DNA of 64,000 nucleotides from Dehalococcoidia bacterium (lineage in GTDB: Bacteria > Chloroflexota > Dehalococcoidia > Lucifugimonadales > Australimonadaceae), in NCBI GenBank assembly GCA_965116015.1, contig OZ220477.1, positions 985,076 to 1,049,075 on the forward strand. Reading direction: 5' to 3'. The notes beneath the pieces are model-generated. The model saw nothing but the letters and a program-made list of their open reading frames with translations. It was not told the DNA's origin and made no database searches. The position numbers and the translations under genes are program-made. How positions within the stretch are numbered: position 1 is the first letter of the stretch; the number at the start of each line of letters is the position of its first letter. Shown here piece by piece: positions 1 to 64,000 of this stretch.

Positions 1-1335
1 AGCTTCCACGGCAATCCGCTCTTCCGCTAGGCAGCGCGCCTGCGCAAATTGCATGAAACGGTTGTCCAAGTACAGATACGACGGCTCTACCGACATATCG
101 TGATATTCCTTGAGCGAGTATCCGAATCTGTTGAATGTATCCGCAGGGCCAATAAGAACAAACGCGCCTGGTCCGCTACGGCCTATTCGCCCAATACGCT
201 GCCTGTATGACTTGCGAGACGGCGGCAGCCCTATGTTCAGCCCAACAGCCAGTCTAGGTATGTCGATTCCCAGTTCAAGGGCTGTGGTTGATACGACTCC
301 GCGTATCCTCCCTGTGCGCAGCTGCTCTTCGATCCGACGGCGATTCTCTGCAGCAAGACCCGCGCGGTATGGGGTGACTTTAGAGGCTTCAAGTTCCTTT
401 TGAATAGCAATAGCCAGGCTTTCTGCGCCTTGGCGAGAGTCTATGAATGTAATGAAAGATCCTTCTTTTCCTTCTGACAGCAGAAATTCCTGTATTGCTT
501 TTGCGATCTTAGTCTCGCCACCTTCAGGGGCTTCGATGTGTGCAATGATACGACCGTAGCTCGGCGCGCCGTCATCTGTATGATCAACGGCGGTGAAGCG
601 CGTCCCCACTAATTGCTCCATGTGCTCGCTTGGGCTTGCTATAGTAGCGGTTGCACCTATGTACTGAAGCGGTTGTCGGTTGCCAGACGCCGCAGTGATG
701 TGGTCGCGGGCTGCGGTTAGCCGTCTGCTGAAAAACGCAAAGCTGCTACCAAAGACTGCTTCGAGGGTATGAGCCTCGTCTATAACTACCAGCGACAGCG
801 CGCTGATGAACTTCTTTATGGCCGGCATCGACAGCCTCGACATCATCCATGCGTGGCATACATCTGGCGTCATGACCAAGATGCTTGACTGCCTCATTAT
901 TTCTTCCCGGTCCCCCGTTAAGACTGATCCGTCAATTTGCCCAACGACGCTTTCATTCATTCCTAGTTTACGAGCCATTTCCTTCCAGCTTCGTAGCTGA
1001 TCGGTAACAAGTGCTCTCAAAGGATAGAACACTATCGCTTTGCTGGTAGGCTCAAGCAAGACTCTATGGCAGACCGCAGATTGAAAGATCAAGCTCTTGC
1101 CAGAGGCTGTCCCTGAAGAAATTACGACATTCTCGCCTTGGCCTATCAAATCAAGCGCCTTAGCCTGGTGAGACCATAGACCCAAGGAGTGAGCCTTCTC
1201 CAAGTATGGCCCCACCGGAGAATCGAACAAGAAGCGCGGAATCTCTGCATATCGAGCTTCACGCGCCGGAATTTCAAAGCTCTCGCGGATTGTGAAGGCG
1301 GAATTCTGCAGCAGCTTCCTGAGGGCTTGATACAT
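1..1335 (-). CDS. DEAD/DEAH-box helicase, MrfA/YprA (DUF1998-associated)-like, runs off the left edge
   Basis: Not in the ORF track; translated by hand from ATG at 1335 (GGAG upstream): MYQALRKLL...LWSHQAKAL...SSGTASGKS (Walker A)...YPLRALVTDQ...VVIDEAH...ATAT...STTALELGIDI...QRIGRIGR. Visibly lower GC than the neighbours. Confidence 0.85.
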   Translation of the reverse strand, partial: MYQALRKLLQNSAFTIRESFEIPAREARYAEIPRFLFDSPVGPYLEKAHSLGLWSHQAKALDLIGQGENVVISSGTASGKSLIFQSAVCHRVLLEPTSKAIVFYPLRALVTDQLRSWKEMARKLGMNESVVGQIDGSVLTGDREEIMRQSSILVMTPDVCHAWMMSRLSMPAIKKFISALSLVVIDEAHTLEAVFGSSFAFFSRRLTAARDHITAASGNRQPLQYIGATATIASPSEHMEQLVGTRFTAVDHTDDGAPSYGRIIAHIEAPEGGETKIAKAIQEFLLSEGKEGSFITFIDSRQGAESLAIAIQKELEASKVTPYRAGLAAENRRRIEEQLRTGRIRGVVSTTALELGIDIPRLAVGLNIGLPPSRKSYRQRIGRIGRSGPGAFVLIGPADTFNRFGYSLKEYHDMSVEPSYLYLDNRFMQFAQARCLAEERIAVEA

Positions 1336-1400
1336 CTTCTTCGGCTCCTTCCTGCACTTGATAAGGACTACTATCCTACCAGTCCCCCTCCCCTGCCCGC

Positions 1401-2876
1401 CTAGCCGTTGGCGCTGGCGCGGCGGATGTCCTTGCGGACTTTGCCGTCGGCGGTGAAGAGTTGCGGCCAGCGGGCTCGGAGCTCCTGAGCCTCCGCCTGC
1501 GTTTTGCGAGCGACAGGCGGGAATGTGCCGAGCCGGTCGTATGGCCGGCACGCGTCGATGATCATTCGGTTGTTGTAGTAACGCGGACCCTCGCCAGCAT
1601 AGGCCATAGGGTCGAGCGAGGTGCTCCACATACGCTTGACAATGTCGATGTCCTCGGTCACCTCGGTGCGGGTGCAGAGCGCCCATAGCACTTCGTTCGT
1701 GTCGGTGGGGTCGATGTCGTCGTCGACCACTATTACGAACCGGTTGGCGTACGCGCCGGCATGGACGGCGGTCGTGGCGTGGCCGACCTGTTTGGCGTGG
1801 CCGGGGTACATCTGCTTGATGGCGATGACGTTGAGGAAGCGTCCGCCGCCGGCTTCGTGGGACCATGCGCCGACGACGCCGGGGACGCCTGCGCGCTCGA
1901 GCTCGTCCCACAGCATCGCGGCGCGGAGGGGGCTGCGGAAGTAGGTGTTGTCGTTAGGGGGTTTGCCGGGAAGGCAGCCGACGACGATAGGGTCGTTGCG
2001 CCAGAGGACGGAGCGCACGTTGATGATGGGCATCTCGCGTTCGCCGCTGGCGTAATAGCCGGTCCATTCGCCGAACGGGCCTTCGGGGTGGAATTGGTCG
2101 GGGGGAATCTCGCCTTCGATGACGATCTCAGCTGTTGCGGGCACGGGGAGGCCGGTGTGAGGGGCGGAGACGACATCGAGAGCGTCGCCGCGGATGCCTC
2201 CGGCGACGGCGAATTCGTCTTCGCCGTAATCGACCTCCAGGCCGCCGAGAAGCAGGAGGAGGGGGTCGTGGCCGAAGGATACGGCGACAGGGCATGCCTG
2301 TCCCTTGGCCCAGTACTTCTCGCGGATGATGCGGCCGTGCTTGCCGGGAGAGATCATGATGCCGAGGGTGTTTCTGTCGTGCGCCTGCACGCGGTAGGTT
2401 CCAGCGTTGACCCATCCAGTGTCGGGATCGCGCATCACGACGATGTTGCCGGTGCCGAGGTAGTTTCCGCCGTCTTCGGAGTGCCAGAAGGGGGCGGGGA
2501 ATTGGGCGATGTCGACGTCGTCGCCTGTTTGCCGGTTTTCGAGCACGGGGCCGTCCTCGACCTGGCGCGGGGGAACGGGCTGAAACGTTTTGAGCTTGTC
2601 GCGCCACGCCTGCACGAATTGCTGGCGGGTGAGATGCGTGGGCAAGCCGAGGCTGAGACAGACTCGGGGCAACGAGGTAAGGACGTTGGCGATGAGCTTG
2701 TAGTTGTCTGGCAGGCCTTTGATTTTCTCGAAGAGGAGCGCGGGGTTCTCCATCTCCCATTGGTAGAGGTCGACGAGGCCTCCGATCTCCAGGTCTGGGT
2801 CGGCGCCCTCGACGCGGGTGAGCTCGCCGATCTCGTCCACAAGTCCAATCCACTCTCTAAGGTCGCGTACTGGCAT
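1401..2876 (-). CDS. UbiD-family (prFMN-dependent) decarboxylase
   Basis: DLREWI N-terminus, NAGTYR, AEIVIEG, EGPFGEWTGYY and VVDDDIDP motifs. Confidence 0.9.
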   Translation of the reverse strand: MPVRDLREWIGLVDEIGELTRVEGADPDLEIGGLVDLYQWEMENPALLFEKIKGLPDNYKLIANVLTSLPRVCLSLGLPTHLTRQQFVQAWRDKLKTFQPVPPRQVEDGPVLENRQTGDDVDIAQFPAPFWHSEDGGNYLGTGNIVVMRDPDTGWVNAGTYRVQAHDRNTLGIMISPGKHGRIIREKYWAKGQACPVAVSFGHDPLLLLLGGLEVDYGEDEFAVAGGIRGDALDVVSAPHTGLPVPATAEIVIEGEIPPDQFHPEGPFGEWTGYYASGEREMPIINVRSVLWRNDPIVVGCLPGKPPNDNTYFRSPLRAAMLWDELERAGVPGVVGAWSHEAGGGRFLNVIAIKQMYPGHAKQVGHATTAVHAGAYANRFVIVVDDDIDPTDTNEVLWALCTRTEVTEDIDIVKRMWSTSLDPMAYAGEGPRYYNNRMIIDACRPYDRLGTFPPVARKTQAEAQELRARWPQLFTADGKVRKDIRRASANG

Positions 2877-2954
2877 TCCGGTCTCCTTTGCAGGCGCAAG
2901 CGCGGCGCGATTGTACTCGATGCGCGCGGGAGAGATTCGGGGCGAAGGAGCGGG

Positions 2955-3377
2955 TTAGAGGAGGGAGTCGCTGTCGAGCAGCGTTCGCGCGAGGTCGTCG
3001 TTGTCGGTTGTTACGGCGGCGACGGCGGATCCGGCGTGGCGGTGGATGATGTGGGTAGTGCGCACGTTGAGTCCGGCCTGCTCCAAACGCTGCACGACGC
3101 TGGCGAGGGCTCCGGGGCGGTCGAGGAGGTGGAACACGATGGCGTCGGAGGTTACGGCGCGAAGGTTGGCTTTGAGGAGCGCGTGGAGCGCTGCGTCGTC
3201 GTCGCTCGTGCTTAGCGTGATGACGCCGAGCTCTCCCGCGAGTTGCCCGTCGATAGCTTCGATGCTGATGCTCTCTTCAGCGAGGAGGCCGGCGACGTAG
3301 GCAAGCTGATCCGGCTCATGCGGCGCGATGACGATGAGGCGGTGGCTGGGATTGTTGTCGCTGGCGGGCTGGCTCAT
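2955..3377 (-). CDS. tandem ACT-domain protein
   Basis: Two ACT-like repeats (HEPDQLAYVAGLL..ISIEAI; DRPGALASVVQRLEQAGLNV); 4-nt overlap with the upstream decarboxylase. Confidence 0.75.
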   Translation of the reverse strand: MSQPASDNNPSHRLIVIAPHEPDQLAYVAGLLAEESISIEAIDGQLAGELGVITLSTSDDDAALHALLKANLRAVTSDAIVFHLLDRPGALASVVQRLEQAGLNVRTTHIIHRHAGSAVAAVTTDNDDLARTLLDSDSLL

Positions 3378-4552
3378 TGCTTAGTTGGAGGCCATTCGAG
3401 GCAGTCGGCGACGATGTCGTCGATCATCTTGCGGGTTACGTGGGGCATCGTGATGAGGTGGGCAAAGTCGCCAAGCGGGGCGAGCTGCCATAGGAAGAGG
3501 ACGTAGGGAGAGGGGCGGGGGATGATGACGGTGGGGCTGTTCTTGCCTCGCCAGGCGGGGATGCCGTTGGCGTTGAACTGTTGCACGGCGTACTCGGCCG
3601 TGTCGAGCATATTCGCAACGACTTTGCGGAAGCCGTCGTTCCCATGCTTGGTAAGGGAGCACCAGAGGATGACGGGGGCAATTGCGCTTCGGGAGCCGAG
3701 GAGAGTGGTGTCGAGAGCGCCGACGTATTCGATGGCGCGGCCTATCTGCGCGGTGTGCTCGCGTTTCGTCACGACGACGCCGCAAGGCACGGGAGAGCCG
3801 AACATTTTGTGGCCGGAGACGGCGGCGCTGTCGATGCCGCTGTCGAAGCCGAACGGTTGGGGGTCGTCGACGAAGGGCAGGATCATGCCGCTAAGGGCCT
3901 CGTCGGCGTGGATGTAGTAGCGGGTGAGCGCGAGGTCGTCGATGATGCCGCGGATGCGGTCGAGGTTGTCGACGGCGCCCTTCATCGTTGTGCCGATGTT
4001 GGCGATGATGAGGGCGGGAGCGTCGCGGTTGATGCGGATCGACTCGCGGAGGTCGTCGTAGTCGATCTCGCCGTTCTCCTGGCTGCGGATCATGATGTTG
4101 CGGATATTCAGGATGTGGAGAATCTTGAGCACCGAGTAGTGGGTGTCTTGAGAGAAGTAGGCGATGGGTTCGTGGAGCATCTCTCTACCCACGTAGATGC
4201 CGTACATATTGCCTTCGGTGCCGCCGGCGGTGACGTAGCCCCAAGCGTTGTCGGGGGACAGGCGAAGGAGTTCGGCGACCGCGCGCACGACTTCGCGCTC
4301 GGTTTCGTGCGTGTTGGCCTGGTAGCGGGAGTAGCCGAACGGGTCGCCCACGTTGTTTGCGGCGAAAGTGAGGAGCGGGTAGAGCGCGGAGTAGTCGAAA
4401 TCCTGGTTTACGGGGTAGCCGGCGGAGAACGGGCCAACGAGCTGGAACTCGGAGAGCACTTGGCGGATGCGAGCGTCTAGTTCAGTTTGGCTCATAACGT
4501 CCCCAAGGAGTTGACAGGCCTCATCATAGTGAGCCCGCAGGAGGCTAGTCAA
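3374..4552 (-). CDS. hdc: PLP-dependent histidine decarboxylase-like (group II) enzyme
   Basis: GYPVNQDFDY, NNVGDPF, WGYVTAGGTEGNMYG, THYSV, HAD.ALSG, SGHKMFGSPVPCG (PLP lysine), H.ITMPH; substrate could also be serine. Confidence 0.8.
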   Translation of the reverse strand: MTSLLRAHYDEACQLLGDVMSQTELDARIRQVLSEFQLVGPFSAGYPVNQDFDYSALYPLLTFAANNVGDPFGYSRYQANTHETEREVVRAVAELLRLSPDNAWGYVTAGGTEGNMYGIYVGREMLHEPIAYFSQDTHYSVLKILHILNIRNIMIRSQENGEIDYDDLRESIRINRDAPALIIANIGTTMKGAVDNLDRIRGIIDDLALTRYYIHADEALSGMILPFVDDPQPFGFDSGIDSAAVSGHKMFGSPVPCGVVVTKREHTAQIGRAIEYVGALDTTLLGSRSAIAPVILWCSLTKHGNDGFRKVVANMLDTAEYAVQQFNANGIPAWRGKNSPTVIIPRPSPYVLFLWQLAPLGDFAHLITMPHVTRKMIDDIVADCLEWPPTKQ

Positions 4553-4609
4553 ACCGCGAGGCGGGACACGGAATCGGTTCCGCTGAGGCTGCGCCGTGTC
4601 CGGTCGCCA

Positions 4610-5056
4610 TCATCCTCCCAACGCGTTCATGAGACGGCGGCTGAATTCGGCGCGCGTCTCTTCGATCTTGCGCTTGACGGCGGAGCCGCCCAAAGCGGCG
4701 AGCTTGCCGTAGAGGTTGAAGTCCATCAGGTAGTCGACCTGCGTTCCTCCGGAGGGAGTCTCCGCAATCTCGGTGGAGAGGCGCTTTATCTGCAAGCGGT
4801 TTCCTGCGCGGTCTTGCCCTTCGCCAGAGAGAACGATGCGGCGACCCTCTTCGACCTCGGCGACGGTCATTCTGACGTCCATGCTTACTTTGAACGGCCC
4901 TACCCGCTGGGCCATTCGGAGCTGATAGGCGGTGTCGCTAAGTTTGGCGATGCTCTCGCATCCCGGAAGACACTCGGCGACGCGCGATATGTCCCAGAAG
5001 AAGCTCCAGGCCTCGGCGGGAGGCGCGTTAACTGCGAATCTGTCGGCAATTTCCAT
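4610..5056 (-). CDS. CoxG/SRPBCC family protein
   Basis: VNAPPAEAWSFFWD..RVAECLPGCE, GKLAALG; last gene of a cox-like operon. Confidence 0.85.
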   Translation of the reverse strand: MEIADRFAVNAPPAEAWSFFWDISRVAECLPGCESIAKLSDTAYQLRMAQRVGPFKVSMDVRMTVAEVEEGRRIVLSGEGQDRAGNRLQIKRLSTEIAETPSGGTQVDYLMDFNLYGKLAALGGSAVKRKIEETRAEFSRRLMNALGG

Positions 5057-5062
5057 TAGCTG

Positions 5063-5524
5063 TCAGCTGTCGCCTTTGACCAGGGATTCGATCGACCGCA
5101 GTATGCCTGCATAGCCTGTGCAGCGGCAGATGTTGCCGCCCATATAGCGGATGATTTCTTCGCGGGAGGGGTTGGGGTTTTCGTCGAGGAGGGCCTTCGC
5201 GAGCAGAATCATCCCCGGGGTGCAGTAGCCGCACTGCAATCCGAAGTTGTCGACGAACGCCTGCTGGATGGGATGAAGTCCGCCGGCGGGGGTGATGCCC
5301 TCGATCGTGACGACGTCCCGCCCCTCGACTTGCCCGACGAGGAGGCTGCAGGAGCTAGCGGCGCGCCCGTCGAGCAGGACGGCGCAGGCGCCGCAGATGC
5401 CGCTGTGGCAGTAGTCTTTCGCGCCTTTCAGCCCGAGGTGGTTGCGCAGAGCGTCGAGGAGCGTGGAGGCTGGGGGAACGTCGATGCTCTGGGGAGCGCC
5501 GTTGACTGTGAGGTTGACGCGCAC
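5063..5524 (-). CDS. CoxS-like [2Fe-2S] subunit of Mo-hydroxylase
   Basis: CHSGICGAC, QCGYCTPG and NICRCTGY cysteine motifs. Confidence 0.92.
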   Translation of the reverse strand: MRVNLTVNGAPQSIDVPPASTLLDALRNHLGLKGAKDYCHSGICGACAVLLDGRAASSCSLLVGQVEGRDVVTIEGITPAGGLHPIQQAFVDNFGLQCGYCTPGMILLAKALLDENPNPSREEIIRYMGGNICRCTGYAGILRSIESLVKGDS

Positions 5525-5527
5525 GGA

Positions 5528-7864
5528 TTACTTCTCCGCCTCGCCCTTTGCCGCAGCTGTTGCATCGAGGGCCGCGAGAATCTTGTGGGGAAGGAGGGGC
5601 ACTTCGTGGAAGAGCGTTCCTGTTGCGTCGTAGACAGCGTTCAGGACAGCGCCGGGAACGACGACGGCGCCGATTTCGCCCATTCCCTTGGCGCCGAAGG
5701 GGCCGCCCTCGAACGGGTGGTCGACGAGGCAGGGAGCGTAGGCGGGCATCGTTTCCATAGTGGGCAGGGGATAGTCGAAGAGGGCGCTGTTGACGAGCTG
5801 CCCGCCATCGTCCCACACCATCTGCTCGAAGAGCGTGGGGCCTATCTCCTGCCCTACCCCGCCCTCGAGCTGGGTCTCGATGGAGAGGGGGTTGACGGCA
5901 GTTCCGGTAGTGGCGGCGGCAGCGGCCTTGACGACGCGGATATGGCCTGTCTCGGCGTCAATCTCGACCTCAACCGCGCAGGATGCGAACGTCCAGAATG
6001 TGGACGCGATCGGGTAATCGGCGCCGTCGGGAGCGCGGTACGAGCCGCCGACGACGCATTCGCCAGTTGCGGCGATGGGCGCGCCGACGCGCTGAGCGAG
6101 CTCGGGGAGGCTGATGAGGGGAGCGCCGCCGCTCGATGCGGAGACGCCGTCGCCGGCAAGCTCGAGGGAATCGGCGTCGCGCTCGAGCAGTTGCGATGCG
6201 GCCTCGATAATCTGGCTCCGCGCTCTGCCGGCGGCTTCGACCACGGCGACGCCCATATGGTAGGTAGAGCGGCTTGCGGTCGTGGAGCTGTCGACGGGGA
6301 CGCGGTCGGTGTCGCTGTGGACGATGCGGATTGATTCAAGGCCGACGCCAAGCGCGTCGCCCGCCAGCTGCGCCATTGTTGTATCCGAGCCTTGCCCGAT
6401 GTTCACCGTGCCGATGCGCGTCTCGAATACGCCGTCTTCACCGAGGACGACTTCGGCGGAGTTTTCGGACATCTGGCGTGGAGGCGTGAGGGTGTATTTG
6501 ATCGTGCAGGACACGCCGCGTCCGCGCAGGATCTTGCCGTCGGGCGAGGAGGCGAGCGGCGTGTCCCATCCGATAGCGGCGGCGGCCTTGTCGAGGCATT
6601 CGCGGGCATGGGCTGAGCGGAGATAGTCGCCGGTGATGTGGATGTCGCCGTCGCGAACGAGGTTCTTGCGGCGAATCTCGAGGCGGTCGATGCCGAGGTC
6701 GCGGGCGATGCGGTCGAGCTGCGCCTCGTAGGACATCGTGTGCTGCGTAGTGGGCAGGCCTCGGTACGGGGCTGACGGCGGCTTATTGGTGTAGACGGCG
6801 TAGCAGTCGACGCGAGCGTGGGGGATTTTGTAAGGGCCGGTAGCGACTTTGAGCGTGTTGTTGGCACTGCGGGCGCCGCTGATGGCGTAGGCGCCGACAT
6901 CGACGGAGAAGGAGTTGCGTCGGGCGACGATGGTTCCGTCGCGCATCACGCCGGTCTTCATTCGGTTCGCGTAGGCGGGCCTGAGGTACGTTTGGAACGT
7001 CTCTTCCTGGGTGAACACGTAGCGAACGGGGCGTCCCGCCAGTTTCGCCGCCGCGGTGATCACGCACTCGATGCGGTCGCGGCTCTTGCTTCCGAACCCG
7101 CCGCCGACGTAGGGGACGATGACGCGCGCGGGCATTCCGAACATCCGCTCGAGCTCGCGGCTGAGCGGAAACGGCGACTGGCAATTCGTCCAGACCGTGA
7201 TCCTGCCGCCGTCGACCTGCGAGATGACTGCGTGGAGATCGAGCGCGCAGTGCTGCACGGGGGGAGCCGAGAATTCGTCCTCGTACACGAAATCCGCCTC
7301 GGCGAAGCCTTGCTCTACGTCGCCTCGCGCGAGCGTGGCCTGGTGGCAGATGTTCGTGCCCGCAACAGGACGAAGCTCCGGGGCGATAGGGAAGAACTCG
7401 TCGTGCACGCGAGGAGCGCCCTCGGCCAGCGCGGACGCAACGTCCAGCGCCGCCGGCAATTCGATGTACTCGACATCGACAAGCTCCGCTCCCTCCTCGG
7501 CTGTTGCGATGTCCTCCGCCACGACAACTGCGATGATGTCGCCGTGGTGACGCGCCTTGTCCATCGCCACAAGGGGGGCGTCGCGGTAGACGAACCCGTA
7601 GAAATCCTCCATATCCGGATCGGCGCGCACCTCGTCGCGTGTGAGGACGCAGACGACGCCAGGCAGGGCGCGGGCAGCCGAGGCGTCGATGCGCTCGATG
7701 CGAGCGTGGGGGAAGGGGCTGCGCACGATCTTGGCGTGGGCCATGCCAGGCACGACGAGGTCGCCCATATATTCGACACGCCCGGCCGCCTTGTCAGCGG
7801 CCTCGAGGGTCGGCATCGATTGACCGACGAGGCGTGTTACGCGGTCGCTCGTTGCAGCGCACAT
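5528..7864 (-). CDS. xanthine dehydrogenase-family molybdopterin large subunit (CoxL-like)
   Basis: RSPFPHARI, YVGGGFGSK, GQGSDT, GPFGAKGMGE; active-site loop APYRGLP. Start uncertain (ATG 7864 or 7816, rather than 7912). Confidence 0.88.
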   Translation of the reverse strand: MCAATSDRVTRLVGQSMPTLEAADKAAGRVEYMGDLVVPGMAHAKIVRSPFPHARIERIDASAARALPGVVCVLTRDEVRADPDMEDFYGFVYRDAPLVAMDKARHHGDIIAVVVAEDIATAEEGAELVDVEYIELPAALDVASALAEGAPRVHDEFFPIAPELRPVAGTNICHQATLARGDVEQGFAEADFVYEDEFSAPPVQHCALDLHAVISQVDGGRITVWTNCQSPFPLSRELERMFGMPARVIVPYVGGGFGSKSRDRIECVITAAAKLAGRPVRYVFTQEETFQTYLRPAYANRMKTGVMRDGTIVARRNSFSVDVGAYAISGARSANNTLKVATGPYKIPHARVDCYAVYTNKPPSAPYRGLPTTQHTMSYEAQLDRIARDLGIDRLEIRRKNLVRDGDIHITGDYLRSAHARECLDKAAAAIGWDTPLASSPDGKILRGRGVSCTIKYTLTPPRQMSENSAEVVLGEDGVFETRIGTVNIGQGSDTTMAQLAGDALGVGLESIRIVHSDTDRVPVDSSTTASRSTYHMGVAVVEAAGRARSQIIEAASQLLERDADSLELAGDGVSASSGGAPLISLPELAQRVGAPIAATGECVVGGSYRAPDGADYPIASTFWTFASCAVEVEIDAETGHIRVVKAAAAATTGTAVNPLSIETQLEGGVGQEIGPTLFEQMVWDDGGQLVNSALFDYPLPTMETMPAYAPCLVDHPFEGGPFGAKGMGEIGAVVVPGAVLNAVYDATGTLFHEVPLLPHKILAALDATAAAKGEAEK

Positions 7865-8715
7865 AGCAAAGCTCGCTCCACCAGCGTTTTCATCACCCTG
7901 CGCTTGTACCACGCCGGGCCCCGCACGTCATCTATGGGGTCGGTCTCTTCTGCCGCGGACGCGGCGACCTCGGCGACGCGCGAGGGCGACGGAGCCTCTC
8001 CCGCCAGCCCGCGCCCTGCCTGCGCGACGATGGGCACAGGCCCGGCGGCTCCCATCACGATGCGGGCTGACGAGCACACGCCCGATGACGGATCAACGGT
8101 CGCCAGGACGGACGCATTAGCGACTGGTTTGTTCTCCGGAGAGCCTATGGCGAATTTCATGTGGCAGCCTCCCGCGCCCGGGCCTGGATGCGGCACATCG
8201 AGGCCAACCACCAACTCGCCGGGCTCTAGCGCCGTTTCATAGGGGCCGAGGTAGAAGTCCTCGAGAGCCGACGCGCGGCTGCCCGACGGCCCCGCGATAC
8301 GCACCGTGGCTCCGTAGGCGATGAGCGCCGCAGGCGTGTCCGTCTGTGGTTCGCCGTAGGCGACAGCGCCGCCGACCGTCGCGACGTTCCTCACTCGCAC
8401 GTTGGCGACTTGCGAGGCGGCCTCCGCAAGCAGGCCGTACTCCCGGCGCACGCCCTCGTTTAACTCGAGTGCGCGGATGCGCGTGAGCGCGCCGATGCGC
8501 AGCTCTCCGTTCTGCTCGAGGCCGTTCCGCTCGAGGCCGGTTAGTTCTTCAATGGCGCCGATGTCGACGACGTACTCGGGGCGCACGACGCCGAGCTCCA
8601 GCATCACGACGGCGGCGCTGCCGCCGCCCAGCACGAGCGACGCGTCGGCGTTTTCAGCCAGGAACGCGGTCGCTTCCGCAATCGTAGCGGGGCGCACGTA
8701 TTCGAACGGCTGCAT
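7837..8715 (-). CDS. CoxM-like FAD-binding subunit
   Basis: MQPFEYVRPAT, LGGGS, VRNVATVGG, DDVRGPAWYKR. Confidence 0.9.
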   Translation of the reverse strand: MQPFEYVRPATIAEATAFLAENADASLVLGGGSAAVVMLELGVVRPEYVVDIGAIEELTGLERNGLEQNGELRIGALTRIRALELNEGVRREYGLLAEAASQVANVRVRNVATVGGAVAYGEPQTDTPAALIAYGATVRIAGPSGSRASALEDFYLGPYETALEPGELVVGLDVPHPGPGAGGCHMKFAIGSPENKPVANASVLATVDPSSGVCSSARIVMGAAGPVPIVAQAGRGLAGEAPSPSRVAEVAASAAEETDPIDDVRGPAWYKRRVMKTLVERALLCALQRATA

Positions 8716-8719
8716 ACTG

Positions 8720-9718
8720 CTAGCGAGCCTTCCGGATAACGTCCTCGGCGAAACCGAAGAGGTACTCCTTGCGGGCCTCGAGCGTCGCGGGCAGGTTGTA
8801 GAAGGTCACGCCCACGTAGTCCACGCCCGCCTCGGCCAGCTGACCGAACTGTTCGAGGCAGTCGTCGCCGTTGCCAGCAGCCGCCCAGTCGTCGATTCTG
8901 GAATCGCTCTCGATGTTGATCCGCACCATTGTGTCTTCCTGCATATTCCAGGCGCTGTACATCCGGTAGGAGGACTGCGCCGCGGCTTGGGCTTCGGCGA
9001 TAGCGGAGTCGCGGTCTTTCGCGAACGCCACGCCCCGCGAGATTGTTACACGTCCGGCGTCATTGCGGCCGGCAGCGGCGCGCTCGTTGCGGTAGAGGTC
9101 AACGAGCCTCTGGATGTTGCCGAAGCCGACTTGCGGCGCGATGTAGCAGGCGTCGGCGATGCGGGCGGCGCGGCGCACTGCGCCGTCGCTCTGGCAAGCG
9201 ATCCAGATGGGGGGGTGCGGCTGCTGCACGGGGAGGAATCCCATCCGGGCGCCGTGGATAGTCCAGTAGCGGCCTTCGTGGTCGACTTCCTCGCCAGACC
9301 AGAGGCGTTTCATCAGCGCGATCGATTCGGCGAGGCGCGGAGCGCGGTCCTTGCGGGTTGCGCCGACGGCTTCGAGTTCGGTTTCCCGGTATCCGATGCC
9401 GACGCCCAGCGTGAAGCGTCCGTGGCAGATGTGATCGAGGGTTGCCGTGTCTTCGGCGATCTGGACAGGGTTGTGGAGCGGCAGCAGGACGATGCCGGTG
9501 AGCAGGCGCATCGTTCCGGTTTCGGGAGCGAGGCGAGAGAGAACTTGAAAGGGCTGAGGCCAGATTGTGGGATGCGACACCCAGTGCTGGGGCATTGTGA
9601 CGGCGGAGAAGCCGCTGTCGCGGGCGACATGGCATATCTCCACGAGGTCGTCGAGTTGCTCATACAGGGGGCGAGTTCGGTCGGTCAGGAAAGAACGCAG
9701 GTAGAGGCCGAATTGCAT
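8720..9718 (-). CDS. LLM-class flavin-dependent oxidoreductase
   Basis: LLPLHNPVQIAEDTATLD, GRFTLGVGIGYRETE, PVQQPHPPIWIA. Confidence 0.9.
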   Translation of the reverse strand: MQFGLYLRSFLTDRTRPLYEQLDDLVEICHVARDSGFSAVTMPQHWVSHPTIWPQPFQVLSRLAPETGTMRLLTGIVLLPLHNPVQIAEDTATLDHICHGRFTLGVGIGYRETELEAVGATRKDRAPRLAESIALMKRLWSGEEVDHEGRYWTIHGARMGFLPVQQPHPPIWIACQSDGAVRRAARIADACYIAPQVGFGNIQRLVDLYRNERAAAGRNDAGRVTISRGVAFAKDRDSAIAEAQAAAQSSYRMYSAWNMQEDTMVRINIESDSRIDDWAAAGNGDDCLEQFGQLAEAGVDYVGVTFYNLPATLEARKEYLFGFAEDVIRKAR

Positions 9719-9853
9719 AGCGATTCCGTCGCATTAAGGTCGGAAGAGAGCCTACCAGAGAGGGAGAGCGCCTGCCATCGCCAGATCTCTCGCCTTGCCC
9801 TGGCAGGCGCCTCGCAGCCATCCGCCTTGACTGCGGGACGCGTTCACTCCAGG

Positions 9854-10663
9854 TTACTCCAGGAGGAACTGCCGAACGGCGGAGACGTACGCGTCCGGCT
9901 GTTCGAGGTGGACCCAGTGGCCGCCGCCAGCAATCTCTACGAGCCGGCAGTTCGGAAGCTCCTGCTCCATACGCAGAGCGACTTCGCGGCGCAGCAGCGT
10001 GCTGTCCGCGCCGCGGACGATGAGGGTGGGCGCGCCGACGCTGGGCAAGCTCTCCCACACGTCGGGGCGGTCGTACTGAGTCACGACATCGCGGCTGCGC
10101 TTCCACGTGTAGCCGCCGTTGCCGGTTGGTCTGGCCAGCGCGGCGGCGTTCCTGCGCAGCTCCTCGTCGCTTGCGTTCGGCTGACGGGAGCGCAAACGCT
10201 CCACTACGGATTCGAAATCGGGGTAGTTGTCGGATTCGCCCTTGTAGCGGGAGATCATGGCGACAGAGCCGGGGTTGTAGGAGTCTGGGTCCATATCGGT
10301 AATCACGAGGCGGGACGCGGCCTCCGGATGCTGGGCGATGCACATCCACGCGTTCTTGCTGCCCGCCGAGTGGCCGATGAGGGTTGCGCCGGCGAGGCCG
10401 AGCTCGTCGATGACCGCGTTCGTCTCGGCCACGTAATCGGCCAGGCGGTAGGATTCCGCGCGGGGGCTGTCGCCGTGCCCCCGGTGGTCGAGCGCGACGA
10501 CGTGGAAATCGCCGCGCATCGACTCCGCGAATGTGGCCCAGAGCGCTGCGGAGTCTTGGAGTCCGTGCAGGAGCAGGAGATGCGGAGCGTCGGGGTTGCC
10601 CCAGTCGAGGTAGTGCAGATCGAGGCCGTGGGCGCGAACGGAGCCGTCGGTTGGAGTGGTCAT
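9854..10663 (-). CDS. alpha/beta-fold hydrolase
   Basis: LLLHG, DHRGHGDS, GHSAG nucleophile elbow, GHWVHLEQP. Confidence 0.9.
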   Translation of the reverse strand: MTTPTDGSVRAHGLDLHYLDWGNPDAPHLLLLHGLQDSAALWATFAESMRGDFHVVALDHRGHGDSPRAESYRLADYVAETNAVIDELGLAGATLIGHSAGSKNAWMCIAQHPEAASRLVITDMDPDSYNPGSVAMISRYKGESDNYPDFESVVERLRSRQPNASDEELRRNAAALARPTGNGGYTWKRSRDVVTQYDRPDVWESLPSVGAPTLIVRGADSTLLRREVALRMEQELPNCRLVEIAGGGHWVHLEQPDAYVSAVRQFLLE

Positions 10664-10700
10664 AGGGGCGTCTTTCCGGCGCCCTGGTTGGGCGTGCGAG

Positions 10701-10730
10701 AGCGTAGAGGCGCGCCAAGTGCCGCGTCAA
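10701..10730 (-). promoter_or_regulatory. putative sigma70-type promoter for the hydrolase/LLM/cox operon
   Basis: TTGACG-18nt-TACGCT on the minus strand upstream of 10663. Confidence 0.4.
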
Positions 10731-10922
10731 CCGCGCGAGAAACGGAACAAGCCGTCCAGCGCAGAACATCTGATGTCTGTGCGCTCCTCAGCAAGCTGAC
10801 GCCCTGGCGGCGCAAAGCGATGCACGGCTTAGGCAAGCTGGAGAGTTCCGACGCCAACTGGCCAAGCAATTCCAGCGAGTCCGGGTTGGCCCGGACTCGC
10901 CCATTCGCCGCGTAGTCGCAGT

Positions 10923-12008
10923 TCACACTACGGTTATCGGATGCGGCGCGGCGGCCCAGAACTCGTATCCGCGCTCGTTCCACTTCATCGTTTCGGGCTC
11001 TGGTTGCGTGTTTCCGGCGGTGTCGGTGGCGCGCATCGTAATGGCGTGCTCGCCCTTCGGCGCATCCCAGATGAACTCCCACCGGCAGCCGCCAAGCGGG
11101 ATGTTGGGCTCCTGTATGATCGCCTCGGCCCATGTCTTGCCGCCGTCGAGGCTGTACTCGACCATGCTAATGGCGCCGTGACCCGACCAGGCGTAGCCGC
11201 GAATGGCTTGCTCGCCCGCCTGCAACGTCGCCGGCCAGGCCAGCGCGATGCCGGAGCGCACGGGCGTTGTCGTGAGGACAGGGCCCCACGCCGGCGGCTC
11301 CGCGGGGAAGCCGGGACCTTCGAGCACATACTCTTCCGTGTTCCGCATCACGTGGATGGGCTCTTCGGCCACGTGTATCTTGCCGACCCACTTGATGCTG
11401 TTGACGCCCACCCATCCGGGGACGACGACTCTGGCGGGGTAGCCGTGGTCGGGAGGAAGCACGTCGCCGTTCATTGCGTAAGCGACGATAGTGTCGGGCT
11501 CCATTGCTTTGGCGACGGACATCGGGCGCTCGACTGCCGCCTTGTCGAGCCCGGTGGGCATCACGTCGACGGCTGAGGGCTTGAGTCCGGCGCGCTGGAG
11601 GATCTCGCGCAGCGGCGCGCCGGTCCACTCCGCGACGGCGTAGGAGCCGTAGCGCCAGGGCCGCCCCTTCGGCATCTTCCCCTGATATTCCTTGAAGAAG
11701 ATGCGTCCGTTGCCCGCGCACTCGATGAACCGCGTCGCTGTCGTCGACGGCATTCGCAGCAGTTCGTCGTAACTGATGCTCAGGGGGTTCTCGACGCCGG
11801 GGCCTTCGACGCTGAGCGTCCACGTTGCGGCGTCGATGATGGGGGTCGGGCCGTGGTTGCGAATGTAGAAGAGCGAAGCGGGCGTCAGATAGCCCCGCCC
11901 GTACAGCTGCTCCCACCGCGTCTCAACGCACACGTCGTGGTGAAAGAACATCTCGTCCGGCGTCGGCTTCACGTGCGTGCCGGGAGGCGTAGGGTTCTGC
12001 TGGGTCAT
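10923..12008 (-). CDS. sulfite oxidase-family molybdoenzyme (Moco plus dimerisation domain), no obvious Tat signal
   Basis: FYIRNH, ECAGNGR (Mo-ligand Cys), EWTG, AYAMNG..LPPDHGYPARVVVPGWVG..SIKW, VEYSLDGG.TW, RATD.AGNTQP; AAGGAG RBS. Confidence 0.9.
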   Translation of the reverse strand: MTQQNPTPPGTHVKPTPDEMFFHHDVCVETRWEQLYGRGYLTPASLFYIRNHGPTPIIDAATWTLSVEGPGVENPLSISYDELLRMPSTTATRFIECAGNGRIFFKEYQGKMPKGRPWRYGSYAVAEWTGAPLREILQRAGLKPSAVDVMPTGLDKAAVERPMSVAKAMEPDTIVAYAMNGDVLPPDHGYPARVVVPGWVGVNSIKWVGKIHVAEEPIHVMRNTEEYVLEGPGFPAEPPAWGPVLTTTPVRSGIALAWPATLQAGEQAIRGYAWSGHGAISMVEYSLDGGKTWAEAIIQEPNIPLGGCRWEFIWDAPKGEHAITMRATDTAGNTQPEPETMKWNERGYEFWAAAPHPITVV

Positions 12009-12043
12009 ACGGCGCTCCTTCTCACCGTCCGCATCGGGGGCAT

Positions 12044-12077
12044 AAAGAAACCCCGCAGCGCGCTGGGCGCTACGGGG
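12044..12077 (-). terminator. intrinsic terminator (attenuator) in the leader of the sulfite oxidase-like gene
   Basis: Minus strand CCCCGTAGCGC-CCAGC-GCGCTGCGGGG-TTTCTTT: 11-bp stem with one G-U pair followed by a U-rich tract, 36 nt before the gene start. Confidence 0.8.
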
Positions 12078-12147
12078 CGATGGCGAGCAAGATTGCGCGA
12101 GGCGCGCAACACGCCGAGCAGCAACAGGAACAACACGCGCACGCCAT
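12070..12147 (-). CDS. cysteine-rich leader peptide (25 aa)
   Basis: GGAGG, 5 nt, ATG; translates MACACCSCCCSACCAPRAILLAIAP*, 8 Cys in the first 14 codons; stop lies inside the terminator 5' arm. Confidence 0.78.
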   Translation of the reverse strand: MACACCSCCCSACCAPRAILLAIAP

Positions 12148-12182
12148 CGGACCCTCCGAACGCAAGGACTTGGGATGCGCGG

Positions 12183-12211
12183 ACTCTACGACGCAGCGCG
12201 GAGGGCGTCAA
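12183..12211 (-). promoter_or_regulatory. sigma70-type promoter for the Cys leader/sulfite oxidase unit
   Basis: TTGACG-17nt-TAGAGT on the minus strand, about 35 nt upstream of the leader ATG. Confidence 0.6.
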
Positions 12212-12286
12212 CTACGCCTGTCGCGCTCCAGGAGCCGCTCGCCGCTTGCCCCGTGGGCTGCGCGCGGATAGCATCCTTGCGCAGTT

Positions 12287-13150
12287 ATGAAGCCATTCCT
12301 CTTGCACGAGCCGACCACTATCGACGAGGCGGTTGGGCTGCTCGCTGAGGGCGACGGCGACGCCAAGATCTACGCCGGCGGCACGGAACTGCTGCTGGCG
12401 ATGAAAGCCGGCGTGCTCCAGTGCGCCTCCCTCGTCAACGTCAAGACGATTCCCGGCCTGGATTGCATCGGGGTCGAGGATGGCGAACTCGTTATCGGCG
12501 CAGCTGCGACCCACAGCGCGATAGAGCACAGCCCAGCCGTTCAGGAGCAGCTGCCGCTGCTGTGCGAGGTGGAGCGACGCGTCGCCAACGTGCGCGTCCG
12601 CAACGTGGGGACGCTTGCGGGCAACCTCTGCTTCGCCGACCCGCACTCCGACCCCGCCACGCTGCTGCTCGCGCTCGAGGCGACGCTCACGGCGGCAGGA
12701 CCGCAGGGAGCGCGCCAGGTCGCCATCGCCGATCTGCAGCTCGGCGCCTACGAGACCTCCCTCGGCGAGGACGAGCTGATCGTCGATGTTCGCATCCCTC
12801 TCCCATCCGCCAGCACGCGGACGGCGTACCTGAAGTTCGGGCATCACCACCGCCCGACTCTGGGGGTGGCCGCCGCGCTCGACGTAGAGGGCGACGTGAT
12901 CGCCGACGCGCGGCTCGCGCTCGGGTGCGTGGGGCCTGTCGCCTCGCGATTGACGCGCTCGGAGCAGGCGCTGCGCGGCGCGCGCGCGAGCGCGCTCGAC
13001 GCTGGGTCGGCGCCGCTGCGGGAGGCGGCGTCCCTCGCAAGGGAAGACGCCGAGGCCATCGACGATCTCCACGGCTCGGCGGAGTACAAGGAACATCTAA
13101 CGGGCGTGTTTGTGGAGCGCGCAATCCTCAGCGCGCTGATGCGGCGCTAA
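12287..13150 (+). CDS. CoxM-like FAD-binding subunit
   Basis: YAGGTELL, VRNVGTLAGNLC.ADP.SD, DDLHGSAEYK. Confidence 0.9.
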   Translation: MKPFLLHEPTTIDEAVGLLAEGDGDAKIYAGGTELLLAMKAGVLQCASLVNVKTIPGLDCIGVEDGELVIGAAATHSAIEHSPAVQEQLPLLCEVERRVANVRVRNVGTLAGNLCFADPHSDPATLLLALEATLTAAGPQGARQVAIADLQLGAYETSLGEDELIVDVRIPLPSASTRTAYLKFGHHHRPTLGVAAALDVEGDVIADARLALGCVGPVASRLTRSEQALRGARASALDAGSAPLREAASLAREDAEAIDDLHGSAEYKEHLTGVFVERAILSALMRR

Positions 13151-13179
13151 TGCGATGAGGGACAGGGAAGGAGCATAGC

Positions 13180-13668
13180 TTGAACGGATCGGAACGCGGC
13201 GTCGCTATCGCATTCGAACTGAACGGGCGCCCGGTGGAGACAGTCGTTGCGCCGGAGACTGCGCTCATCGATATGCTGCGCGACGAGTTCGAGCTGCGCG
13301 GAGCCAAACGCTCCTGCGATATGCAGGTGTGCGGCGCATGCACGGCGCTGCTCAACGGGAAGCCTGTAAGCGCCTGCACCGTGCCTGCGTTCGAGGCGCG
13401 CGGCGCGTCTGTCCTCACCGTTGAGGGTCTGGCCGCAGACGAGGGTTCGCGCCCGCTGTTGGAGGCGTTCGTCGACTGCGCAGCGTTCCAGTGCGGGTAC
13501 TGTACGCCCGGGATGCTGCTCACCGCGAAATCGCTGCTCGACGCGCGCCCTCGCGCGTCGGAGGACGATGTCAAGGACTATATGAACGGCAATCTGTGCA
13601 GGTGCACAGGCTACAAGAAGATTGTCGAGGCCGTGCTGCAGGCGGCGGGAGGAGCGGGAGGAGGATGA
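13180..13668 (+). CDS. CoxS-like [2Fe-2S] subunit
   Basis: CDMQVCGACT, QCGYCTPG, NLCRCTGY. Confidence 0.9.
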   Translation: MNGSERGVAIAFELNGRPVETVVAPETALIDMLRDEFELRGAKRSCDMQVCGACTALLNGKPVSACTVPAFEARGASVLTVEGLAADEGSRPLLEAFVDCAAFQCGYCTPGMLLTAKSLLDARPRASEDDVKDYMNGNLCRCTGYKKIVEAVLQAAGGAGGG

Positions 13669-15920
13669 CCAGCGAGCCCAATCCCGGCGGAATCGAGCGC
13701 GCCTTTCGCACTGTGGGGCAAGCTGTCCGGCGCGTCGACGCCGACGACAAGCTGTCGGGCCGGGCGCAGTTCACTGGCGATTTGCAGATTGCAGGGATGG
13801 CCTACGCCAAGCTCGTGACCAGCCCCCTGCCGCATGCGCGGATCGTGAGCATCGACGCAAGCGCCGCGAGAGCGCTCCCGGGCGTCTATGCGGCGCTCAC
13901 CGCAGCCGAACTCGTCGGAATGGAAACGCACTACGGCTCCGACAAGAAGGATCGGCCGGTGGTCGCCATCGACAAGGCGCGATTCCAGGGCGAGCCGGTC
14001 GCAGCCGTCGCCGCGGTCGATCTTGCTACGGCGGAGGCCGCTGCTGAACTCGTGGAGGTGGAGTACGAGGAACTCCCCGTCGTGATGGACATCGCCGCGG
14101 CCCTCGACGCCGGAGCCGAGGCCATCCACGACTCGAATCTCTGTCATGAATACGGCTACGAGTGGGGAGATGTTGACGCCGCGTTCGCCTCGTGCGACCG
14201 GGTGTTCGAAGACACGTTCACGTTCCCGATGGTGTACCACTACGCGATGGAGCCGCACGCCTGCATTGCGAGCTACGAGCCTGACCGCATCCGGCTTTGG
14301 ACATCGGCGCAGCATCCGTTTCTCGTGCGGGCGGAGATCGCCCGGCTCTTCCGCCGTCAGCTCGACCAGGTGCAGGTTGTCTCGCCGTACGTGGGCGGGG
14401 GTTACGGCAGCAAGTCGTACACAAAAATCGAGCCGGTTGTCGTCGCGTTGAGCCGGGAAGCAGGGCGGCCGGTTCGCCTTGCGCTCACGGTCGAGGAGGC
14501 GATGCGCACAGTTCGGCGCCACGCCGCGAGGGCGACCATCCGAACCGGAGTTATGAACGACGGGGCGATCGTCGCGCGGGAGTGCGCGGCCTACGTCGAT
14601 ACTGGCGGCTACACCGACAACGGCGTGCGCGTTACGGAGCGCATCGCCGACCGAATGCCCGGGCCGTACAAGCTCGCCCACGTGCGGACGAGGTCGTACG
14701 GGGTGTTCACGAACACGACGCCGGCAGGCTCCTACCGCTCCATCGGCGGGCCCCAGGCCGTCTGGGCAGGGGAGTCGCAGATCGACATCATCGCGGACGC
14801 GCTGGGCATCGACCCGGTTGAACTGCGAATCAGGAATCTCGTCCCGCAGGGCGAGGAAGTGCGACGCGGCAAGCGGCCCATCGAGGGGAATCTGGAGCCG
14901 TCCTTGCGCCGCGTGGCCGAGGAGTTTGGTTGGGCAGGCTACGCGCCAGGGCCAACGCCCCCGGGCGTGAAGCGCGGCATCGGGTTCGCGTGCAGCGTCA
15001 CCAACTCAGGGGCCAGCCCGACCTCCACCGCCCTCGTTCGTCTCCACGCCGACGGCAGCGCGACGGTGTATATGGGGAGCGCCGAGATGGGGCAGGGCTC
15101 ACGCTCAGCAATGGCGCAGATCGCCGCCGAGGAGCTCCGCATTCCCTACGAAAAGGTGCGCGTAATCGCATCCGACACCGACGCTGTGCCGTTCGACCGT
15201 TCGACGGGGTCGAGCCGGTCGACGACGCTGATGGGACTTGCCGTGCACGACGCGGCGGTCGACGTGCGCGAGCAGGCGTTGCGGCTCGCCGCCGAGTATT
15301 TCGAGACGTTTCCAGAACAGCTGGAAGCCGAAGACGAGCAAGTGAAATTCCGGGGGGAGACGGTCACGTTCGGCGCTCTTATCCGTGATATGTTCGGCGG
15401 CTCCGGCGGCGAGCTCATCGGCAGGGGGTACGTTACGCCGAGACACGCGAGCGGCAAGCTGCGCATGGATCCCGTCTTCTGGGAGGTGAGCATCGGAGCC
15501 GCGGAGATTGAGGTCGACACCGCAACCGGCGAGCTGCGCATCCTGCGCTATTACTCCGCCGCCGACCCGGGAAAGGCGATCAATCCCAAGCAGGTCGAGG
15601 GGCAGGACGAGGGCGCCGCGATGCAGGCCATCGGCCACACGCTCTTCGAGGAGATGGTCTACGATGAAGGGCAGCTCCTCAATCCGAATATGATTGATTA
15701 CCGCGCCCCAACGTTCGCCGACTTGCCCGGGGTTTTCGAGACTGTCCTGATCGAGAATGGCGACGGGCCAGGGCCGTACGGAGCGAAAGGCGTCGGCGAG
15801 GGCGGCATTGTCGCCGTCGCGCCAGCTGTGGCGAACGCACTGTTCAACGCCACGGGAGCGCGTGTCAAGGATCTCCCGCTCACGCCTGAGCGCGTCTGGC
15901 GGGCGCTTCAGAGCCTGTAG
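13665..15920 (+). CDS. xanthine dehydrogenase-family molybdopterin large subunit (CoxL-like)
   Basis: ATGA overlap with the coxS-like stop, GGAGG RBS; YVGGGYGSK, loop GSYRSIGG, EMGQGS, GPYGAKGVGE. Confidence 0.9.
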   Translation: MTSEPNPGGIERAFRTVGQAVRRVDADDKLSGRAQFTGDLQIAGMAYAKLVTSPLPHARIVSIDASAARALPGVYAALTAAELVGMETHYGSDKKDRPVVAIDKARFQGEPVAAVAAVDLATAEAAAELVEVEYEELPVVMDIAAALDAGAEAIHDSNLCHEYGYEWGDVDAAFASCDRVFEDTFTFPMVYHYAMEPHACIASYEPDRIRLWTSAQHPFLVRAEIARLFRRQLDQVQVVSPYVGGGYGSKSYTKIEPVVVALSREAGRPVRLALTVEEAMRTVRRHAARATIRTGVMNDGAIVARECAAYVDTGGYTDNGVRVTERIADRMPGPYKLAHVRTRSYGVFTNTTPAGSYRSIGGPQAVWAGESQIDIIADALGIDPVELRIRNLVPQGEEVRRGKRPIEGNLEPSLRRVAEEFGWAGYAPGPTPPGVKRGIGFACSVTNSGASPTSTALVRLHADGSATVYMGSAEMGQGSRSAMAQIAAEELRIPYEKVRVIASDTDAVPFDRSTGSSRSTTLMGLAVHDAAVDVREQALRLAAEYFETFPEQLEAEDEQVKFRGETVTFGALIRDMFGGSGGELIGRGYVTPRHASGKLRMDPVFWEVSIGAAEIEVDTATGELRILRYYSAADPGKAINPKQVEGQDEGAAMQAIGHTLFEEMVYDEGQLLNPNMIDYRAPTFADLPGVFETVLIENGDGPGPYGAKGVGEGGIVAVAPAVANALFNATGARVKDLPLTPERVWRALQSL

Positions 15921-16013
15921 CCACTACCCTGCCCTACTTCTCGCAGAGCGCGAGACGCACACGACGCTCCCCCGATTCGGCAAGGGCGAGGCCGGCGTTG
16001 CGGGGCGTCATCG

Positions 16014-16224
16014 GCAGCCTTCTGGCGCGCGCGGGACTGCCGCCGACCGACTAGCCATAGCCGACCGAGTCGACGCAGCCTTCTGGCGCGCGCGGGACTG
16101 CCCCCACGCCCGCGATGACAGACCCCTGTCAGTCGTGCGCTCGCGCGCCACGCCAGAACTGCCCCCACGCCCGCGATGACAGACCCCACCCACGGGGCAG
16201 CCTTCTGGCGCGCGCGGGACTGCC
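16014..16224. repeat. 61-nt-period mosaic direct repeat
   Basis: GCAGCCTTCTGGCGCGCGCGGGACTGCC at 16014, 16075 and 16197; ACTGCCCCCACGCCCGCGATGACAGACCCC at 16097 and 16158. Confidence 0.85.
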
Positions 16225-16230
16225 GCGTCC

Positions 16231-16259
16231 TTGACAGTGGCTGTGGAGCAGTCTAGGCT
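16231..16259 (+). promoter_or_regulatory. sigma70-type promoter of the suf operon
   Basis: TTGACA-17nt-TAGGCT. Confidence 0.7.
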
Positions 16260-16284
16260 ATTGTTGACCCAATCAATCGACAAT
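16260..16284. promoter_or_regulatory. putative Rrf2 (IscR/SufR-type) operator
   Basis: AT-rich 25-mer ATTGTTGACCCAATCAATCGACAAT, an imperfect palindrome (ATTGTTGA...TCGACAAT) directly after the -10 box; resembles IscR type-1 sites. Confidence 0.55.
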
Positions 16285-16329
16285 TAGCAGACAGGCAGCG
16301 CCCTTGGCGCCGGAGCCGCTGGCATCACG

Positions 16330-17781
16330 ATGACAAACCGCGCCGTTCAAGAGATCGCCGGGCAGTCGTACCAGTACGGGTGGACGACCGATGTAGAGGT
16401 GGAGGCCGCCCCTCCCGGGTTGAGCGAGGATATCGTCCGCTGGATATCCGCCAAGAAGGGGGAGCCGGAATGGCTGCTGGAGTGGCGGCTCCGAGCGTAT
16501 CGCCATTTCATGCGCCTCCTGAGCGACGAGCGCTCGCCCACGTGGGCAAACATCGCGCACCCGCCCATCGACTACCAGGCTATCCAGTACTACGCAGCCC
16601 CGAAGCCGAAGCTCGAACTCGAGAGCCTCGACCAGGTTGACGAGGAGATTCTGCGAACGTACGAGAAGCTCGGCATTCCCCTCGAGGAGCAGAAGCGGCT
16701 CGCCGGCGTCGCCATCGACGCAATCTTCGACAGCGTGAGCGTGGCCACCACGGCGAAGGACACGCTCGCCAAGCACGGCATTCTCTTCTCCTCTGTTTCC
16801 GAGGCTGTGAAGGAGCATCCCGAGCTGGTGCGGAAGCACCTCGGCTCGGTCGTGCCCCACACAGACAACTTCTACGCGGCGCTCAATTCAGCGGTGTTCT
16901 CGGACGGTTCATTCGTCTACATCCCGCCGGGGGTGCGCTGCCCTCTTGAGCTGTCGACATACTTCCGCATCAACGCGGAGGGGTCCGGGCAGTTCGAGCG
17001 CACCCTTATCATTGCGGACAAGGGCTCGTACGTGAGCTACCTGGAAGGGTGCTCGGCTCCTATGCGCGACGAGAATCAGCTCCACGCCGCGGTCGTTGAG
17101 CTGGTGGCTCTCGACGACGCTGAGATCAAGTACTCGACGATTCAGAACTGGTATCCCGGCGACGAGAGCGGCAAGGGCGGCATCTACAACTTCGTCACCA
17201 AGCGCGGGAAGTGCGCGGGCGTCCGCTCCAAAATCTCCTGGACGCAGGTTGAGACCGGCTCGGCAATCACGTGGAAGTACCCAAGCGTTCTGCTGCAGGG
17301 CGACGGCTCCGTTGGAGAGTTCTATTCGGTCGCTCTCGCCAAGGGACGCCAGCAAGCGGACACCGGCACGAAGATGACGCACATCGGCAAGAACACCTCG
17401 AGCCGCATCATCTCCAAGGGCATCTCGGCGGGGCGCGGGAACAACACTTACCGCGGCCTCGTGAAAGCGCTTCCGGGCGCCGCCAACACGGTCAACTTTA
17501 CGCAATGCGACTCGCTGCTTATCGGCGATGAATGCGGGGCTCACACCGTTCCCTACATCGAAGTCGAGAACCCCACCGCAAGCGTGGAGCACGAGGCGTC
17601 GACGACAAAGGTGAGTGAAGACCAGATCTTCTACTGCCAACAGCGAGGTCTTAGCCGCGAAGACGCCCAGTCGATAATCGTCAACGGGTTCGTGAGGGAG
17701 GTTGTTCGCCGCCTGCCTCTTGAGTTCGCGGTGGAGGCGAACCGTCTGCTCGACCTGAACCTCGAAGGGACGGTGGGGTGA
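16330..17781 (+). CDS. sufB: Fe-S cluster assembly protein SufB
   Basis: [59 protein letters not shown]. Confidence 0.97.
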
Positions 17782-18533
17782 TGCTGGAAGTCCGGGGGCT
17801 CCGCGCCGAAGTCGGGGGAGTGGAGGCGCTGAAGGGCGTCGATCTCGTCGTGGGAACAGGCGAGACGCACGCCATTATGGGGCCGAACGGCTCGGGCAAG
17901 AGCACCCTAGCGTACGTGCTGGCCGGGCGTCCCGGCTACGGAGTCACAGCGGGATCGGCAACGTTCGACGGCGCCGACCTGCTCGCTATGCCCCCGGAGG
18001 AGCGCGCGCGCAGCGGGCTGTTCCTCTCGTTCCAGCATCCCATTGAGATCCCGGGCGTGCGCATGGATCACTTCCTCCGCGCCGGCTACAACGAGCTGAT
18101 GAAGAGCCGCGGCGGGGACGAGCTCGACCCGCTCAAGTTCGACCGCCTCATCCGCGCCAAGGCCAAGCTCGTTGAGATGGATCCGGCCCTCATCAAGCGC
18201 TCCGTGAACGAGGGGTTCTCCGGGGGCGAGAAGAAGCGAAACGAGGCGCTCCAGATGGCTATCCTCGAACCACGCCTGCGCATCCTCGACGAGATCGACT
18301 CCGGCCTCGACATCGACGCGCTCCGCGAGGTGTCGGCCAGCATCAGGGAGATGGCGGGGCCTGCAACGTCCACCATCGTCATCACCCACTACGAACGCCT
18401 CCTTGCTCACCTCCAACCGGACTACATCCATATCCTTGTAGATGGCCGCATCGTGCGATCCGGAGACATCTCTCTCGCCGCGGAGATCGAAGCCCGAGGC
18501 TACGACGGGGCCGACTCCCCCGTTAGCGCATAA
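17778..18533 (+). CDS. sufC: Fe-S cluster assembly ATPase SufC
   Basis: [40 protein letters not shown]. Confidence 0.97.
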
Positions 18534-18536
18534 CCG

Positions 18537-19895
18537 ATGACCCAGCTCGCCGACCCGACAGCGCGCTACGCCGAACAGTCCCGCGCCTTCGAGCGCAACG
18601 GCGCGTCGGTTGATCCTGCGTGGCTCCGCGACGTCCGCCGGGCCGCCCTTGCAGACTTCCGGCGTCTTGGCTTTCCCACCGAGCGGCGAGGCAATGAGGC
18701 ATGGAAATACACGAATCCGCGCCCTATCGCCGAGGGAGCGTTCACCCTTGGGGAAGGCGCAACGGGCGCGCAGGTCGATCTCGCAGCGTACGAGCTCCCC
18801 TGCCCGCGCGTCTATCGAGTCGTGTTCATCGACGGGCGCTACGAGCCGGCGCTCTCCACCGAGCCGCCAAGCGAGGCCGCCCTGCGCAGAGGCGTTCTTG
18901 GCCAGGCGGACGACGGGCCTGTCGTGGGGCGCCTCGCCGACGCCATCGAGTACCGGTCTCCCGCTGTGCGCGAGCGGCTCGCGCGAATCGCGCGCGCCTC
19001 CGACAGCGGGTTCGCCGCTCTCAATACGGCTTTCCTGCACGATGGCGCGTTCGTTCACGTGCCGGAAGGCGTCGCGGCCCGCGAGCCGATATACCTGCTG
19101 TTCATCTCCACCGGGGCGCCGAATGTGGCGACGCACCCTCGCGCGCTCATTATCGCGGGACGCGGGAGCAGCGCGACTATCCTCGCGAGCTACGAGAGCC
19201 TCGACGGCGGCGTCTACTTCACCAACGCGGTTACGGAGGTGGCCACGGAGCAGGACGCCGACTTGCGCCTCTACACGCTGCAACGCGAAAGCGGCGCCGG
19301 CTACCACGTAGCCTCTGTGCAGGTTCAGCAGGGCCGGGACAGCCGGTTCACGTCGGTGACAGTCGATCTCGGCGGCAAGCTTGTCCGGCGGGATCTCGAC
19401 ATCGAACTCGCGGAGCCTGGCGCCGCCGCCGGCCTCTACGGCCTGTACTACGCCAACGGCGACCGCCATATCGACAACCACACGTTCATCGACCACGCTG
19501 TTCCAGGCGCCAAGTCCGACGAGGTGTACAAGGGAATCCTCGCCGACCGGTCGCGCGGCGTTTTCGCTGGCCGCGTCCTTGTTCGGCCCGGCGCTCAGCA
19601 GACTGAGTCGCGGCAGGTGAACAAGAATCTGCTGCTCTCTCACGGGGCGGAAATCGACACGCAGCCGAGGCTGGAGATCTTCGCAGACGATGTCGTGTGC
19701 ACGCACGGCGCAGCCGTCGGACAGCTCGACGAGCAGGCGCTCTTCTATCTCAAGAGCCGCGGCATCGGTGAAAGCGTCGCGCGACAGCTCCTCGCGCATG
19801 GGTTCGTCGCCGAGGCGCTGAACGCCATCGAGGACGACGCCGTTCGTCAGTACGTCGACGCGGCGGTCTCCGATTGTCTGGGGCGGAGCGCGTGA
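18537..19895 (+). CDS. sufD: Fe-S cluster assembly protein SufD
   Basis: EAWKYT, FAALNTAF, PRLEIFADDVVCTHGAAVGQLD..ALFYL.SRGI. Confidence 0.95.
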   Translation: MTQLADPTARYAEQSRAFERNGASVDPAWLRDVRRAALADFRRLGFPTERRGNEAWKYTNPRPIAEGAFTLGEGATGAQVDLAAYELPCPRVYRVVFIDGRYEPALSTEPPSEAALRRGVLGQADDGPVVGRLADAIEYRSPAVRERLARIARASDSGFAALNTAFLHDGAFVHVPEGVAAREPIYLLFISTGAPNVATHPRALIIAGRGSSATILASYESLDGGVYFTNAVTEVATEQDADLRLYTLQRESGAGYHVASVQVQQGRDSRFTSVTVDLGGKLVRRDLDIELAEPGAAAGLYGLYYANGDRHIDNHTFIDHAVPGAKSDEVYKGILADRSRGVFAGRVLVRPGAQQTESRQVNKNLLLSHGAEIDTQPRLEIFADDVVCTHGAAVGQLDEQALFYLKSRGIGESVARQLLAHGFVAEALNAIEDDAVRQYVDAAVSDCLGRSA

Positions 19896-21142
19896 TGTAC
19901 GACATCCAGCGCGTCCGCAACGACTTCCCGATCCTTCAGCGCAGGGTCAACGGCGTCCCGCTCGTTTATCTCGACAACGCCGCCACGTCGCAGAAGCCGG
20001 CGTCGGTCATTCGGGCGCTCGTCGATTATTACGAGGGATACAACGCCAACGTTCACCGGGGGGCGCACACGCTCGCTGTGGAAGCCACGATGGCCTACGA
20101 GGAGGCTCGTGAGAAAGTGGCGCGCTTCATCAACGCGCCCTCTCCGGAGAACGTTGTGTTCGTGCGGAACACGACGGAGGCCATCAACCTGGTCGCCCTC
20201 GCCTGGGCGATGGAGCGCGTCGGCGAGGGAGACCGCATCGTGGCCACCGAGATGGAGCATCACTCCAACCTCGTGCCGTGGCAGCATGCCGCGCGCGTGA
20301 AGGGCGCTCATCTCGATCTGCTGGCCGTCGGGCCCGACTATACGCTAGACATGTCCGACCTCGACGCGCTGCTCACGCCAAGCGCCAAGTTGGTCGCGCT
20401 CACGCACGCCTCCAACGTGCTCGGCACGGTTACGCCTGTCGAGCAGGTGTGCGCCGCCGCCCGCAGAGCGGGAGCGCGAACGCTTATCGACGGAGCGCAG
20501 AGCGTTCCGCATATGCCTGTCGATGTGCAGCGGATCGGCTGCGATTTCCTCGCATTCTCAGGGCACAAGATGCTCGGGCCTACAGGCATCGGCGCGCTCT
20601 ACATCGCTCCCGACGTCCTTGGGGAAGTCGAGCCGTTCCTGCGCGGCGGCGAGATGGTGCTCGAGGTAACCTACGACGACGCGACTTGGGCGCCGTCGCC
20701 GATGAAGTTCGAGGCCGGCACGCCGAACGTCGCCGACGCTGTCGCATTCGGCGCCGCCGTCGATTACCTCTCCGCTCTGGGAATGGACCAAGTTCGCGAG
20801 CACGAGATTGCCATCACTCGCTACGCCCTCGAACGGTTCAGAGAGCTCGAGGATGTCGAGACCTACGGTCCCGCCGACCTCTCCGTCCGCGGGGGGGTTG
20901 TGTCGTTCTATATGAGCGACGTTCACCCCCACGACATCAGCCAGATACTCGACAGCTGCGGCGTCGCAATCAGGGCAGGACATCACTGCGCGATGCCTCT
21001 TGTCCGCAGCAAGCTCCACGTTCCAGCCACCGCCCGCGCAAGCTTCTACCTCTACAATACCGAGGAAGAGGTCGACACGCTGATAGAAGGCCTCAAGCGT
21101 ACTCTGGAGTACTTCAGCGATGCGAACGCCCGACGGCCTTGA
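19895..21142 (+). CDS. sufS: cysteine desulfurase SufS
   Basis: VYLDNAATSQKP, FSGHKMLGPTGIG, RAGHHCAMP; start taken at the TGATG overlap. Confidence 0.96.
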   Translation: MYDIQRVRNDFPILQRRVNGVPLVYLDNAATSQKPASVIRALVDYYEGYNANVHRGAHTLAVEATMAYEEAREKVARFINAPSPENVVFVRNTTEAINLVALAWAMERVGEGDRIVATEMEHHSNLVPWQHAARVKGAHLDLLAVGPDYTLDMSDLDALLTPSAKLVALTHASNVLGTVTPVEQVCAAARRAGARTLIDGAQSVPHMPVDVQRIGCDFLAFSGHKMLGPTGIGALYIAPDVLGEVEPFLRGGEMVLEVTYDDATWAPSPMKFEAGTPNVADAVAFGAAVDYLSALGMDQVREHEIAITRYALERFRELEDVETYGPADLSVRGGVVSFYMSDVHPHDISQILDSCGVAIRAGHHCAMPLVRSKLHVPATARASFYLYNTEEEVDTLIEGLKRTLEYFSDANARRP

Positions 21143-21575
21143 CGACCTCTATCAGGAGGTCATTCTCGACCACTACCGCCGCCCGCGCCGCCAGGGAGTA
21201 ATCGAAGACCCCGACCTCAAGTCCGAGGGGTTCAACCCTTTCTGCGGCGATCAGGTTCTCCTTACGCTCAGTCTCGGCAAGAACGGCGCTATCAGCGACG
21301 CTGCGTTTCAGGGGGAGGGCTGCTCCATCAGCCAGGCTTCGGCCTCGATGCTCGCCGATCGCCTCGCTGGAATGACTCTCGACCAAGCGGACGCGATGGT
21401 TCGCATGTTCAAGGGCGTCATGCAAGGCGCGGAACTCAGCGCGGAGGACGAGGAGGAGCTGGGGGAGATTGCCGCGCTCCAGGGCGTCCGCGCGTTCCCT
21501 ATCCGCGTCAAGTGCGCGCTCCTCAGCTGGACTACCCTTCAGGACGCCATCGCCGACTACCGCAGGAGCGGCTAG
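21120..21575 (+). CDS. sufU: SufU (NifU-like) sulfur acceptor
   Basis: LYQEVILDHY, NPFCGD, GCSISQASAS, RVKCALL. Confidence 0.95.
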   Translation: MRTPDGLDDLYQEVILDHYRRPRRQGVIEDPDLKSEGFNPFCGDQVLLTLSLGKNGAISDAAFQGEGCSISQASASMLADRLAGMTLDQADAMVRMFKGVMQGAELSAEDEEELGEIAALQGVRAFPIRVKCALLSWTTLQDAIADYRRSG

Positions 21576-21724
21576 CCGCTCCTGCGCCTGAGGGCAGGGC
21601 GCTCCACTTATGGCTTGGCTGCGAACCGCGGCTCGCGGCGCGCGCCTGGAGGCGCAAATGGCGCACTGACACTCCACTCGCCTCTCGCAATCCGCCGGGG
21701 AGGACGCGGAGAGAGGCCGGCGCT

Positions 21725-22045
21725 CTAGTCCTCCTCGACTACGACGGCGGTGCCGTAGGCTAGCAGTTCCGATGCGCCCGCCATCACTGTGGAGGTGACG
21801 AATCGGGCGCCGACGATCGCGTTCGCGCCGAGCATCGCCGCCTCTTCAGACATGCGCTGCGCAGCCTGCGCTCGGGACTCCGCCAGCAGCCGGGTGTATT
21901 CGGTAATCTCGCCGCCAATGACGCTGCGCAGGTTCGCGACGATGTCCCGCCCCACGTGTCTGGCGCGGATCGTGCTGCCCTGCACGAGGCCCTTCACTTC
22001 CACTATGCGCTTGCCTTCCAGTTGGTCGGTCGTCGCGATAATCAC
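21725..22045 (-). CDS. YbjQ/UPF0145 family protein
   Basis: GTG start with GAGGAG RBS; GLVQGST.RARHVGRD...GGEITEYT..L..SR...GANAIVG.RF...ELLAYGTAV. Confidence 0.88.
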   Translation of the reverse strand: MIIATTDQLEGKRIVEVKGLVQGSTIRARHVGRDIVANLRSVIGGEITEYTRLLAESRAQAAQRMSEEAAMLGANAIVGARFVTSTVMAGASELLAYGTAVVVEED

Positions 22046-22178
22046 AGGCGCTCTCCTCTTCTCTCCTCTTGGGGTTTGCTCCATTGTACGCCCAGGAGTT
22101 GCTCGCCCTGTAATCGAACAGCGCCGCGGCCTCCGCCGCAAGCAGCGCGGGGTTTGCTACGCGCATTGATCCTCGCTC

Positions 22179-24590
22179 TCATACGAGCGCCGCCTCTGTG
22201 GCGCCGTCCCCGCCACGCTCACGGGGGGCGAATTCGTACGAGGCTACCGCCGAACTGGAGGCGAGACGACGCCATACCGCCTGCCGCAACGCTCCCGTGC
22301 CTTTCCCATGGACTATCCGCACGTTCGACAACCCTTGAGCGAGCGCAGCGTCCAGCCGCTGGTCGAGTATCTCCAGCGCCTCATGGACTCGCTCGCCGCG
22401 AAGGTCAATCTCCTCGCTGACGCGGGGCGATCCGCTTGGGTACGCCAAGCTGACGCTGGAGCGACTTCCCTTTTCAGGACCGGGCTCAGGCGCAAGCTCT
22501 CCTGCGCGGCGCACACGGGCGGCGTCCAGTTTCAGGCGCGCGGAGCCGACCTGCACTTCGACGCGGTCTGAGGCGTCCGCGTTCGAGAGCACGATGCCTG
22601 CGAGGCCGAACGAGCCGATCTCCACGCTCTCGCCGGCGCGAAGTTCCGTCCGCCGGCGCGGGGGGCGCGCTTCCTTGCCGAACGACTTCGCGCGAACTAT
22701 CCGTTGCGCCTCTTCGACATCGGCCGCCGCTTGCTCCAACACGCGCGGGGGAGGCGGAGCGCTGCGGAACGCCTGCCACTCCGCCGCCGATTCAGCCTGG
22801 CGCAGCTTCCCTTGCACGCGCTTCGCCTCCGCCAGCAGCTCCGCCCGCGCCTCCTCGACTACAGTAGCCTGCGCGGCTTCGAGATGCTCGATGCGCTTCT
22901 CAAGCTCGGCGGTAAGCCGGACGGCTTCGGCGCGCTGCGCTTCCGCCTCGTCGAGTTTCTCTCGAACGATGTGGCGCTCGCGCTGCATAGTTGCAAGGAG
23001 ACTCTCCACATCCCGATGGCGCGGGTCGATGTAGCCCTGCGCCGCCGCGACGATATTCTTGTCGAGTCCGATGCGCGCGGCGATCTCCATTGCGTAGCTG
23101 CGCCCTGGGAGGCCCATCGTCAGTTTGTAGGTGGGCCGGAGCGTAACGGGGTGGAGCTCGACGCTTGCGTTCTCCACGTTGCCGCGCTCGTCGGCGAACC
23201 CAGCGAGCGAGCGATGGTGAGTCGTAGCTACTGTGGGCGAGCCTCTGTCCGCAAGCTCTGCGATTACTGCTTTGGCGAGCGCAGCGCCTTCCTCCGGGTC
23301 TGTTGATGCGCCGAGTTCGTCGAGCAGCACGAGCGAGCGCGGGGTCGCGTGCTCGAGCGTTCCGATGATTGCCGTTACGTGCGAGCTGAACGTGGAGACA
23401 GCGCGCTCGATGCTCTGCTGGTCGCCGATGTCGGCGTACACGCTATCGAACAGCGGGAGCCGCGCATCCGGCGAGCAGGGCAGCATCATGCCGCTCTGCC
23501 GCATAAGCGCCAGGAGGCCGAGCGTTTTGAGGGCGACGGTCTTGCCTCCGGTGTTCGGGCCGGTGATGACAAGGACGCTCACTGGCGGACGCAGCGCGAG
23601 CGACACTGGCGCGGCGCCGCGCAGCAGCGGATGCCGCGCCGCTACGATCTCCACGCTGTCGGCGCGCTCCGCGAGCGTTACGCCGTCGTACGTTCTGGCG
23701 TAGCGCGCCTTGGCGAGCGCCAGGTCGAGGCGGCCGGCGATGTCGAGGGCGCGGAGCGCTTCGGGGGCGCGGCGCGATACGCTTGCCGACAGCTGCCTGA
23801 GCGCGCGGAGCTCCTCGTCGCGCTGGGCGGCTTCCGCCTCGCGCCAGCTGTTCGTGCGCGCTACGTTGGAGAGCGGTTCGATGAAGAGCGTCGCGCCGGA
23901 GTCTGAAACGCCCTGAACGATGCCGGGAACCCTGCCCTTGAAATCGGCTTTGACGGGCACGACGAGGCGGTCGCCGCGCACGGTGAAGAGGCGGTCCTGC
24001 AGCGCCTCTGCGGCGGCGTCCGAGTCGATGACGGCCTGGATGCCGCCGGCGGCGGCATGGTAGGCGTCGCGGCTCTCCTTGCGTCGCTGGCGGAGCATCG
24101 GGGCGGCGGCGTCTTTCAGTTCGCCGATCGGAGTGAGTTTGGCGCGGATCTCGCGTTCGAGGGAGCGGAAGTCGGGGATGTTGCGCGCGAGGGAGCGCAG
24201 GAGCGGGGTTCTTCCGCGCTCCGCGCCGCCCAGCGCCTTTGCCTTCCGCGCGAGTTCGAGCGCGTCGGCGACAGCGATGAGTTCATCGCCTGCGAGCAGG
24301 CCATGCATCGCCGCGCGCTGGAGCAGGGGGCGCGGGTCGCGGGAGAGCGTGAGGTCGGGATGTCCGGAGCCGATGAGGAGGGACGCTTCGGCAGTCTCCT
24401 GCTGCATCTGAGCGACGGCGGGGCCGTCGTATGCGGGGGCGAGCGCGAGGGCGCGCTCCCGCGACATCGGCGTGCGGGCGTGCTCGGCGAGCGCCTCGCG
24501 GACTCTCGGGAGCTCCAGGAGTTCGAGCGAGCGTTCGCGCAGTTCTGCGCCGGACAGGGGGGCGGGCAAGGCATCGGGGACGTCGGTCAT
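22179..24590 (-). CDS. mutS2: endonuclease MutS2
   Basis: SDSGATLFIEP, ITGPNTGGKTVALKT, DIGDQQSI, LDELGASTDP.EG, C-terminal Smr domain (IDLRG, VHGKGTGALR, GGDGAT). Confidence 0.95.
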   Translation of the reverse strand: MTDVPDALPAPLSGAELRERSLELLELPRVREALAEHARTPMSRERALALAPAYDGPAVAQMQQETAEASLLIGSGHPDLTLSRDPRPLLQRAAMHGLLAGDELIAVADALELARKAKALGGAERGRTPLLRSLARNIPDFRSLEREIRAKLTPIGELKDAAAPMLRQRRKESRDAYHAAAGGIQAVIDSDAAAEALQDRLFTVRGDRLVVPVKADFKGRVPGIVQGVSDSGATLFIEPLSNVARTNSWREAEAAQRDEELRALRQLSASVSRRAPEALRALDIAGRLDLALAKARYARTYDGVTLAERADSVEIVAARHPLLRGAAPVSLALRPPVSVLVITGPNTGGKTVALKTLGLLALMRQSGMMLPCSPDARLPLFDSVYADIGDQQSIERAVSTFSSHVTAIIGTLEHATPRSLVLLDELGASTDPEEGAALAKAVIAELADRGSPTVATTHHRSLAGFADERGNVENASVELHPVTLRPTYKLTMGLPGRSYAMEIAARIGLDKNIVAAAQGYIDPRHRDVESLLATMQRERHIVREKLDEAEAQRAEAVRLTAELEKRIEHLEAAQATVVEEARAELLAEAKRVQGKLRQAESAAEWQAFRSAPPPPRVLEQAAADVEEAQRIVRAKSFGKEARPPRRRTELRAGESVEIGSFGLAGIVLSNADASDRVEVQVGSARLKLDAARVRRAGELAPEPGPEKGSRSSVSLAYPSGSPRVSEEIDLRGERVHEALEILDQRLDAALAQGLSNVRIVHGKGTGALRQAVWRRLASSSAVASYEFAPRERGGDGATEAALV

Positions 24591-24700
24591 GCAATATCGC
24601 ATTGTACGCCTCGGTGTGCGCTCCTTTGCGGCTCATGCTAGACTGAAGCACTGCGCCGAGACCGGCAGGGCCTCTACGCAAATGAACACCCGGGGTTGCT

Positions 24701-25324
24701 GTGCGGGTTATCGGTCTCACTGGCGGCATCGGCGCTGGAAAGAGTGAAGCAGCGAGAGTCCTTGCAGGGCTTGGCGCCGTCATCATCGACGCGGACGCCG
24801 AGGGCCACCGGGCGTACGAGAAGGGGACTATCGGCTGGAGGCGGATCGTCGAAATCTTCAGCTCCGATTTGCTCGACGATGAGGGAGAGGTGGATCGCGG
24901 GAGGCTTGGCGATCTCGTGTTCGCCAGCCCTCAGGCGCTCGCCTGGCTGAACGCCGCTATCCACCCCCTGATCCGGCAGCGGATAAGCCGGGCCATCAGC
25001 GATCACCGGGGCGCCGGGCGCGATGTGGCGGTGGTCGACGCCGCGCTGCTCTACCAGGCAGGGTGGGACGACCTGACGGACGAGGTGTGGGCGGTGTCGT
25101 CGCCGCCGGCGGCTGTGGTTGAGCGGCTGAAGCGGCGCGGCTTGTCGCCGGACGACATCCGGCGGCGGTTGGAGACTCAGGGGCAGACTGAGCTCGTGCT
25201 GGCGCGAGCGGACGCGCTGATCGACAACTCGGGGACGCTCGAAGATCTGAGCGAGCGCGTGCGGCGGTTGTGGGAAGAGAGAATTCTAGCGAAGGGCAGT
25301 GCAATCCATGGCGGAACAGATTAG
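24701..25324 (+). CDS. coaE: dephospho-CoA kinase
   Basis: [32 protein letters not shown]. Confidence 0.93.
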
Positions 25325-26177
25325 CCAGCTTTATCAGCAGCACAACATTGAGGAGTATTTCGTCGAGACGGAGCCGTTCTATTTGGAGGTCGCCGACGAG
25401 GTGGACATCTTCGAGGCGGCGTACGCGCAACGCGTGCCGATTCTTCTGAAGGGCCCGACGGGCTCCGGGAAGACTCGCTTCGTGGAGTATATGTCGTGGC
25501 GGCTCAACGAATCGCGGCGCCGCGACGGGCGGAGCCATCAGGTGTCGCCGCTTGTGACGGTGGCCTGTCACGAAGATCTTACGGCGAGCGACCTGGTAGG
25601 GCGCTACTTGCTGGAGCCGGAGGGGACGCGTTGGATCGACGGGCCCCTTACGCGGGCGGTGAAGCACGGGGGCATCTGCTACCTTGACGAGGTGGTGGAG
25701 GCGCGGAAGGACACGACGGTGCTCATCCACCCGCTGTCCGACCACCGTCGGCTGCTTCACATCGAGAAGATCGGGCAGGTGCTGGAGTCGCATCCGAATT
25801 TCCTGCTGGTCATCTCGTACAACCCTGGCTATCAGAGCGCGCTGAAAGACCTGAAGCACTCCACGCGGCAGCGGTTCGTGGCGATCGAGTTCGATTTCCC
25901 GCCGCGCGATCTGGAGGGGCCGATCATCGAGCGCGAGAGCGGGGTGGACCGGGTGTCTGCGCAGCAGCTGGCGCTGCTTGGCGAAAAGGTGCGGAACCTC
26001 GTTGGGCAGGGGCTGCAGGAGGGGGTGAGCACGCGATTGCTCATCTACGCCGGCAAGCTCATCGAGCATGGCATTGCTCCGCGGCGGGCGTGCGAGGTTG
26101 CGGTGGTATGGGGGCTCACCGACGACCGCGATGTTCAAAGCAGCGTGATGGAGATTGTTACGTCGATCTTCCCGTAG
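25308..26177 (+). CDS. CbbQ/NirQ/NorQ-family MoxR AAA+ ATPase
   Basis: [67 protein letters not shown]. Confidence 0.93.
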
Positions 26178-26186
26178 GGCACTCTC

Positions 26187-26843
26187 GTGAAACACACTGC
26201 TTTGCAGACTGCCGCTATCCCGACGCACGCGTCCGCGCTGCTTGCCGGAATCCGGCAGGCGCTGTCCGGGCGGGAGCCGTTGTGCGAGGCGGTCGACGGC
26301 GCTACGCCTGCGGCTGTGCTCGTTCCGCTTCAGTATCACGACGGCGACTGGCATATAGCGCTGCACATCCGCTCTCAGCACGTGGGGCAGCATCAGGGCG
26401 AGATTGCCTTTCCGGGGGGGAAGCTTGAGCGCGGCGATGTGGATATGCTGGCCTGCGCGCTCCGCGAGACGTGGGAAGAGATGGGAATCCGGCCGGAGGA
26501 TGTCGATGTGCTCGGGCCGCTCGACGCGATTCTGACGCGAACGAACTTCCTTGTTTGGCCGATCGTGGGGGTTGTCCCCTACCCTTACGCGTACCAGGTG
26601 GACGAGGGGGAGGTAGCTGAGGTTATCGAGGTTCCGCTGTCGCACCTGCTGAGCGAGTCTGCGTCGAGGCGCGAGGCGCGGCTGGGGCTTGATGGGGAGC
26701 TTGTCGAGCGGGTGGCGTACGTTCACGGGGAGCATCTCGTGTTCGGGGCAACGGCATGGATACTTGCGCAATTGGTTGAACTGGCGGCGGAACTGGCGCA
26801 GGAGCTTGCGCGCGCAGGCGGGCTGGTCGCCGCCCGCGAATAA
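26187..26843 (+). CDS. Nudix CoA pyrophosphatase
   Basis: AAVLVPL, H.GEIAFPGG, ALRETWEEMG Nudix box, VFGATA. Confidence 0.9.
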   Translation: MKHTALQTAAIPTHASALLAGIRQALSGREPLCEAVDGATPAAVLVPLQYHDGDWHIALHIRSQHVGQHQGEIAFPGGKLERGDVDMLACALRETWEEMGIRPEDVDVLGPLDAILTRTNFLVWPIVGVVPYPYAYQVDEGEVAEVIEVPLSHLLSESASRREARLGLDGELVERVAYVHGEHLVFGATAWILAQLVELAAELAQELARAGGLVAARE

Positions 26844-26852
26844 GGAGCCTAT

Positions 26853-29800
26853 GTGACGGACGAGCACGACGCCATCATTGCAGAGCTGGGGAAGCACCCG
26901 TCGGCGCTCCTGTCGGCGTACGAGCAGGCCGCTGATTCGGTGGCCGGAGTGGTGGGGCCGGCTCCCGCGCTCCGCTGGGCGCAGGAGGGGGTTCGGATCG
27001 CGCAGCAGGGTCCGCGGGCCTGGGAGGCGGCGACCGAGTATTTCAAGGCGTCGCCGGAGGTTGTGAACGTCATCGGTTTCACGCAGCTCGAGCGGTGGGT
27101 GGAGAGCGGCATTGAGCTGACCGCGGACGCGCCGGTGATTGCGGCGTCGTTCTTCCGTGCGAGTCCGCGCGTGCTGCCGACGCTTGCACCGCGGCACATT
27201 GCTGGCTGGGCGTCGCTCGGCCGCAAGCTCTCGAGGGGGACGTGGAAGTCGTCGAGCCTGGCGGCTCGCTTCTTCGATGTGAGCGACGATCTTGTGCAGC
27301 AGGTGAGCTTTCACGAGATGCAGCTGTTCGTTGCGCTCGTGCAGACGCTGGCGAACCGGTCGTACGATCTTGCGGCGGAGGCTCTCGTGCTGGGGCAGCG
27401 GGTGCTGCCTTCGGTGTCGGAGCGAGAGGAGCTTATATCGCTGGCGACGGCGCTGGCGGAGACGAGCTGGCGAGAGGTTCGGGGGTCGTTCGAGGCGGCG
27501 TCGCGCGTGACGTCCAGCCTCGACCGGCGTCTGCGTCCTCGCTACTTTGCGCTTGCTGAGCGGCTTGCCCGGCAGGGGCTTGGGAACGTGTCGGGATTTA
27601 TGGTGGAGAGCGCGCAGGCGCTCGCCCGAATCCCGCAGGAGCAGCAGGCGGCTGTGCTGGAGCGGGCGGAGGATCTTGCGGGCGCTTCGGCTGAGGCTGT
27701 GAGCGCGTTCCTCCGGACTGCTCCACAGGTGCTCGAGCGGATCAGTCCCGCGCAGCTCGATACGTGGTTCCAGCGCGGGGTCGAGCACTTGCGGGAGAAC
27801 GTTGACGGAGGGGTGGCGTACTTCAAGCTGGAGTCTGCGCGCGCGGAGGCGCTCATCGATCAGCTTTCGTCGAGCATCGAGCTCGAGAAGGTGCAGGGTC
27901 TGCTGCATATGTACGCCAACGCGCTCGCCGGGACGGACGTGGAGCTGCACGCAGCCGACGACATCACTCACCGCAACATTGGCTGGGTGCATGTTGAGCT
28001 TGCCACGACCGACGGGAAGAGCGTGTTCTTGCCGAAGACTGTGGATCTGCGGGAGACGAAGCGGGAGAACTTCGCGTGGCTCAAGGTTGTCGCCACGCAT
28101 CAGGTTGGGCATCTGGAGTTCGAGAGCTTCAAGTTCGATTTCCATTCGGAGTCCAGCAGCTTCGCCGACTACCGGCAGGGGCTTGCCGAGGGACTGGGGG
28201 CGAAGCCGGGGTCTACGGAGATAGCTTCGTTCTTCGACATCTTCCCCACGCGGGCGATGGCCGCCGACCTCTTCTCGATCGTGGAGGACGCGCGGATCGA
28301 TCATCAGCTCACGGCCCAGTACAGGGGAATCGCTCCCGACTATGCGCAGGTGCAGGGGGAGGCGCTCGCGAACCGGGGGCCGATCGAGTTGATGCCCGCG
28401 CAGCAGGCGCTGATCGAGATGCTCATCCGGATCAGCCTGGGGGAGGAGTCGAACGTTCGCGCGCCCTCCAAGTTCGTGCGGCAAGCCGAGCAGCTTGCTG
28501 GTTTGCTGAAGGCTGTGCGGAGCAGGGACGCCAACGTGCAGGACTCGGCGGAGGCGGCGCTGCGGATGTACTACGCGCTGTCGCAGGTTCCCAATGAGAT
28601 TGTGCCGCTGGACGACTGGGAGAGCGTTGATCTTTCGAGGGCGCAGTTCGAGGAGCCGGAGCTTCAGGAGATTATCGACCAGCTCCGGGCGGAGGCTGAG
28701 CAGTCGGAGGAGGAGGCGTCCGGGGACGATTATGAGTCGCCGGAGGATGTTGAATATCGCGGGGACTTCAAGCCGGAGATGGTGCAGCTGCTGGCGCAGA
28801 TGCGGGGTCAGCCGGAGCCGGGGGACGACGAGGGAGCGGAGGGGGCTCAGGGGATCTCGCAGGCCGAGCTTGAGCAGGCGCTGCGGGATTCGACTGAGGT
28901 TGATCTGGGAGACGACGCCGAGGTTACGACGGTGGCAGCGAATATGATGAAGGAGATGGGAGCGGACGCGCCGCAGAATCCGGCTGGGTCGGGATACAAC
29001 CAGATTCCGCATGTGGATGAGGATGGGGGGCCTCTGGAGGCTCGGGAGCCGCGCTCGTACGTTTACGACGAGTGGGACTTCCGGGCGAACGATTATCGTC
29101 CGCGGTGGTGCGTTGTGCAGGAGCGGGTCGCGGTGGCGGGGGAGCCGGAGTTCTACAGCGAGACGCTGCATGCTTATGCGGGTTTGGTGGATCAGATCAA
29201 GCGGCAGTTCGAGTCTGTTCGTCCTGAGATGTACCGCAAGATGAAGCGGTTGCCGGAGGGGGAGGATATCGATATCGACGCGGGGATCGAGGCGCTGATT
29301 GATCTGCGGAACAAGATGACGCCGGACGAGCGGATTTATTGGCGGCGCAATAAGGATGAGCGGGATGTTGGGGTTGTTTTCCTGCTTGATATGAGCGCGT
29401 CGACTGCGGAGGCGGTGGAGGAGAGTTCAAGGGACGCCGACTGGAGCGCGCCGGGGGATCCGGTGGCGTACACGGCGTGGCTGCGGGCGCGTCGGGGGGA
29501 GGCGGGGCGTCGCCCCTACAAGCGGATCATCGATGTGGAGAAGGAGTCGATGGCGCTGCTGATGAACGCGCTGGAGACGATTGGGGATCGGTATGGGGTT
29601 TACGGGTTTTCGGGGTTCGGACGTGAGAATGTTGAGTTCTATGTGATTAAAGAGGTTGAGGAGCGTCTTACGGACAGGGTGAAGCGGCGGCTGGACAAAG
29701 TTGCGCCTCTGCACGCTACGCGGATGGGGCCGGCGATCCGTCATGCGACGACGAAGCTGGCGCACATCGACGCGAAGACGAAGTTCATGTTCGTTATCAG

Positions 29801-30047
29801 CGATGGGCGTCCGCAGGATCGCGGGTACTCGCGGGAGGGAGTGGAGAAGGAGTACGCGGTGCAGGATACGCGTATGGCGCTTATGGAAGCGCGGCAGTAC
29901 GACATTACTCCTTTCTGTCTCACCGTGGACCGGAACGGGCACGACTACCTGCGCACGATGACGGGCGATCTGAATTATGAGGTTCTGCCCGACATTCTTG
30001 AGCTTCCGCGGCGGCTGCCGCAGCTCTACAAGAAGATCACGCTGTAA
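26853..30047 (+). CDS. CbbO/NorD-like VWA-domain protein with long N-terminal extension
   Basis: YDEWDFR..DYRP.WC.V.E, FLLDMSAST (MIDAS), TRMGPAIRHA, ISDGRPQD. Confidence 0.9.
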   Translation: MTDEHDAIIAELGKHPSALLSAYEQAADSVAGVVGPAPALRWAQEGVRIAQQGPRAWEAATEYFKASPEVVNVIGFTQLERWVESGIELTADAPVIAASFFRASPRVLPTLAPRHIAGWASLGRKLSRGTWKSSSLAARFFDVSDDLVQQVSFHEMQLFVALVQTLANRSYDLAAEALVLGQRVLPSVSEREELISLATALAETSWREVRGSFEAASRVTSSLDRRLRPRYFALAERLARQGLGNVSGFMVESAQALARIPQEQQAAVLERAEDLAGASAEAVSAFLRTAPQVLERISPAQLDTWFQRGVEHLRENVDGGVAYFKLESARAEALIDQLSSSIELEKVQGLLHMYANALAGTDVELHAADDITHRNIGWVHVELATTDGKSVFLPKTVDLRETKRENFAWLKVVATHQVGHLEFESFKFDFHSESSSFADYRQGLAEGLGAKPGSTEIASFFDIFPTRAMAADLFSIVEDARIDHQLTAQYRGIAPDYAQVQGEALANRGPIELMPAQQALIEMLIRISLGEESNVRAPSKFVRQAEQLAGLLKAVRSRDANVQDSAEAALRMYYALSQVPNEIVPLDDWESVDLSRAQFEEPELQEIIDQLRAEAEQSEEEASGDDYESPEDVEYRGDFKPEMVQLLAQMRGQPEPGDDEGAEGAQGISQAELEQALRDSTEVDLGDDAEVTTVAANMMKEMGADAPQNPAGSGYNQIPHVDEDGGPLEAREPRSYVYDEWDFRANDYRPRWCVVQERVAVAGEPEFYSETLHAYAGLVDQIKRQFESVRPEMYRKMKRLPEGEDIDIDAGIEALIDLRNKMTPDERIYWRRNKDERDVGVVFLLDMSASTAEAVEESSRDADWSAPGDPVAYTAWLRARRGEAGRRPYKRIIDVEKESMALLMNALETIGDRYGVYGFSGFGRENVEFYVIKEVEERLTDRVKRRLDKVAPLHATRMGPAIRHATTKLAHIDAKTKFMFVISDGRPQDRGYSREGVEKEYAVQDTRMALMEARQYDITPFCLTVDRNGHDYLRTMTGDLNYEVLPDILELPRRLPQLYKKITL

Positions 30048-30093
30048 GGGTCGCTAAGGGTCCCGAGGGGCGCAGGCGGGCTCCCGGTTGGGG

Positions 30094-33000
30094 CTAGCGG
30101 CGGTCTTGGCGGGGGGCGGAGCGTTCGCGGACGGTGATTGCGCCGTCGTTGCCGAGCGATTCGTGGAAGGCTACGCGGGTGCGCTTGCCGCCATGAATCT
30201 GGGGTTCGCGAGCGAGTTTCTCACGCAGTAGTTCGAGGGGGCCGCCCGGTTCGCAGAGCTCCGGCGGCAAGCCGAGCACGTCGACGAGGAGGCGGCGGTC
30301 TAGCTCTGCGCGCGATGGGTCTTCGTCGATTTGGTCGAAGGGGAGGAAGCGGAGTTCGGCCATCGCTTCGAATGCGGCTTTTGCAGCGGCGTGCTGCTCG
30401 GCAGTGAGGGTTCGCGTGTCGAGGGCGGGGATGTTGGGGATTCCGGTGACTGTGATGCTTCCCCTACCCGACTGGGTTTTGTTCGCCGCCCACCAGTGCA
30501 TCAGGAGTCCCAGGGTGGAGTTGCACCAGAGGGCGAACGCGTACTCGTGATCAGGATCGTCGAAGATGATCGATGGCCACGCTCTGCCTCCGAGACATCG
30601 GCGCTCGGTCATCGCGACGATAAGGGACTGCGAGTTGAACCGCAGGTCGGCGTTGTAGTGGGCTCGGGTGGCGGTGTCCCATATTTTGGAGACGGCCTCG
30701 CTGTCGACGGGGAGTCCGTCGGAATCCGGTTCGACGGTCAGGCGGCGCTCGCGTTTGTTGTCGTGCGCCCAGAGGACGGGATAGGTGGGGGCGGGAGATT
30801 GGAGCGGGCGTACCCGGAAAGCTCCTCGCGGCGTGTTCGTAGGGCTACCGATCAGGCGATGGACGGGGCCTGTCCTAGCGATTGCGGAGATGGGGACGAT
30901 GGGGAGGTGAATATGGGTAGTTCCGAGGCGGGCGAAGTGGGTTAGCTGTCCGCGAGCGAGGTTGAATGCGGCCTGCGCCAGAGCGCAGTCGGCGATGCCG
31001 ACGAATTGCCAGGGGCCGTCGGGTGGGAGCGGCGCAGAAACGACCGCCTACGGTGCGGTCGTTTCTGCGCCGCTCCCGATTTTTATGGGCTGGAATTCCC
31101 CATCTTCGATGGCGCCGACTGCGCCGTCGGCGCGCATCCGCGTGATTTCGGCTGCGAGGAGTTCAGCTTCTTGGGTGGAGCGCGTCTGCCGGTTGAGTAT
31201 GGCGAATGTGGCGCGATGCTGCGGCAGGTCAGGGTCTCGGCGGGCGATGAGGAGGCACTCGGCCATCCCTGTGTCGGCGGAGAACGAGGCTTCGTCGCTG
31301 CCGGCTCCTGCGATGGTGACGACGGTGATGTCTTCGTACTTTTCCCGCCAGGCGGCGCGGGCGTCGTTCCAGGAGATTCCGCTCATTGCGCTGAGGGGGA
31401 GCACGAGGGCGATCGTTCCGTCGTTGCGGGCTTTGCGGGAGGCGAGCTCGGCGAAGTGCGACGCCAATCCGGCGTAGTCGTTGGAGGGAGCGCCTCTCGT
31501 GAGCGTCTTGACACGCGCGGACATCGCCTCCTGCTCGCGGTGGGTCTTCTCGAAGGCGGCGTATGCGGGTATGGGGACGTCCGCGTGGCTTGCCTCGTGG
31601 TTGGTGGGGCGGGTGAAGGGCGGGTTCATTATCACGAGGTCGAACTCTCGGTGGCCTACCCGCGAGACGAGGTCGCTCACTTCTTCAGGTTCGCGGGCGC
31701 CCGACATCACTGCGGCGGCTTTATCAATCAGGGACGGCTGCACGTGCTCGGCGAGGAGGTCGAGCGAGCCGACTGCGACGGGGCCGCTAGGCTGATCGTC
31801 GAGGGGGACTGTCGAGGGGATGTCGCCGTAGGGCATCGTGAGGAGGCATTCGCCGTCGAAGGGGGTGGCTGGGCGGCTGCCTGCGAGCATTGCGGCGGTG
31901 AGGTGCACGGCCATCGGGAGGACGTCGAGGCCTACGAGTCCGTGCTTCATCATTGGGGCATGGAGGGCTTCGGCGTCGCCGCCGTGGAGTTCGTGGAGGA
32001 GGGACATTCGGTGGTAGGCGGCGGAGAGGAGGGTTCCTGTGCCGCAGGCGAAGTCGCCGATCTGGACGCCTGCGAGGGTGTCGGCGTCGGCCCAGTCTGA
32101 GCCGCCGGGCGGGCGGTGGGTGGGGAGGGCGAGGCCGGCGAGGAGGGCTGCGGCTTCGGGTCGGGTGTAGTAGGTGGCGAGGAATTTGCGGTCGGCGATG
32201 AGTTTCTGGAAGACGACGCCCATAAGGTCGTGGGAGCGGGTTACGCCTCCGGCGACGAGCTGCTGGGCGGTTCGCCAGAGCGCGCCGAGGATTGCGTGGG
32301 AGGTTTGGGCTGGCATCCGGGAGACGATCTCTTTGGCGGTCCAGAAGATGGGCCAGTAATTGACTTTGAGGATGCGCTCCCACTCGAGGCAGAGCTCGTC
32401 GGCGGTGAAGCGGCCGCCGGGGCGGAAAGCGCTCACGGAGCGGATGCTGTGGCGAGGGGCGTCCTCGTCTGCGGGGGAGTTCTCGGGCGCGTTCGGGTCT
32501 TCCGGGACTTGGAAGCTGGCCTCGGCGAGCGATTCGTGGAAGACGAGGGCGTTCGCGACGACGGTCATCGCCATACGGCGCGTCTGGCCGTTGGGGTCGT
32601 CGGCCTGGCCGAGGGTTGTGGCGATCTTGGCGGCGAGTTCGGCGCCGTAGGGATGCCGGCGGGCGAGTTCGTTCGCCGCCAAGTCGACTCCCGCCTCGAA
32701 GCTGAAGGCGAGCGCCTCGATGCGGGGGGCGGGGAGCGTCGCCCGCTGCACGAGCATTGCGAGGTTGAGGACGCTTCCTTTGATCCAGCCGTCTTCGGGG
32801 AGGCGTTCGGGGGGTTGGTCGTTGGGGCGCCGGGTGTAGAGCGCGTATTCGAGGTCGCGGGAGCTGCGGATGCCGCTCCGGAGGGGCTGGCCGTCGAGCC
32901 AGGTTAGTTCGTCGGGGTAGACGAGGGCGATGGCGGTTTCGATGGGGCGTCCGTTCGTTTTCTTTCCGAGGCGGGATCTGGCGTCGGTCTCGGCGCTTGC

Positions 33001-33186
33001 GTAGTTGGCGCGCTCGGCTTCGATGACGACTGGCCATCCGCTGGCGTCTTCGATGATGATGTCGGCGCGTCCGCCGCCGTCGAGGGCGCCGAGTTCTTCG
33101 AATCTGACTGTCCAGCTGTTGCGGAGGTTTCCGAGCGTTTCGCCGAGGGCGGCGTTGATGGTTTGTTCGTGGGTGGGGCCGAGCAT
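30094..33186 (-). pseudogene. type IIG-like fused restriction-modification enzyme (~1030 aa) interrupted by one in-frame TAG at 31048-31050
   Basis: N-terminal nuclease-like RADIII...VVIEAE, YYTRP, DFACGTGTLL (motif I), VIMNPPF (motif IV). I translated 31047 to 30612 by hand; it is open and in frame with the 30094..30612 ORF. Confidence 0.82.
31025..31077. repeat. perfect 23-bp inverted repeat with 7-nt loop containing the premature stop
   Basis: GGGAGCGGCGCAGAAACGACCGC-CTACGGT-GCGGTCGTTTCTGCGCCGCTCCC. Confidence 0.97.
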
Positions 33187-33221
33187 AGCGGCGAGTTTAT
33201 CCGTGAGCTGGAGGGGGCGCT

Positions 33222-33291
33222 AGCAGGGCGTGTCGCGCGGCGCAAGTTGGGGCGGAGTCGGAGGGCGCCAGCAGGGCGTGTCGCGCGGCGC
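33222..33291. repeat. 22-bp direct repeat, two copies, intergenic
   Basis: AGCAGGGCGTGTCGCGCGGCGC at 33222 and 33270. Confidence 0.75.
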
Positions 33292-33349
33292 CGGTGGGCG
33301 GGGAGGCGGTGTCGTTGGGGCGGGTATTCGGTAGTATCATCTGCGAGCT

Positions 33350-34585
33350 ATGGATTTTGAGCTTGCGTGGACGCCGGAGCAGGAGGACTTCCGCAAGGAG
33401 GTTCGAGGGTGGCTTGAGGTCAACGCTCCGCGGATTCCGGATCATGCGGACCCGGCGAAGCTGACTCGCGCGGAGTACGAGCAGCAGCGGGAGTTCGGGC
33501 GCAGGCTTGGGGCGAAGGGGTGGCTGTATCCGGCGATGCCGTTGGAGTACGGGGGCGGGGGGATGTCGCTAGAGCTTGCGATGATCCTCGAGGAGGAGCT
33601 CGACGCGCACAATCTGCCGCTGCCTCCGTACTACGACACGGGAGGCAAGCTGGGGGCGATGGCGATTCTGGTGTGGGGGGACGAGGATCAGAAGCCGCAT
33701 TTCCTGCCGAGGATTCTCCGGGGAGAGGCGCGCACATGGCAGCTGCTGACGGAGCCGGAGTCGGGGTCGGATCTTGCGAGCGTGCGGACTACTGCGATGC
33801 GGGACGGGGACGATTATGTGGTGAACGGGACGAAGATCTTCGTGGGGAGCAATCACGGAGCGGAGTATTCGTGGACTATCGTTGTCACCGATCCGGAGGG
33901 GGAGCGTCACGCGAATCTTGGGTGGTTGATGATTCCGATGGATCTGCCGGGCATTACGGTGGAGCCGATGGATCTGCTGTTTGTGGGCGGGGAGCGCGGG
34001 GCGGCGAGCGGGGTGAAGAACACGGTGTTCTTCGACGATGTGCGCGTTCCGGCGTTCAATCTTGTCGGGGGCGAGAACAATGGGTGGAAGGTGGCGGGGA
34101 CGCATCTGGAGATCGAGCACGGGCTGCTGCGGAGCGCGGTGCGCGAGGATGCTCTGACGCGGCGGGTGTTCGAGCACGCCCGGGGGGCAATGCGCGAGGG
34201 GAAGCCGCTTACTGACGATCCGGATGTTCGGGACCGTTTGGTTGATTTCTATATCGATTCCGAGGTGACGCGGCTGCTGCACTTCCGCAACTATGCGTGG
34301 CGTGCGCAGGGGAAGCAGCTCACGTATGAGGCTCCGCAGGCGTATCTGTATCAGAAGCGCAGCCAGCTTTCGCGGGCGCGGGCTGTTCTGGATGTTATGG
34401 GCCTGGAGGCGCTGGTTGCGGATCCGGACGAGTGGGCGGTCGCGGAGGGGCATATCGAGACGCATCAGCGCGCCTCTATTGTGGATCAGCATCCGGGGGG
34501 GACGGCGGAGATTCAGCGGGTTATCATCGCGAGGCGGCTGGGGATCGGGCGGGAGGCTCGCGAGGAGCCGGGGAAGCTTCGCTAG
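33350..34585 (+). CDS. acyl-CoA dehydrogenase (alpha-type subunit)
   Basis: TEPESGSDLAS, YVVNGTKIF, VFFDDVRVP, GGENNGWKV, GGTAEIQR.IIA. Confidence 0.92.
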   Translation: MDFELAWTPEQEDFRKEVRGWLEVNAPRIPDHADPAKLTRAEYEQQREFGRRLGAKGWLYPAMPLEYGGGGMSLELAMILEEELDAHNLPLPPYYDTGGKLGAMAILVWGDEDQKPHFLPRILRGEARTWQLLTEPESGSDLASVRTTAMRDGDDYVVNGTKIFVGSNHGAEYSWTIVVTDPEGERHANLGWLMIPMDLPGITVEPMDLLFVGGERGAASGVKNTVFFDDVRVPAFNLVGGENNGWKVAGTHLEIEHGLLRSAVREDALTRRVFEHARGAMREGKPLTDDPDVRDRLVDFYIDSEVTRLLHFRNYAWRAQGKQLTYEAPQAYLYQKRSQLSRARAVLDVMGLEALVADPDEWAVAEGHIETHQRASIVDQHPGGTAEIQRVIIARRLGIGREAREEPGKLR

Positions 34586-34589
34586 GGGT

Positions 34590-35684
34590 ATGGATCTTCT
34601 CCTCAACGAGCAGCAGCGAATGCTGCAGGCGGCGGTGGAGGAGCTTCTGCGGCGCGACTTCCCGAAGGATGTTCTCGCGGCCATCGACGCGGGAGCTGCA
34701 AGCGCCAGGGATCGATGGGAGGCGATCGCTTCCACGGGTATTCTGGGAATACTCGTTCCGGAGGAGTACGGGGGAGCCGGAGGGTCGTTCTCGGACGCGG
34801 GAGTCGTGTTCGAGGAGCTGGGCAAGGGTCCGGCGCCGGGGCTGGCGTTTTCGTCGGGAGCGCTTGCGGCTCTCGTGATTCTGGAGGCCGGGAGCGCGGA
34901 GCAGAAGCGGGCGTGGCTGCCGGCGATCGCGGACGGGAGCGCGGCGTTCGCTGTCGCGGCGACAGCGTCGGGGGCGGGATGGGACTGCGAGCATGCGGAT
35001 TTCGAGGTCGAGGGCGGAAGGGCGCGGGGCGTGAGTTTGAGCGTTCTCGACGCTGCGGCGACGCATTTTCTGGTCGCGGCGCGGATGGCGGGAGGGGTCG
35101 GGCTTGTGGTCGTTCCCGCCGATGCGCGGGGGGCGAGCGCGCGGGCGGTCGCGGGAATGGGGGCGGGCCTGGGAGAGCTGAGGCTCGATGGCGCGGAGGT
35201 GGACGGCGCGGCGGTGATTCCGCCGGGCGAGGAGACGGACAGGGCTGTGGGGCGGGCGGCGCTGCGGGCGTCGGCGCTGCTTAGCGCGTATCAGGCGGGC
35301 GGGATCGACCGTGTGTTCGAGATGTGTTTGACGTATAGCCGGACGCGGCGGCAGTTCGAGCAGCCTATCGGTCGTTTTCAGCGGGTGCAGGATCACATTA
35401 TCGATATTGTGAATCACCGCGACGCGGCGCGCTGGGCGACGAACGAGGCTCTGTGGAGGCTCGATACGGGGAGGCCGCCGGAGGCGGGGGTTCATATGGC
35501 CGCGGCGCTGGCAAGCGAGGGCTACTATCTGGCGTGCAATTCGGCGCACGATGTTCACGCGGGCGTCGGAATCGTTCGGGAGTACGGGCTTACGCTCCAC
35601 ACCAAGATGTCGCGGACGCTGTACGGTTATCTTGGGAGCCCTCTCTATCACCGGCGTCGGATCGCCAGGGCGCTTGGTCTTTAG
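34590..35684 (+). CDS. acyl-CoA dehydrogenase (beta-type subunit)
   Basis: Start MDLLLNEQQ; VPEEYGGAG, RRQFEQPIGRFQ, HAGVG..REY.L. Confidence 0.9.
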   Translation: MDLLLNEQQRMLQAAVEELLRRDFPKDVLAAIDAGAASARDRWEAIASTGILGILVPEEYGGAGGSFSDAGVVFEELGKGPAPGLAFSSGALAALVILEAGSAEQKRAWLPAIADGSAAFAVAATASGAGWDCEHADFEVEGGRARGVSLSVLDAAATHFLVAARMAGGVGLVVVPADARGASARAVAGMGAGLGELRLDGAEVDGAAVIPPGEETDRAVGRAALRASALLSAYQAGGIDRVFEMCLTYSRTRRQFEQPIGRFQRVQDHIIDIVNHRDAARWATNEALWRLDTGRPPEAGVHMAAALASEGYYLACNSAHDVHAGVGIVREYGLTLHTKMSRTLYGYLGSPLYHRRRIARALGL

Positions 35685-35699
35685 CGGGGGAGCGCCGCT

Positions 35700-36926
35700 G
35701 TGCTTTCGCCCTACCGCGTTCTCGATCTGGCCGACGACCGGGGGATCTTCTGCGGGCGGGTTCTTGCGGATCTGGGAGCGGAGGTTCTCAAGATCGAGCC
35801 TCCCTCCGGCGATCCTGCGCGGCGCATCGGGCCCTTTTACGGCGACGATCCGGGAATCGAGAACAGCCTGTTCTGGCAGCTCTACGCGGCGAACAAGAAG
35901 AGCGCGGCAATCGATATCGGGACGCCCGCGGGGAGGGATGTTGTGCTCCGGCTCGCCGCCGGCGCGGATTTCCTGATCGAGTCGTTCAGGCCGGGGCATC
36001 TGGACGAGCTTGGGCTGGGCTACGACGCTGTCGCGGGGGTGAATCCCCGGCTCATCTACGTTTCCATTACGCCGTTCGGGCAAACGGGGCCCTACCGGGA
36101 TTTTCTGGCGACTGATCTTGTGGGGGCGGCTCTTAGCGGGTTCGCGTATCTGACTGGGGATCCGGACAGGCCGCCTCTGCGGGTGAGCGTTCCGCAGTTC
36201 TGGACGCTTGGGGGAGCGGCGGGGGCGGCCGGGGCGATGGTCGCGCATTCGCATCGCGTCCACACTGGGCGGGGGCAGCGGGTGGATGTTTCGTGCGCGC
36301 AGACGCTGACGCGGACGCTGTCGCACGCTCCGCAGTTCTGGGATATGAACGGGGTTGTGCTGGAGCGCGCGGGGCCGTTCCGGCCTATCGGAAGCGGGCG
36401 GATGTTGCGGGTTAATTTCGAGTGCGCGGACGGGTATGTGAATTACATTCAGCCTGGCGGGGCGACGGGCGGTCGCGCTATGGCGGCGATGAGCGCGTGG
36501 ATGGAGGAGGAGGGGGAGGGGAGCGCTCTTCTGAGCGGCACGGATTTCGGGGCGTACGGTTTCGGGCAGCTGCCGGACGCTGTGCTGGAGGAGATGAGCG
36601 TTGCGCTGGAGGCGTTCTTCAAGAGCCGCACGAAGCGGCGGCTTTCGGAGGAGGCGATCGCGCGGCGGGCTCTCCTTTTTCCGGTGAACGATCCGGCGGA
36701 TGTGCGCGCCTATCCGCAGCTTGCCGCCAGGGGTTTCTTTCGGGAGGTCGAGGGGCCGGACGGCGGGGCGCTCACGACCCTGGGGCCGTGGATCAGCGCG
36801 AGCGAGCGGCCTATCGCTATTCGTCGCGCGCCGCGTCTTGGGGAGCATACGGACGAGGCGCTCGCCGCCGCCGGGCTGGCTCCGGACGATGTCCGCGCTC
36901 TGCGCGAGGCAGGGGCGACGCTGTGA
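35700..36926 (+). CDS. CaiB/BaiF family III CoA-transferase subunit
   Basis: RVLDL, LADLGAEVLKIEPP.GDP.R, ANKKS, SITPFGQTGPY, APRLGEHT. Confidence 0.92.
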   Translation: MLSPYRVLDLADDRGIFCGRVLADLGAEVLKIEPPSGDPARRIGPFYGDDPGIENSLFWQLYAANKKSAAIDIGTPAGRDVVLRLAAGADFLIESFRPGHLDELGLGYDAVAGVNPRLIYVSITPFGQTGPYRDFLATDLVGAALSGFAYLTGDPDRPPLRVSVPQFWTLGGAAGAAGAMVAHSHRVHTGRGQRVDVSCAQTLTRTLSHAPQFWDMNGVVLERAGPFRPIGSGRMLRVNFECADGYVNYIQPGGATGGRAMAAMSAWMEEEGEGSALLSGTDFGAYGFGQLPDAVLEEMSVALEAFFKSRTKRRLSEEAIARRALLFPVNDPADVRAYPQLAARGFFREVEGPDGGALTTLGPWISASERPIAIRRAPRLGEHTDEALAAAGLAPDDVRALREAGATL

Positions 36927-38134
36927 GGGCGCCGTTCGAAGGTCTGCGGGCGCTCGATTTCTGCTGGGTCGTAATCGGGCCGATGACGACGCGCTACCTC
37001 AGCGACTTCGGGGCGACTGTGCTCCGCGTGGAGTCGGCGCTGCGTCCGGATGTTATTCGTCATGGTCTTCCGTTCGCGGAGGGGAAGGGCGGGGTGAACA
37101 GGAGCGGGTACTGGGCGAACTACAACAGCGGGAAGCTTGGGCTGGGGCTCAATATGGCGGACGAGCGGGCGCGTCGCATCGCGTTCCGGCTGGCGACTGA
37201 GTGGGCGGATGTTGTGACTGAGAATTTCACTCCGGGGACGATGGAGAGGTGGGGGCTTGGGTATGAGGCGATAAGCGAGCGGAATCCGGGGGTGGTTATG
37301 TTCAGCGCGTCGATGCTGGGCCGTGGGGGGCCGTACGACGCGCAGCCGGGGTTCGGTCCGGTGCTCACGGCGCTTTCGGGGCACACGCACTTCACAGGGT
37401 GGCCCGATCGGGCGCCGGCGAGTCCTTACGGGGCCTACACGGATTTTCTTATCCCGCACATAGCTGTTTCGGCGATCATCGCGGCGCTTGATCACAAGCG
37501 GCGGACGGGGCGCGGGCAGCGGCTCGATCTCTCGCAGCTGGAGGCGGCGCTCTACTTCGCGGGGACTCCTGTGCTCGACTATCTTGCGAACGGCCGGGTT
37601 TCGGGACGCGCCGGCAACGCCGATCCGGCGATGGCGCCTCATGCGATCTACGCCTGCGCGGGGGAGAATCGCTGGTGCGCTATCGCATGCGCGACCGACG
37701 AGCAGTGGCAGGCGCTGGCGAACCTTGCGGGGCGTCCGGATCTTGCGGGGGATCCCGGGCTGGCGCGCTTGCCGGGGCGCAAGGCTCGGGAGGCGGAGCT
37801 CGACGAGGCGATCGAGGCGTGGACGCGCAATCTTGCGCCGGACGAGGCGATGCGCCGGTGTCAGGCCGCCGGGATTCCCGCAGGGGCGGCGCTCGATTCG
37901 CGGGGGCTTTTCGGGGATCCGCAGTATGCGAGCCGGGGGCACTTCGTGTTTCTGGAGCATCCGGAGATGGGACGCTACGCATCGGACGCGAACAGTTTCC
38001 TGCTGTCGGAGGCCGCGGCCTCTTACCGGCGCGCTCCTCTGCTGGGGGAGCACACGGAGGGCATCCTGCGGGAGATTCTGGGGATGACCGCCGAGGAGAT
38101 TCGGGCTCTGGCCGAGGACGGGGCGCTCGATTAG
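36923..38134 (+). CDS. CaiB/BaiF family III CoA-transferase subunit
   Basis: GTGA overlap; FEGLRALDF.W..GP, ENFTPG.MERWGLGY, AYTD (catalytic Asp), APLLGEHT. Confidence 0.92.
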   Translation: MRAPFEGLRALDFCWVVIGPMTTRYLSDFGATVLRVESALRPDVIRHGLPFAEGKGGVNRSGYWANYNSGKLGLGLNMADERARRIAFRLATEWADVVTENFTPGTMERWGLGYEAISERNPGVVMFSASMLGRGGPYDAQPGFGPVLTALSGHTHFTGWPDRAPASPYGAYTDFLIPHIAVSAIIAALDHKRRTGRGQRLDLSQLEAALYFAGTPVLDYLANGRVSGRAGNADPAMAPHAIYACAGENRWCAIACATDEQWQALANLAGRPDLAGDPGLARLPGRKAREAELDEAIEAWTRNLAPDEAMRRCQAAGIPAGAALDSRGLFGDPQYASRGHFVFLEHPEMGRYASDANSFLLSEAAASYRRAPLLGEHTEGILREILGMTAEEIRALAEDGALD

Positions 38135-38183
38135 GGGGGGCGCGGCGCTTCTGTTCCGGGCGCATCCTGAGGGGAGTTGCGGG

Positions 38184-38603
38184 TTAGCGTCGGGCGGGTG
38201 TCTGCGCTTGGGGGCGCTTCCGGGCGATCCCAAGCAACAGGACAATCACGAGGGCGATCCAGGCGGGAATCGACAGCAGTGTTGTTCCGATGTAGATGAG
38301 CTCCGCGAGCCCGAAGGTGGCTACGATGAAGCTCAGGATTGAGAGTGCGACAAGCGGGGCGCCGACGATGTAGGCGACGAGAGGGGAGCGGCGGTGGAGC
38401 AGGGCGAGGGCGAGGCTCAGGGGGATGGAGGCTATCCAGGAGGCGACGAAGACGATGGAGAGCAGGCGATAGCCGTACTCGAAGTCGTCGCGGTCGAGGG
38501 GTCTGGTCCAGCCTACGGCGAAGTAGATGGTGAAGAGCGCGACGACGATGAGAGGGAGGCTGAGAGACAGGGCTAGCGCTTTGAGCAAGAAGGTAGAGGT
38601 CAT
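38184..38603 (-). CDS. hypothetical membrane protein (about 4 TM)
   Basis: Four hydrophobic segments; GGAG RBS. Confidence 0.7.
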   Translation of the reverse strand: MTSTFLLKALALSLSLPLIVVALFTIYFAVGWTRPLDRDDFEYGYRLLSIVFVASWIASIPLSLALALLHRRSPLVAYIVGAPLVALSILSFIVATFGLAELIYIGTTLLSIPAWIALVIVLLLGIARKRPQAQTPARR

Positions 38604-39088
38604 CGGTCGCGCTCCGCTGCTAAGTGTGGGGGCATTATCGGCATCGGCGCCGGCTGCGCGTCAAGGCGCGGGGGATCCGCTTTCGGCGGGATGATGGGCG
38701 GCGGTCAAGCGCGCGCTGTGGGCGGAGCGTCTGGGGGCTGGCGGTCGCTATGATGGGCGCCGACGGCAACCTCGTCGTCCGGCGGAGCGTGAGCGATGCC
38801 CGCGAGCCTGGCGGTGAAGGCGGCGGCGGTTGGGAAGTCGGGATTCGCCGCAGGGGCTGAAGGGGGGATCGGGCGCGGGCTGGTGTCGGATGCAAGCGCT
38901 ATGGCTATGACGCCGGGGGCGTGGGGAAATCGCGCGCAAGAACGGCAAGACGACATTTGCGGCGGCTACGATGCCGGGGGCGTGGAGGAATCGCCGGGGG
39001 GCTGACATCAGAGGATGTACGGCGGAGGCTTCCGGCGCGATAAGATTCGCTTACTGACGCGCTAGACGCGCAAAACAGGAGACATACG

Positions 39089-40453
39089 ATGCAACGGCGC
39101 GACAATCTTCAGGAAGCAGCCCTCGCCCATCTGTGGATGCCGACCCAGGACTGGAGCGAGCTGGCGGAGGACGGGGTTACGGTGATGACGGAGGGGGACG
39201 GCGTACGCATCCGGGACGCCGACGGGAACTGGGGCTACGACGGGATATCGGGGCTGATGCTGGTTAACGTTGGGCACGGACGCAAGGAGATTGTCGACGC
39301 CATCGCGGGGCAGCTTGGGCGGCTGCACTACGCGAATACGTTCAAGTACGGGGCGGAGCCGGTGATACGTTTCGCCGAGAAGGTGGCTTCGCTCACGCCG
39401 GGGGATCTGAATCGCGTGTACTTCACCAGCGGAGGGTCGGAGGCTGTCGAGACGGCGCTCAAGGCGGCCTACCGGTATCACTTCAACCGGGGAGAGCCTG
39501 GGAGGCGGAAGTTCATCGGGCGGGAGGGTTCGTATCACGGGACGACACGGGGGGCTTTGAGCGTTTCCACGTCGGGAGCGCTTGATCGTCCGAGCTACGA
39601 CGAGATTCTGCCTGACAATTTCCGGATGGCGCCGCAGCCGGCCTACCACCGGCGCGAGGACAGGTCGGAATCGCTGGAGGACTTCACGGCGCGCTGCGCG
39701 TTAGCGGTCGAGAGCATCATCCTGGAGGAGGGGCCGGAGACTGTGGCGGCGGTTATCGGAGAGCCGGTATCGTTCTCGGCGGGGGTGGCGGTTCCGGGGG
39801 AGGGGTACTGGCCGATGCTGCGGGAGATCTGCGATCGCCACGGCGTACTGCTCATCGCGGACGAGGTCATCACGGGGTGGGGTCGCACGGGGAGGTGGTT
39901 CGGGATGGAGCATTGGGGGGCGACGCCGGACATTATGACGATGGCGAAGGGGATTACGAGCGGGTACTTTCCTGTGGGGGCGTGCGTGGTTCGGGATGCT
40001 GTTTTCGAGGAGTTCAAGGGCGGGCCGGAGAAGACGTACCGCCACGGAATCACCTACGGGGGGCATCCTGCGGGCGGGGCTGCGGGGCTGGCGAACGTCA
40101 GCATTATGGAGCGGGAAGATCTCGTGGGGAACTCTGCGCGTATGGGCGAGAGGCTGCTGCGGAACCTCGAAGCGCTGCGGTGGCATCCTACGGTGGGCGA
40201 CGCGCGAGGGCTTGGGCTGATGTGCGCCGTCGATCTTGTGGCGGGAGAGGGTTCGCAGGAGGCGCTCAGCGATGTTCCGGGGGCGGCGAAGTTGCTCAAC
40301 CGGAAGCTTGCGGACGGCGGGCTGTTCATCCGGGCGGCGCGTCAGGCGTTCTTCGCGCCGCCGCTCACGGTTACGGAAGCTGATATCGACGATATGACTG
40401 CGATCTTCGACCGCGCCCTGACTGAGACCGAGCGCGAGCTCGGCCTCGCATGA
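39089..40453 (+). CDS. class III PLP aminotransferase
   Basis: SGGSEAVETALK, SYHGTT, LLIADEVITGWGRTG, MAKGITSGYFP, HGITYGGHP. Confidence 0.93.
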   Translation: MQRRDNLQEAALAHLWMPTQDWSELAEDGVTVMTEGDGVRIRDADGNWGYDGISGLMLVNVGHGRKEIVDAIAGQLGRLHYANTFKYGAEPVIRFAEKVASLTPGDLNRVYFTSGGSEAVETALKAAYRYHFNRGEPGRRKFIGREGSYHGTTRGALSVSTSGALDRPSYDEILPDNFRMAPQPAYHRREDRSESLEDFTARCALAVESIILEEGPETVAAVIGEPVSFSAGVAVPGEGYWPMLREICDRHGVLLIADEVITGWGRTGRWFGMEHWGATPDIMTMAKGITSGYFPVGACVVRDAVFEEFKGGPEKTYRHGITYGGHPAGGAAGLANVSIMEREDLVGNSARMGERLLRNLEALRWHPTVGDARGLGLMCAVDLVAGEGSQEALSDVPGAAKLLNRKLADGGLFIRAARQAFFAPPLTVTEADIDDMTAIFDRALTETERELGLA

Positions 40454-43238
40454 GGGGGCGAGGGGTTCGTTTCTGCACGGCGGCGTTTCTTCTGTGCGCG
40501 GTCATCGCCGTGTGCGCGGGGGCTTGCTCTGCGCCGACGCCTACCCCAACGCCGACGCCTACCCCAACGCCGACGCCTACCCCAACGTCGACGCCTACCC
40601 CAACCCCAACACCTACCCCGACGCCGACGCCTGTGCCGGCTACGTACTCCATTCTCTACGAAGCTGCGCGGTCGCTCAGCGGCGACAGGGGATTGGTGGA
40701 GACCGAACTCATCCTTTCGGTGACCAACACGGGGGAGCTCGACGGCGTGGACGTTCCTGTGAGCGTGTCGGTGAACGGTGAGGCGGCGCAGGCTGCGAGT
40801 CCGATTCCCCGGCTCTCCGCTGGGGAGTCGATGCCGCTTGTTATTCCGAGCGCGCTTCCGCCGGGGGAGCATCAGGCGCTGTTCCGCGTCGGGAACGAGG
40901 AGCTGGAGTCGACGGTTCGCGTCCTGGCGGCGGATCTTGGGATTGCGGTGGAGTATCACGCTATCGTCAGCGATGGGGTGATTACGGTTGAGGCGCGGAT
41001 CACGAACAGCGGCAACCTTGCGGCGGAGAGCGTCGTTGTCTCCGCCGCGTGGACGCCGCAGGAGGGAGCGGAGGGGATGGAGGGCGCCGAGGAGAAGGCC
41101 GCCGTGCTCGCCGCGATCGGTCCTGGGGAGAGCCGCGACGCTGTGCTTGCGCTAGACGTCCCCACTGGGGCGTACGACCTTGCGGTTGCTGTCGCGACGC
41201 AGAGCGTCGAGGCCGACGCCGACGACAATGCGGCGGAGTATCCGCTTGAAATCGAGTACGCGCTCCTTGATGTCGGCGTGGGCGAGGCGGAGACGACAGG
41301 CTACGAGACTGACGGCGACGGGGTTGTCCGTGTCGGCGTGCGGATCGCCAACGCGGGGGTCGCGGACACGGGGGCGCTTACGGTCGGGGCGAGGTGCGGC
41401 TCTGACGGCGCTGAGCCGTCGTGCGGCGCGACGACCGAGATTGCGTCGCTTTCGCCCGGCGGGAGCGCGGATGCTGTGCTGTCGCTGTCGCTGCCGCAGG
41501 GGAGACCGTCCTCACAGTGTTCGCGGGCGCCGACGAGGACACGTACCGCTGGGGCGAGCGCAACACAGTCGAGTACGCCGTGCGCGTGCCCGAGAAGCCG
41601 GCGATCGATCTCTCGCTTGCGGCGTCGGTGGAAGTGAGCGGCTACTGGTCGGACGGCACAGCTGATGTCGAGGCGGCTGTAACCGTGCGAAACGACGGCT
41701 ACCAGCCTGTCGACGGTCCGCTGAGCGTGACGATTGCCTGCGCGCCTGAGGGTTTGGACGCGCTGGACGGCGATTCCGTGCTGGACGATTGCGGCGGAGT
41801 TGCGGGGGTTGCGCTTGCGGACGGTTTCGGGCCCGCGACGGTTGCGTCGACTGTGCGCGTTCCGATGGGGACGGCGGTGTGGGCGTCGCTGGCGGGGGGA
41901 GCGGAGGCGGCGTTCGGGGCTGCTGTTCCTGAGCGCATCGTCGGGGTCGAGCGCGAGGTCTGGGAGTGCTACAGCGATCGCCCGGCGGCGAAGCCTACGC
42001 GCGAGAACGACTTCCGGGGCGGGTGCGGCGGGTGGCAATCTCCGAGGATTGTGAAGTGGGATCACGACGAGCCGGTGCGCGTTTGGGCGGATCCGACGGG
42101 GAACTGGCAGTACATCGCGATCCTGGAGGAGACGCTTGATGAGCTTGCGCCGTTGCTGAACCTTGAGTTCGAGTGGGTAAGCGACAGCGCGGATGCGGCG
42201 CTTAAGGCGTATGTTGGCGTGCCGTCCAGCCGCAACGCGTCCATCGACTTCCCTGACTACTGCGAGGATGCAGCCGGTTGCGGCGGTCCGGATTTCATCA
42301 GGAACGGGCTGATAATGAGCGCCACCCTAAGCGTGTGGTTGGACTGGGACGACGACAGGGTTGAGATCAAGCACATAACTATTCACGAAGCTCTTCACGC
42401 CCTCACGAACGTACATCATCCGGCCAACCCTCTCAGCATGATGTCCATCAGGACTGCGCTTCGTCTTGACCGCCTCCTCAGCTTCGACACGAAGCTGTAC
42501 GAGCTGCATAGCAACCCGCTCGTCGAACCTTACATGACGATGAACGAGGTCGAGGCGCTCATCGTGTTCGCCGACGAGTTGCTTGACGCTCCGCTCAAAG
42601 AGACGGGCGCGGAGAGTGGACTCCGGCTTGCTGAGCTTGCCTACGCGGCACTCATCGACGCGGGGTCCGCGCGCTTCCGCGTCAAGGGGCACTGGGGAGA
42701 CAGCCGCGGTTGCCGCAGCGGCACGTTCTCCGGCGTCCATACGCTTGGGAATCTTGGCAACGGGGCTCCGCGCATCACTCGATTCGACAGCGGGCGGGAG
42801 AGCGTCATCGTGCATTATTCTGAGAACGGAGGTTGGCGCTACTGGTGGAACCAGCGAGGTGCGTGGCGTGAAGTGGACAGCATCTCCAGTGCTGGAATCC
42901 GCTGGCGCTCTGCCTACACTGACCCTGTCGATATGCTCATCAGCATTCTGCGGTACGCGGATGAGGAGGACATCGGGGTTTATGCGCTTCCATCGGGCGC
43001 GGCTCAGTTGGACGTAAATCTGGATGCCGCGAGGGCGAGTCCTAGCTGGGCGAGCGGTCTGACTCTGCAAGTGAACATCACGCTGGATACGGAAACGTAC
43101 GAGATACAGGATTACGAGATGCGGTGGGACTTCGACGTATCCGGCCTTTTCGGCCTTTCGTGCTCCGCTTACGAGGCGCGCGGCTGGAACGAGGGGTATG
43201 GGGTCAGGATATCCTTGCCCGCCGGAATCGCCGGCTAG
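40450..43238 (+). pseudogene. frameshifted lipoprotein: lipobox, PT linker, CARDB/Ig-like repeats, zinc metalloprotease domain
   Basis: Signal peptide ending AGAC; repeated VTNTG/ITNSG/IANAG/VRNDG motifs; HEALHALTNVHH. The two ORFs join if G4 at 41499-41502 is G5 (LPQG-ETVLTVF). May be a sequencing error. Confidence 0.72.
40534..40632 (+). repeat. 18-bp tandem repeat encoding a Pro-Thr linker
   Basis: CCGACGCCTACCCCAACG units, about 5.5 copies, degenerating 3'. Confidence 0.9.
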
Positions 43239-43343
43239 GGGGGCGCGGTCGCGGGGAGCGTCGGCGGCGCGTCGAGGGGGAGGCTGGGAGTGGGAGGGGG
43301 TTCGGCTGGTAGAATCGGGCAAGCTCAGCGAGAGGAGCGCGCT

Positions 43344-43691
43344 ATGGCCAACTATATCCTGCTGATGAACCTCACGCGCGAGGGGCAGGAGTCCCTTCTG
43401 GCGAATCCTGATTTCATGGTGCAGGCGGCGTCGGAGACGGAGGTTCCGGGGGTGCAGGGGCTGGGTCTGTACGGGGTGCTCGGGCCGTACGATTTCGTGA
43501 ACATCATCGAGGCGCCGGACAACGATGCGGCGGCGCGGTATTCGATACGGCTCGGGGTGAATGCAGGGGCGCATATCACTACGCTTCCCGCGGTGCCGAT
43601 CTCGCTGCTGCACGAACGGGAGCGGGGAGCGTCGCCGGAGCTCTCGAGCGGGGTCGAGCTCAACCCGGGGAGCCTCCCGGGGGTCAACTGA
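43344..43691 (+). CDS. GYD-domain protein
   Basis: MANYILLMNLT.EG, LGPYDFV.IIEAPD, TTLPA; GAGGAG RBS. Confidence 0.85.
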   Translation: MANYILLMNLTREGQESLLANPDFMVQAASETEVPGVQGLGLYGVLGPYDFVNIIEAPDNDAAARYSIRLGVNAGAHITTLPAVPISLLHERERGASPELSSGVELNPGSLPGVN

Positions 43692-43785
43692 CGGGGTCGT
43701 GGTCTGGGTGTGGGGGCGGGAGCATCGGGCTGGGCAGCAGGCGTGTGGGAGCGTCGGGGCGGGGTCGGAGGGGCCGCGGGGCGCG

Positions 43786-43814
43786 TTGACGCTCGGGGGC
43801 GCCGCTGGTAGGCT
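43786..43814 (+). promoter_or_regulatory. sigma70-type promoter of the thrC-like operon
   Basis: TTGACG-17nt-TAGGCT about 105 nt upstream of the ATG. Confidence 0.6.
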
Positions 43815-43918
43815 AGGATGCAAGCCGAGATGAGAGTTCCCGCTCTTTAGGGCGGGTGTATGGCGCATGCGGAGTAGGCTAACCGCCGCACGCGCCGTTG
43901 TTTATGAAGGGGGTTGCC

Positions 43919-45145
43919 ATGGCGTACACCGCCGCTCTGCGCTGCAAGGAGTGTTCCCGCGAGTATCCGATCAGCGCTTTCAATGTTTGCGATTTCTGTT
44001 TTGGTCCGCTCGAGGTGGTCTACGACCTTGATGTGATTGCGGAGCGTACGAGCCGCGAGCGGATTATGTCGGGGCCGCAGAGTTTGTGGCGCTACGCGGA
44101 TTTCCTTCCGGCGGACTACAACCCGGCGATCGATATCAACGCGGGGTTCACGCCGCTGATACGGTCGCGGCGGCTGGCGGAGCGTCTGGGTCTGCGGGAG
44201 CTTTGGATAAAGAACGATAGCGTGAACCCGTCGTATTCGTTCAAGGATCGGGTTGTGGCTGTGGCCTCGGCTATGGCGCTGCAGCTTGGGTTCGACACTA
44301 TCGCTTGCGCGTCGACGGGGAATCTTGCGTGCTCGGTGGCGGCGCATGCGGCGCGGGCAGGGCTCGAGGCGTACGTGTTCATTCCGTCCGACCTCGAGAG
44401 GGGGAAGGTGCTCGGGGCGGCTGTCTATAATCCGACGATGGTGGCTATCGACGGTAGCTATGATGTGGTGAACAAGCTTTGCAGCGAGCTTGCCGACCAG
44501 TATCGCTGGGCGTTCGTCAACATCAATGTGCGGCCGTTCTACGCGGACGGTAGCAAGACGCTGGGGTACGAAGTGGCGGAGCAGCTGGGGTGGCGGGCGC
44601 CGCAGCATGCGGTGGCGCCTTCGGCGTCGGGGGCGATGTTCACGAAGATTCATCAGGGGCTGAAGGAGTTCGAGCGGGTGGGGCTGATCGGCGGGGTGGA
44701 GACGCGGATGCACTGCGCGCAGGCGCGCGGGTGCTCGCCGATCGCTTCCGCGTACGAGAAGGGGAGCCTTACTATCGAGCCTGTGAAGCCGGACACGATC
44801 GCGAAGTCGCTTGGGATCGGGAATCCGGCTGACGGCTACTATGCGCTGAAGACGATCGAGGCGTCGGGGGGCTCGGCGGTGATCGCGGAGGAGCACGAGG
44901 TGGCGGAGGGCATCAAGCTGCTGGCGGAGACTGAGGGGATCTTCACTGAGGGAGCCGGGGGGGTGGCGGTCGCGGGGCTGAAGCGCCTGGTGGAGCGGGG
45001 GGAGATTGGGCCGGACGAGTCGACGGTGGTGTACATCACGGGGAACGGGCTGAAGACTACGGAGATTGTGGCGGATGTGGTGAATCCTGTGCGGATCGCG
45101 CCGACGGTGTCAGCGTTCGAGGAGGCGATGGCCATCCGGGCCTGA
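43919..45145 (+). CDS. thrC: threonine synthase-like PLP enzyme
   Basis: N-terminal CKEC/CDFC, GFTPL, NPSYSFKDR (PLP Lys), CASTGNLA, GSKTLGYE.AEQLGW, ITGNGLKT. Confidence 0.88.
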   Translation: MAYTAALRCKECSREYPISAFNVCDFCFGPLEVVYDLDVIAERTSRERIMSGPQSLWRYADFLPADYNPAIDINAGFTPLIRSRRLAERLGLRELWIKNDSVNPSYSFKDRVVAVASAMALQLGFDTIACASTGNLACSVAAHAARAGLEAYVFIPSDLERGKVLGAAVYNPTMVAIDGSYDVVNKLCSELADQYRWAFVNINVRPFYADGSKTLGYEVAEQLGWRAPQHAVAPSASGAMFTKIHQGLKEFERVGLIGGVETRMHCAQARGCSPIASAYEKGSLTIEPVKPDTIAKSLGIGNPADGYYALKTIEASGGSAVIAEEHEVAEGIKLLAETEGIFTEGAGGVAVAGLKRLVERGEIGPDESTVVYITGNGLKTTEIVADVVNPVRIAPTVSAFEEAMAIRA

Positions 45146-45150
45146 GCGTT

Positions 45151-45396
45151 ATGGCGGCGATGCAGCGCGTGCGGTTCACGTTTCCCGACAGGCTTATCAA
45201 GGAGCCTGTTGTGTATCGGATGGGGCGCGATTTCAGCGTTGTGACGAATATCCGTCGCGCGGATGTTCAGGAGAGTATCGGGTGGGTGATTCTTGAGGTT
45301 GAGGGGGAGGTTGAGGAGATAGAGCGCAGCCTTGAGTGGGTGCGGTCGCAGGGCGTGCGGGTGGATCCTGCGCTGGGCGATTTGGTGGAGCCGTAA
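45151..45396 (+). CDS. NIL-domain protein
   Basis: FTFP..LIKEPVVY...VVTNIRRADV...GWVILEVEG...GVRVDP. Confidence 0.85.
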   Translation: MAAMQRVRFTFPDRLIKEPVVYRMGRDFSVVTNIRRADVQESIGWVILEVEGEVEEIERSLEWVRSQGVRVDPALGDLVEP

Positions 45397-45417
45397 TTTA
45401 TGGGAGGACACGAAACG

Positions 45418-45696
45418 ATGAGCGTTATGGTGCGCATACCTGGGCCTCTGCGGCGCATGACGGACGGCGCCGACAAGGTGCACGTCGACGCGGATGATCT
45501 GAGCGGTCTTATTGCGGCGCTTGAGGATCAGTATCCGGGGATGAGGGAGCGGTTGCTGGACGAGAATGGCGAGGTGCGCTATTTCGTGAACTTGTATCTG
45601 AATAACGAGGATGTGCGGTTCCTCGGGGGACTCGGCGCGGCGGTTAAGCCGGGCGACGAGGTGAGCATTGTGCCCGCGGTGGCGGGCGGGGCGTAG
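45418..45696 (+). CDS. MoaD/ThiS/CysO-family sulfur carrier ending -GGA
   Basis: VRIPGPLR, FVNLYLNNEDVRFL.GL, IVPAVAGGA*. Confidence 0.9.
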   Translation: MSVMVRIPGPLRRMTDGADKVHVDADDLSGLIAALEDQYPGMRERLLDENGEVRYFVNLYLNNEDVRFLGGLGAAVKPGDEVSIVPAVAGGA

Positions 45697-45783
45697 CCTC
45701 CGGTCGGGGCGCCGCCCCGCCGGCGAGGCGCATCGCCGACTCCCCTTCCCGTCCGCGTTGCGCGCGCGGGCGACAGGAAAGTT

Positions 45784-46491
45784 GTGACGCAGCCGCCATC
45801 GAATGACGACAATCTTTATACGGAGCGGGAGCTCGCGGAGATCGACGAGCTGAATCGCGCGACTCGCAGCGACGGGGGGTTTCTGCAGAGCCGCTGGTGG
45901 AAGCGGATCGGGATCGCGTTCGCTGTTGTTATTGTGGCGTCGTTCGCGCTGCCGATTGTCGCCGGACTGGGGAGCGGCGGAGGGGGCGGAGGGTCGTCTG
46001 ATCTTGCGCCGGCGGAGAGTCTTGCTGTTCCGGATTTCGCGTTGGAATCGGCGCAGGGGGGAGTTGTGCGGTTGTCGGAACGGGCGGGGGCGAATTCGGC
46101 TGTTGTGCTTGTGTTCTACCGGGGGTATTTCTGAGGGATCTGCCGCAGCCAGCTCGGTGAGTTGGAGGAGGCTTACGAGGGGATTCGGAAGCTGGACGCC
46201 GAGCTTCTTGTGATCAGTACGGATACGGTTGAGGATGCGCGGCGGATGCGCGATGAGGTTGGGGCGTCGTATCCGGTGCTGGCGGATCCGGACGCGGAGG
46301 CGGCGTCGACGTACGGGATTTTCGATCTGCTTGGGGACGGGGTTGCGGCTCCGGCGACGTTCATTATCGCGGGCGGGGGGCTTGCGGCGAGTCACGTGGG
46401 GCAGGACATCGGGGATCGGGTGTCGGGCGCGGGGATCGTTCAGGCGCTGCGTGAGCTAGCGGGTGCGGGGTCGTCGGGGCGGGCGGGTTAG
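45784..46491 (+). CDS. membrane-anchored AhpC/TSA peroxiredoxin-like selenoprotein (UxxC), Sec at TGA 46132-46134
   Basis: The two track ORFs are in one frame; reading through gives PDFALES...VLVFYRGYF-U-GICRSQLGEL...LLVISTD...YPVLADPD...PATFII; hairpin just 3' of the TGA. Confidence 0.85.
46135..46172 (+). promoter_or_regulatory. putative bacterial SECIS element
   Basis: Stem CCAGCTC-GGT-GAGTTGG (46149-46165) starting 14 nt after the UGA, G-containing apical loop. Confidence 0.65.
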
Positions 46492-46846
46492 GGCGGGGGG
46501 TGATTGACTCTATGGAGTAGTCCATGCCCCGGGATTGGCACCAGAGCTCCGCTGCCCTGCGCTTTCGCTGCACATCCGGGGAATCCGCCATGTTCGCCGC
46601 TTTGACTTCGATGAGGGCGAGCGAGCCATCCGTGTACTCAACGAGGAAGTCGGGGCGGTAGGAATGCTGGCGGTGGCGGTTGTCCACCCAGCCAATCGTG
46701 ATGCGGTGGCGCTTTGTCCACTTGCAGACAGTAGAATCTGCTTCGAGGCGGTCCATCATAAGCCGCTCGTGGCCAGAGTCGTAAACTTCGAAATTCCAGG
46801 CGCTCTTCTTCGGCTGCTCGTAGTTTCCGCGCTCAATTCCCGGCAT
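46364..46846 (-). CDS. TnsA N-terminal-like PD-(D/E)xK endonuclease
   Basis: YDS..E...M..LE.D, YRPDFLVEY.DG...LIEVK; overlaps the res gene stop. The true end may be TAA at 46488 if G6 at 46495-46500 is G7. Confidence 0.8.
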   Translation of the reverse strand: MPGIERGNYEQPKKSAWNFEVYDSGHERLMMDRLEADSTVCKWTKRHRITIGWVDNRHRQHSYRPDFLVEYTDGSLALIEVKAANMADSPDVQRKRRAAELWCQSRGMDYSIESITPRPNPPAPTTPHPLAHAAPERSPRPTPDPRCPAPRDSPQAPRPR

Positions 46847-48836
46847 GCTCGATCATTCCTCCTATGATGTCGGTGCGTCCGGTGAGGAGCTTCTCCATTT
46901 CGTTGAGACGGGGAAGGGCGCGGCGAAGGGCAGCGTCTTCCGCGAAAGCGAGAGGCTCGCCATCAAGAAATCGCTGTTCGAAGTGCTCGCGCAGCGGCTT
47001 GTCCACCCAGCGGCGCATATGGGCGGAATAGCCCGCGTCAATCGTTGCTTGCTCTCCTATCTGACGCAGGCGTTCGCGTATCTTCTCTTTAGCTCCTTCC
47101 GTGGAGAGGGTCTCCTCTTCTGCAGCAATTTCCGCAGGAGCGCTCATGCGCCTCGTCCAGCCCCCTGAGGCAAGCTCTCGGCCAATCACTCCTGAGAGCT
47201 TCACTTCGGTGATTTCCACTGCCTCGGGACTGTATTCGAGCGAGGCAAGCAGGTCAGCCCAATCGCGAGCGGGCTTGGGCGGCCGGGTCACGACAACTGG
47301 GTCCAGCGTGGGTTCGGGATCCGAAGGTTCAGGAATCGTGATGATTAAGTCGGTATTGACGATTTTCTGCGGGGGAGGAGAGTCGCCGCGCTCCTCCCGT
47401 TCGTCGAACTCCTGCTGTACGCCTACGTTCTTGCGAACGCGCGCACCCAAGAGATCCCACAGCCACTCATGATCCAGTTTCTCATGGTCAACCACCGCGC
47501 ATATCTGCGGTTCGTTCGGTGCGATATCCGGATGGCGCACACGGCGCAGGCCCCGCCCGATAATCTGAGGGCCGTAGACCGTGCTTCCGATCTTCCGCAG
47601 CAGCAGGATGACCGCCACTTCGGGCACGTCCCAGCCTTCGCGCAGCATTGCGACGCTCACTACTGCGTCGTACTTCCCGCTACGCCCGATTGCTGCAGCG
47701 TGGGCGCGCGCGCTTTCATCCTCGTCCTCGGTTACGACCAAGGCGCGCAGATTGAACTCATTCGTCAGCACTTGGGCTGCTTTCTTCGCATCCGCCTTGC
47801 AGACCGCTACTACGAAGAGCACGGGGCTGTAGCGCCCTGCCGCATTCCGTCTCGCTTCCTGCAAGCGATTCAGCGCGATGCTGATCTGCTGGCTCATCGG
47901 CTTGGAGTCCGTTACCCATTGCGTAGCGCTCAGGCCGGCCTTGTCCACTTCGTCCCAATCGATTTCTTCCACTCTCCGATGTTCGCCGGTTACCGCATCC
48001 GTATAGGTCAGTTCCACTGCGTCGATGTTTGGCTGGTAAACAACGGGTTTGGCGATGACGCCATCGTTCAGCGCTTTTGGAATGTCGTACTCGTAGATCA
48101 TCTTGCTGTCGGGGGCTTTGCCATCAGCGCGGTCGGGCGTTGCAGTGGTGTCGAGGCGGAACGAGTAGCCTGCGTGCTCGCGTAGCTCCGACAACGTGCG
48201 GTAGTACTCCGGCGCGGGGGAGTTGTGCGCTTCGTCGTTGAAAATAGCGAACGGCGTGCTCTGTGCGCCGAAGAGGGCCCAGAGATTCTCCTGCCCGGTT
48301 TTCGACGATTTGTAGAACTGGTGAATATTCGCCAACACCACGTTGGAGCCGAACAGATCGGTCGCGGAGGCTCTGGAAGATCCTCCCAATGTGGTGAGCG
48401 CAAAGGGGTTCGCGGCAAACGGGGCGCCGGGCGGGATTAGGTTTCGGTCGGTAAATATCTTGCCTTGAGTGAAGTCTGCCTCCAGGCGGTCGCGCACAAT
48501 GAGATTCGGGCAGAGAATGAGGAAACGCTGCACGTTGTGCGCAAGGCGCAGCCAAACCATCGTTGCGGCGATGAGGGCTGTCTTTCCTCCACCCGTTACG
48601 ATGTTCAGCAGCAGTCCGTCTTCCCAGAAATCACGACGCCCAACCTCACGCGAATAGATGACGCGCAGCAAAGCGTCCCACTGATGAGGCCAAAGCCCTC
48701 CCGCCCGAGGCCGCAGTTCGTCCTCAGGGTCGGCGAGAAACCGCAAGTACTCTTGGGTCGCGTCGTGGGATGGTGCGAAGTGGCCAGCCACCCAAATTCC
48801 GAAGTCGCTCTCGTAGCCCTCGAATACGTTCTGCAT
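46833..48836 (-). CDS. type III restriction Res-like SF2 helicase subunit
   Basis: LWPHQ, TGGGKT, CPNLIV.DRL, NDEAH, TATP, MLREGWDVP, QIIGRGLR. Confidence 0.85.
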   Translation of the reverse strand: MQNVFEGYESDFGIWVAGHFAPSHDATQEYLRFLADPEDELRPRAGGLWPHQWDALLRVIYSREVGRRDFWEDGLLLNIVTGGGKTALIAATMVWLRLAHNVQRFLILCPNLIVRDRLEADFTQGKIFTDRNLIPPGAPFAANPFALTTLGGSSRASATDLFGSNVVLANIHQFYKSSKTGQENLWALFGAQSTPFAIFNDEAHNSPAPEYYRTLSELREHAGYSFRLDTTATPDRADGKAPDSKMIYEYDIPKALNDGVIAKPVVYQPNIDAVELTYTDAVTGEHRRVEEIDWDEVDKAGLSATQWVTDSKPMSQQISIALNRLQEARRNAAGRYSPVLFVVAVCKADAKKAAQVLTNEFNLRALVVTEDEDESARAHAAAIGRSGKYDAVVSVAMLREGWDVPEVAVILLLRKIGSTVYGPQIIGRGLRRVRHPDIAPNEPQICAVVDHEKLDHEWLWDLLGARVRKNVGVQQEFDEREERGDSPPPQKIVNTDLIITIPEPSDPEPTLDPVVVTRPPKPARDWADLLASLEYSPEAVEITEVKLSGVIGRELASGGWTRRMSAPAEIAAEEETLSTEGAKEKIRERLRQIGEQATIDAGYSAHMRRWVDKPLREHFEQRFLDGEPLAFAEDAALRRALPRLNEMEKLLTGRTDIIGGMIEHAGN

Positions 48837-48840
48837 TGGA

Positions 48841-50661
48841 TTAACTCACTTCTATTTCCGCGCTGTGCATTCCCTCTCCGCCTTTGTCATCCTGCACTTT
48901 GCAGGCCACTGTGAAGGCGCCAGCGCGTGGGAATGTGTGCTGGGCAGCGAGGGAGGCGCGTTCAGCCCATGGCAGACGCTCCGCGTGGAACGTCCGCCCG
49001 TTGTAGTCGAAGTCCCACTGCACGTTGATGATCTTGGCGTCGGGGTTGTATGTCTGCGTGTCGCTTGCGTCGAATCCGTAGTGCAGCGGCTTGAGCCGAC
49101 GATTCGCAAAGGAGACTTCTGGAGGTTGCACGAACGTGAGGAAATTCGAGTAGTCGCCGCGCTCGGTGGACTGCGAGGCGACGTGCTGCCGGAACGAGGG
49201 GGAATCTATGCGCACTTGCTCCAAGCGAACGAATGCGATGTGGGCAGCTCCGCGCTCGCGGAGTTCTTCAGCGGCTTGAACAGCATCCGGCGCGAATCCC
49301 CACGCCAGCATCACGCCATCGCGTAGTCCTTCCTCGTTTGAATAACGCGGCAACCTCGCAATCGCCTGAGCGAAAGCGTTAACGTCTTCAACCGTAACCG
49401 GCGAGGTGAGAGAGGGAGAGCCAACCCATACAGGCGCCTTTGCGTTCGAGCCTTTGTAGCCGTGGATGCCCTCGTCCGCGCTCGTAAAGCGAGCGTCGTA
49501 GCAGCAAAGCACGAAGCTGCGGAATTCGTCCGGCGGCATCTGCGACAGCCGCTCCGCCTCGTAGATGCCCCACTGCTCTATCGTGAAGTCGGGAGGCGCG
49601 CCCTCTTCCAGGGTGCGCACGATGGCTTGCCGCTTCAGTCGCTCAGCGGTAACTGCTATTGCAACGCGCGATTGGTCGCAACCGAGGAACTTGCGCTGCA
49701 GTCGCTATGCGACTGCAGCGCAAGTTCCGCCACCTACGAAAAAGTCAGCTACGACATCACCCACTTTCGACGACGCTTTAATGATGCGCTCAAGCAATGC
49801 TTCGGGCTTTTGAGTAGGGTAACCAACTCTCTCATTCGCTGTTTGTGACATCGTGTAATCAATCAGTTCATCATTATCCCAGAAGGAGTCTACTGGTTTT
49901 CCTCCTTTCAAGTAGTACCGCTTCCCATCCTGAATGAAGTACTTACCTTTTTCATCTTCTAGATTGTATTTTTCACGCATCCATTTGGACACCGGTCCGC
50001 GTATTTTGTTGTGATGGCTCTTAAGGGACTTAGCGTAATAGAAGATAATGTCATGCTTTCTCGGAAACCATCTCGCTACATTAAACCCGCCCAGTCCATA
50101 GTGCCAGATTACCTCGTTGCGGAAATTCTCATACCCAAACATCTTGTCCATTTCGACTTTGATGTAGTGGCTGGCGTGCCAGTCGCAGTGCACGTAGATG
50201 GAGCCCGTAGGCTTGAGAAGGCGCTTCATTTCGTAGAGGCGAGCGTTCAGCCAGACGAGGTAGCCGTCCAGACCTCCTTCCCAGATATCAGTGAACGAGC
50301 GCTCCTCGTTGTCGTCGCCCCAGAGGACGTTGTAGTTACGGTTGGAGAAGAAGGGCGGATCGATGTAGATGAGGTCAACGCTTTCAGAGGGAATCTGGCG
50401 CATCACGTGGAGGCAGTCTCCCCAGATGAGGCGATTGGGGTCGTGCGGCTCTTCTCTGCCAAGCTTGACGCGCTCGACAATCTGGGTAGGAAGGTTGACG
50501 ACGGGATAGTGGTTGCGGAATCCGGTGTTGCGCGAGTCCCACCCCAGCGGGGTGCGCGCGACAGGCACGTTCCCGAACCTGGCAGGCGGTCGGTAGAACT
50601 CCTCCTGCTGCGGCAGCGGCTCCGCTACGAGGTCGTCAGGCTGCAGTTGCTCATCAGCCAT
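48841..50661 (-). pseudogene. type III Mod-like DNA methyltransferase (~606 aa, C-terminal PKD-like domain) interrupted by one in-frame TAG at 49705-49707
   Basis: LIWGDCL, IYIDPPF (motif IV), YPTQKPEALLERII, DFFVGGGT (motif I) CAAVA*RLQRKFLGCD continues in frame into 48841..49620; PKD-like WDFDY..HTFP.AG.FTVACKVQDD. Confidence 0.85.
49686..49728. repeat. perfect 20-bp inverted repeat with 3-nt loop at the premature stop
   Basis: GGAACTTGCGCTGCAGTCGC-TAT-GCGACTGCAGCGCAAGTTCC. Confidence 0.97.
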
Positions 50662-50775
50662 GGGCGCGCGCCTCCGAGTCCCTAGAATGGGCGAGCGGAT
50701 AGTACCGCACTGGGTATGCCGCTGCGAGGCTTTCCCAATGCGGGATTCCCGCACAACCGGAAGCGCCCCCCTAGC

Positions 50776-52437
50776 CTACTCGGCGAGGTCGCGGACTACG
50801 GTTTGGGCCAGCTCGTAGGGCGCTCCCCGGTGGACGGCGGAGCGACCTGCGGCGCTCAGGAGGATCCAGGAGAGTTGCCCCGCTACGCTCTTTTTGTCGC
50901 GGGTCATTGCTTCGAGGATGGACTCAGGAGCGACTCCAGTGTAGGCGGTGGGGAGGCCGAATCTGGTTAGGAGGGATGTTTGACGCTCGACTAGTTCGGG
51001 CGGGGTTACTCCCAGGAGCGCTCCGAGTCGGGCGGCGCCGGTCATTCCGATGGCTACGCATTCTCCGTGGAGGTAGGCGCCGTATCCAGCGGCGGCTTCG
51101 ATTCCGTGCCCGATGGTGTGTCCGTAGTTGAGCAGCTGACGGCGTCCGCTGGTTTCGCGCTCGTCTTCGGTGACGATGCGGGCTTTGACGGCGACGTTGC
51201 AGGCGATGACTTGCGTGGCGAGTTCGGGGTCGTCGAGGGCGAGGAGGGATTCTGCGCGCTCTTCGTAGAGGTCGACGAGCGAGGCTTCGAGGGCGAGTCC
51301 GTGCTTGAGGGCTTCGGCCCATCCTTCGCGGAGAGCGCGCGGGGGGAGGGTGCGGAGGGCGGAGACGTCGGCAAGGGTCATTATGGGGTGGTGGAATGCT
51401 CCGACCATGTTCTTGGCGGCGAGGAGATCGACGGCGGTTTTGCCTCCGATGCTGGAGTCGACCATTGCGGTGAGGGATGTGGGGACTTGGACGAGGCGGA
51501 TTCCGCGGAGGAGGGTTGCGGCGACGTAGCCTGCGAGGTCGCCGACGACTCCGCCGCCGACGGCGACGATGGCGTCGCGGCGCTCGACGCGCTGCTTCGC
51601 GAGCCATTCGTAGAGCGCGGCGGCGGTGGCGAGGGTTTTGCTGGCTTCGCCGGCGGGGAAGGTGAACAGTCCCATTTCGATGCCGGCGCTGTGGAGCGAG
51701 CGCTGGGCGGCGCGTCCGTAGGGGTGGACGACGTGGCTGTCGCAGACGATGAAGGCTCGTCCGGAGAAGCCTGTTTCCGCGAGGCGGGAGCCAAGTTGCC
51801 CTTCGAGCGTGTTCCACCCGACGAACACGGGGTAGGCGCCGGATTCGACTGTGACAGTGGCGGCGAGCTGCGGGTCGGCGCTCCAGCGGGCGGGGGCGCC
51901 GAGTTTTCTCCAGGCGCGGGCGATCTCGTGCGCGGTCTGCTCGACGCCGAGGTTGTCGGTGGCGATCGTCCAGTGCGCGAGGGCGTAGGCCCACTGACGC
52001 TCGCGCTTGAGCGACTCGATGCGTCCCAGGGGGTCGCCGGCGCGGAGCATAGGGCGGGGCATCGCTTCTGCGCCGTCGTGCTCGGGGATGGCGGAGAGGC
52101 GGCGGAGGATGGTTTCGGGGCGGGCTTCGAGGGCGACGACGAATCCGGAGTCGAGCATTGTGGTTCGGGATGGCGTGAGCATCACGGAGCCGGCGCCGGT
52201 GGAGACGACGACGCGTTGGCGGGCTGCGAGTTCGGCGATGGCGTCGCGTTCGAGGTCGCGGAAGGCGGGTTCGCCGTCGTCTTCGAAGATGCGCTCGATG
52301 GGTTTGCCGGCGCGCTGGACGATGAGCTCGTCGGCGTCGGCGAATTCCCAGCCGAGGAGGCGGGCGAGGCTTCGTCCGGCGGCGGTTTTGCCGGTTCCGG
52401 AGAAGCCGATGAGGAAGATGCGGTCGGCGGTGGTCAT
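50776..52437 (-). CDS. aroB: bifunctional shikimate kinase / 3-dehydroquinate synthase (AroK-AroB)
   Basis: IFLIGFSGTGKT, GEPAFRDLE; then GEASKT, GGGVVGDLAG, VPTSL.AMVDSSIGGKT, LNYGHTIGH. Confidence 0.93.
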   Translation of the reverse strand: MTTADRIFLIGFSGTGKTAAGRSLARLLGWEFADADELIVQRAGKPIERIFEDDGEPAFRDLERDAIAELAARQRVVVSTGAGSVMLTPSRTTMLDSGFVVALEARPETILRRLSAIPEHDGAEAMPRPMLRAGDPLGRIESLKRERQWAYALAHWTIATDNLGVEQTAHEIARAWRKLGAPARWSADPQLAATVTVESGAYPVFVGWNTLEGQLGSRLAETGFSGRAFIVCDSHVVHPYGRAAQRSLHSAGIEMGLFTFPAGEASKTLATAAALYEWLAKQRVERRDAIVAVGGGVVGDLAGYVAATLLRGIRLVQVPTSLTAMVDSSIGGKTAVDLLAAKNMVGAFHHPIMTLADVSALRTLPPRALREGWAEALKHGLALEASLVDLYEERAESLLALDDPELATQVIACNVAVKARIVTEDERETSGRRQLLNYGHTIGHGIEAAAGYGAYLHGECVAIGMTGAARLGALLGVTPPELVERQTSLLTRFGLPTAYTGVAPESILEAMTRDKKSVAGQLSWILLSAAGRSAVHRGAPYELAQTVVRDLAE

Positions 52438-52451
52438 TGGGGCGGGCTCGG

Positions 52452-53681
52452 CTAGCGTGGCGACGGGGCGGAGGCGTCGGAGCGCGGGCCGACCGTCGCC
52501 AGGTAGGCGGCGCAGTTGCGTTTCGTTTCGGCGATGTGGTCGCCGCCGAACTTCTCCATAAGGGCGTCGGCGAGGGTAATCATCGTCATTGCTTCGGCGA
52601 TGACTCCGCAGGTGGGGACGAACGTGATGTCGCTGCGTTCGTAGTGGGCCTGGTCGAGCTCGCCGGTTGTGAGGTCGACGGACGGGAGGGGGGAGATCAT
52701 TGTGGCGATGGGTTTGACGACGGCGCGGATGATGAGCGGCTCGCCGGTGGTCATTCCGCCTTCGAGTCCGCCGGCGTTGTTGGTGCGGCGGGGCCAGGGC
52801 CGGGTCCACCCGCCATTGCTGTTCCGCTCCCATTCGTCGACGGGCTTGATGACATCGTGGACTTTCGAGCCTCGGAGGTCGGCAAGTTCGAACCCTTTGC
52901 CGATCTCGACGCCTTTGACGGCGTTGACGCTGCCGACGGAGGCCATCAGCCGCGTGCTGAGCTTCGTGTCCCACTGGATGTGGGAGCCGAGGCCTATGGG
53001 GAGGCCTGTGGCGATGACTTCGACGACGCCGCCGAGGCTATCGCCGGCGGCTTTAGCGGCGTCGATCTCGGCGGTCATTCGGGCGCTTGCGTCGGGGTCG
53101 GCGCACCGGACGGGGGAGGATTCGACGGCGTCCCAGTCGATGGGTTCGGGAGGGCAGGCCTGCACGCCGCCGATGTTGGTTACGTGGCTGTGGACCTCGA
53201 CGCCGAATTCGGAGAGGAATGCGCGGCAGACGGCGCCGACTGCGACGCGAGCGGCGGATTCGCGGGCGGAGGAGCGTTCGAGGATGTTCCGGGCGTCGTG
53301 CTGGAGGTATTTGCTGATGCCGGGGGTGTCGGCGTGGCCGGGACGCAGGCGGTGGATAGGGGTTACGTCGCCGTCGACGGGGATTTTCGCCATTGTGTGC
53401 GTCCACGGTTTGCCGTCCGGACCGTTGCCGGTGGAGTGGTCGCGGTTCTCGATGAGCATCGCGATGGGGGCGCCGGTGGCGACGCCGTGGCGCACTCCGG
53501 ATTGGAGGACGGCGTAGTCGGTTTCGATCTGCATCCGGGCGCCGCGTCCGTAGCCCATCTGCCGGCGGGCGAGGTCTTCGCGAATCTTCGTTTCGGTTAC
53601 GGGTATGCCGGCAGGCAGCCCTTCGAGCAGGGCGACGAGCGCCGGGCCATGCGACTCGCCGGCGGTGAGGAATCGGACCAC
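52452..53681 (-). CDS. aroC: chorismate synthase
   Basis: FLTAGESHGPAL, RPGHAD, LERSSARES, NNAGGLEGGMTTG, ERSD. Confidence 0.96.
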   Translation of the reverse strand: MVRFLTAGESHGPALVALLEGLPAGIPVTETKIREDLARRQMGYGRGARMQIETDYAVLQSGVRHGVATGAPIAMLIENRDHSTGNGPDGKPWTHTMAKIPVDGDVTPIHRLRPGHADTPGISKYLQHDARNILERSSARESAARVAVGAVCRAFLSEFGVEVHSHVTNIGGVQACPPEPIDWDAVESSPVRCADPDASARMTAEIDAAKAAGDSLGGVVEVIATGLPIGLGSHIQWDTKLSTRLMASVGSVNAVKGVEIGKGFELADLRGSKVHDVIKPVDEWERNSNGGWTRPWPRRTNNAGGLEGGMTTGEPLIIRAVVKPIATMISPLPSVDLTTGELDQAHYERSDITFVPTCGVIAEAMTMITLADALMEKFGGDHIAETKRNCAAYLATVGPRSDASAPSPR

Positions 53682-53842
53682 GGCGGACCTCCCCTGAATC
53701 GTTCCGCATCATTCTACCGGAGCGGCGGAGGGAGCGCGCGGGCTATTCGGTTGTCTGCCCGGGGGAGGGGCGATCGTCCAGGGGGCGGGACGTGGTATGC
53801 TGCGCGCATCCGAGGCTCCAGTACCGATTCAGGGAGGGCGAG

Positions 53843-55177
53843 ATGCTTTCGGCAAGCGACAACGAGATTCTCACAAGAGTGGGCCGTGGAACGGTGATGG
53901 GGGAGCTGATGCGGCGCTACTGGATTCCCGCTGTGCTCTCGCGCGAGGTTGAGCGCGACGGCGTGCCGCATCGCACGCGGTTGCTGGGCGAGGATCTCAT
54001 CGTGCTGCGACTGACGAGCGGGAAGGTCGCGGCTATGTCTCCGGCGTGTCCGCACCGGGGGGCGTCGCTCTTCTTCGGGCGGAACGAGGAGGAGGGGATT
54101 CGGTGCGGGTATCACGGGTGGAAGTTTGATGAGACGGGGGCGTGCGTCGATATGCCGAGCGAGCCGCCGGAGAGCAATCTCCGCGCCAAGGTGAAGCACG
54201 CGGCGTACCGTGTTCGGGAGCGGAACGGCGTTGTCTGGATCTACATGGGGCCTTGGCACGACGATCCGCCTCCGCTGCCCGATCTCGAGTGGAATATGGT
54301 TCCGGAGTCGCACGTTTATCTGACGAAGCGGGTTGCGCAGAACAACTTCTTCCAGACTCTGGAGGGAGAGATCGACTCCAGCCATAGCGGTTTCCTGCAC
54401 TCGACGTTCAAGGATCCGTACCGGATGATGACGAAGCAGGAGCAAGGGATGGTGTACAAGATGCGGGATCGCCATCCGCGGTTCGAGGTTCTCGACACGG
54501 ACTACGGAGCGCTTATCGGCGCCCGCCGCAACGCGGAGGAGGGCGCCTACTACTGGCGCATCACGCAGTTTATGTTTCCGTTCCACACTATGATTCCGCC
54601 TTACGGGAACGATCCGCTGCTGAGCGGGCACGCCTACATTCCGATGGACGATGTAAATGTGCTCGCTGTTTGCTTCACGTACAACCCTGTGAGGCCGCTG
54701 GCGGAAGAGGAGCTGGACAATCTGAAGTTCGGGCGCGACGGACAGCAGGGGCTTCACCCCACGGTGGACGCGTTCCTTCCGCCCATCCCGAACCGTCCGG
54801 AGGGGGCGTGGTGGCCCAAGCACCACATCGACAACGATTTCAACGTTGATTGGGAGCGCCAGAAGACGCTCCAGTTCTCGGGGCTGCCCGGGACGTGGAC
54901 TCAGGACTCGGGGATGCAGGAGACGATGGGGAGGATCGCCAATCGTTCGGGGGAGCGTCTCGGGGTGAGCGACACCGGCATCATCCGCACACGGCGGGCG
55001 CTGTTGAGAGCCGCCAAGATGCTTGACGAGTACGGCGTCGAGCCTGTGTCGGCGTCCGACCCGACGGTGTACAGCCTGCGTTCGGCGGCGGTCGTGCTGC
55101 CGCGGGACGGGGACTGGGTGAAGCAATCCGCGCAGTATCGGGAGGCTACGCCGGGAGCGCACTACGCGGCCGTTTAG
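53843..55177 (+). CDS. Rieske non-heme iron oxygenase alpha subunit (phthalate 4,5-dioxygenase/LigX-like)
   Basis: MGELMRRYWIP, CPHRGASL..G.NEE.GIRC.YHGWKF, EGEIDSSHSGFLH, QD..MQE.MG. Confidence 0.92.
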   Translation: MLSASDNEILTRVGRGTVMGELMRRYWIPAVLSREVERDGVPHRTRLLGEDLIVLRLTSGKVAAMSPACPHRGASLFFGRNEEEGIRCGYHGWKFDETGACVDMPSEPPESNLRAKVKHAAYRVRERNGVVWIYMGPWHDDPPPLPDLEWNMVPESHVYLTKRVAQNNFFQTLEGEIDSSHSGFLHSTFKDPYRMMTKQEQGMVYKMRDRHPRFEVLDTDYGALIGARRNAEEGAYYWRITQFMFPFHTMIPPYGNDPLLSGHAYIPMDDVNVLAVCFTYNPVRPLAEEELDNLKFGRDGQQGLHPTVDAFLPPIPNRPEGAWWPKHHIDNDFNVDWERQKTLQFSGLPGTWTQDSGMQETMGRIANRSGERLGVSDTGIIRTRRALLRAAKMLDEYGVEPVSASDPTVYSLRSAAVVLPRDGDWVKQSAQYREATPGAHYAAV

Positions 55178-55219
55178 CGGGGCGCTGTTTCGGGCGGCGC
55201 CGGGAGCGATTACGGCGGA

Positions 55220-56095
55220 CTAGACCGGGGCGATGGGTTCGTCGGCGTCATCGTCGGCGGGTTTCGCGGGCTGCACGATGTAGCCTTCGCGGACGACTCC
55301 GGCGGCATGGTCGAGCTCGGGGGCGCGTCCCATCATCGCGACTTCGCCTCGCCAGAACTTGTACGCCGTCCACGCGGCGATTGCGGCGTCGAGCTGGTCG
55401 TGCGTCGGGAGGGAGTCCGGGGCGCCGGCGGCGGGCAGTCTGACGCCGATGTCGGCGAGAAGTTGGGCGCGCGCCTCGCGCCCTGCGCGCGTGGTTTTCG
55501 CGGGAAGCGGGTCGGTCGCGAGCAGTTTCCAGGCTGCGCCGGGGAACACTTCCAGGAGCGTTGCGTCTGACGGGGGCATTCCGTCGTAGCCGAGCAATCT
55601 GAACCGGCTGCCGCTCGTAGCAAGCTTGTGGAACAGGCGCACTGATCCCCGGATGAAGCCTGCGAACGGAGCGCCCTCTTCCGGCAGGGCGTAGGGCGAA
55701 TGTCCAGGGGCGTTGACAAGGCGCTCGGCCTCGCGCATCGTCGCGCCGGGGTCGCCCGCGAGCCCCTGCGGGCCGTCGACGGCCAAGATGAACGACCGGC
55801 CAAGGGCGGGTTTGGGGATGATGCCGGCGCCGTCTTCGCGGTAGCTCCACTGTCCGAACTCGCATGCGAGTTCGGCGTTGAGGATGGCGTAGTCGCAGGG
55901 GCGAGGGGAGTTTACGGTTGGGTCGGCGAGGTCGAGGCCGATGAAGACGCGTCCGCCGCCGACGCCGCGCTCTCCGCCTCCGCGTCGCTGGGAGCGCCGT
56001 CGGCGCCATTTCGCGACGTATCGAGCGGTGGTGGAGACGGCGATGATGGAGGCTCCCGCCGCGCCGTAGAACCGAGGGTTGTTGAGCGACGCCAT
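55220..56095 (-). CDS. DUF429-like (RNase H-fold) protein
   Basis: FIGLDLA, AVDGPQGL, MREAER, LEVFPGA, HDQLDAAIAA. Confidence 0.75.
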   Translation of the reverse strand: MASLNNPRFYGAAGASIIAVSTTARYVAKWRRRRSQRRGGGERGVGGGRVFIGLDLADPTVNSPRPCDYAILNAELACEFGQWSYREDGAGIIPKPALGRSFILAVDGPQGLAGDPGATMREAERLVNAPGHSPYALPEEGAPFAGFIRGSVRLFHKLATSGSRFRLLGYDGMPPSDATLLEVFPGAAWKLLATDPLPAKTTRAGREARAQLLADIGVRLPAAGAPDSLPTHDQLDAAIAAWTAYKFWRGEVAMMGRAPELDHAAGVVREGYIVQPAKPADDDADEPIAPV

Positions 56096-56191
56096 TGGCT
56101 AGAGTCTAGCAGGCTTCCTGGCGCTCTTAGGGGGAAGAGGACTGCTTTCCCGTGGTTACGGCGCTCAGGGAGCGTTTTCCCTGAGCGCGCC

Positions 56192-56635
56192 TCAATCGCT
56201 CTTTCCCCGGCGGCTGTCGAGCCAGGTTTGGAGGATTACGGCGGCGGCGGCGGCGTCCGAGGCGCCTTTGGGGAGGCGACGCCCTGCCCTGCTGCGGCTG
56301 CTCCGGTCGTTCGGTCGGCGCATGCTGCGCTCGGCTTGCGCGGTGGAGAGGCGCTCGTCGATAGTTTCGATCGGGAGCGCCGTGGCCTCGCGCAGCAGCG
56401 CGACGAAGCGCTCAACCGCTTCGGCTTGCGCGCCCGCTCGCCCCGACAGGAGATACGGAATCCCAACGACGATGATGTCCGCGGAGCGCGACTGCGCCTC
56501 AGCCGCGGCCTGCGCCGCTGCGGAGGAGTCCGCGGGGCCGTCGATGACGCCAACGGGAACTGCGATGCCGGTTTGGGTGTCGCCCGCCGCGACGCCGCTG
56601 CGGCGAGCGCCAACGTCGAGGCCGAGAGCGCGCAT
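56192..56635 (-). CDS. ruvX: Holliday junction resolvase-like RuvX/YqgF
   Basis: ALGLDVG.RR.GVA, IVVGIP, IDERLST, DAAAAAVILQ. Confidence 0.93.
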   Translation of the reverse strand: MRALGLDVGARRSGVAAGDTQTGIAVPVGVIDGPADSSAAAQAAAEAQSRSADIIVVGIPYLLSGRAGAQAEAVERFVALLREATALPIETIDERLSTAQAERSMRRPNDRSSRSRAGRRLPKGASDAAAAAVILQTWLDSRRGKSD

Positions 56636-56693
56636 CAGTCGCTCTCCCTACCTGCTCGTCTTGGGGAGTTGCGATTGAGGCCGAGCGCGCGCA

Positions 56694-59567
56694 TCAGGTG
56701 GCTTGTCGCTCTACGATGGCGGCTACGCTGGCAAGGGCGTCGTCGAGCTTGGAAGCGTCCTTGCCTCCGGCCTGCGCTAGCCGGGGTTGCCCGCCTCCGC
56801 CGCCGTCCATCCGCCTGGCGGCTTCCCGCACTATGGCTCCCGCGTCGAGGCCTCGGTCGACGAGGTCTTGCGTAACCATTGCGATGATTGCAGGCCGTCC
56901 ATTGAGCACGCTTCCTAACGCCACGACTGCCGAGCCTAGCTTGTCGCGCAGCCAGTCGCCTAGCGCTCTGAGTCCTTCGGGGCTGGCGGCGCTGCTCCGG
57001 GCCGCGAGGACGGTTACGCCGGCGACGGTTCGGGCCTGGGCGAGGAGCTCTTCCGCTTCCGCGCGCGACGTTTCGCGCCGGCCTCCCTGGACAGCGCGCT
57101 TCGCTTCTTCGACCTGCGCGAGGAGGGCGTCGACGCGCTGGGGGAGGTTGGGAGAAGCGACGCGGAGTTTGGCGGCGGCCTCATCCAGGACGCTCAGCCG
57201 CTGGGTGATCCACTCGTCGCTTCCGCGTCCTGTTACTGCCTCGATGCGCCGAACGCCGGCGCCGACGCTGCTCTCGGCGACGATGCGGAAGTCGCCGATC
57301 TGGCCGGTGCGGTCGAGGTGTGTTCCGCCGCAGACTTCGAAGCTTATGGGAGCGTCTTCGCCTATCTGTACGGTGCGGACGCGATCGCCGTAGCGTTCGC
57401 CGAAGAAGGCGAGGGCTCCGGTCGCGGTGGCGTCTCTGTAGGTCGTTTCGTTCTTCAGGAGCGGGAGGTCGCTGCGGATCGCCTCGTTGATGCGGCGTTC
57501 GATCTCGCGGAGCTCGCCGCGCTCGACAGCGGCGACGTGCGTGAAATCGAACCGCAGACGCTCAGGGGCGACGAGGGAGCCGGCTTGCCGCACGTGCGAG
57601 CCGAGCGCGTCGCGGAGGACAGCGTGGAGCAGGTGCGTGGCGGTGTGGTTGCGGGCTATGTCGAGCCGGCGATCGCGGTCGATCTCGGCGCGGACGGCGT
57701 CGCCGACGGCGATGGATCCGGAGTCGATCGTTGCGGTATGGACGATGAGGTCGGCCAGGGGTTTCTGCGCGTCGCAGACGCTGGCGGCGCCGCCCACCGA
57801 GACGATGCTGCCGGTGTCGCCGACCTGTCCGCCGCCCTCGGGGTAGAACGGTGTTTCGCGCAGGACAATCTCTACGGCGTCGCCCGCTGCGGCGGCTGGC
57901 ACTGAATCGCCGTTCTTGAAGATGCCGACGACGACGGCGCTGGCCTCGGCGCTGTCGTAGCCGAGGAAGGGGGTTTCGCGGACGCCGAGAGATTCGTAGA
58001 CGCGGAGGGCGTCGCGTCCGCCGCCGAAGTGGGCGGCAGTGCGGCCTCGCTCACGCTGCGCCTCCATCTCGCGGTCGAAGCCGTCGCGTGTTTCTTCTGT
58101 AACCTCCAGGTCATAATCGGGAGCCACTTCCATTGTTAGCTCTGCGGGAAAACCGTAGGTGTCCGCTAGGACGAAGACCTCGCGCCCCGTTAGCTGCATA
58201 GCTCGGTCGCGGGCTTCACGAAAGCGCTCTGTGTCCGCAGCCCACCACGCGTCGCCCTTGCCCAGAATCTCCTCGAAGTGGTCGACAACGCTCCGCTTCA
58301 AAGCTCGCGGAGCATCCGCCGATAGCAGTGTCGAGTCATGCATAGCCTCAAGCGGGACGCCGATGGCATTGGCGCTCTTGCCAGGGTCCTCCACTGTGCT
58401 CTTGAAGGTGTTTTTCAAGGAGCGCCTGAACGCAGAGATTCCCTCCAAGTACTCCCAAGCCTCGCTGAGCGTGCGAAGAAACCGCTCTTCCTCTTGCCCC
58501 GCAAGCTGCATCACCAGCGCCCCATGCTCCAACAACTCAGGGTATTGGCCGGACATCCTTTCGATTACTGCTTGAGCTGTCTTCGCCATGTAGCGCTCTG
58601 CAGGGTTCTTGAGGCGAGTCCTGGCGAAGTAGACTGCGCGGCGGATGACTCGGCGCAGCACGTAGCCTCGCCCTTCATTCGACGGGGTTACGCCATCAGC
58701 GATAAGGAAAGCCGCCGCGCGCGCGTGCTCCGTAACGATACGGATGGCCGAATCCACATCCGGGTCGTCGCCGTAGTTCTTCTTCGAAATCGCTTCGACG
58801 CGTTTGCGGACGGGCTCGAGCAGGTCTGTCTCGTAGGCTGAGGGAACGCCTTGCATAATGGCGGTGATGCGTTCGAGGCCCATTCCGGTGTCGATGCCGG
58901 GGGCGGGGAGGTTCGTGCGCGAGCCATCCTGCGCCTGGTGGAACTGGGGGAAGACGAGGTTCCAGATCTCGACGTAGCGGTTGGTGTCGTCGCCGGGTTT
59001 GGCGGCTGGGTCGAGGCTGGCGCCGAGGTCGTAGTGCAGCTCGCTCGACGGGCCGCATGCGCCTTCGTCGCCGGCAGGGCCCCAGAAGTTGTCTTTGTCG
59101 CCAAGCGCGATGATTCGGTGGTCCGGCACGGAGCTTTCTTCGATCCAGATGCGGCGCGCTTCGTCGTCGCTGTGGTGCACGGTTGCCCAGATGCGTTCAG
59201 GGGCGAGCTTGAGGATGTCGGTTACGAACTCCCAGGCCCACTTAATGGCATCGCGCTTGAAGTAGTCGCCGATGCTGAAGTTGCCGAGCATCTCGAACAT
59301 CGTGTGGTGGGTCGCGTCGCCCACGATGTCGATGTCGGTGGCGCGGAAGCACTTCTGGCAGGAGGTCATCCGGCGGCTTGGAGGCTCCTCGTCGCCGGCG
59401 TAGTAGGGCTTGAAGGGGGCCATTCCGGCGGACGTGAGCAGGAGGGTGGGGTCGCCGGCGGGAACGAGCGACGCGCTGGGCATAACGAGGTGGTTCTTCG
59501 CGGCGAAGAAGTCCAGGTACGCCTTGCGGATGTCGTCGCCTTTGGTTGGGAGAGCGTCGTTGGACAA
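56694..59567 (-). CDS. alaS: alanine--tRNA ligase with an internal insertion
   Basis: DPTLLLTSAGM, HHTMFEMLGNFS.GDYFK, IDTGMGLER, DTYGFP, NHTATHLLH, EVCGGTH, GGGGQPRLAQAGG. Confidence 0.97.
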   Translation of the reverse strand: MSNDALPTKGDDIRKAYLDFFAAKNHLVMPSASLVPAGDPTLLLTSAGMAPFKPYYAGDEEPPSRRMTSCQKCFRATDIDIVGDATHHTMFEMLGNFSIGDYFKRDAIKWAWEFVTDILKLAPERIWATVHHSDDEARRIWIEESSVPDHRIIALGDKDNFWGPAGDEGACGPSSELHYDLGASLDPAAKPGDDTNRYVEIWNLVFPQFHQAQDGSRTNLPAPGIDTGMGLERITAIMQGVPSAYETDLLEPVRKRVEAISKKNYGDDPDVDSAIRIVTEHARAAAFLIADGVTPSNEGRGYVLRRVIRRAVYFARTRLKNPAERYMAKTAQAVIERMSGQYPELLEHGALVMQLAGQEEERFLRTLSEAWEYLEGISAFRRSLKNTFKSTVEDPGKSANAIGVPLEAMHDSTLLSADAPRALKRSVVDHFEEILGKGDAWWAADTERFREARDRAMQLTGREVFVLADTYGFPAELTMEVAPDYDLEVTEETRDGFDREMEAQRERGRTAAHFGGGRDALRVYESLGVRETPFLGYDSAEASAVVVGIFKNGDSVPAAAAGDAVEIVLRETPFYPEGGGQVGDTGSIVSVGGAASVCDAQKPLADLIVHTATIDSGSIAVGDAVRAEIDRDRRLDIARNHTATHLLHAVLRDALGSHVRQAGSLVAPERLRFDFTHVAAVERGELREIERRINEAIRSDLPLLKNETTYRDATATGALAFFGERYGDRVRTVQIGEDAPISFEVCGGTHLDRTGQIGDFRIVAESSVGAGVRRIEAVTGRGSDEWITQRLSVLDEAAAKLRVASPNLPQRVDALLAQVEEAKRAVQGGRRETSRAEAEELLAQARTVAGVTVLAARSSAASPEGLRALGDWLRDKLGSAVVALGSVLNGRPAIIAMVTQDLVDRGLDAGAIVREAARRMDGGGGGQPRLAQAGGKDASKLDDALASVAAIVERQAT

Positions 59568-59665
59568 GGCAGTCCTCGCTGACGCCTGGCCTTGAGGGCA
59601 GGCGGGGCGGCGTTAGAGTTGGGGGCAGCAGGGAACGAGCCGCGAGCGCGCCGCGGTCTGCGAGC

Positions 59666-59695
59666 AGGATACGAACGCGCTCTCGGGAGTGTCAA
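59666..59695 (-). promoter_or_regulatory. putative sigma70 promoter of alaS
   Basis: TTGACA-18nt-TATCCT on the minus strand. Confidence 0.55.
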
Positions 59696-59764
59696 CGGCG
59701 GCGGGGGCGGGCTCCGGCTCCCGCTGGGCGGTTCCGAGCGTGCGGCGCGCAAGTCGGGCGGTCG

Positions 59765-59793
59765 TTGACGCTCCCTTAGCCCTATGGTAGTGT
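59765..59793 (+). promoter_or_regulatory. putative sigma70 promoter upstream of otsA
   Basis: TTGACG-17nt-TAGTGT with TG extended -10. Confidence 0.5.
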
Positions 59794-59936
59794 CGCGCTA
59801 TCCTCAGGGCGTTCCTGCGCCTGGCGGTTCTATGGCGCGCTTGACCTTCCGACAGAGGATCTCTTCTCCTAGCAGTGGAACTGCAATTACAGACGCGGGC
59901 TGTGCGCTCGCGGCGTAGCGCGCGGAGGTAGGGCGC

Positions 59937-61460
59937 GTGGTCGGCGCGTCGGAGGCCAGCCAGCGCCGCAACGCTCTCCGAGCGGTTGCGGACGAGCTCC
60001 TCAAGGGGCGCCGCCTGATACTGGCGTCCAATCGCGGGCCGATGGAGCATCACGTCTCGCCCAGCGGGGAGCTCCAGCCGCGCCGGGGGAGCGGGGGCGT
60101 CGTCACCGCGCTGAGCGGTCTCACCCGGTATGTGGACTTCACGTGGATAGCCTCCGCGATGGGCGAGGGCGACCGGCGCGCAGCGGCGGCGAGCGGCGGG
60201 AGGGCTATGCCGTCGCCGCTGCCCGGGCAGAAGGTTTCGGTGCGGTTCATCACTACGCCACGGCGGGCGTACCACAAGTACTACAACATTATCTGCAACC
60301 CTCTTTTGTGGTTCATTCAGCACTATATGTGGAGCTCGCCGTACACTCCGCGCATCGACGAAACCGTCTACGACGCTTGGGAGAACGGTTACGTGTACGT
60401 GAACCAGCAGTTCGCCGACGCTATCGTCGACGAGGCGGCGCAGTCGCCCCTTCGTCCGCTCGTGATGGTTCACGACTATCAGCTGTATCTCGTTCCAAAG
60501 ATGGTTCGGGAGCGGCTGCCCAACGCGCGGATTCATCAGTTCGTGCACATTCCGTGGGCGACGTCGAGCTACTGGGAGCTCCTTCCGGCGATGATCCGCA
60601 CGGCCATCTGCGAGAGCCTGTGCAGCGCCGATATCGTGGGGTTTCAGACGAGCCGGGATGTGCGCGCGTTCCTTGGGAGCTGCGATTCGTTCATCGACGA
60701 CGCGCAGGTGAACTATCAGGAGCGGATGGTTTCGCTGAACGGCCGCGTTACTTACGCGCGTTCGTACCCGATCTCTATCGAGGTGGACGAGGTGCGGCAG
60801 ATCGCCGCCTCTCCGCGCGCGGCGGAGTACGAGGAGCGCCTGAAGCCGCTGCTCGGAAAGCAGACTATCGTCCGAGTCGACCGGGCCGAGCCAAGCAAGA
60901 ATATCGTGCGGGGGTTCAGCGCGTACGAGACGCTGCTCGACCGCTATCCGGAGCTGCGCGGAGAGGTGCGTTTCCTTGCGTTTCTTGTGCCGTCGCGCAC
61001 GCATATCCGGCAGTATCAGCGCTACCTCGAGGAGGTCGACGCGGCCATCAAGCGCGTGAACGACCGCTTCGGAACTGACGATTGGACGCCGATTGAGGTG
61101 TTCTACGAGAACAATTACGTTCAGGCTATCGCCGCTATGCGGAGCTACGATGTGCTGCTGGTGAACGCGGTAATCGACGGGATGAACCTTGTGGCGAAAG
61201 AGGGCCCTGTCGTCAATCAGCGCAACGGGGCGCTTGTGCTGTCCGAGGCTGCCGGCGCCTACGAGCAGCTGAAGATAGGCGCTCTTCCCGTCGCCCCCGC
61301 CGACATCGAGGGGGCCACGCGCGCGCTCTACGAGGCGCTCACGATGCCTCCCGCCGAGCGGCGGCGGCGCGCCGCGCTCCTGACGGAGTCGATCGAGCGC
61401 GAGAACATCACGGAGTGGATCCGGCGTCAGCTGCAGGACATCGCGGCGCTTGATGGTTAG
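59937..61460 (+). CDS. otsA: trehalose-6-phosphate synthase
   Basis: ASNRGP, GGVVTAL, VHDYQL, FVHIPW, RVDRAEPSKNI.RG, DGMNLVAKE, LSEAAGA. Confidence 0.93.
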   Translation: MVGASEASQRRNALRAVADELLKGRRLILASNRGPMEHHVSPSGELQPRRGSGGVVTALSGLTRYVDFTWIASAMGEGDRRAAAASGGRAMPSPLPGQKVSVRFITTPRRAYHKYYNIICNPLLWFIQHYMWSSPYTPRIDETVYDAWENGYVYVNQQFADAIVDEAAQSPLRPLVMVHDYQLYLVPKMVRERLPNARIHQFVHIPWATSSYWELLPAMIRTAICESLCSADIVGFQTSRDVRAFLGSCDSFIDDAQVNYQERMVSLNGRVTYARSYPISIEVDEVRQIAASPRAAEYEERLKPLLGKQTIVRVDRAEPSKNIVRGFSAYETLLDRYPELRGEVRFLAFLVPSRTHIRQYQRYLEEVDAAIKRVNDRFGTDDWTPIEVFYENNYVQAIAAMRSYDVLLVNAVIDGMNLVAKEGPVVNQRNGALVLSEAAGAYEQLKIGALPVAPADIEGATRALYEALTMPPAERRRRAALLTESIERENITEWIRRQLQDIAALDG

Positions 61461-61496
61461 GGGTTGTGGGGAACAGTTGTTTAGGAGCAGGCAACA

Positions 61497-62960
61497 ATGA
61501 CCACGCAGCTATCTGCTGAAGTTCGCGTCGCCGCATTCATTGACGTGGACAACCTGGTGATATGCGCGCAAAATTCCGGCTTACCTTTCAACCTCAAGCT
61601 CATCTTGCAGCGTGTGCGCCAGGAAGGTCTCCTGATGTCGGCTCGAGCGTATGCCGACTGGACTAGCAACACTCTAAGGCCATTCATTGCCGATTTTCGC
61701 TCGCTTGCCGTCGAATTGATTGAACTTTCAACGATGATCTCTGCTAGCGAACACAAGAATACGGCCGATATGCAGCTTGCAGTCGACGCGCTAGAGATGG
61801 CGCTGTCGCCCTACAAACCTGTAGTAATCGTAATTGTTGGCGGCGACCGTGATTATGTCCCGCTTGTGCAAAAGCTGAAGCGGTACGGCGTTCGCGTCGT
61901 GGGCATCGGAGTCCGGGTTGGAGTTTCTCGCATACTCGCGCAAGCTTGCGATAGTTTTGTCTTCTATGACGATTTGTTGCCGCCAGATGAAGAAGACCTC
62001 GCGCCGCCAGCCGAGCCGGACCAGAGCAGCGCCTTCACGCTCATGCGAACGGCTATCGACGCTCTCGACTCCAGCGGCAAACCGGCTACTGGCGCCGCTG
62101 TCAAACAGATGATGCAGCAGCTCGACCCGACTTTCGATTTAGCCCGCTACAAGAGCCTTAAAGAACTGGCAACGGAGGCTCAGAGACTCGGTTTCGTCAA
62201 GGTTCACGCGCAGCCTGGCACCGATATGCTCCTAAGCGCCGGCGTCCAGAGGCCAGTCTCAAAGGGCCGTACTCGAACTGAGCGGGACTATGACTTTTCT
62301 TCGGCAGGCGCAGCCGCCGCAAGCTACCGCGCGATTCTCCAAGAGGCGCGAATCCCACTTTTATCTCGGGCTGTTCGAAATAGACTGATTGAGATGCTTG
62401 AGGCCGAAATAGCGGCATCGGACGATAGAGCGCTCTCTATGGACCAGATGAGGGACTTGGCGACGCAAGACGGCCATGCATTCCTGGCAGTGCAGAAGTT
62501 CCTTTATACGATGAATCTAGGAGAGTGCTTCCTGCCTTCCGGCGAGCGGCGCCCCCGTACTTTGGGCATACCGGGAGAAACCCATATACCAGTCTCGCTA
62601 GTTGGCGCAGTCAGCAGTATCGAACCGGCAATCCATCAGCGGTACATCCGAGTATTGGACAAGAAAGCTAGGTTAAATCCGGACGGCGTTTACGAACTGC
62701 TCTACGACGACTCGTTGCCCGTTAACGAATCAGAGCGCGAAGAGATTCTGAATCTGGTGACGGAGTGGTGCGATCAGATGCAGCCCCCTCCTCTTTTGTG
62801 TTGGCGCTGCGCGACGCAAGTCGCAGGACGCGTTTGTAGCCGCTTGCGAGTGAATCGCCGCGCAGGTCATCGCGTGGTCGTCGATGTGGCGCAAAGAGGC
62901 GAGCCCCCACGACCCCCCAACGACCCCTACAGGGCGGCGGCGAGCCAGTGGAGGAGCTGA
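61497..62960 (+). CDS. NYN-domain (LabA/DUF88) protein with OST-HTH/LOTUS-like region
   Basis: FIDVDN, RAYADW, KNTADMQLAVDA, GGDRDYVPL, ACDSFVFY, KQMMQQLDPTFD; lower GC. The true end may be TAG 62839 (see homopolymer finding). Confidence 0.85.
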   Translation: MTTQLSAEVRVAAFIDVDNLVICAQNSGLPFNLKLILQRVRQEGLLMSARAYADWTSNTLRPFIADFRSLAVELIELSTMISASEHKNTADMQLAVDALEMALSPYKPVVIVIVGGDRDYVPLVQKLKRYGVRVVGIGVRVGVSRILAQACDSFVFYDDLLPPDEEDLAPPAEPDQSSAFTLMRTAIDALDSSGKPATGAAVKQMMQQLDPTFDLARYKSLKELATEAQRLGFVKVHAQPGTDMLLSAGVQRPVSKGRTRTERDYDFSSAGAAAASYRAILQEARIPLLSRAVRNRLIEMLEAEIAASDDRALSMDQMRDLATQDGHAFLAVQKFLYTMNLGECFLPSGERRPRTLGIPGETHIPVSLVGAVSSIEPAIHQRYIRVLDKKARLNPDGVYELLYDDSLPVNESEREEILNLVTEWCDQMQPPPLLCWRCATQVAGRVCSRLRVNRRAGHRVVVDVAQRGEPPRPPNDPYRAAASQWRS

Positions 62961-63724
62961 CGCACGCCGCTTGGACCATCCACGGCGTAGTCCGCCACGT
63001 CTGTCAGGGCTGGCGGGGCGTCGGCGGCGAGGACGGCGACGCTTGCTCCGCGCACATCGCCGGCGGTTCGCATCTCGGCGATGGCGCGAAAGGCGTCGAC
63101 ATCTGTTAGGTCGTCGCCGATGGCCATCGCGGCGACGATGCCTTTTCTGCGGATGTAGGAGCGCACGGCCTGGCCCTTCGAGAGGGCGACCGGCGGGCGA
63201 ACTTCAACCAGCATCTTGCCGTCACGCACGCGCATACCGCTCGCCGCTCTGGCGGTGAAATCCAGGATCCGGCGGCGAGCGGCGGCCGGGTCGAGGGCGC
63301 GCCGGTAGTGGATGGAGAGCGTAGGGCCTTTGTCTTCGACGAGGACTCCCTCCAGTGCCGCTTCTCTGTGCGCCCTGCGGGCAATCTCGCGGATGCGGGG
63401 CGCGTATGGGAGCGCCGCCGGCTCGATCCAGCGGACGCTATCCTCGAGCCATTCAGTCCCGTGATTCCCCGAGTATGCGATGTTGTCGAGGGCAACCATA
63501 TCCCGGGCCTGCTCGACTGCGCGTCCGGTGATGGCGACGACCGCGATCTTGCCGGCGAGGCGGGCGAGCGCGTCGCGCGTGTCTTCGGGGACGGCGGCCC
63601 TGGCGGGGTCGTCGTGGATCGGCGCAAGTGTGCCGTCGATGTCGGTGAAGAGTCCCGCCGGGCTGCGCCGCATCAGGTCGAGGGCTTGCTGCGGGTTGCG
63701 GAGGATGTCTGGCGGACGGCTCAC
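62927..63724 (-). CDS. otsB: trehalose-6-phosphate phosphatase
   Basis: TDIDGTLAPI, ITGR, GNHG.E, EDKG...IHYR, EVRPP, SKG.A, GDDLTD.DAF. Confidence 0.93.
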   Translation of the reverse strand: MSRPPDILRNPQQALDLMRRSPAGLFTDIDGTLAPIHDDPARAAVPEDTRDALARLAGKIAVVAITGRAVEQARDMVALDNIAYSGNHGTEWLEDSVRWIEPAALPYAPRIREIARRAHREAALEGVLVEDKGPTLSIHYRRALDPAAARRRILDFTARAASGMRVRDGKMLVEVRPPVALSKGQAVRSYIRRKGIVAAMAIGDDLTDVDAFRAIAEMRTAGDVRGASVAVLAADAPPALTDVADYAVDGPSGVRQLLHWLAAAL

Positions 63725-64000
63725 GGGACGGCCTGGGAGGCGGCAGGATTTGGCGGGGGCTGTCCAGCCGGGTAGACGAGCTTCCGCACAGGGTAGTTGA
63801 TCTCGATGCCCTCTTCCCTGAAGCGAGCGTGCAGCCTCTTGATGAGGTCGTTCGTGACGATGAACGAGCCGATGCGGTCGGTGGCCTGGAGGAAGACCCA
63901 GAATTCTACGTTCGAGTCGCCGAAGCGCTCGAAGCCGAACCAGGGCTCCTCGTCTTTCACGGAGGCGTCATTCGCGGCGATCGTTTCGCGGCAAACATCG
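63721..64000 (-). CDS. MscS mechanosensitive channel, C-terminal part
   Basis: FERFGDSNVEF...F.EEGIEINYP.R; frame continues off the right edge. Confidence 0.8.
   Translation of the reverse strand, partial: DVCRETIAANDASVKDEEPWFGFERFGDSNVEFWVFLQATDRIGSFIVTNDLIKRLHARFREEGIEINYPVRKLVYPAGQPPPNPAASQAVP

Follow-up and report, generated by a model that had tools for sequence, protein, structure and literature searches.

Why should a gene for a molybdoenzyme of the sulfite oxidase family be preceded by a short reading frame crowded with cysteine codons, and in which direction would such a leader act? To our knowledge, every characterised amino-acid leader attenuator turns biosynthetic genes ON in starvation. 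The window, by which we mean the whole 64,000-nucleotide stretch of Dehalococcoidia DNA analysed here, carries a cysteine leader on its minus strand. We consider it probable that this leader is a ribosome-mediated attenuator that reads the supply of Cys-tRNA with reversed sign, the gene being ON in cysteine sufficiency. The direction of regulation is something that we infer, and the evidence that bears on it is set out below.

The leader and the gene behind it

A sequence-only reading of the window had described a promoter, a Shine-Dalgarno sequence, a 25-residue small open reading frame (sORF), a hairpin, a terminator, and a ribosome binding site followed by a gene. All of them were found on the minus strand, where all features given below lie. 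The −35-like hexamer TTGACG (12206..12211) is followed after a 17-nt spacer by the −10-like hexamer TAGAGT (12183..12188). TTGAC is present in 16 of 17 aligned leaders, and most of the 17 have a TAnnGT-type box in the same columns as the −10-like hexamer. The pair (12211..12183) is the sole promoter-like match within positions 9000-14000, where shuffled sequence yields 0.4 ± 0.6. The predicted −10 box ends 35 nt 5' of the sORF ATG and the predicted transcript start lies about 30 nt 5' of the sORF, so that, by promoter prediction, the oxidase-leader sORF is not leaderless. Its Shine-Dalgarno sequence, GGAGGG, occupies 12152..12157, and an SD-like purine run is found in 23/24 leaders.

The sORF itself (MACACCSCCCSACCAPRAILLAIAP; 12070..12147) has 25 codons and a TAG stop, with its ATG at 12147 and the TAG at 12072..12070. 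The sensor region (codons 3-14; 12106..12141) contains all eight Cys codons, four TGT and four TGC. A hairpin that we call P2, TTGCGCG-CCT-CGCGCAA (12093..12109), covers the last two Cys codons and lies 14 nt 5' of the terminator. The intrinsic terminator (12044..12078) consists of a stem-loop (12078..12050) with a T-tract behind it (TTTCTTT) that reaches 12044. Its stem has 12 pairs, nine of them G-C, and a folding energy of −24.5 kcal/mol. The sORF stop is 6 nt into the 5' arm of this terminator, where the sequence-only reading had also placed it. Directly 3' of the T-tract, a conserved ATGCCCC opens a 12-codon mini-frame (12005..12043) whose TGA overlaps the main ATG. The Shine-Dalgarno sequence of the main gene is AAGGAG (12015..12020), and AGGAGG-like runs align with it in 17/17 leaders.

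How much of this could arise by chance differs from element to element. Counting terminators is not significant alone (one found versus 2.2 ± 1.5 in shuffles), and the 186-nt leader folds moderately better than its shuffles (z = −2.3, 5/200). The sORF is the top Cys-rich frame of the 2.39-Mb genome, with eight Cys in 12 residues and a runner-up of six, in a ranking that covered all six-frame stop-to-stop frames. A genome-wide scan returned 106 frames with at least five Cys in 12 residues, a threshold that misses the sulfite-reductase leader described below, which has four Cys. A wider Cys-leader regulon was considered and rejected, the two next-best short frames sitting, as judged by eye, in apparent coding regions. 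One next-best short poly-Cys frame is, again by eye, antisense to a release-factor-like gene. A search of positions 10500-13500 against Rfam at permissive thresholds gave only a chance CRISPR-DR20 match in a coding region (E = 0.11).

The regulated gene (10923..12008, ATG at 12008) encodes a 361-aa protein without a signal peptide. It matches the Pfam families Oxidored_molyb (PF00174, 2.8e-52) and Mo-co_dimer (PF03404, 1e-12), both above cut-offs, and of the solved structures, sulfite oxidases match it best (E = 8e-47). The Moco enzyme named by the sequence-only reading is borne out by Pfam and structure matches as a member of the sulfite oxidase family. The CAGNGR motif of the protein aligns with CAGNRR of a solved sulfite oxidase, and we take its Cys to be the Mo ligand. 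The SoxC, SorT, and SorA models of NCBIfam score 225.6, 193.4, and 165.7 bits, below their cut-offs of 420, 570, and 600. Sulfite is its presumed substrate, by family membership. The protein has no signal peptide, whereas homologues at 50-63% identity are mostly twin-arginine proteins. A sulfite oxidase has also been noted in SAR202 genomes (PMC5395668). On the 3' side, a 369-aa frame (9660-10769) was rejected as an operon partner, being a spurious Arg/Pro-rich frame. The real downstream gene looks alpha/beta hydrolase-like when its translation is inspected by eye, and it lies 3' of the oxidase in only 7 of 21 leader-bearing loci within the flanks examined.

Conservation among orthologues

The sequence-only reading had pointed to conserved Cys runs and terminators upstream of orthologues as its check. 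A Cys sORF with a terminator precedes 24/24 close, signal-less orthologues that have sufficient upstream DNA, with 5-8 Cys codons 5' of each terminator, and these 24 leaders are mutually related and make up perhaps five independent leader lineages. They comprise relatives (10/10), named Dehalococcoidia, Chloroflexota, or SAR202 metagenome-assembled genomes at 86-87% identity (11/11), and assessable metagenome contigs (3/3). The module is missing upstream of 43/43 more distant homologues, many of them Tat-exported: it is found in 0/4 at 54-59% identity, in 0/19 at 50-63% identity (16/19 with a twin-arginine motif), and in 0/20 at 47% identity or less, where scattered Cys occur in only two. With a covariance model (R1), 10 of 61 relatives were found to carry the leader, each as a single copy, and this model did not pick up the divergent leader types L007, L008, and L009.

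The 24 leaders specify 21 distinct peptides of 23-53 residues that share little beyond their Cys runs. At the P2 position, each of the 17 alignable leaders folds a hairpin of its own (−14.5 to −23.4 kcal/mol) from differing sequence. Of the cells in the aligned terminator columns, 99.3% are paired; sliding the partner columns lowers this to 44-46%. Two pairs are changed on both sides. L007-L009 have non-homologous terminators at the same location, and all 24 leaders, non-homologous ones included, keep a strong G+C stem with a T-tract behind it.

Two apparent features of the alignment were discarded. Among 21 leaders, the post-terminator mini-frame overlaps the main ATG with its stop in 11, shares the main gene's frame in five, ends elsewhere in three, and has no start found in two. 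It was rejected as a conserved peptide on account of this inconsistent frame and end point, and the conservation of ATGCCCC is therefore at the nucleotide level. A pairing of the −35 box with the Cys region in the consensus fold of 17 leaders is an artefact, because untranscribed promoter DNA was included in the alignment.

Stop position and antiterminators

Across the 24 leaders, a gap of 22-33 nt separates the final Cys codon from the 5' arm of the terminator, and the leader stop lies between −4 and +72 relative to the start of that arm. L001, L002, and L003 hold the stop at +6 although TAG gives way to TGA among them, and the 3' arm changes to match. In the E. coli controls, the stop sits at −20 to −63 in five classical leaders and at +44 in pyrL. 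Experiments in E. coli show what such placement can do. At tR2, the available text of PMC4824070 describes a stop shifted from 28 bp to 5 bp before the terminator that lowered termination from ~90% to <10% in a translation-dependent manner. For pyrL, the accessible part of PMC5021804 describes a polyproline stall upstream of the translated terminator that raised termination in an efp mutant.

Antiterminators were sought by asking how many of 100 shuffles pair the 5' arm with upstream RNA at least as well as the real sequence does. The test detected four of five classical E. coli leaders (thr 0, trp 1, leu 4, phe 0) and missed hisL at 25/100; pyrL gave 47/100. No antiterminator above shuffled background was found in any of ten Cys oxidase leaders, where 35-97 of 100 shuffles did at least as well, and in L001-L005 the pairing is below that of 92-97% of shuffles. 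By stop position and antiterminator test, the 24 oxidase leaders resemble pyrL and not trpL. An equilibrium ribosome walk, which predicted the terminator at every Cys codon in 10/10 leaders, was dropped as evidence since the same method was without effect in thrL, trpL, hisL, and leuL and is uninformative.

Leaders in front of assimilatory genes provide a contrast within the same order. The genome of the window has a second Cys leader (MNQIPRRLACACCCWT) before a sulfite reductase gene, with its stop at −36, and homologues of this sORF and hairpin occur in 10/10 oxidase-leader genomes (four by script, six by eye). In other genomes of the order, 7/9 cysDN or cysH-cysDN operon loci carry a Cys sORF whose stop falls at −31 to −42. 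Overall, the assimilatory Cys leaders of the order have stops at −26 to −42, with one doubtful case at −66, and they start 7-10 nt after −10-like boxes. L095 and L096 have strong antiterminators (−12.7 and −14.4 kcal/mol; 2/100 and 0/100 shuffles), and in the other two of four assimilatory Cys leaders the test falls below significance (40/200 in L094, 47/200 in the sulfite-reductase leader of genome G000). The sulfite-reductase and cysDN/cysH leaders have the classical layout.

Among the closest known counterparts is the pyrBI leader, pyrL, of E. coli and Salmonella. It too has a leader frame running into or through an intrinsic terminator without an antiterminator, and both traits were reproduced in our controls. 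In pyrBI, read-through needs a ribosome translating near the polymerase, as the accessible portion of PMC5021804 has it. The signal in pyrBI is a UTP-dependent pausing of the polymerase that returns it to the ribosome. In the oxidase leader, it would be the ribosome that varies, delayed at Cys codons. A single-codon run is missing from pyrL, and the target, organism, and sequence of pyrL are unrelated to those of the oxidase leader, whose Cys run points to a ribosome-side signal. The classical leaders trpL, hisL, thrL, leuL, and pheL share with it a short frame, a codon run for one amino acid, a terminator, and a ribosome that senses charged tRNA. They differ in having an antiterminator and a stop 20-63 nt upstream, and in turning biosynthetic genes ON in starvation. 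In the oxidase leader, by contrast, no antiterminator was found, the stop reaches or passes the 5' arm, sufficiency is predicted to give the ON state, and the regulated enzyme serves dissimilation or detoxification.

Cysteine leaders are known from other phyla. As far as the available text of their report goes, the mycobacterial polycysteine sORFs (Ms5788A; Canestrari et al. 2020; bioRxiv 10.1101/834739) likewise sense Cys through ribosome pausing at upstream consecutive Cys codons; they are leaderless, act on translation by unmasking a Shine-Dalgarno sequence, are ON at low Cys, and form a multi-locus Cys-biosynthesis "ribulon". The oxidase leader is instead SD-led, terminator-based, single-copy per genome, and from another phylum. 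The uORFC-8-2 motif before cysS in Rhodobacterales, as outlined in the accessible part of PMC8632094, also combines a Cys-codon uORF with an intrinsic terminator, and it differs in having two tandem Cys codons, in preceding cysS, and in the classical logic proposed for it. The actinobacterial Cys leaders (Seliverstov et al. 2005, PMC1262725) share the Cys-codon uORF and, in the available portion of that report, are without terminators. A leader peptide by which a catabolic operon is ON in amino-acid excess is TnaC of the tna operon. It responds to free tryptophan inside the tunnel of the ribosome, acts by blocking Rho, and differs in lacking a codon run and an intrinsic terminator. Both PMC1262725 and PMC5021804 mention this leader.

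Proposed mechanism, alternatives, and the sulfite fork

The reversed attenuator that we favour would work as follows. Transcription would start about 30 nt before the 25-codon leader, of whose eight Cys codons half are the rare TGT. When Cys-tRNA is plentiful, the first ribosome would pace RNA polymerase, melt the hairpin over the last Cys codons, and arrive at the stop inside the 5' arm of the terminator, or, in relatives, read through the terminator. There it would physically bar the terminator hairpin, and the oxidase-type gene would be transcribed. When Cys-tRNA is scarce, the ribosome would stall among the Cys codons, at least 22-33 nt short of the terminator; the polymerase would outrun it, and, without a competing antiterminator, the hairpin would form and transcription would end. 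The P2 hairpin may act as an RNA polymerase pause or synchronising hairpin. In physiological terms, sulfite would be saved for assimilation when Cys is short and oxidised to sulfate when Cys is sufficient. The sequence-only reading had already suggested that a ribosome finishing the leader blocks the terminator and that the gene is ON in cysteine excess, with classical logic kept as an alternative. The stop geometry (24/24) and the antiterminator tests (0/10) speak for this, as do the classical layout of the assimilatory leaders and the E. coli data on stop placement, the direction itself being inferred.

We think it unlikely that the leader is instead a classical cysteine attenuator, in which stalling would relieve termination through an undetected antiterminator or rearrangement and the gene would be ON when Cys is short. 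Such logic is that of all characterised amino-acid leaders. It is also the logic of the mycobacterial poly-Cys sORFs in the available text of bioRxiv 10.1101/834739, and the one proposed for the cysS uORFC-8-2 motif in the accessible part of PMC8632094. Moreover, in folds of truncated transcripts of the oxidase leaders the 5' arm pairs to some extent with upstream RNA (−1 to −10 kcal/mol), and a short antiterminator could escape the test, which failed to pick up hisL and two assimilatory Cys leaders. However, given a stop between −4 and +72, a finishing ribosome would block the terminator too, and since the finishing and the stalled state would both read through, nothing would be regulated. 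In addition, 5'-arm pairing does not stand out from that of shuffles in 10/10 leaders and is worse than in most shuffles in the five named above, the assimilatory leaders of the same order hold their stops 26-42 nt upstream, and a sulfite oxidiser induced at low Cys would waste an apparent sulfur source.

A leader that only couples transcription to translation, responding to growth rate or general starvation with Cys codons that are incidental or otherwise used, seems to us decidedly improbable. The occlusion geometry and the E. coli data would fit it, as any translation defect would raise termination. Yet 5-8 Cys codons are kept in 24/24 otherwise divergent peptides, as compared with a genome in which Cys makes up 0.83% of codons (a crude set of 1000 long ORFs). 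The rare TGT is enriched (4/8 in the window leader versus 12% of the Cys codons in the genome's long ORFs), and the same codon signal recurs at sulfur-assimilation genes of the same organisms.

We would be surprised if the sORF made a functional Cys-rich peptide, such as one that assists the molybdoenzyme as a chaperone or as a partner binding metal or sulfur, the hairpin then being a plain terminator or stabilising element. The leaders do keep their Cys clusters and the L004-type peptides are alike, and the sequence-only reading had itself raised a metallothionein-like product, which is unlikely. The peptides nevertheless range from 23 to 53 residues, their C-terminal tails derive from frames that differ between lineages, with shifting stop positions, conserved tails coincide with terminator nucleotides, and a co-expressed partner that ends in or beyond a strong terminator before the next gene would be hard to explain. 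We give just as little credence to translational attenuation of the mycobacterial type, in which the ribosome position would alter a structure masking the main ribosome binding site and the hairpin with its T-tract would not be a terminator: this is demonstrated for Ms5788A, to judge from the available text of bioRxiv 10.1101/834739, and the full-leader fold does pair the post-terminator region with the 5' UTR, but the strong G+C stem and T-tract stand in 24/24 leaders, also where non-homologous, the main Shine-Dalgarno sequence is 25-40 nt past the hairpin, and no conserved helix involving it appears in the consensus fold of 17 leaders.

In the genome (96% complete), searches for sulfate activation and APS/PAPS reduction returned no PF01507, no TIGR00339, and a CysN match below cut-off. 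The genome encodes a NirA-family reductase and two CysK/M-like genes. The NirA-type reductase could be a nitrite reductase instead. Among sulfite sources, cysteine dioxygenase was not found in the genome, and the Xsc and SsuD models gave matches below cut-offs only. Three TauE-family genes are also present. Since genes for sulfate activation and reduction were not found and a Cys leader stands before the NirA-type reductase, sulfite would be the branch point.

This leads to a broader proposal, for and against which we see the case as evenly balanced. In SAR202-like Dehalococcoidia, two leaders reading the same Cys-tRNA signal with opposite sign would steer the sulfite fork, the reductase by classical attenuation (stop ~36 nt upstream, ON at low Cys) and the cytoplasmic oxidase by occlusion (stop within the terminator or past it, ON in Cys sufficiency), with the sign set by the position of the stop relative to the terminator. 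The oxidase leader would then be the first natural inverted amino-acid-sensing attenuator, with regulatory coupling in Chloroflexota. The classical-looking leaders of the same order suggest that transcription and translation may be coupled in this phylum. A literature search did not find regulation of a sulfite oxidase by a leader peptide, as judged from search listings (supplements may add Cys-uORFs), nor did it find ribosome-mediated attenuation in Chloroflexi.

If the proposal is true, a few nucleotides of stop placement would suffice to flip the sign of one sensor. The resulting design rule, that the distance from stop to terminator sets the sign, is directly testable and could be reused in synthetic biology. 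Stall-induced uncoupling, shown in such a role with engineered constructs in the accessible part of PMC5021804, would have a natural, dedicated sensor, and coupling would operate in Chloroflexota. Sulfite would be under push-pull control without a regulatory protein, and the control of the SAR202 sulfite oxidase (PMC5395668) would be that of an outlet for overflow or for energy, not that of an enzyme of sulfur acquisition.

Anatomy of the leader and the gene behind it

The cysteine leader lies on the minus strand. Its promoter-like site, TTGACG-17-TAGAGT (12211..12183), is the only one in 9000-14000, where shuffled sequences gave 0.4 ± 0.6. Next come GGAGGG (12157..12152), read from the sequence as the Shine-Dalgarno site, and a short open reading frame (sORF), MACACCSCCCSACCAPRAILLAIAP, of 25 codons including eight Cys codons, which runs from an ATG at 12147 to a TAG at 12072..12070. 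The hairpin TTGCGCG-CCT-CGCGCAA (12109..12093) covers the last two Cys codons. The terminator has a 12-bp stem (12078..12050, -24.5 kcal/mol) followed by TTTCTTT, and AAGGAG then precedes the ATG (12008) of a 361-aa protein. All the elements named in the sequence-only reading (promoter, GGAGG, 25-aa Cys ORF, internal hairpin, terminator, ribosome binding site and gene) are present on this strand. Its claim that the leader stop falls in the 5' arm of the terminator is also borne out, as the TAG is 6 nt inside the arm. The sORF exceeds every other frame of the 2.39-Mb genome in Cys density, with 8 Cys in 12 residues against 6 for the runner-up. In 1000 long ORFs, a crude set, Cys accounts for 0.83% of codons and TGT for 12% of Cys codons, vs. 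4/8 in the leader. The advantage of the leader's fold over its shuffles is only moderate (z = -2.3), the terminator scan gave a count that is not significant (1 found vs. 2.2 ± 1.5 in shuffles), and an Rfam search of the leader region matched no family. Directly after the terminator T-tract, ATGCCCC is kept (12005-12043, minus strand, and the corresponding position in loci L002-L044). The stop of the mini-frame that it opens overlaps the main ATG in 11/21 leaders, and in five others the mini-frame shares the reading frame of the main gene. Its GCCCC could pair with GGGGC in the terminator 3' arm.

Both domains of the sulfite oxidase family, Moco-binding and dimerisation, are present in the 361-aa protein. 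Solved sulfite oxidases and dehydrogenases align with it (E = 8e-47), its CAGNGR falling opposite their CAGNRR, and its scores against the SoxC, SorT and SorA models fall short of the curated cut-offs. A signal peptide is lacking, and the N-terminus lines up with the mature region of homologues of 50-63% identity that bear twin-arginine motifs. Close relatives are metagenome-assembled genomes (MAGs) named Dehalococcoidia, Chloroflexota or 'SAR202 cluster', and a SAR202 genome paper notes sulfite oxidase and discusses sulfite from organosulfur compounds (PMC5395668). The oxidase gene is the only gene invariably found behind the leader. Within the available flanks, an alpha/beta-hydrolase-like gene lies downstream in 7/21 leader-bearing loci and a divergent CoxM-like gene is present in 9/21.

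Two separate three-subunit gene sets for molybdoenzymes of the xanthine-dehydrogenase/CO-dehydrogenase family flank the locus in the window (12287-15920, plus strand; 5063-8715, minus strand). The plus-strand set faces away from the leader promoter, its ATG lying only some 75 nt from the -35 box. Downstream on the minus strand are an F420/FMN luciferase-like monooxygenase (8720-9718) and a real gene with, by eye, the look of an alpha/beta hydrolase (9854-10663). Further downstream on that strand lie a histidine-decarboxylase-type PLP enzyme above its NCBIfam cut-off (3374-4552) and a UbiD-family decarboxylase (1401-2876). The SsuD model finds 15 paralogues in this genome, all under cut-off, in agreement with a described expansion of flavin monooxygenases in SAR202. 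Two long frames, 9660-10769 (minus, 369 aa) and 8402-10915 (plus, 837 aa), were rejected as spurious, being Arg/Pro-rich or antisense in high-GC DNA.

Conservation of the oxidase leader

The sequence-only reading had proposed that a Cys run and terminator be sought upstream of orthologues, and both are found in 24/24 close ones. These comprise 10/10 orthologues of 66-100% identity from 41 related genomes, 11/11 named MAG loci of 86-87% identity and 3/3 assessable close metagenome loci, a count that excludes L059 (76 nt upstream only) and L074 (no upstream sequence). The 24 leaders encode 21 distinct peptides and are mutually related, representing perhaps five independent lineages. Beyond this group the Cys frame is absent before 4/4 genome-contig homologues at 54-59% identity, 19/19 metagenome homologues at 50-63% and 20/20 homologues at ≤47%, two of which have a GC-rich frame whose four Cys are dispersed and form no run. 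Apart from their Cys runs the leader peptides have little in common, and in loci L007, L008 and L009 the leader and terminator sequences are unrelated while the layout is identical.

The consensus fold of the 17 leaders that could be aligned recovers one helix only, the terminator. Its pairing holds in 99.3% of cells vs. 44-46% with partner columns slid, and two pairs are altered on both sides. Around the second Cys cluster every alignable leader folds a hairpin of its own (-14.5 to -23.4 kcal/mol), which, read from the sequences, ends 13-18 nt upstream of the terminator. A covariance model finds a single copy per genome; seven matches are known oxidase loci, and those in genomes G042 and G051 lie outside the comparison. 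In genome G005 the oxidase orthologue appears as two overlapping match pieces with three TGA codons in the N-terminal piece (L010, C2 about 427477-428549); the gene may be broken or duplicated, though its Cys leader is intact.

Stop placement and the probable sign of the switch

A classical, trp-type attenuator is ON in starvation, and an occlusion design would be ON when Cys suffices. In a first test, the RNA was folded to equilibrium with a ribosome footprint on one codon after another. The test predicted the terminator to form at every Cys codon and was discarded because it registers no effect in E. coli thrL, trpL, hisL and leuL. Stop positions, counted in nt from the start of the terminator 5' arm (negative, upstream), are more telling. 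Stops in five classical E. coli leaders lie 20-63 nt upstream of the arm, while pyrL reads through its own terminator and stops at +44. The stop positions of 24/24 oxidase leaders fall between -4 and +72, and the last pre-terminator Cys codon is 22-33 nt upstream of the arm. The stop codon switches between TAG and TGA in L001, L002 and L003, and the 3' arm changes to match, yet its position is fixed at +6 in all three. At the E. coli terminator tR2, a stop 28 bp upstream gave about 90% termination and one 5 bp upstream gave <10%, a repression that required translation; by the authors' estimate, the hairpin needs 10-15 free nt between itself and the A site in order to fold (PMC4824070). The two tR2 distances bracket those of the Cys leaders.

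In a kinetic-style test the transcript was cut short before the 3' arm, a ribosome was stalled at each regulatory codon in turn, and only the RNA beyond it was kept. The score was the free energy gained when the 5' arm could pair with that upstream RNA, and 100 shuffled versions of the intervening RNA served as the reference. Observed pairing was reached by 0/100 shuffles for thr, 1/100 for trp, 4/100 for leu and 0/100 for phe; his (25/100) was missed, and the test gives false negatives for hisL and two assimilatory Cys leaders. The figure was 47/100 for pyrL and 35-97/100 for ten oxidase leaders, and in L001-L005 the arm pairs less well than in 92-97% of shuffles. On both geometry and folding, the oxidase leaders therefore resemble pyrL, whose terminator is kept from acting by a ribosome close behind the polymerase. 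In an efp mutant, pyrL termination increased when an engineered polyproline stall was placed upstream of the terminator (PMC5021804), and a Cys-starved ribosome is proposed to behave likewise and would permit termination. The inverted logic of the sequence-only reading is thus the favoured one. That the leader is a Cys-responsive ribosome-mediated attenuator, of either sign, is quite probable; that it works in the reversed sense is somewhat likelier than otherwise, on entirely computational grounds.

Assimilatory leaders and sulfur physiology

Outside the window, the same genome has a second Cys leader, MNQIPRRLACACCCWT, before a NirA-family sulfite/nitrite reductase gene (L046:2459-2575, C1 about 435330-435446, minus strand). 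Its sORF is nearly leaderless, beginning some 10 nt downstream of a -10-like box, and its stop is 36 nt upstream of a hairpin (-20.3 kcal/mol) whose T-tract is modest. As the ribosome moves on, a candidate antiterminator loses strength, from -7.2 to -2.5 kcal/mol; it is not significant (47/200 shuffles). The homologous sORF and a GCGCCCTTCTC...GAGAAGGGCGC hairpin occur in 10/10 oxidase-leader genomes, four identified by script and six by eye, with several poor T-tracts and only three dispersed Cys in G006. Among relatives' sulfite-reductase loci, 22/30 have a Cys sORF by our own criterion, and 14/30 also have a hairpin and T-run by a crude finder, with stops at -26 to -39 and one doubtful -66.

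A weak covariance-model match in genome G033 sits before cysD and cysN, with CysD above cut-offs; its sORF, MYRRNKIKGTCCTCCCPTGVGV, stops 32 nt upstream of a terminator. CysD is rare (9/151 genomes of the order). All three cysD-headed operons, from other families of the order, have a nearly leaderless Cys-run sORF and terminator (L093:1500-1635; L095 about 1299-1410; L096 about 1273-1415), with stops at -32, -32 and -31. The same module precedes cysH in 4/6 cysH-cysDN loci (L097, L099, L100, L102; stops 31-42 nt upstream); one of the other two has an sORF without a terminator passing the filter, and one has neither. Antiterminators are strong in L095 and L096 (-12.7 and -14.4 kcal/mol; reached by 2/100 and 0/100 shuffles) and not significant in L094 (40/200). 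Stop placement in the oxidase and assimilatory classes does not overlap.

Mycobacterial poly-Cys sORFs are described as leaderless, translational, ON at low Cys and part of a multi-locus regulon (bioRxiv 10.1101/834739). Actinobacterial Cys leaders were predicted without terminators (PMC1262725), and Rhodobacterales cysS is preceded by a two-Cys-codon uORF and terminator, read as classical (PMC8632094). We found nothing in the literature tying a leader peptide to sulfite oxidase regulation, and nothing on ribosome-mediated attenuation in Chloroflexi. New here are the sulfite-oxidase-type target, the occlusion geometry with its implied reversed sign, and a single genome that combines the two designs.

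The window's genome, 96% complete, yielded no PF01507 member (APS/PAPS reductase, CysD), no TIGR00339 sulfate adenylyltransferase, and CysN below cut-off only; it carries two CysK/M-like genes and the NirA-family reductase. Searches of the genome for a source of sulfite gave no cysteine dioxygenase, and Xsc and SsuD matches below cut-off only. Should the reductase use sulfite, that compound would be the entry to cysteine and its oxidation to sulfate irreversible. We infer from this a rationale for switching the oxidase: a gene kept closed under Cys-tRNA shortage and open under Cys sufficiency would cohere with a classical leader on the reductase.

Follow-up and report, generated by a model that had tools for sequence, protein, structure and literature searches.

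Perfect hairpins with stop-bearing loops in restriction-modification genes of an uncultured Dehalococcoidia bacterium: candidate loop-inversion switches

Two restriction-modification (R-M) genes of an uncultured Dehalococcoidia bacterium are each interrupted by a single in-frame TAG, located in both cases at the apex of a perfect inverted repeat. Are these genes inactivated for good, incorrectly assembled, or held in one of two states that can be exchanged by turning around a few nucleotides? The original prediction favored the last answer, proposing recombinase-independent ON/OFF switches in which only the loop between the two arms is inverted. It was made from a window (the whole stretch of DNA that was analysed, 64,000 nt, genome positions 985076-1049075) of a 2.39 Mb genome, hereafter G000, which is metagenome-assembled, going by the record titles of its relatives. 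For comparison, a sister species of the same genus (G003) and a further genome (G004) were used.

Two interrupted genes and their hairpins

Gene W1 (30094..33186, minus strand, 1030 codons) encodes a type IIG-like single-polypeptide R-M enzyme. Its translation shows a nuclease-like N-terminal part, an NPPF methyltransferase, and a C-terminal target-recognition part, while the Pfam matches to Eco57I/MTS are weak. Homologues of about 1030 aa run uninterrupted through the position of its sole internal stop. Read along the gene, this TAG (31048-31050, minus strand) takes up the final three bases of the loop of hairpin 1 (31025..31077), in which two 23-nt arms (31025-31047 and 31055-31077), 100% complementary, enclose a 7-nt loop (31048-31054). 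As single-stranded DNA, the hairpin has a folding energy of -35.1 kcal/mol (z = -9.0), and 0/200 shuffles fold equally well. The loop currently reads Pro-stop, and its reversal alone yields Tyr-Gly, with the stop gone and the frame kept. Among aligned homologues that lack the hairpin, the corresponding pair of columns is xG in 39/39 and YG in 22/39. Beyond the stop, W1 of G000 offers no in-frame start within 145 codons.

Gene W2 (48841..50661, minus strand, about 606 codons) is the mod of a type III-like pair and encodes a PF01555 N4/N6 DNA methyltransferase whose C-terminal domain is PKD-like. A GTG further upstream, at 50754, is open as well. Directly downstream (46833..48836, minus strand) lies a gene for a Res-type helicase/restriction subunit (Pfam ResIII 1e-14, SWI2_SNF2), which is likely the restriction partner of W2; judged from the genes alone, the order of a PF01555 Mod gene followed by a ResIII gene is that of type III R-M systems. 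W2 homologues (590-670 aa, up to 74% identical) are uninterrupted across the stop. Hairpin 2 (49686..49728) codes for a portion of the region around SAM-binding motif I, and consists of two 20-nt arms (49686-49705 and 49709-49728), again 100% complementary, around a 3-nt loop (49706-49708); its single-stranded folding energy is -29.3 kcal/mol (z = -8.4), unmatched by any of 200 shuffles. The sole internal stop of W2 is the TAG at 49705-49707 (minus strand), made of one arm base and two loop bases. Here too, loop-only reversal removes the stop and keeps the frame, giving Met at a position occupied by Gln in 29/31 homologues. The arms overwrite a Thr (31/31 homologues) and a Gly (26/31 homologues). 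Given this Met and the replaced Thr, the ON form would not be a plain return to the family consensus.

The anatomy announced by the original prediction, i.e., perfect 23/7/23 and 20/3/20 hairpins, one apical TAG in each minus-strand frame, and frame-neutral loss of the stop upon loop reversal, is confirmed. The arms of the two hairpins are indeed unrelated, with only trivial end bases in common, and, as also anticipated, perfect hairpins with arms of at least 14 nt occur in the window only at genome positions 1016100 and 1034761, and no recombinase is found among its 10 ORFs scanned with Pfam. Unlike the G+C-rich stem of an intrinsic terminator, the two hairpins have no T run after them on the gene strand, and a terminator-like score is obtained for hairpin 1 on the antisense (+) strand only, and for hairpin 2 on neither strand. 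W1 and W2 are both free of simple sequence repeat (SSR) tracts, TRF returning only weak repeats (period 9-12 nt, 2-3 copies) for them.

Perfect hairpins across the genome

A listing of the whole genome yielded 47 perfect hairpins (arms of at least 14 nt, loops of at most 12 nt), including 14 in the long class (arms of at least 18 nt), for which a hand estimate at this base composition gives a chance expectation of about 0.002. For 11 of these 14, Pfam assigns a DNA-methylase or R-M domain to the host gene. The remaining three are distributed between regions outside a long open frame (two) and a gene without a Pfam match (one). R-M and methylase genes make up a small share of the genome, the methylase census comprising 6 Eco57I-type genes, 14 PF01555 matches, 4 PF02384, and 2 DUF1156. 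No internal mismatch occurs in the long hairpins of the whole genome. The 11 R-M hairpins have arms of 18-29 nt and loops of 1-9 nt. Their arms share no motif and are unrelated in sequence; each locus has arms of its own, which form part of the coding sequence of the host protein, and no common cassette is found in loops or stops.

Six of the 11 loops presently contain an in-frame stop, two (oH and oJ) are open but would create a stop if flipped, and three (oI, oK, and oM) have none either way. A stop in one orientation only is found in 8/11 loops, compared with 2.2 expected for random loops with arms and phase held as in each hairpin (Poisson-binomial tail 5.7e-5). The expectation that inverted repeats would be enriched in defence genes and coincide with stops is, thus, upheld by the genome-wide scan on both counts. 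In all six OFF genes, the apical stop is the only internal one and is flanked on both sides by long open stretches in the same frame, and none of them has a second lesion. In the hsdS case (hpD), the loop measures 4 nt, and its stop separates the two halves of a single hsdS.

The comparison genomes document both gain and loss of such structures. In G003, a non-orthologous R-M gene contains a perfect 25/4/25 hairpin with TAA in its loop, which constitutes an independent case. The hpA orthologue of the same species is frameshifted and has lost the hairpin region, indicating that some hairpin genes do decay. In G004, the oJ orthologue is devoid of about 10 codons matching one arm, from which it follows that the oJ hairpin arose by inverted duplication.

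Hairpin 1 in a sister species and in two samples

The W1 orthologue of G003 (69% aa identity) likewise has a perfect 23/7/23 hairpin, with arms of its own, at the equivalent codons. Between the two species, 8/23 arm positions differ and 8/8 of these differences are compensated, while the three loop differences are all at wobble positions. The loop ends in TAA in G003 and in TAG in G000, both species being OFF. Both loops are the reverse complement of a sense sequence encoding the family Tyr-Gly (the spacer is inverted relative to that of the relatives), and flipping either one restores Tyr-Gly. At a dS of 1.4-2.1, the dN/dS ratio is 0.125 and 0.082 upstream of the stop, and 0.276 (aa 735-858) and 0.081 (aa 859-1030) downstream. 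With values of 0.08-0.28 on either side of the stop, W1 is not a dead pseudogene. The original prediction called for a conserved hairpin with compensatory arm changes and mixed loop states among orthologues: the former was found, but not the latter, as no orthologous ON/OFF pair was seen and G000 and G003 are both in the stop state. The trait is phylogenetically narrow, the hairpin being present in 2/67 W1-family members examined (the window gene and 1/66 other loci) and in 0/80 metagenomic relatives.

Loop orientation in sequenced samples was read from Logan k-mer contigs, hairpin 1 being resolved in two samples, X1 and X2. The stop orientation of hairpin 1 is spanned by a 9959-nt contig of X1 with 0 differences, and by a contig of X2 with 0 differences in the hairpin itself and two differing flanking sites. 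Both samples show the stop state only, and no run displayed the two loop orientations together, contigs of this type dropping rare variants. The X1 contigs break inside hairpin 2. As the stop orientation of hairpin 1 is found in independent contigs of two samples, it is not an assembler choice. Two alternatives raised together with the original prediction are, hence, ruled out for hairpin 1: a wrong loop taken by the assembler, by these contigs and the G003 hairpin, and a one-off mutation, by the covarying G003 hairpin with its own stop and by selection downstream.

Loop inversion as a candidate switch

The hairpins are rather likely to be evolved, reversible loop-inversion switches, probably operated by template switching during replication, a process that would at the same time preserve perfect arms. 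The comparative evidence for a recombinase-free ON/OFF switch, as first proposed, is strong, with the reservation that the flipped hairpin 2 does not restore the family residue. In each case, a perfect inverted repeat (18-29 bp) forms part of the reading frame of an R-M or methylase gene, with a conserved segment serving as one arm and its inverted copy as the other. The 1-9 nt loop would provide sense codons one way (ON), and its reverse complement would contain a stop (OFF); a few of the loops would instead change two residues on reversal, without any stop. Because the arms are exact complements, inversion of the whole palindrome equals inversion of the loop. The flip would most likely occur via a template switch between the arms during replication, without a site-specific recombinase, and a mutation in one arm would be erased or copied to its partner in the same manner. 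The OFF state is predicted to truncate the type IIG enzyme ahead of its target-recognition part, to truncate the type III Mod protein, and to cut HsdS between its two halves. Since restriction and modification would be lost together, OFF should not be toxic. The genome consensus has six systems in the OFF state and at least two in the ON state.

Could the palindromes simply be scars? A lineage prone to fold-back or template switching may generate them at random, and they would persist only in dispensable, decaying R-M genes, as irreversible inactivations. The frameshifted hpA orthologue fits such a history, as do the W2 arms overwriting residues kept in 26-31 of 31 homologues, the 6/8 stop-type switches in the OFF state, and the stop orientation being the only one seen for hairpin 1 in the X1 and X2 contigs. 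This explanation is, nevertheless, unlikely. It does not account for a W1 hairpin and apex stop kept over a dS of more than 1.4 with every arm change compensated, for the low dN/dS downstream of this stop, for the lack of a second lesion in any of the six OFF genes, or for a flipped W1 loop that encodes the family Tyr-Gly. Moreover, oH and oJ are open through hairpins whose flip would give a stop, and mutation alone should leave many palindromes in neutral DNA, whereas only 2/14 lie outside a long frame and one lies in a gene without a Pfam match. An artefact of assembly, polishing, or sequencing that inverts palindrome loops, or an engineered strain, is highly improbable. Although the genome is metagenome-assembled and the X1 contigs break inside hairpin 2, the stop orientation of hairpin 1 recurs in contigs of both samples, the independently assembled sister species shows the same design with different arms, and the arms are specific to their locus and protein-coding, with loops and stops sharing no cassette.

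Another possibility is a real switch with an enzymatic mechanism, in which the loops are turned by a structure-specific enzyme that has escaped recognition, for instance a guided recombinase or a nuclease/ligase that processes cruciforms or hairpins. Among the genomes examined, the trait is confined to the two sister species, which would suit a lineage-specific factor, and so would the concentration of the hairpins in one functional gene class. This is quite unlikely, however, considering that arms and loops have no common motif and that no recombinase is encoded close to any hairpin gene: in the whole genome, a search of two families returned three tyrosine recombinases (PF00589), all at least 58 kb from any of these hairpins, and no serine recombinase (PF00239). 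In addition, the invertible segment is a loop of 1-9 nt, too short for the synapsis of two invertase sites, which needs tens of bp, and arms free of mismatches are expected from template switching. Very unlikely is an element acting at the RNA level, where ribosomes would read through or bypass the stop in a stable mRNA hairpin, or terminate and re-initiate there, generating two products of one gene from DNA that never flips. The conservation of an apex stop, as TAG in G000 and TAA in G003, selection on the frame downstream of the W1 stop, and the stop state of both genomes would all be compatible with it. Yet the conserved Tyr-Gly is encoded by the reverse complement of the loop and not by the loop itself, and an RNA stem could accommodate G-U pairs and mismatches, whereas the roughly 290 base pairs of the 13 hairpins include none. 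Furthermore, the start-less stretch of 145 codons past the G000 stop still has a dN/dS of 0.28, oH and oJ have no stop at present, and the window gives no sign of general TAG/TAA reassignment.

Regarding the favored reading, loop inversion by template switching, the genome encodes the ExoVII large subunit and RecJ, both of which restrain template-switch events in E. coli, and a search for SbcD_C in the genome gave no match. For a mechanism of phase variation, the template-switch rates measured in model bacteria are low. Chloroplast small inversions offer a parallel, where the short loop enclosed by perfect or near-perfect inverted repeats is turned around repeatedly, with no recombinase involved; these are, however, organellar and non-coding and, to our knowledge, of no known function.

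Several described systems share part of this design. According to the available text of Chanin et al. (PMC10028968), intragenic 'premature stop' invertons are invertase-mediated, with invertible segments measuring at least tens of bp (e.g., 57 bp), and 7-bp mitochondrial flips are set apart as enzyme-independent, no bacterial counterpart being described in that text. Like these invertons, the present loci combine an inverted-repeat-bounded inversion wholly within a gene with a full-length or truncated product, and inverted repeats flank the invertible segment at 11 R-M loci, as in invertase-driven invertons. They differ by an invertible part of 1-9 nt, exact arms unrelated between loci (loci served by one invertase share a repeat consensus), no invertase nearby (the cognate recombinase is usually adjacent), and their concentration in R-M genes. 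In phasevarions based on SSR (type III mod, type I), a methyltransferase is turned ON and OFF at random by a reversible change within its reading frame, and OFF removes modification and restriction together; at the present loci, stop and sense states are predicted from sequence, and OFF would likewise remove both activities. The frameshifts of phasevarions come from slipped-strand changes in repeat number, whereas here the frame is constant and a stop would appear or disappear. The hsdS shufflons or 'epigenetic invertons' likewise contain inverted repeats inside R-M specificity genes, whose inversion alters the output; there, a tyrosine or serine recombinase exchanges target-recognition domains by inverting hundreds to thousands of bp, changing specificity rather than ON/OFF state (PMC7672463, PMC7394358), in contrast to the 4-nt stop-bearing loop of hpD.

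Template switching at quasipalindromes is reported to homogenise inverted-repeat arms and to invert spacers (PMC8604942). The present hairpins resemble such sites, i.e., closely spaced hairpin-forming repeats, here with mismatch-free arms and fully compensated G000-G003 differences. The mechanism proposed for the present hairpins is the same, with arm homogenisation and possible spacer inversion, but the process is known as a mutational hotspot or a source of occasional multinucleotide changes, and is not known as a conserved device in a dozen defence genes with a stop-tuned spacer (PMC7202029, PMC6357072, PMC8604942). No published account of such hairpin-loop switches in R-M genes was found in the literature.

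On balance, the evidence tips slightly towards a new class of contingency locus, in which palindromes born de novo by inverted duplication would perfect themselves through template switching, and a 1-9 nt loop would toggle a stop with neither recombinase nor repeat tract, amounting to about a dozen independent R-M switches. If true, this would give one small genome a combinatorial, heritable, and reversible repertoire of defence and methylome states.

Hairpins in two restriction-modification genes of the window

A repeat search of the window returned two perfect inverted repeats, hairpin 1 (31025-31047 / 31055-31077; 23-nt arms, 7-nt loop) and hairpin 2 (49686-49705 / 49709-49728; 20-nt arms, 3-nt loop). 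Folded as single-stranded DNA, they reach -35.1 and -29.3 kcal/mol, respectively, values that were equalled by 0 of 200 shuffles for either. Both are embedded in long minus-strand frames, each containing exactly one internal stop, a TAG overlapping the loop, and reversal of the loop only (i.e., its replacement by its reverse complement) removes this stop in both genes. The core observation of the original prediction (two hairpins, apex TAGs, and frames opened by loop reversal) is thus confirmed, and is extended here.

The gene carrying hairpin 1, W1 (30094-33186, minus strand), spans about 1030 codons and encodes a single-chain enzyme resembling type IIG, for which Eco57I and MTS give weak matches; uninterrupted proteins of about 1030 aa are common in its family. 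The gene carrying hairpin 2, W2 (48841-50661, minus strand), encodes a PF01555 N4/N6 DNA methylase with a PKD-like tail, and the next gene is of the ResIII type (46836-48836), which makes W2 the mod gene of a type III-like pair. Homologues of W2 of 590-670 aa (at most 74% identical) read uninterrupted across the stop position. The two loci are separated by metabolic genes, including those for an acyl-CoA dehydrogenase, a CoA-transferase, an aminotransferase, and a PLP enzyme, and a tandem-repeat search found no repeat tract in W1 or W2.

Several local features accompany these genes. The W2/res island has a GC skew near 0 and a lower G+C content (57%), as if recently acquired. On the plus strand, hairpin 1 followed by GATTTTT (window 31028-31084) scores like an intrinsic terminator, antisense to W1, while the A-run beside the hairpin on the W1 gene strand corresponds to Ile-Lys codons and is also found in the sister species G003. 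An 18-nt tandem repeat (window 40532-40632; 5.6 copies, 89% match) occupies the point where two plus-strand ORFs adjoin.

The loop orientation was examined in three sequencing runs of one study (X1, X2, and X3), as contigs, in which minority loop states are not visible. Hairpin 1 is in the stop state in contigs of X1 and X2, which proves that this orientation is real in two samples; in X3, the gene is present at about 94% identity. Contigs of X1 stop at 49715 and start at 49709, both points being inside hairpin 2. According to our own k-mer reasoning, a second strain, about 10% divergent and sharing 53 nt around the hairpin, fits these breaks better than a mix of orientations, and no conclusion is drawn from them. 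The contigs of the three runs also differ at the 40532-40632 tandem repeat.

Long hairpins and loop states across the genome

The genome (G000; a single contig of 2,388,059 bp, 64.8% G+C) was scanned for perfect arms of at least 14 nt with loops of up to 12 nt, arms of at least 18 nt defining a long class. This yielded 47 hairpins, of which 14 belong to the long class, versus a chance expectation of about 0.002 (hand estimate). The whole-genome search called for by the original prediction places 11 of the 14 long hairpins in genes with DNA-methylase or R-M domains (Pfam), and an internal mismatch occurs in no long hairpin of G000. The genes concerned encode three Eco57I-type IIG enzymes, W1, and one product with weaker Eco57I and N6_Mtase matches; the others are W2 and a PF01555 methylase fused to HNH, two DUF1156 methylases, one HsdS, and one 1675-aa protein combining Mrr-like, helicase, and methylase domains. 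Many more R-M genes of G000 lack hairpins, which are therefore confined to a subset, mostly of large enzymes. A further PF01555 methylase, at genome 1504156-1504929, is matched as two pieces in different frames and is probably frameshifted.

The three remaining long hairpins are a zero-loop palindrome in a gene without a Pfam match, a palindrome in a TRAP transporter operon, and a copy of a small repeated element. The second, a perfect zero-loop palindrome with 24-nt arms between dctP and dctQ (genome 952304-952351; L005:6305-6352), probably represents a structure of the intercistronic RNA or DNA that has nothing to do with the R-M hairpins. Three hairpins outside long frames (genome 4482-4515, 279962-280004, and 2386719-2386757) have the core CCCTGGGAGGAGCG in common and resemble copies of a small repeated palindromic element.

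Among the 11 R-M hairpin genes, six (hpA, W1, W2, the HsdS gene hpD, hpE, and hpF) are currently OFF, each with a single lesion and long same-frame open stretches on both sides. Two others, oH and oJ, are open and would acquire a stop on flipping, while oI, oK, and oM have no stop in either orientation. The coincidence of hairpins and stops, also raised by the original prediction, was evaluated against randomly drawn loops, with arms and codon phase kept as they are: one-orientation stops occur in 8 of the 11 loops, against 2.2 of 11 expected (P = 5.7e-5). All six OFF genes are on the minus strand of the assembly, without a consistent relation to the local GC skew, a placement that may be due to chance (1 in 32).

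The residues encoded by the loops can be compared with those of the families. In the DUF1156 methylase oI, the present loop already fits the family's Arg-Asn, so that flipping it would alter two residues; this gene carries two perfect hairpins 200 nt apart (genome 527676-527706, 14/3, and 527908-527948, 18/5; L007), both stop-free in either orientation. The flipped loop of W2 encodes Met, at a position occupied by Gln in 29 of 31 homologues. As worked out by hand, TAG in one orientation of a 3-nt loop can pair only with Lys, Thr, Arg, or Met in the other. The W2 arms also overwrite a Thr (31/31 homologues) and a Gly (26/31), and, judging from these residues, the ON form of W2 may be impaired. 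The same conserved-residue test is uninformative for hpA, the stop of which lies in a variable alignment column.

Conservation and origin of the hairpins

The sister species G003, of the same genus, possesses a W1 orthologue (69% amino-acid identity) with its own perfect 23/7/23 hairpin in the same codons. The arms differ between the two species at 8 of 23 positions, and every difference is matched by a change in the other arm, which argues that the W1 hairpin has not been kept by chance. The loops show three differences, all at wobble positions, and end in TAA in G003 and TAG in G000. The conserved hairpin sought among orthologues does exist in G003, with a stop at its apex. Flipping either loop converts Ala-Pro-stop into Ala-Tyr-Gly. 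In 39 hairpin-less W1 homologues, the matching column pair is xG in all 39 and YG in 22, the remainder being FG (7), LG (4), CG (3), VG (2), and SG (1). In both species, the family sense is thus carried by the other strand of the loop; both are OFF at this locus.

Although dS between the W1 genes is saturated (1.4-2.1), dN/dS is low, with values of 0.125 (aa 1-350) and 0.082 (aa 351-700) upstream of the stop, and 0.276 (aa 735-858) and 0.081 (aa 859-1030) downstream. Low values on both sides indicate that W1 is not a gene dead since before the species split. Moreover, G000 W1 contains no in-frame ATG, GTG, or TTG in the 145 codons past the stop, and this stretch can therefore be made only within the full-length protein.

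When hairpin genes are aligned with hairpin-less orthologues, one arm matches conserved protein and the other is an insertion or an overwritten variable stretch. The orthologue of oJ in the relative G004 lacks about 10 codons relative to oJ, the hairpin-bearing W1 genes exceed most relatives in length by 4 codons, and oI, oM, and hpA are further cases of one conserved and one added arm. These alignments indicate that local inverted duplication creates the hairpins. In G003, the hpA orthologue (L028, G003:C1:1780760-1785520, around 1480-1520) misses a stretch of about 25 codons that takes in the hairpin region, and its frame shifts there; the palindrome looks to have been lost by deletion.

A second, non-orthologous R-M gene of G003 has a perfect 25/4/25 hairpin with TAA in the loop, and six further R-M-rich stretches of this genome (59 kb) contain one 19/5 hairpin, outside long frames. 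Beyond G000 and G003, no hairpin was found among the loci examined: in 66 W1-family loci (398,091 nt), only that of G003 has one, 80 metagenomic relatives have none, and in 30 Eco57I loci (104,648 nt; 1.5 kb on each side of the domain) hairpins occur only in two G000 loci. The closest public homologues are 74% (W2) and 65% (W1) identical, a metagenome scan with the C-terminal part of W1 gave only matches of at most 46% identity, and the public protein and metagenome sets searched hold no conspecific ON allele. R-M homologues interrupted by one in-frame TAG or TGA in the relatives G005 (C2:58819-60858 and C2:2888253-2889191), G032 (C1:28240-30363 and C5:281808-283697), and G014 (C3:37340-39418) show no hairpin with arms of at least 15 nt; they may be ordinary pseudogenes, neighbouring genes, or of another nature.

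Proposed flipping mechanism, competing readings, and meaning

Phase variation of R-M systems is known to proceed via repeat-tract slippage and recombinase-driven inversion. A loop switch driven by an enzyme is unlikely in G000, as two sites could not synapse across a loop of only 1-9 nt; besides, the hairpin arms have no common motif. The original remark that no recombinase was apparent holds among the 10 window ORFs scanned, and genome-wide (three tyrosine and zero serine recombinase matches), the nearest lies at least 58 kb from these hairpins. Replication template switching between the inverted-repeat arms would flip the loop, and would account for both the flip and the complete lack of mismatches; it is a known process that fits. 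Such switching is described as homogenizing inverted-repeat arms and inverting the spacer (PMC8604942), and has been studied in E. coli as quasipalindrome mutagenesis (PMC7202029, PMC6357072). According to PMC6357072, a DNA methylase trapped on DNA stimulates it, which raises the possibility that enzymes encoded by the hairpin genes influence their own switches.

A relation to the replication strand was dropped, as hairpin genes are found on either side of the local GC skew. The loss of exonucleases as a cause was also dropped, the ExoVII large subunit and RecJ being present in G000; SbcD_C has no match there, with a model that matches only 5 of 14 control genomes. Strand asymmetry in G000 is extreme: the GC skew reaches +/-0.2 to 0.37 over blocks of about 100-500 kb (20-kb windows), changes sign many times rather than twice, and tracks the DNA strand, not the coding strand (-0.23 at the minus-strand W1; region window 25000-46000).

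The reading of the R-M hairpins as an evolved reversible switch, as first proposed, is the best one and is held to be probable, owing to the G003 hairpin, the Tyr-Gly of the flipped loops, and dN/dS. It is weakened by the three loops of 11 that are stop-free in either state, by both species being OFF at W1, and by W2, where the flip gives Met instead of Gln and the arms replace conserved residues. An engineered restriction-less strain, or base editing (CAG to TAG in W2), was rejected, given the locus-specific arms, the lack of a cassette, and the presence of the same design in the sister species. A MITE, REP, or transposon footprint was likewise discarded, as the arms encode host protein and one of them aligns with orthologue sequence.

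The nearest systems described are intragenic invertons with premature stops (PMC10028968), much larger elements that are ascribed to invertases, together with repeat-tract phasevarions and hsdS shufflons. Unlike these, the G000 hairpins have no repeat tract, invertase candidate, shared repeat consensus, or usable segment length. In the literature searched, no R-M gene is described as being switched by a hairpin loop; supplementary inverton catalogues, which may list very small inversions, lay outside its scope. As an evolved reversible switch, the R-M hairpins would be phase-variable R-M control by a mechanism not described for bacteria in that literature. The prediction is that minority reads carry the flipped loop and that, within single molecules, this goes together with specific methylated motifs being present or absent.

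Known R-M phase variation leaves signatures that current tools look for, which a hairpin with a loop of a few bases would escape, and annotation would show a gene switched in this way as a pseudogene or a pair of genes. If the switch is real, palindrome template switching, studied as a hazard, would have been put to regulatory use, and about 45-65 bp placed within a reading frame would suffice for a minimal, heritable ON/OFF module without protein. Among metagenome-assembled genomes, many defence genes that seem 'broken' may then be switchable, not dead.

Follow-up and report, generated by a model that had tools for sequence, protein, structure and literature searches.

Perfect hairpins in restriction and methylase genes of a Dehalococcoidia bacterium as candidate recombinase-free phase switches

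In a Dehalococcoidia bacterium, a perfect inverted repeat with a very short loop interrupts the gene of a presumed single-chain restriction-modification enzyme, and it is one of about 13 such hairpins lodged in methylase and restriction genes of the same genome. We consider it reasonably probable that these hairpins are phase switches that operate without a recombinase, being made, homogenised and flipped by template switching at replication. The data behind this reading are the anatomy of the hairpin, its compensated conservation in a sister species, the selection acting downstream of its stop codon, the agreement between the flipped reading and the protein family, and the genome-wide enrichment of such hairpins. 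Below, "the window" denotes the whole 64,000-nt stretch of DNA that was analysed.

Results

Anatomy of the Hairpin and Its Reading Frame

As shown in Table 1, the hairpin consists of two 23-nt arms, 100% complementary to each other and 7 nt apart, precisely as the original prediction had described it. The arm sequence was found nowhere else in the window, with up to 3 mismatches allowed, and a match of any kind appeared in none of 100 shuffles. Folded as single-stranded DNA, the hairpin reached −35.1 kcal/mol (z = −9.03), a stability equalled in 0 of 200 shuffles.

Table 1. Coordinates of the features discussed in the text (positions in the window, unless otherwise indicated)
Feature	Position	Strand	Description
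Hairpin arm	31025..31047		Distal arm on the coding (minus) strand; encodes AVVSAPLP, a family-conserved motif
Loop, 7 nt	31048..31054	-	On the coding strand, third base of Ala, Pro and TAG stop (31050-31048); when inverted, Ala-Tyr-Gly
Hairpin arm	31055..31077		Proximal arm of the coding strand; its residues GSGAETTA are part of a variable linker
Upstream part as readable now, 712 aa	31048..33186	-	N-terminal region, then N6-adenine methylase core
Downstream 317 codons and terminal stop	30094..31047	-	In frame, intact; presumed specificity region
T-run	31078..31086	+	Immediately past the hairpin, which thus resembles an intrinsic antisense terminator
Methylase motif I, D-F-A-C-G-T-G, residues 378-384	32035..32055	-	Invariant in 27 homologues
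Methylase motif IV, N-P-P-F, residues 521-524	31615..31626	-	Invariant in 27 homologues
Second switch-like hairpin in the window	49686..49728		20-bp perfect arms, 3-nt loop; sits in the SAM-binding motif region of an N6_N4 DNA methylase gene
N6_N4_Mtase + PKD gene frame	48844..50772	-	643 codons, one stop (hairpin loop)
Hairpin 18/7	genome position 279962		

The gene occupies a minus-strand frame (33186..30094) of 1030 codons up to the terminal stop, the TAG in the loop being its single internal stop. The peptide across the hairpin is ...GSGAETTAP*AVVSAPLPPDGPW, and our minus-strand translation reproduced the stretch GSGAETTAP* that had been read originally. When the loop was inverted in silico, the stop disappeared, Ala-Tyr-Gly took its place and 1030 codons could be read, matching the earlier claim of a frame open to 30094 and of about 1030 aa; the roughly 317 downstream codons, said to be free of lesions, did hold no other internal stop. 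No in-frame ATG, GTG or TTG occurs over the 145 codons that follow the loop stop. Most homologues have a linker 4 aa shorter than the one that holds the proximal arm here.

A TRF analysis of 30000-33400 revealed no homopolymer or short-unit tract in the ORF. It returned two weak rows, namely a 9-nt unit present three times (score 33) and, upstream of the gene, a repeat of 23 nt. The locus does share with invertons a segment that is flanked by inverted repeats inside an ORF and whose inversion alters the reading, and it shares with template-switch hairpins a perfect stem and a short loop.

Fit of the Flipped Reading to the Protein Family and Enzyme Class

An alignment to homologues had been proposed in advance as a way to decide between the flipped reading and P*. 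At the loop site, homologues read [Y/F]G, followed by [VA]..APLP..GPW. Among 27 aligned sequences, the residue at the position of the stop (713) is Gly, conserved at a level of at least 90%, and residue 712 is Tyr in the majority; the inverted loop encodes exactly Tyr-Gly, i.e., the family reading. The conservation of this dipeptide in the family is what points to an inversion of the loop. The original prediction would have been undermined if homologues ended naturally at this position, followed by a separately translated gene. This is not what we found: 110 of the 120 matches listed are single proteins of 909-1121 aa, and the lack of a start codon in the 145 codons past the stop tells the same story.

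The "type IIG-like" label stood in part, as the methylase motifs are present, while matches to Pfam are sub-threshold only (Eco57I, E = 0.0046). PADLOC gave MTase_II with E = 7.4e-8. A profile search of the PDB yielded four matches, all with E ≥ 0.36, including 7lo5 (E = 0.36), and a search of the PDB by sequence yielded none. The C-terminal 317 aa matched nothing in Pfam, NCBIfam, PADLOC or the PDB, with zero PDB matches also for a C-terminal profile, and the N-terminal 330 aa matched no family in Pfam, NCBIfam or PADLOC. The N-terminal region contains a pattern, D42...E56-x-E58, that is conserved in the 27 homologues and may represent a nuclease motif. A protein search with the C-terminal 317 aa gave 379 matches, many of them fragments; four of these matches begin at a Met just past the Tyr-Gly site.

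MmeI, Eco57I and DrdV are single-chain type IIG/IIL enzymes. Like them, the protein would be about 1030 aa long, with a central gamma-type N6-adenine methylase core in which motif I is followed by motif IV (NPPF) and with a long C-terminal region past the methylase; the gene, too, is solitary, without partner genes. Unlike them, its sequence matches fall below every curated threshold, and its nuclease and target-recognition domains are only presumed.

Compensated Conservation in a Sister Species

A sister species (G003) carries the same gene at the syntenic locus, flanked by genes with 91-93% protein identity to those found here. Its hairpin has a 23-bp stem, 100% complementary, and a 7-nt loop. 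The arms of the two species differ at 8 of 23 positions and each difference is compensated, meaning that several stem positions changed together with pairing kept, as in template-switch hairpins. The sister loop differs at three wobble positions and holds TAA in the same orientation as here; its inversion again gives Tyr-Gly, and the sister protein ends at the same place. Among the 79 species-genome loci of this gene family, no relative other than the sister species carries the hairpin, which is absent from 77 loci in other species. In metagenome contigs, an exact 31-nt stretch had no matches, and eight related loci were found, the best of them 65% identical.

Between the two species, dS is about 1.6 for the flanking genes and 1.5-2.1 for this gene, i.e., near saturation, and the following ratios are therefore rough: dN/dS is 0.15 for the 309 codons past the stop (pN 0.195, pS 0.654) and 0.10 for the 705 codons before it. 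As the downstream codons are constrained despite such a dS, the downstream part has been translated for most of that time; being under purifying selection, it is not an old pseudogene. This agrees with the argument against long-term decay in the original prediction.

These findings bear on a simpler account, in which the hairpins are a mutational hot spot devoid of any switching role: template switching would create palindromes and invert loops, the scars would be tolerated in dispensable restriction genes, acting as knock-outs, and reversion would be too rare to be of consequence. We regard this as unlikely. A hairpin shared by both species must be older than their split (dS about 1.6), and still the codons beyond it have remained constrained and the stems are perfect across eight changes. 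Moreover, each species' copy has a single lesion, and if the same loop had recently been knocked out twice independently, this in itself would mean that flipping is frequent.

The hot-spot account does gain from the orientations observed. Contigs from two sequencing runs of one study, one run being probably the source of the genome, show the stop orientation (contigs drop rare variants), so that, with the sister species, all three populations seen are in the OFF state at this locus. As a statement about sequence, the proposal that the orientation of the loop decides the reading state is well supported by the homologues, by the 145 codons devoid of a start and by the selection past the stop; the orientation seen is the stop orientation alone.

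Two other methylase genes of the sister species contain further hairpins, with stems and loops of 25/7, 24/5 and 25/4, and stops are present in two of the three loops. The genes concerned lack a close orthologue in the present genome (27-28% identity). Conversely, the protein of another hairpin gene of this genome (L104) gave only partial matches of 57-60% in five genomes of the genus, none with a hairpin.

Genome-Wide Set of Hairpins

We scanned the genome for perfect hairpins with stems of at least 18 bp and loops of 0-40 nt. Thirteen of the 16 hairpins fall in methylase or restriction gene spans, which make up 3.4% of the genome; this set of spans was drawn up partly after the hairpins had been seen, and Pfam matches alone account for 9 of the 16 hairpins, in 8 genes. 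Among 98 hairpins with stems of 12-17 bp, 1 fell in these spans. A stem-15 hairpin (L111) lies inside a very long non-methylase frame. By Pfam, the hairpin genes are Eco57I/MmeI-like, N6_N4_Mtase, HsdS, a fusion of Mrr, ResIII and methylase, and DUF1156 methylases.

The intragenic hairpins have arms of 17-29 bp and loops of 1-9 nt. The arms differ across all 13, with no evident shared motif by eye. The original prediction had overlooked that its hairpin belongs to a set of about 13, another of which (49686-49728) lies in the same window, where its loop carries the sole internal stop of the N6_N4 methylase gene.

Inversion of the loop would add or remove a stop in 8 of the 13 hairpins (6 with a stop now, 2 open now). 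With an expectation drawn from same-phase segments of the same genes, 1.07 such loops should occur, and eight or more were obtained in none of 200,000 simulations. In each of the six broken genes, the loop stop is the sole lesion. The remaining five hairpins toggle no stop, four of them recoding residues and one having a palindromic loop; ON/OFF switching can therefore not be the whole reason for the hairpins.

These five hairpins are what a mutational hot spot could produce, and the proportion of stop-state to open loops among those that toggle stops (9:2, from 6:2 in this genome and 3:0 in the sister species) is more uneven than one would expect of a freely reversible switch. Loss of restriction genes is common, which also fits a picture of tolerated damage. 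Neutral scars, however, would be expected at least equally in intergenic DNA, and only 3 of the 16 hairpins lie outside methylase genes, two of them being intergenic and situated at gene ends, like terminators. Stop-toggling loops are, in addition, about eightfold over-represented, and two of them occur in intact genes. We thus continue to prefer recombinase-free phase switching over a hot spot without function.

Recombinases and Other Candidate Causes

No serine recombinase (PF00239) was detected in the genome, and the three matches to tyrosine recombinases (PF00589) are not beside any hairpin gene; next to the gene that holds the hairpin at 31025-31077, in particular, there is no recombinase-like candidate. 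In this the hairpins depart from invertons, whose repeats are recognised by an invertase: PF00239 is absent, PF00589 is non-adjacent, the arms differ and the spacer is 1-9 nt.

A lineage-specific protein might nonetheless make and flip palindromes by recognising cruciforms or hairpins through their structure rather than their sequence. The narrow range of stem sizes would agree with this, as would the distribution of the trait: 20 restriction-gene regions (180 kb) from four other genomes of the genus contained no such hairpins, and among the species searched the trait is a narrow one, confined to two sisters, which points to a factor peculiar to this lineage. The recombinase inventory, however, offers no candidate and the arms no evident motif, and a spacer of 1-9 nt leaves much too little length for known invertases to achieve synapsis. 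We judge enzyme-driven inversion to be quite improbable.

Three other causes were examined and set aside. A core site for a tyrosine recombinase was ruled out by the differences in the arms, both between hairpins and between species, and a mobile palindromic element by the fact that no two hairpins have arms in common. The loss of a repair gene did not correlate with the trait: all 5 genomes of the genus that were compared have sbcD, and 4 of the 5 have xseA, the exception being a 91%-complete draft that is free of hairpins. As to replication orientation, the cumulative GC skew was patchy and gave no clear origin or terminus.

Terminator, Natural End or Artefact

A T-run, also found in the sister species, comes right after the hairpin on the plus strand, and no other terminator-like site occurs within 29800-33500. 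One could hence imagine a regulatory structure, either an antisense terminator or an RNA element, with the stop being the natural end of a 712-aa protein (consistent with the identical end of the sister protein) or else bypassed or read through. We find this very hard to reconcile with purifying selection on the downstream codons and their colinearity with homologues made in one piece, with the 145 codons devoid of a start and with a stop that takes the place of an almost invariant Gly of a conserved motif. Furthermore, the other hairpins have no common flank, and one of them splits a SAM-binding motif. Translational bypassing that would take off at the Pro codon and land on another Pro codon downstream was specifically rejected, as it would remove the conserved AVVSA and the codons mismatch in the sister species.

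It is hardly credible that the hairpins are artefacts of assembly or sequencing, even though both genomes are metagenome-assembled, probably within one project, and an "inversion" of a 1-3 nt loop is equivalent to 1-3 base changes in the middle of a palindrome. Errors in base calling do not produce an exact reverse complement of 7 nt, the k-mer contigs assembled independently from the two runs are identical at the locus, the copy in the sister species is diverged and compensated at every difference, and the proteins are colinear with homologues across the hairpins.

Discussion

We propose that one orientation of the loop, encoding Ala-Tyr-Gly, would yield the full 1030-aa single-chain restriction-modification enzyme, and that the other, Ala-Pro-stop, which is the one seen here, would yield a 712-aa product lacking the C-terminal third. 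The motor would be a double template switch between the complementary arms at replication, which would turn the loop into its reverse complement and copy one arm onto the other, so that the stem stays perfect. Together, the 13 or so hairpins could serve as contingency loci that vary the repertoire of restriction and methylation. Flipping at the present time, its rate and the template-switch mechanism are what we infer from these patterns.

Phase variation of defence and methylase genes works by repeat slippage or by recombinase-driven inversion, and minute hairpin-loop inversions occur in chloroplast DNA. Full-text searches of the literature gave no account in which a restriction or methylase gene is switched by the flipping of a hairpin loop, and the device is possibly a new way to switch defence genes. 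Whether it amounts to a third general route of phase variation, alongside slippage at repeats and site-specific inversion, seems to us evenly balanced. Such a route would rest on perfect palindromes of 17-29 bp, recruited by the restriction and methylase genes of this lineage and created, kept perfect and flipped by template switching at replication without a recombinase. Their loops, of 1-9 nt, would add or remove stops in the frame or alter a few residues, and a clonal population would thereby carry a combinatorial set of active restriction and methylation systems.

If the loops flip by template switching, a perfect palindrome alone suffices for a heritable and reversible switch, and selection has exploited template-switch mutation in protein-coding genes. 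Switches of this kind would be missed by current inverton finders, which are tuned to longer spacers and to invertases. A sequence rule for contingency genes of uncultured bacteria would then be a long perfect intragenic hairpin with a stop in the reverse complement of its loop. Six methylase or restriction genes of this genome, which an annotation would take for pseudogenes or split genes, may be switchable, with a bearing on the prediction of methylomes and phage resistance from metagenome-assembled genomes.

Comparison with Known Systems

Phase-variable restriction-modification genes and phasevarions (PMC11475388) are classic contingency loci with a hypermutable tract inside the ORF. The genes described here resemble them in being restriction or methylase genes with ON/OFF states set inside the ORF, whereas the known tracts are simple sequence repeats or involve recombinase shuffling of hsdS, and this gene contains no such repeat.

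Intragenic invertons of the premature-stop type are described by Chanin et al. (PMC10028968) as mediated by invertases, with 57 bp given as one size, and 7-bp flips in human mitochondrial DNA are set apart there as enzyme-independent. Common to these invertons and our hairpins are an invertible DNA segment between inverted repeats in an ORF, a stop brought in by one orientation and two products or states. The hairpins differ from these in that 1-9 nt would be flipped between perfect arms of 17-29 bp, in a genome with no serine recombinase and three tyrosine recombinases, and with no evident arm motif. The Nematomorpha mitochondrial genes, which according to PMC6649704 contain coding palindromes of up to 284 bp, likewise combine perfect inverted repeats with translation of both arms; those palindromes are much longer and mitochondrial, and stop toggling is not reported for them.

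The closest relatives of the proposed motor are found among template-switch mutations. Quasipalindromes of E. coli (PMC7202029) are mutational hot spots for template switching at replication, so that hairpin-forming inverted repeats with template switching are common to both cases; there the mutations are rare and the palindromes imperfect, whereas here a perfect palindrome is conserved within a gene. Hairpins of rRNA, including bacterial ones, undergo loop inversion and multi-base compensatory change by template switching, as documented by Monttinen and Loytynoja (PMC8794818). These cases are described from RNA genes or noncoding DNA, and neither as toggling stops in protein-coding genes nor as tied to one functional gene class; what they share with the hairpins of the present genome is a perfect stem, a short loop that becomes reverse-complemented and stem positions that change together, which are mirrored here by the eight compensated differences and by the Tyr-Gly that inversion gives.

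The Loop Stop and Its Hairpin

The restriction gene is interrupted by a single stop codon, located in the loop of a perfect hairpin (Table). What the original prediction stated of the sequence (arms, loop, single TAG, opening of the frame upon inversion) was correct throughout: when loop 31048-31054 was swapped by script for its reverse complement, the stop disappeared, Ala-Tyr-Gly was read, and the frame stayed open for about 1030 aa. The arm sequence occurs as a single pair in the window, even with up to 3 mismatches allowed, and was matched in 0 shuffles. As single-stranded DNA, the hairpin has a predicted energy of -35.1 kcal/mol (z = -9.03), a stability equaled in 0/200 shuffles.

Table. 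Coordinates of the interrupted genes and their hairpins
Feature	Position	Strand	Description
Hairpin arms, restriction gene	31025-31047 and 31055-31077	plus	23 nt each, 100% complementary, 7 nt between
Restriction-gene frame	33186 to 30094	minus	1030 codons before terminal stop, one internal stop
Internal stop TAG	31050-31048	minus	within hairpin loop
Second hairpin in the window	49686-49728		20-bp perfect stem; 3-nt loop with the only stop of the N6_N4 methylase + PKD gene
N6_N4 methylase + PKD gene frame	48844-50772	minus
Two hairpins of locus L108	G000:C1:161151-161267		18-bp stem, 9-nt loop; 24-bp stem, 24-nt spacer

The distal coding arm encodes the conserved AVVSAPLP and the proximal arm its antisense image, GSGAETTA, which sits in a variable linker that exceeds that of most relatives by 4 residues. 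The pair thus has the look of a native sequence and its inverted copy. On the plus strand, a T-run lies directly 3' of the hairpin, a terminator-like arrangement for antisense transcripts (31028-31084) that is likewise found in the sister-species genome G003 and is the sole such site on the antisense strand of 29800-33500. This appearance may reflect a second function or coincidence. The A-rich codons behind the T-run (rare Ile and Lys codons) are retained in the sister species (locus L002, about 2420-2481). Immediately upstream of the gene start, the divergent intergenic region contains a 23-nt tandem repeat (3.3 copies, 33216-33292), also readable as a pair of 36-nt direct repeats that are 89% alike, which may be an operator or promoter element.

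Identity of the Gene and Fit of the Inverted Loop

The 712-aa part contains methylase motifs I (DFACGTG) and IV (NPPF) and gave sub-threshold matches to Pfam Eco57I (E = 0.0046), PADLOC MTase_II (E = 7.4e-8) and an NCBIfam Alw26I-type methylase (E = 0.003). For the 317-aa C-terminal part, there was no family match in Pfam, NCBIfam or PADLOC, and no PDB profile match. The neighbors are housekeeping genes on the opposite strand: one flank holds CoaE, a CbbQ/NorQ-type AAA protein, NUDIX and a VWA protein, the other acyl-CoA dehydrogenases, and neither a partner gene nor a recombinase was found among them. Like type IIG/IIL enzymes, the present gene is solitary and encodes a single chain with a central N6-adenine methylase; it looks like one of these, with putative nuclease and specificity domains.

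In a large protein collection, 3886 relatives were found among 8000 scored candidates. Among the matches listed, 110 of 120 relatives consist of one protein of 909-1121 aa, which makes a single chain of ~1030 aa the normal form. Moreover, no in-frame ATG, GTG or TTG occurs over 145 codons after the loop TAG, and a separately made C-terminal protein is therefore not credible. Both observations speak against a natural gene end at this site followed by a separate downstream gene, the alternative that the original prediction had named.

At the site of the stop, homologues show I/L-G, a few variable residues and then [Y/F]-G-[V/A]-x-x-x-A-P-L-P-x-x-G-P-W. Across 27 aligned sequences, residue 713, which corresponds to the stop, is Gly with at least 90% conservation, and most carry Tyr at 712. 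The inverted loop encodes exactly Tyr-Gly at these two positions, and the comparison originally proposed, of YGAV with Pro-stop-Ala-Val in homologues, thus favors YGAV. Four metagenomic C-terminal fragments (P0129, P0140, P0143 and P0151) start with a Met two residues past the Tyr-Gly site, as would be expected if other relatives were also interrupted there.

The Same Hairpin in a Sister Species

The homologue in G003, a genome of the same genus, is P0002 (694 aa, 69% identical); it ends at ...TAP, in the same place as the present protein, and the G003 gene matches over 1029 residues with one internal TAA. The homologous site again contains a 23-nt inverted repeat, 100% complementary, with a 7-nt loop. 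Of the 23 arm positions, 8 differ between the two species, six of these being third-codon positions and two not, and each change is compensated in the opposite arm; the loops differ at exactly the three positions that are third-codon in both orientations, and the G003 loop, once inverted, reads Tyr-Gly too.

The locus is syntenic, the flanking VWA protein and acyl-CoA dehydrogenase showing 93% and 91% identity, respectively, at dS ~1.6. The restriction gene (dS 1.5-2.1, 70% protein identity) is evolving faster than these flanking genes; when window positions 28041-34585 were compared with locus L021, its nonsynonymous rate at dS ~1.6 was about five times that of its neighbors. Against G003, dN/dS is 0.10 upstream of the stop (705 codons) and 0.15 downstream of it (309 codons), which bears out the earlier argument against long-term decay. 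Since unconstrained DNA would be randomized at such divergence, the stem must have been kept perfect by an active process, and translation of the downstream part must have continued through most of the period since the two species diverged. It follows that the two present stops would either have arisen recently and independently of each other or capture a reversible state at two moments; on either reading, the loop would have inverted more than once.

Long Perfect Hairpins across the Genome

We scanned the whole G000 genome, to which the window belongs (a single contig of 2,388,059 bp), for perfect hairpins, allowing a loop length of 0-40 nt, and found 114 with stems of at least 12 bp, including 16 with stems of at least 18 bp. 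Thirteen of these 16 lie inside Pfam-named DNA methylase/restriction genes, whose spans make up 3.4% of the genome, four of the hairpin genes having been so classed only after their hairpins had been found; matches to PF07669, PF01555 or PF02384 alone, from independent searches, account for 9 of the 16, in 8 genes. The corresponding figure for stems of 12-17 bp is 1 of 98. Three of the 16 are outside such genes, two being intergenic (between convergent genes, and between dctP and dctQ).

According to Pfam, the hairpin-bearing genes encode four Eco57I/MmeI-like enzymes (1042-1395 aa), two N6_N4 methylases (carrying an HNH and a PKD domain, respectively), a type I HsdS, a 1675-aa Mrr + ResIII helicase + methylase fusion and two DUF1156 methylases, alongside the present gene and one paralogue of its family. 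The second hairpin in the window is also one of the 13, and its loop stop falls in the SAM-binding motif region, one residue before a paralogue-shared RL.R.F/Y.G stretch. At L108, a single Eco57I-like gene (1395 aa) holds two adjoining perfect hairpins, the shorter-stemmed one stop-toggling and now open, the other recoding.

For a genome of 2.39 Mb, the number of methylase matches is very high (13 Eco57I-type, 14 N6_N4_Mtase and 5 N6_Mtase matches; roughly 28-30 genes). One N6_N4 methylase (G000:C1:1504156-1504929) is split over two frames (open frames of 375 and 310 aa) and has no hairpin; this looks like an ordinary frameshift. The hairpins at G000:C1:4482, 279962, 2379832 and 2386719, with a common CCCTGGGAGGAGC-type arm and G- or C-rich loops, look like copies of a repeated element, terminator-like or REP-like, that has no relation to the methylase hairpins.

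Loop inversion toggles an in-frame stop in 8 of the 13 intragenic hairpins and recodes only a few residues in 4; the remaining loop is palindromic. Six of the genes with toggling loops are now stopped, the loop stop being the sole lesion in each, and two are open. When segments of the same length and phase were inverted elsewhere in the same genes, a stop was created in 4-19%, giving 1.07 toggling loops expected; 8 or more were obtained in 0/200000 simulations. Judged from sequence, the loops are chosen for stops. We infer that the clustering in restriction/methylase genes and the excess of stop toggling would be the product expected of second-order selection on contingency loci, to which repeat tracts in other bacteria are likewise subject. 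Across G000 and G003, each of the 11 loop stops, whether actual or potential, is TAA or TAG and none is TGA (genome G+C, 66%).

Possible Mechanism

A search of G000 gave no match to a serine recombinase and three to tyrosine recombinases, none of them adjoining a hairpin gene, and no common motif was evident by eye in the arms. The spacers measure 1-9 nt (24 nt in one L108 hairpin), and 1-9 nt is, to our knowledge, far below the synapsis range of known invertases.

A double template switch, taking place at the replication fork, would account for everything seen in the hairpins. The nascent strand would jump to the complementary arm of the opposite template, copy the loop from the wrong strand and jump back, leaving the loop inverted. 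One arm would also be copied onto the other, yielding perfect stems and coupled changes, and the second arm could originally have been created in this way. The template-switch events described in PMC8794818 include inversions confined to the loop in bacterial rRNA hairpins, as well as compensatory changes of several bases, and an intragenic-inverton paper explicitly sets 7-bp mitochondrial DNA flips apart as enzyme-independent (PMC10028968).

Weight of the Evidence and Known Systems

Some findings count against a switch, among them the terminator-like look of the hairpin on the plus strand in both species. In the contigs from two runs of one study, the hairpin at 31025-31077 was in the stop state in both, and both orientations were not seen in one population. 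Stopped loops outnumber open ones 9 to 2 among the toggling loops of G000 and G003, and 5/13 hairpins toggle no stop. Beyond the shared site, two further methylase genes of G003 carry at least three long hairpins (25-bp stem/7-nt loop and 25/4 with loop stops, 24/5 recoding); however, no perfect hairpin above 14 bp was found in 20 restriction-gene regions (180 kb) of four other genomes of the genus, and none above 16 bp in 77 same-family loci from other Dehalococcoidia and a few other phyla. This confinement to two sister species also counts against a switch, and it shows no link to loss of sbcD (present in 5/5) or xseA (4/5) in the genomes of the genus checked.

On balance, we lean toward the view that the hairpins are switches, the loop of the present one selecting between a 712-aa product and the full enzyme. 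The core of the original proposal, that loop orientation sets the reading state, is supported by the sequence and extends to a genome-wide set, while the switching itself is what we infer.

Full-text literature searches yielded no description of restriction/methylase genes being switched by hairpin-loop flipping. Intragenic invertons with premature stops follow the same logic, but they are recombinase-driven, with one reported size of 57 bp (PMC10028968). Template-switch loop inversions share the proposed chemistry, but they are described as mutations that affect RNA genes and non-coding DNA (PMC8794818). With repeat-based phase-variable restriction genes the biology is shared, whereas the tract is different. 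We rate the present case as a variant of an already known kind, phase variation by DNA inversion, with a fair chance that hairpin-loop flipping would deserve the name of a new mechanism.
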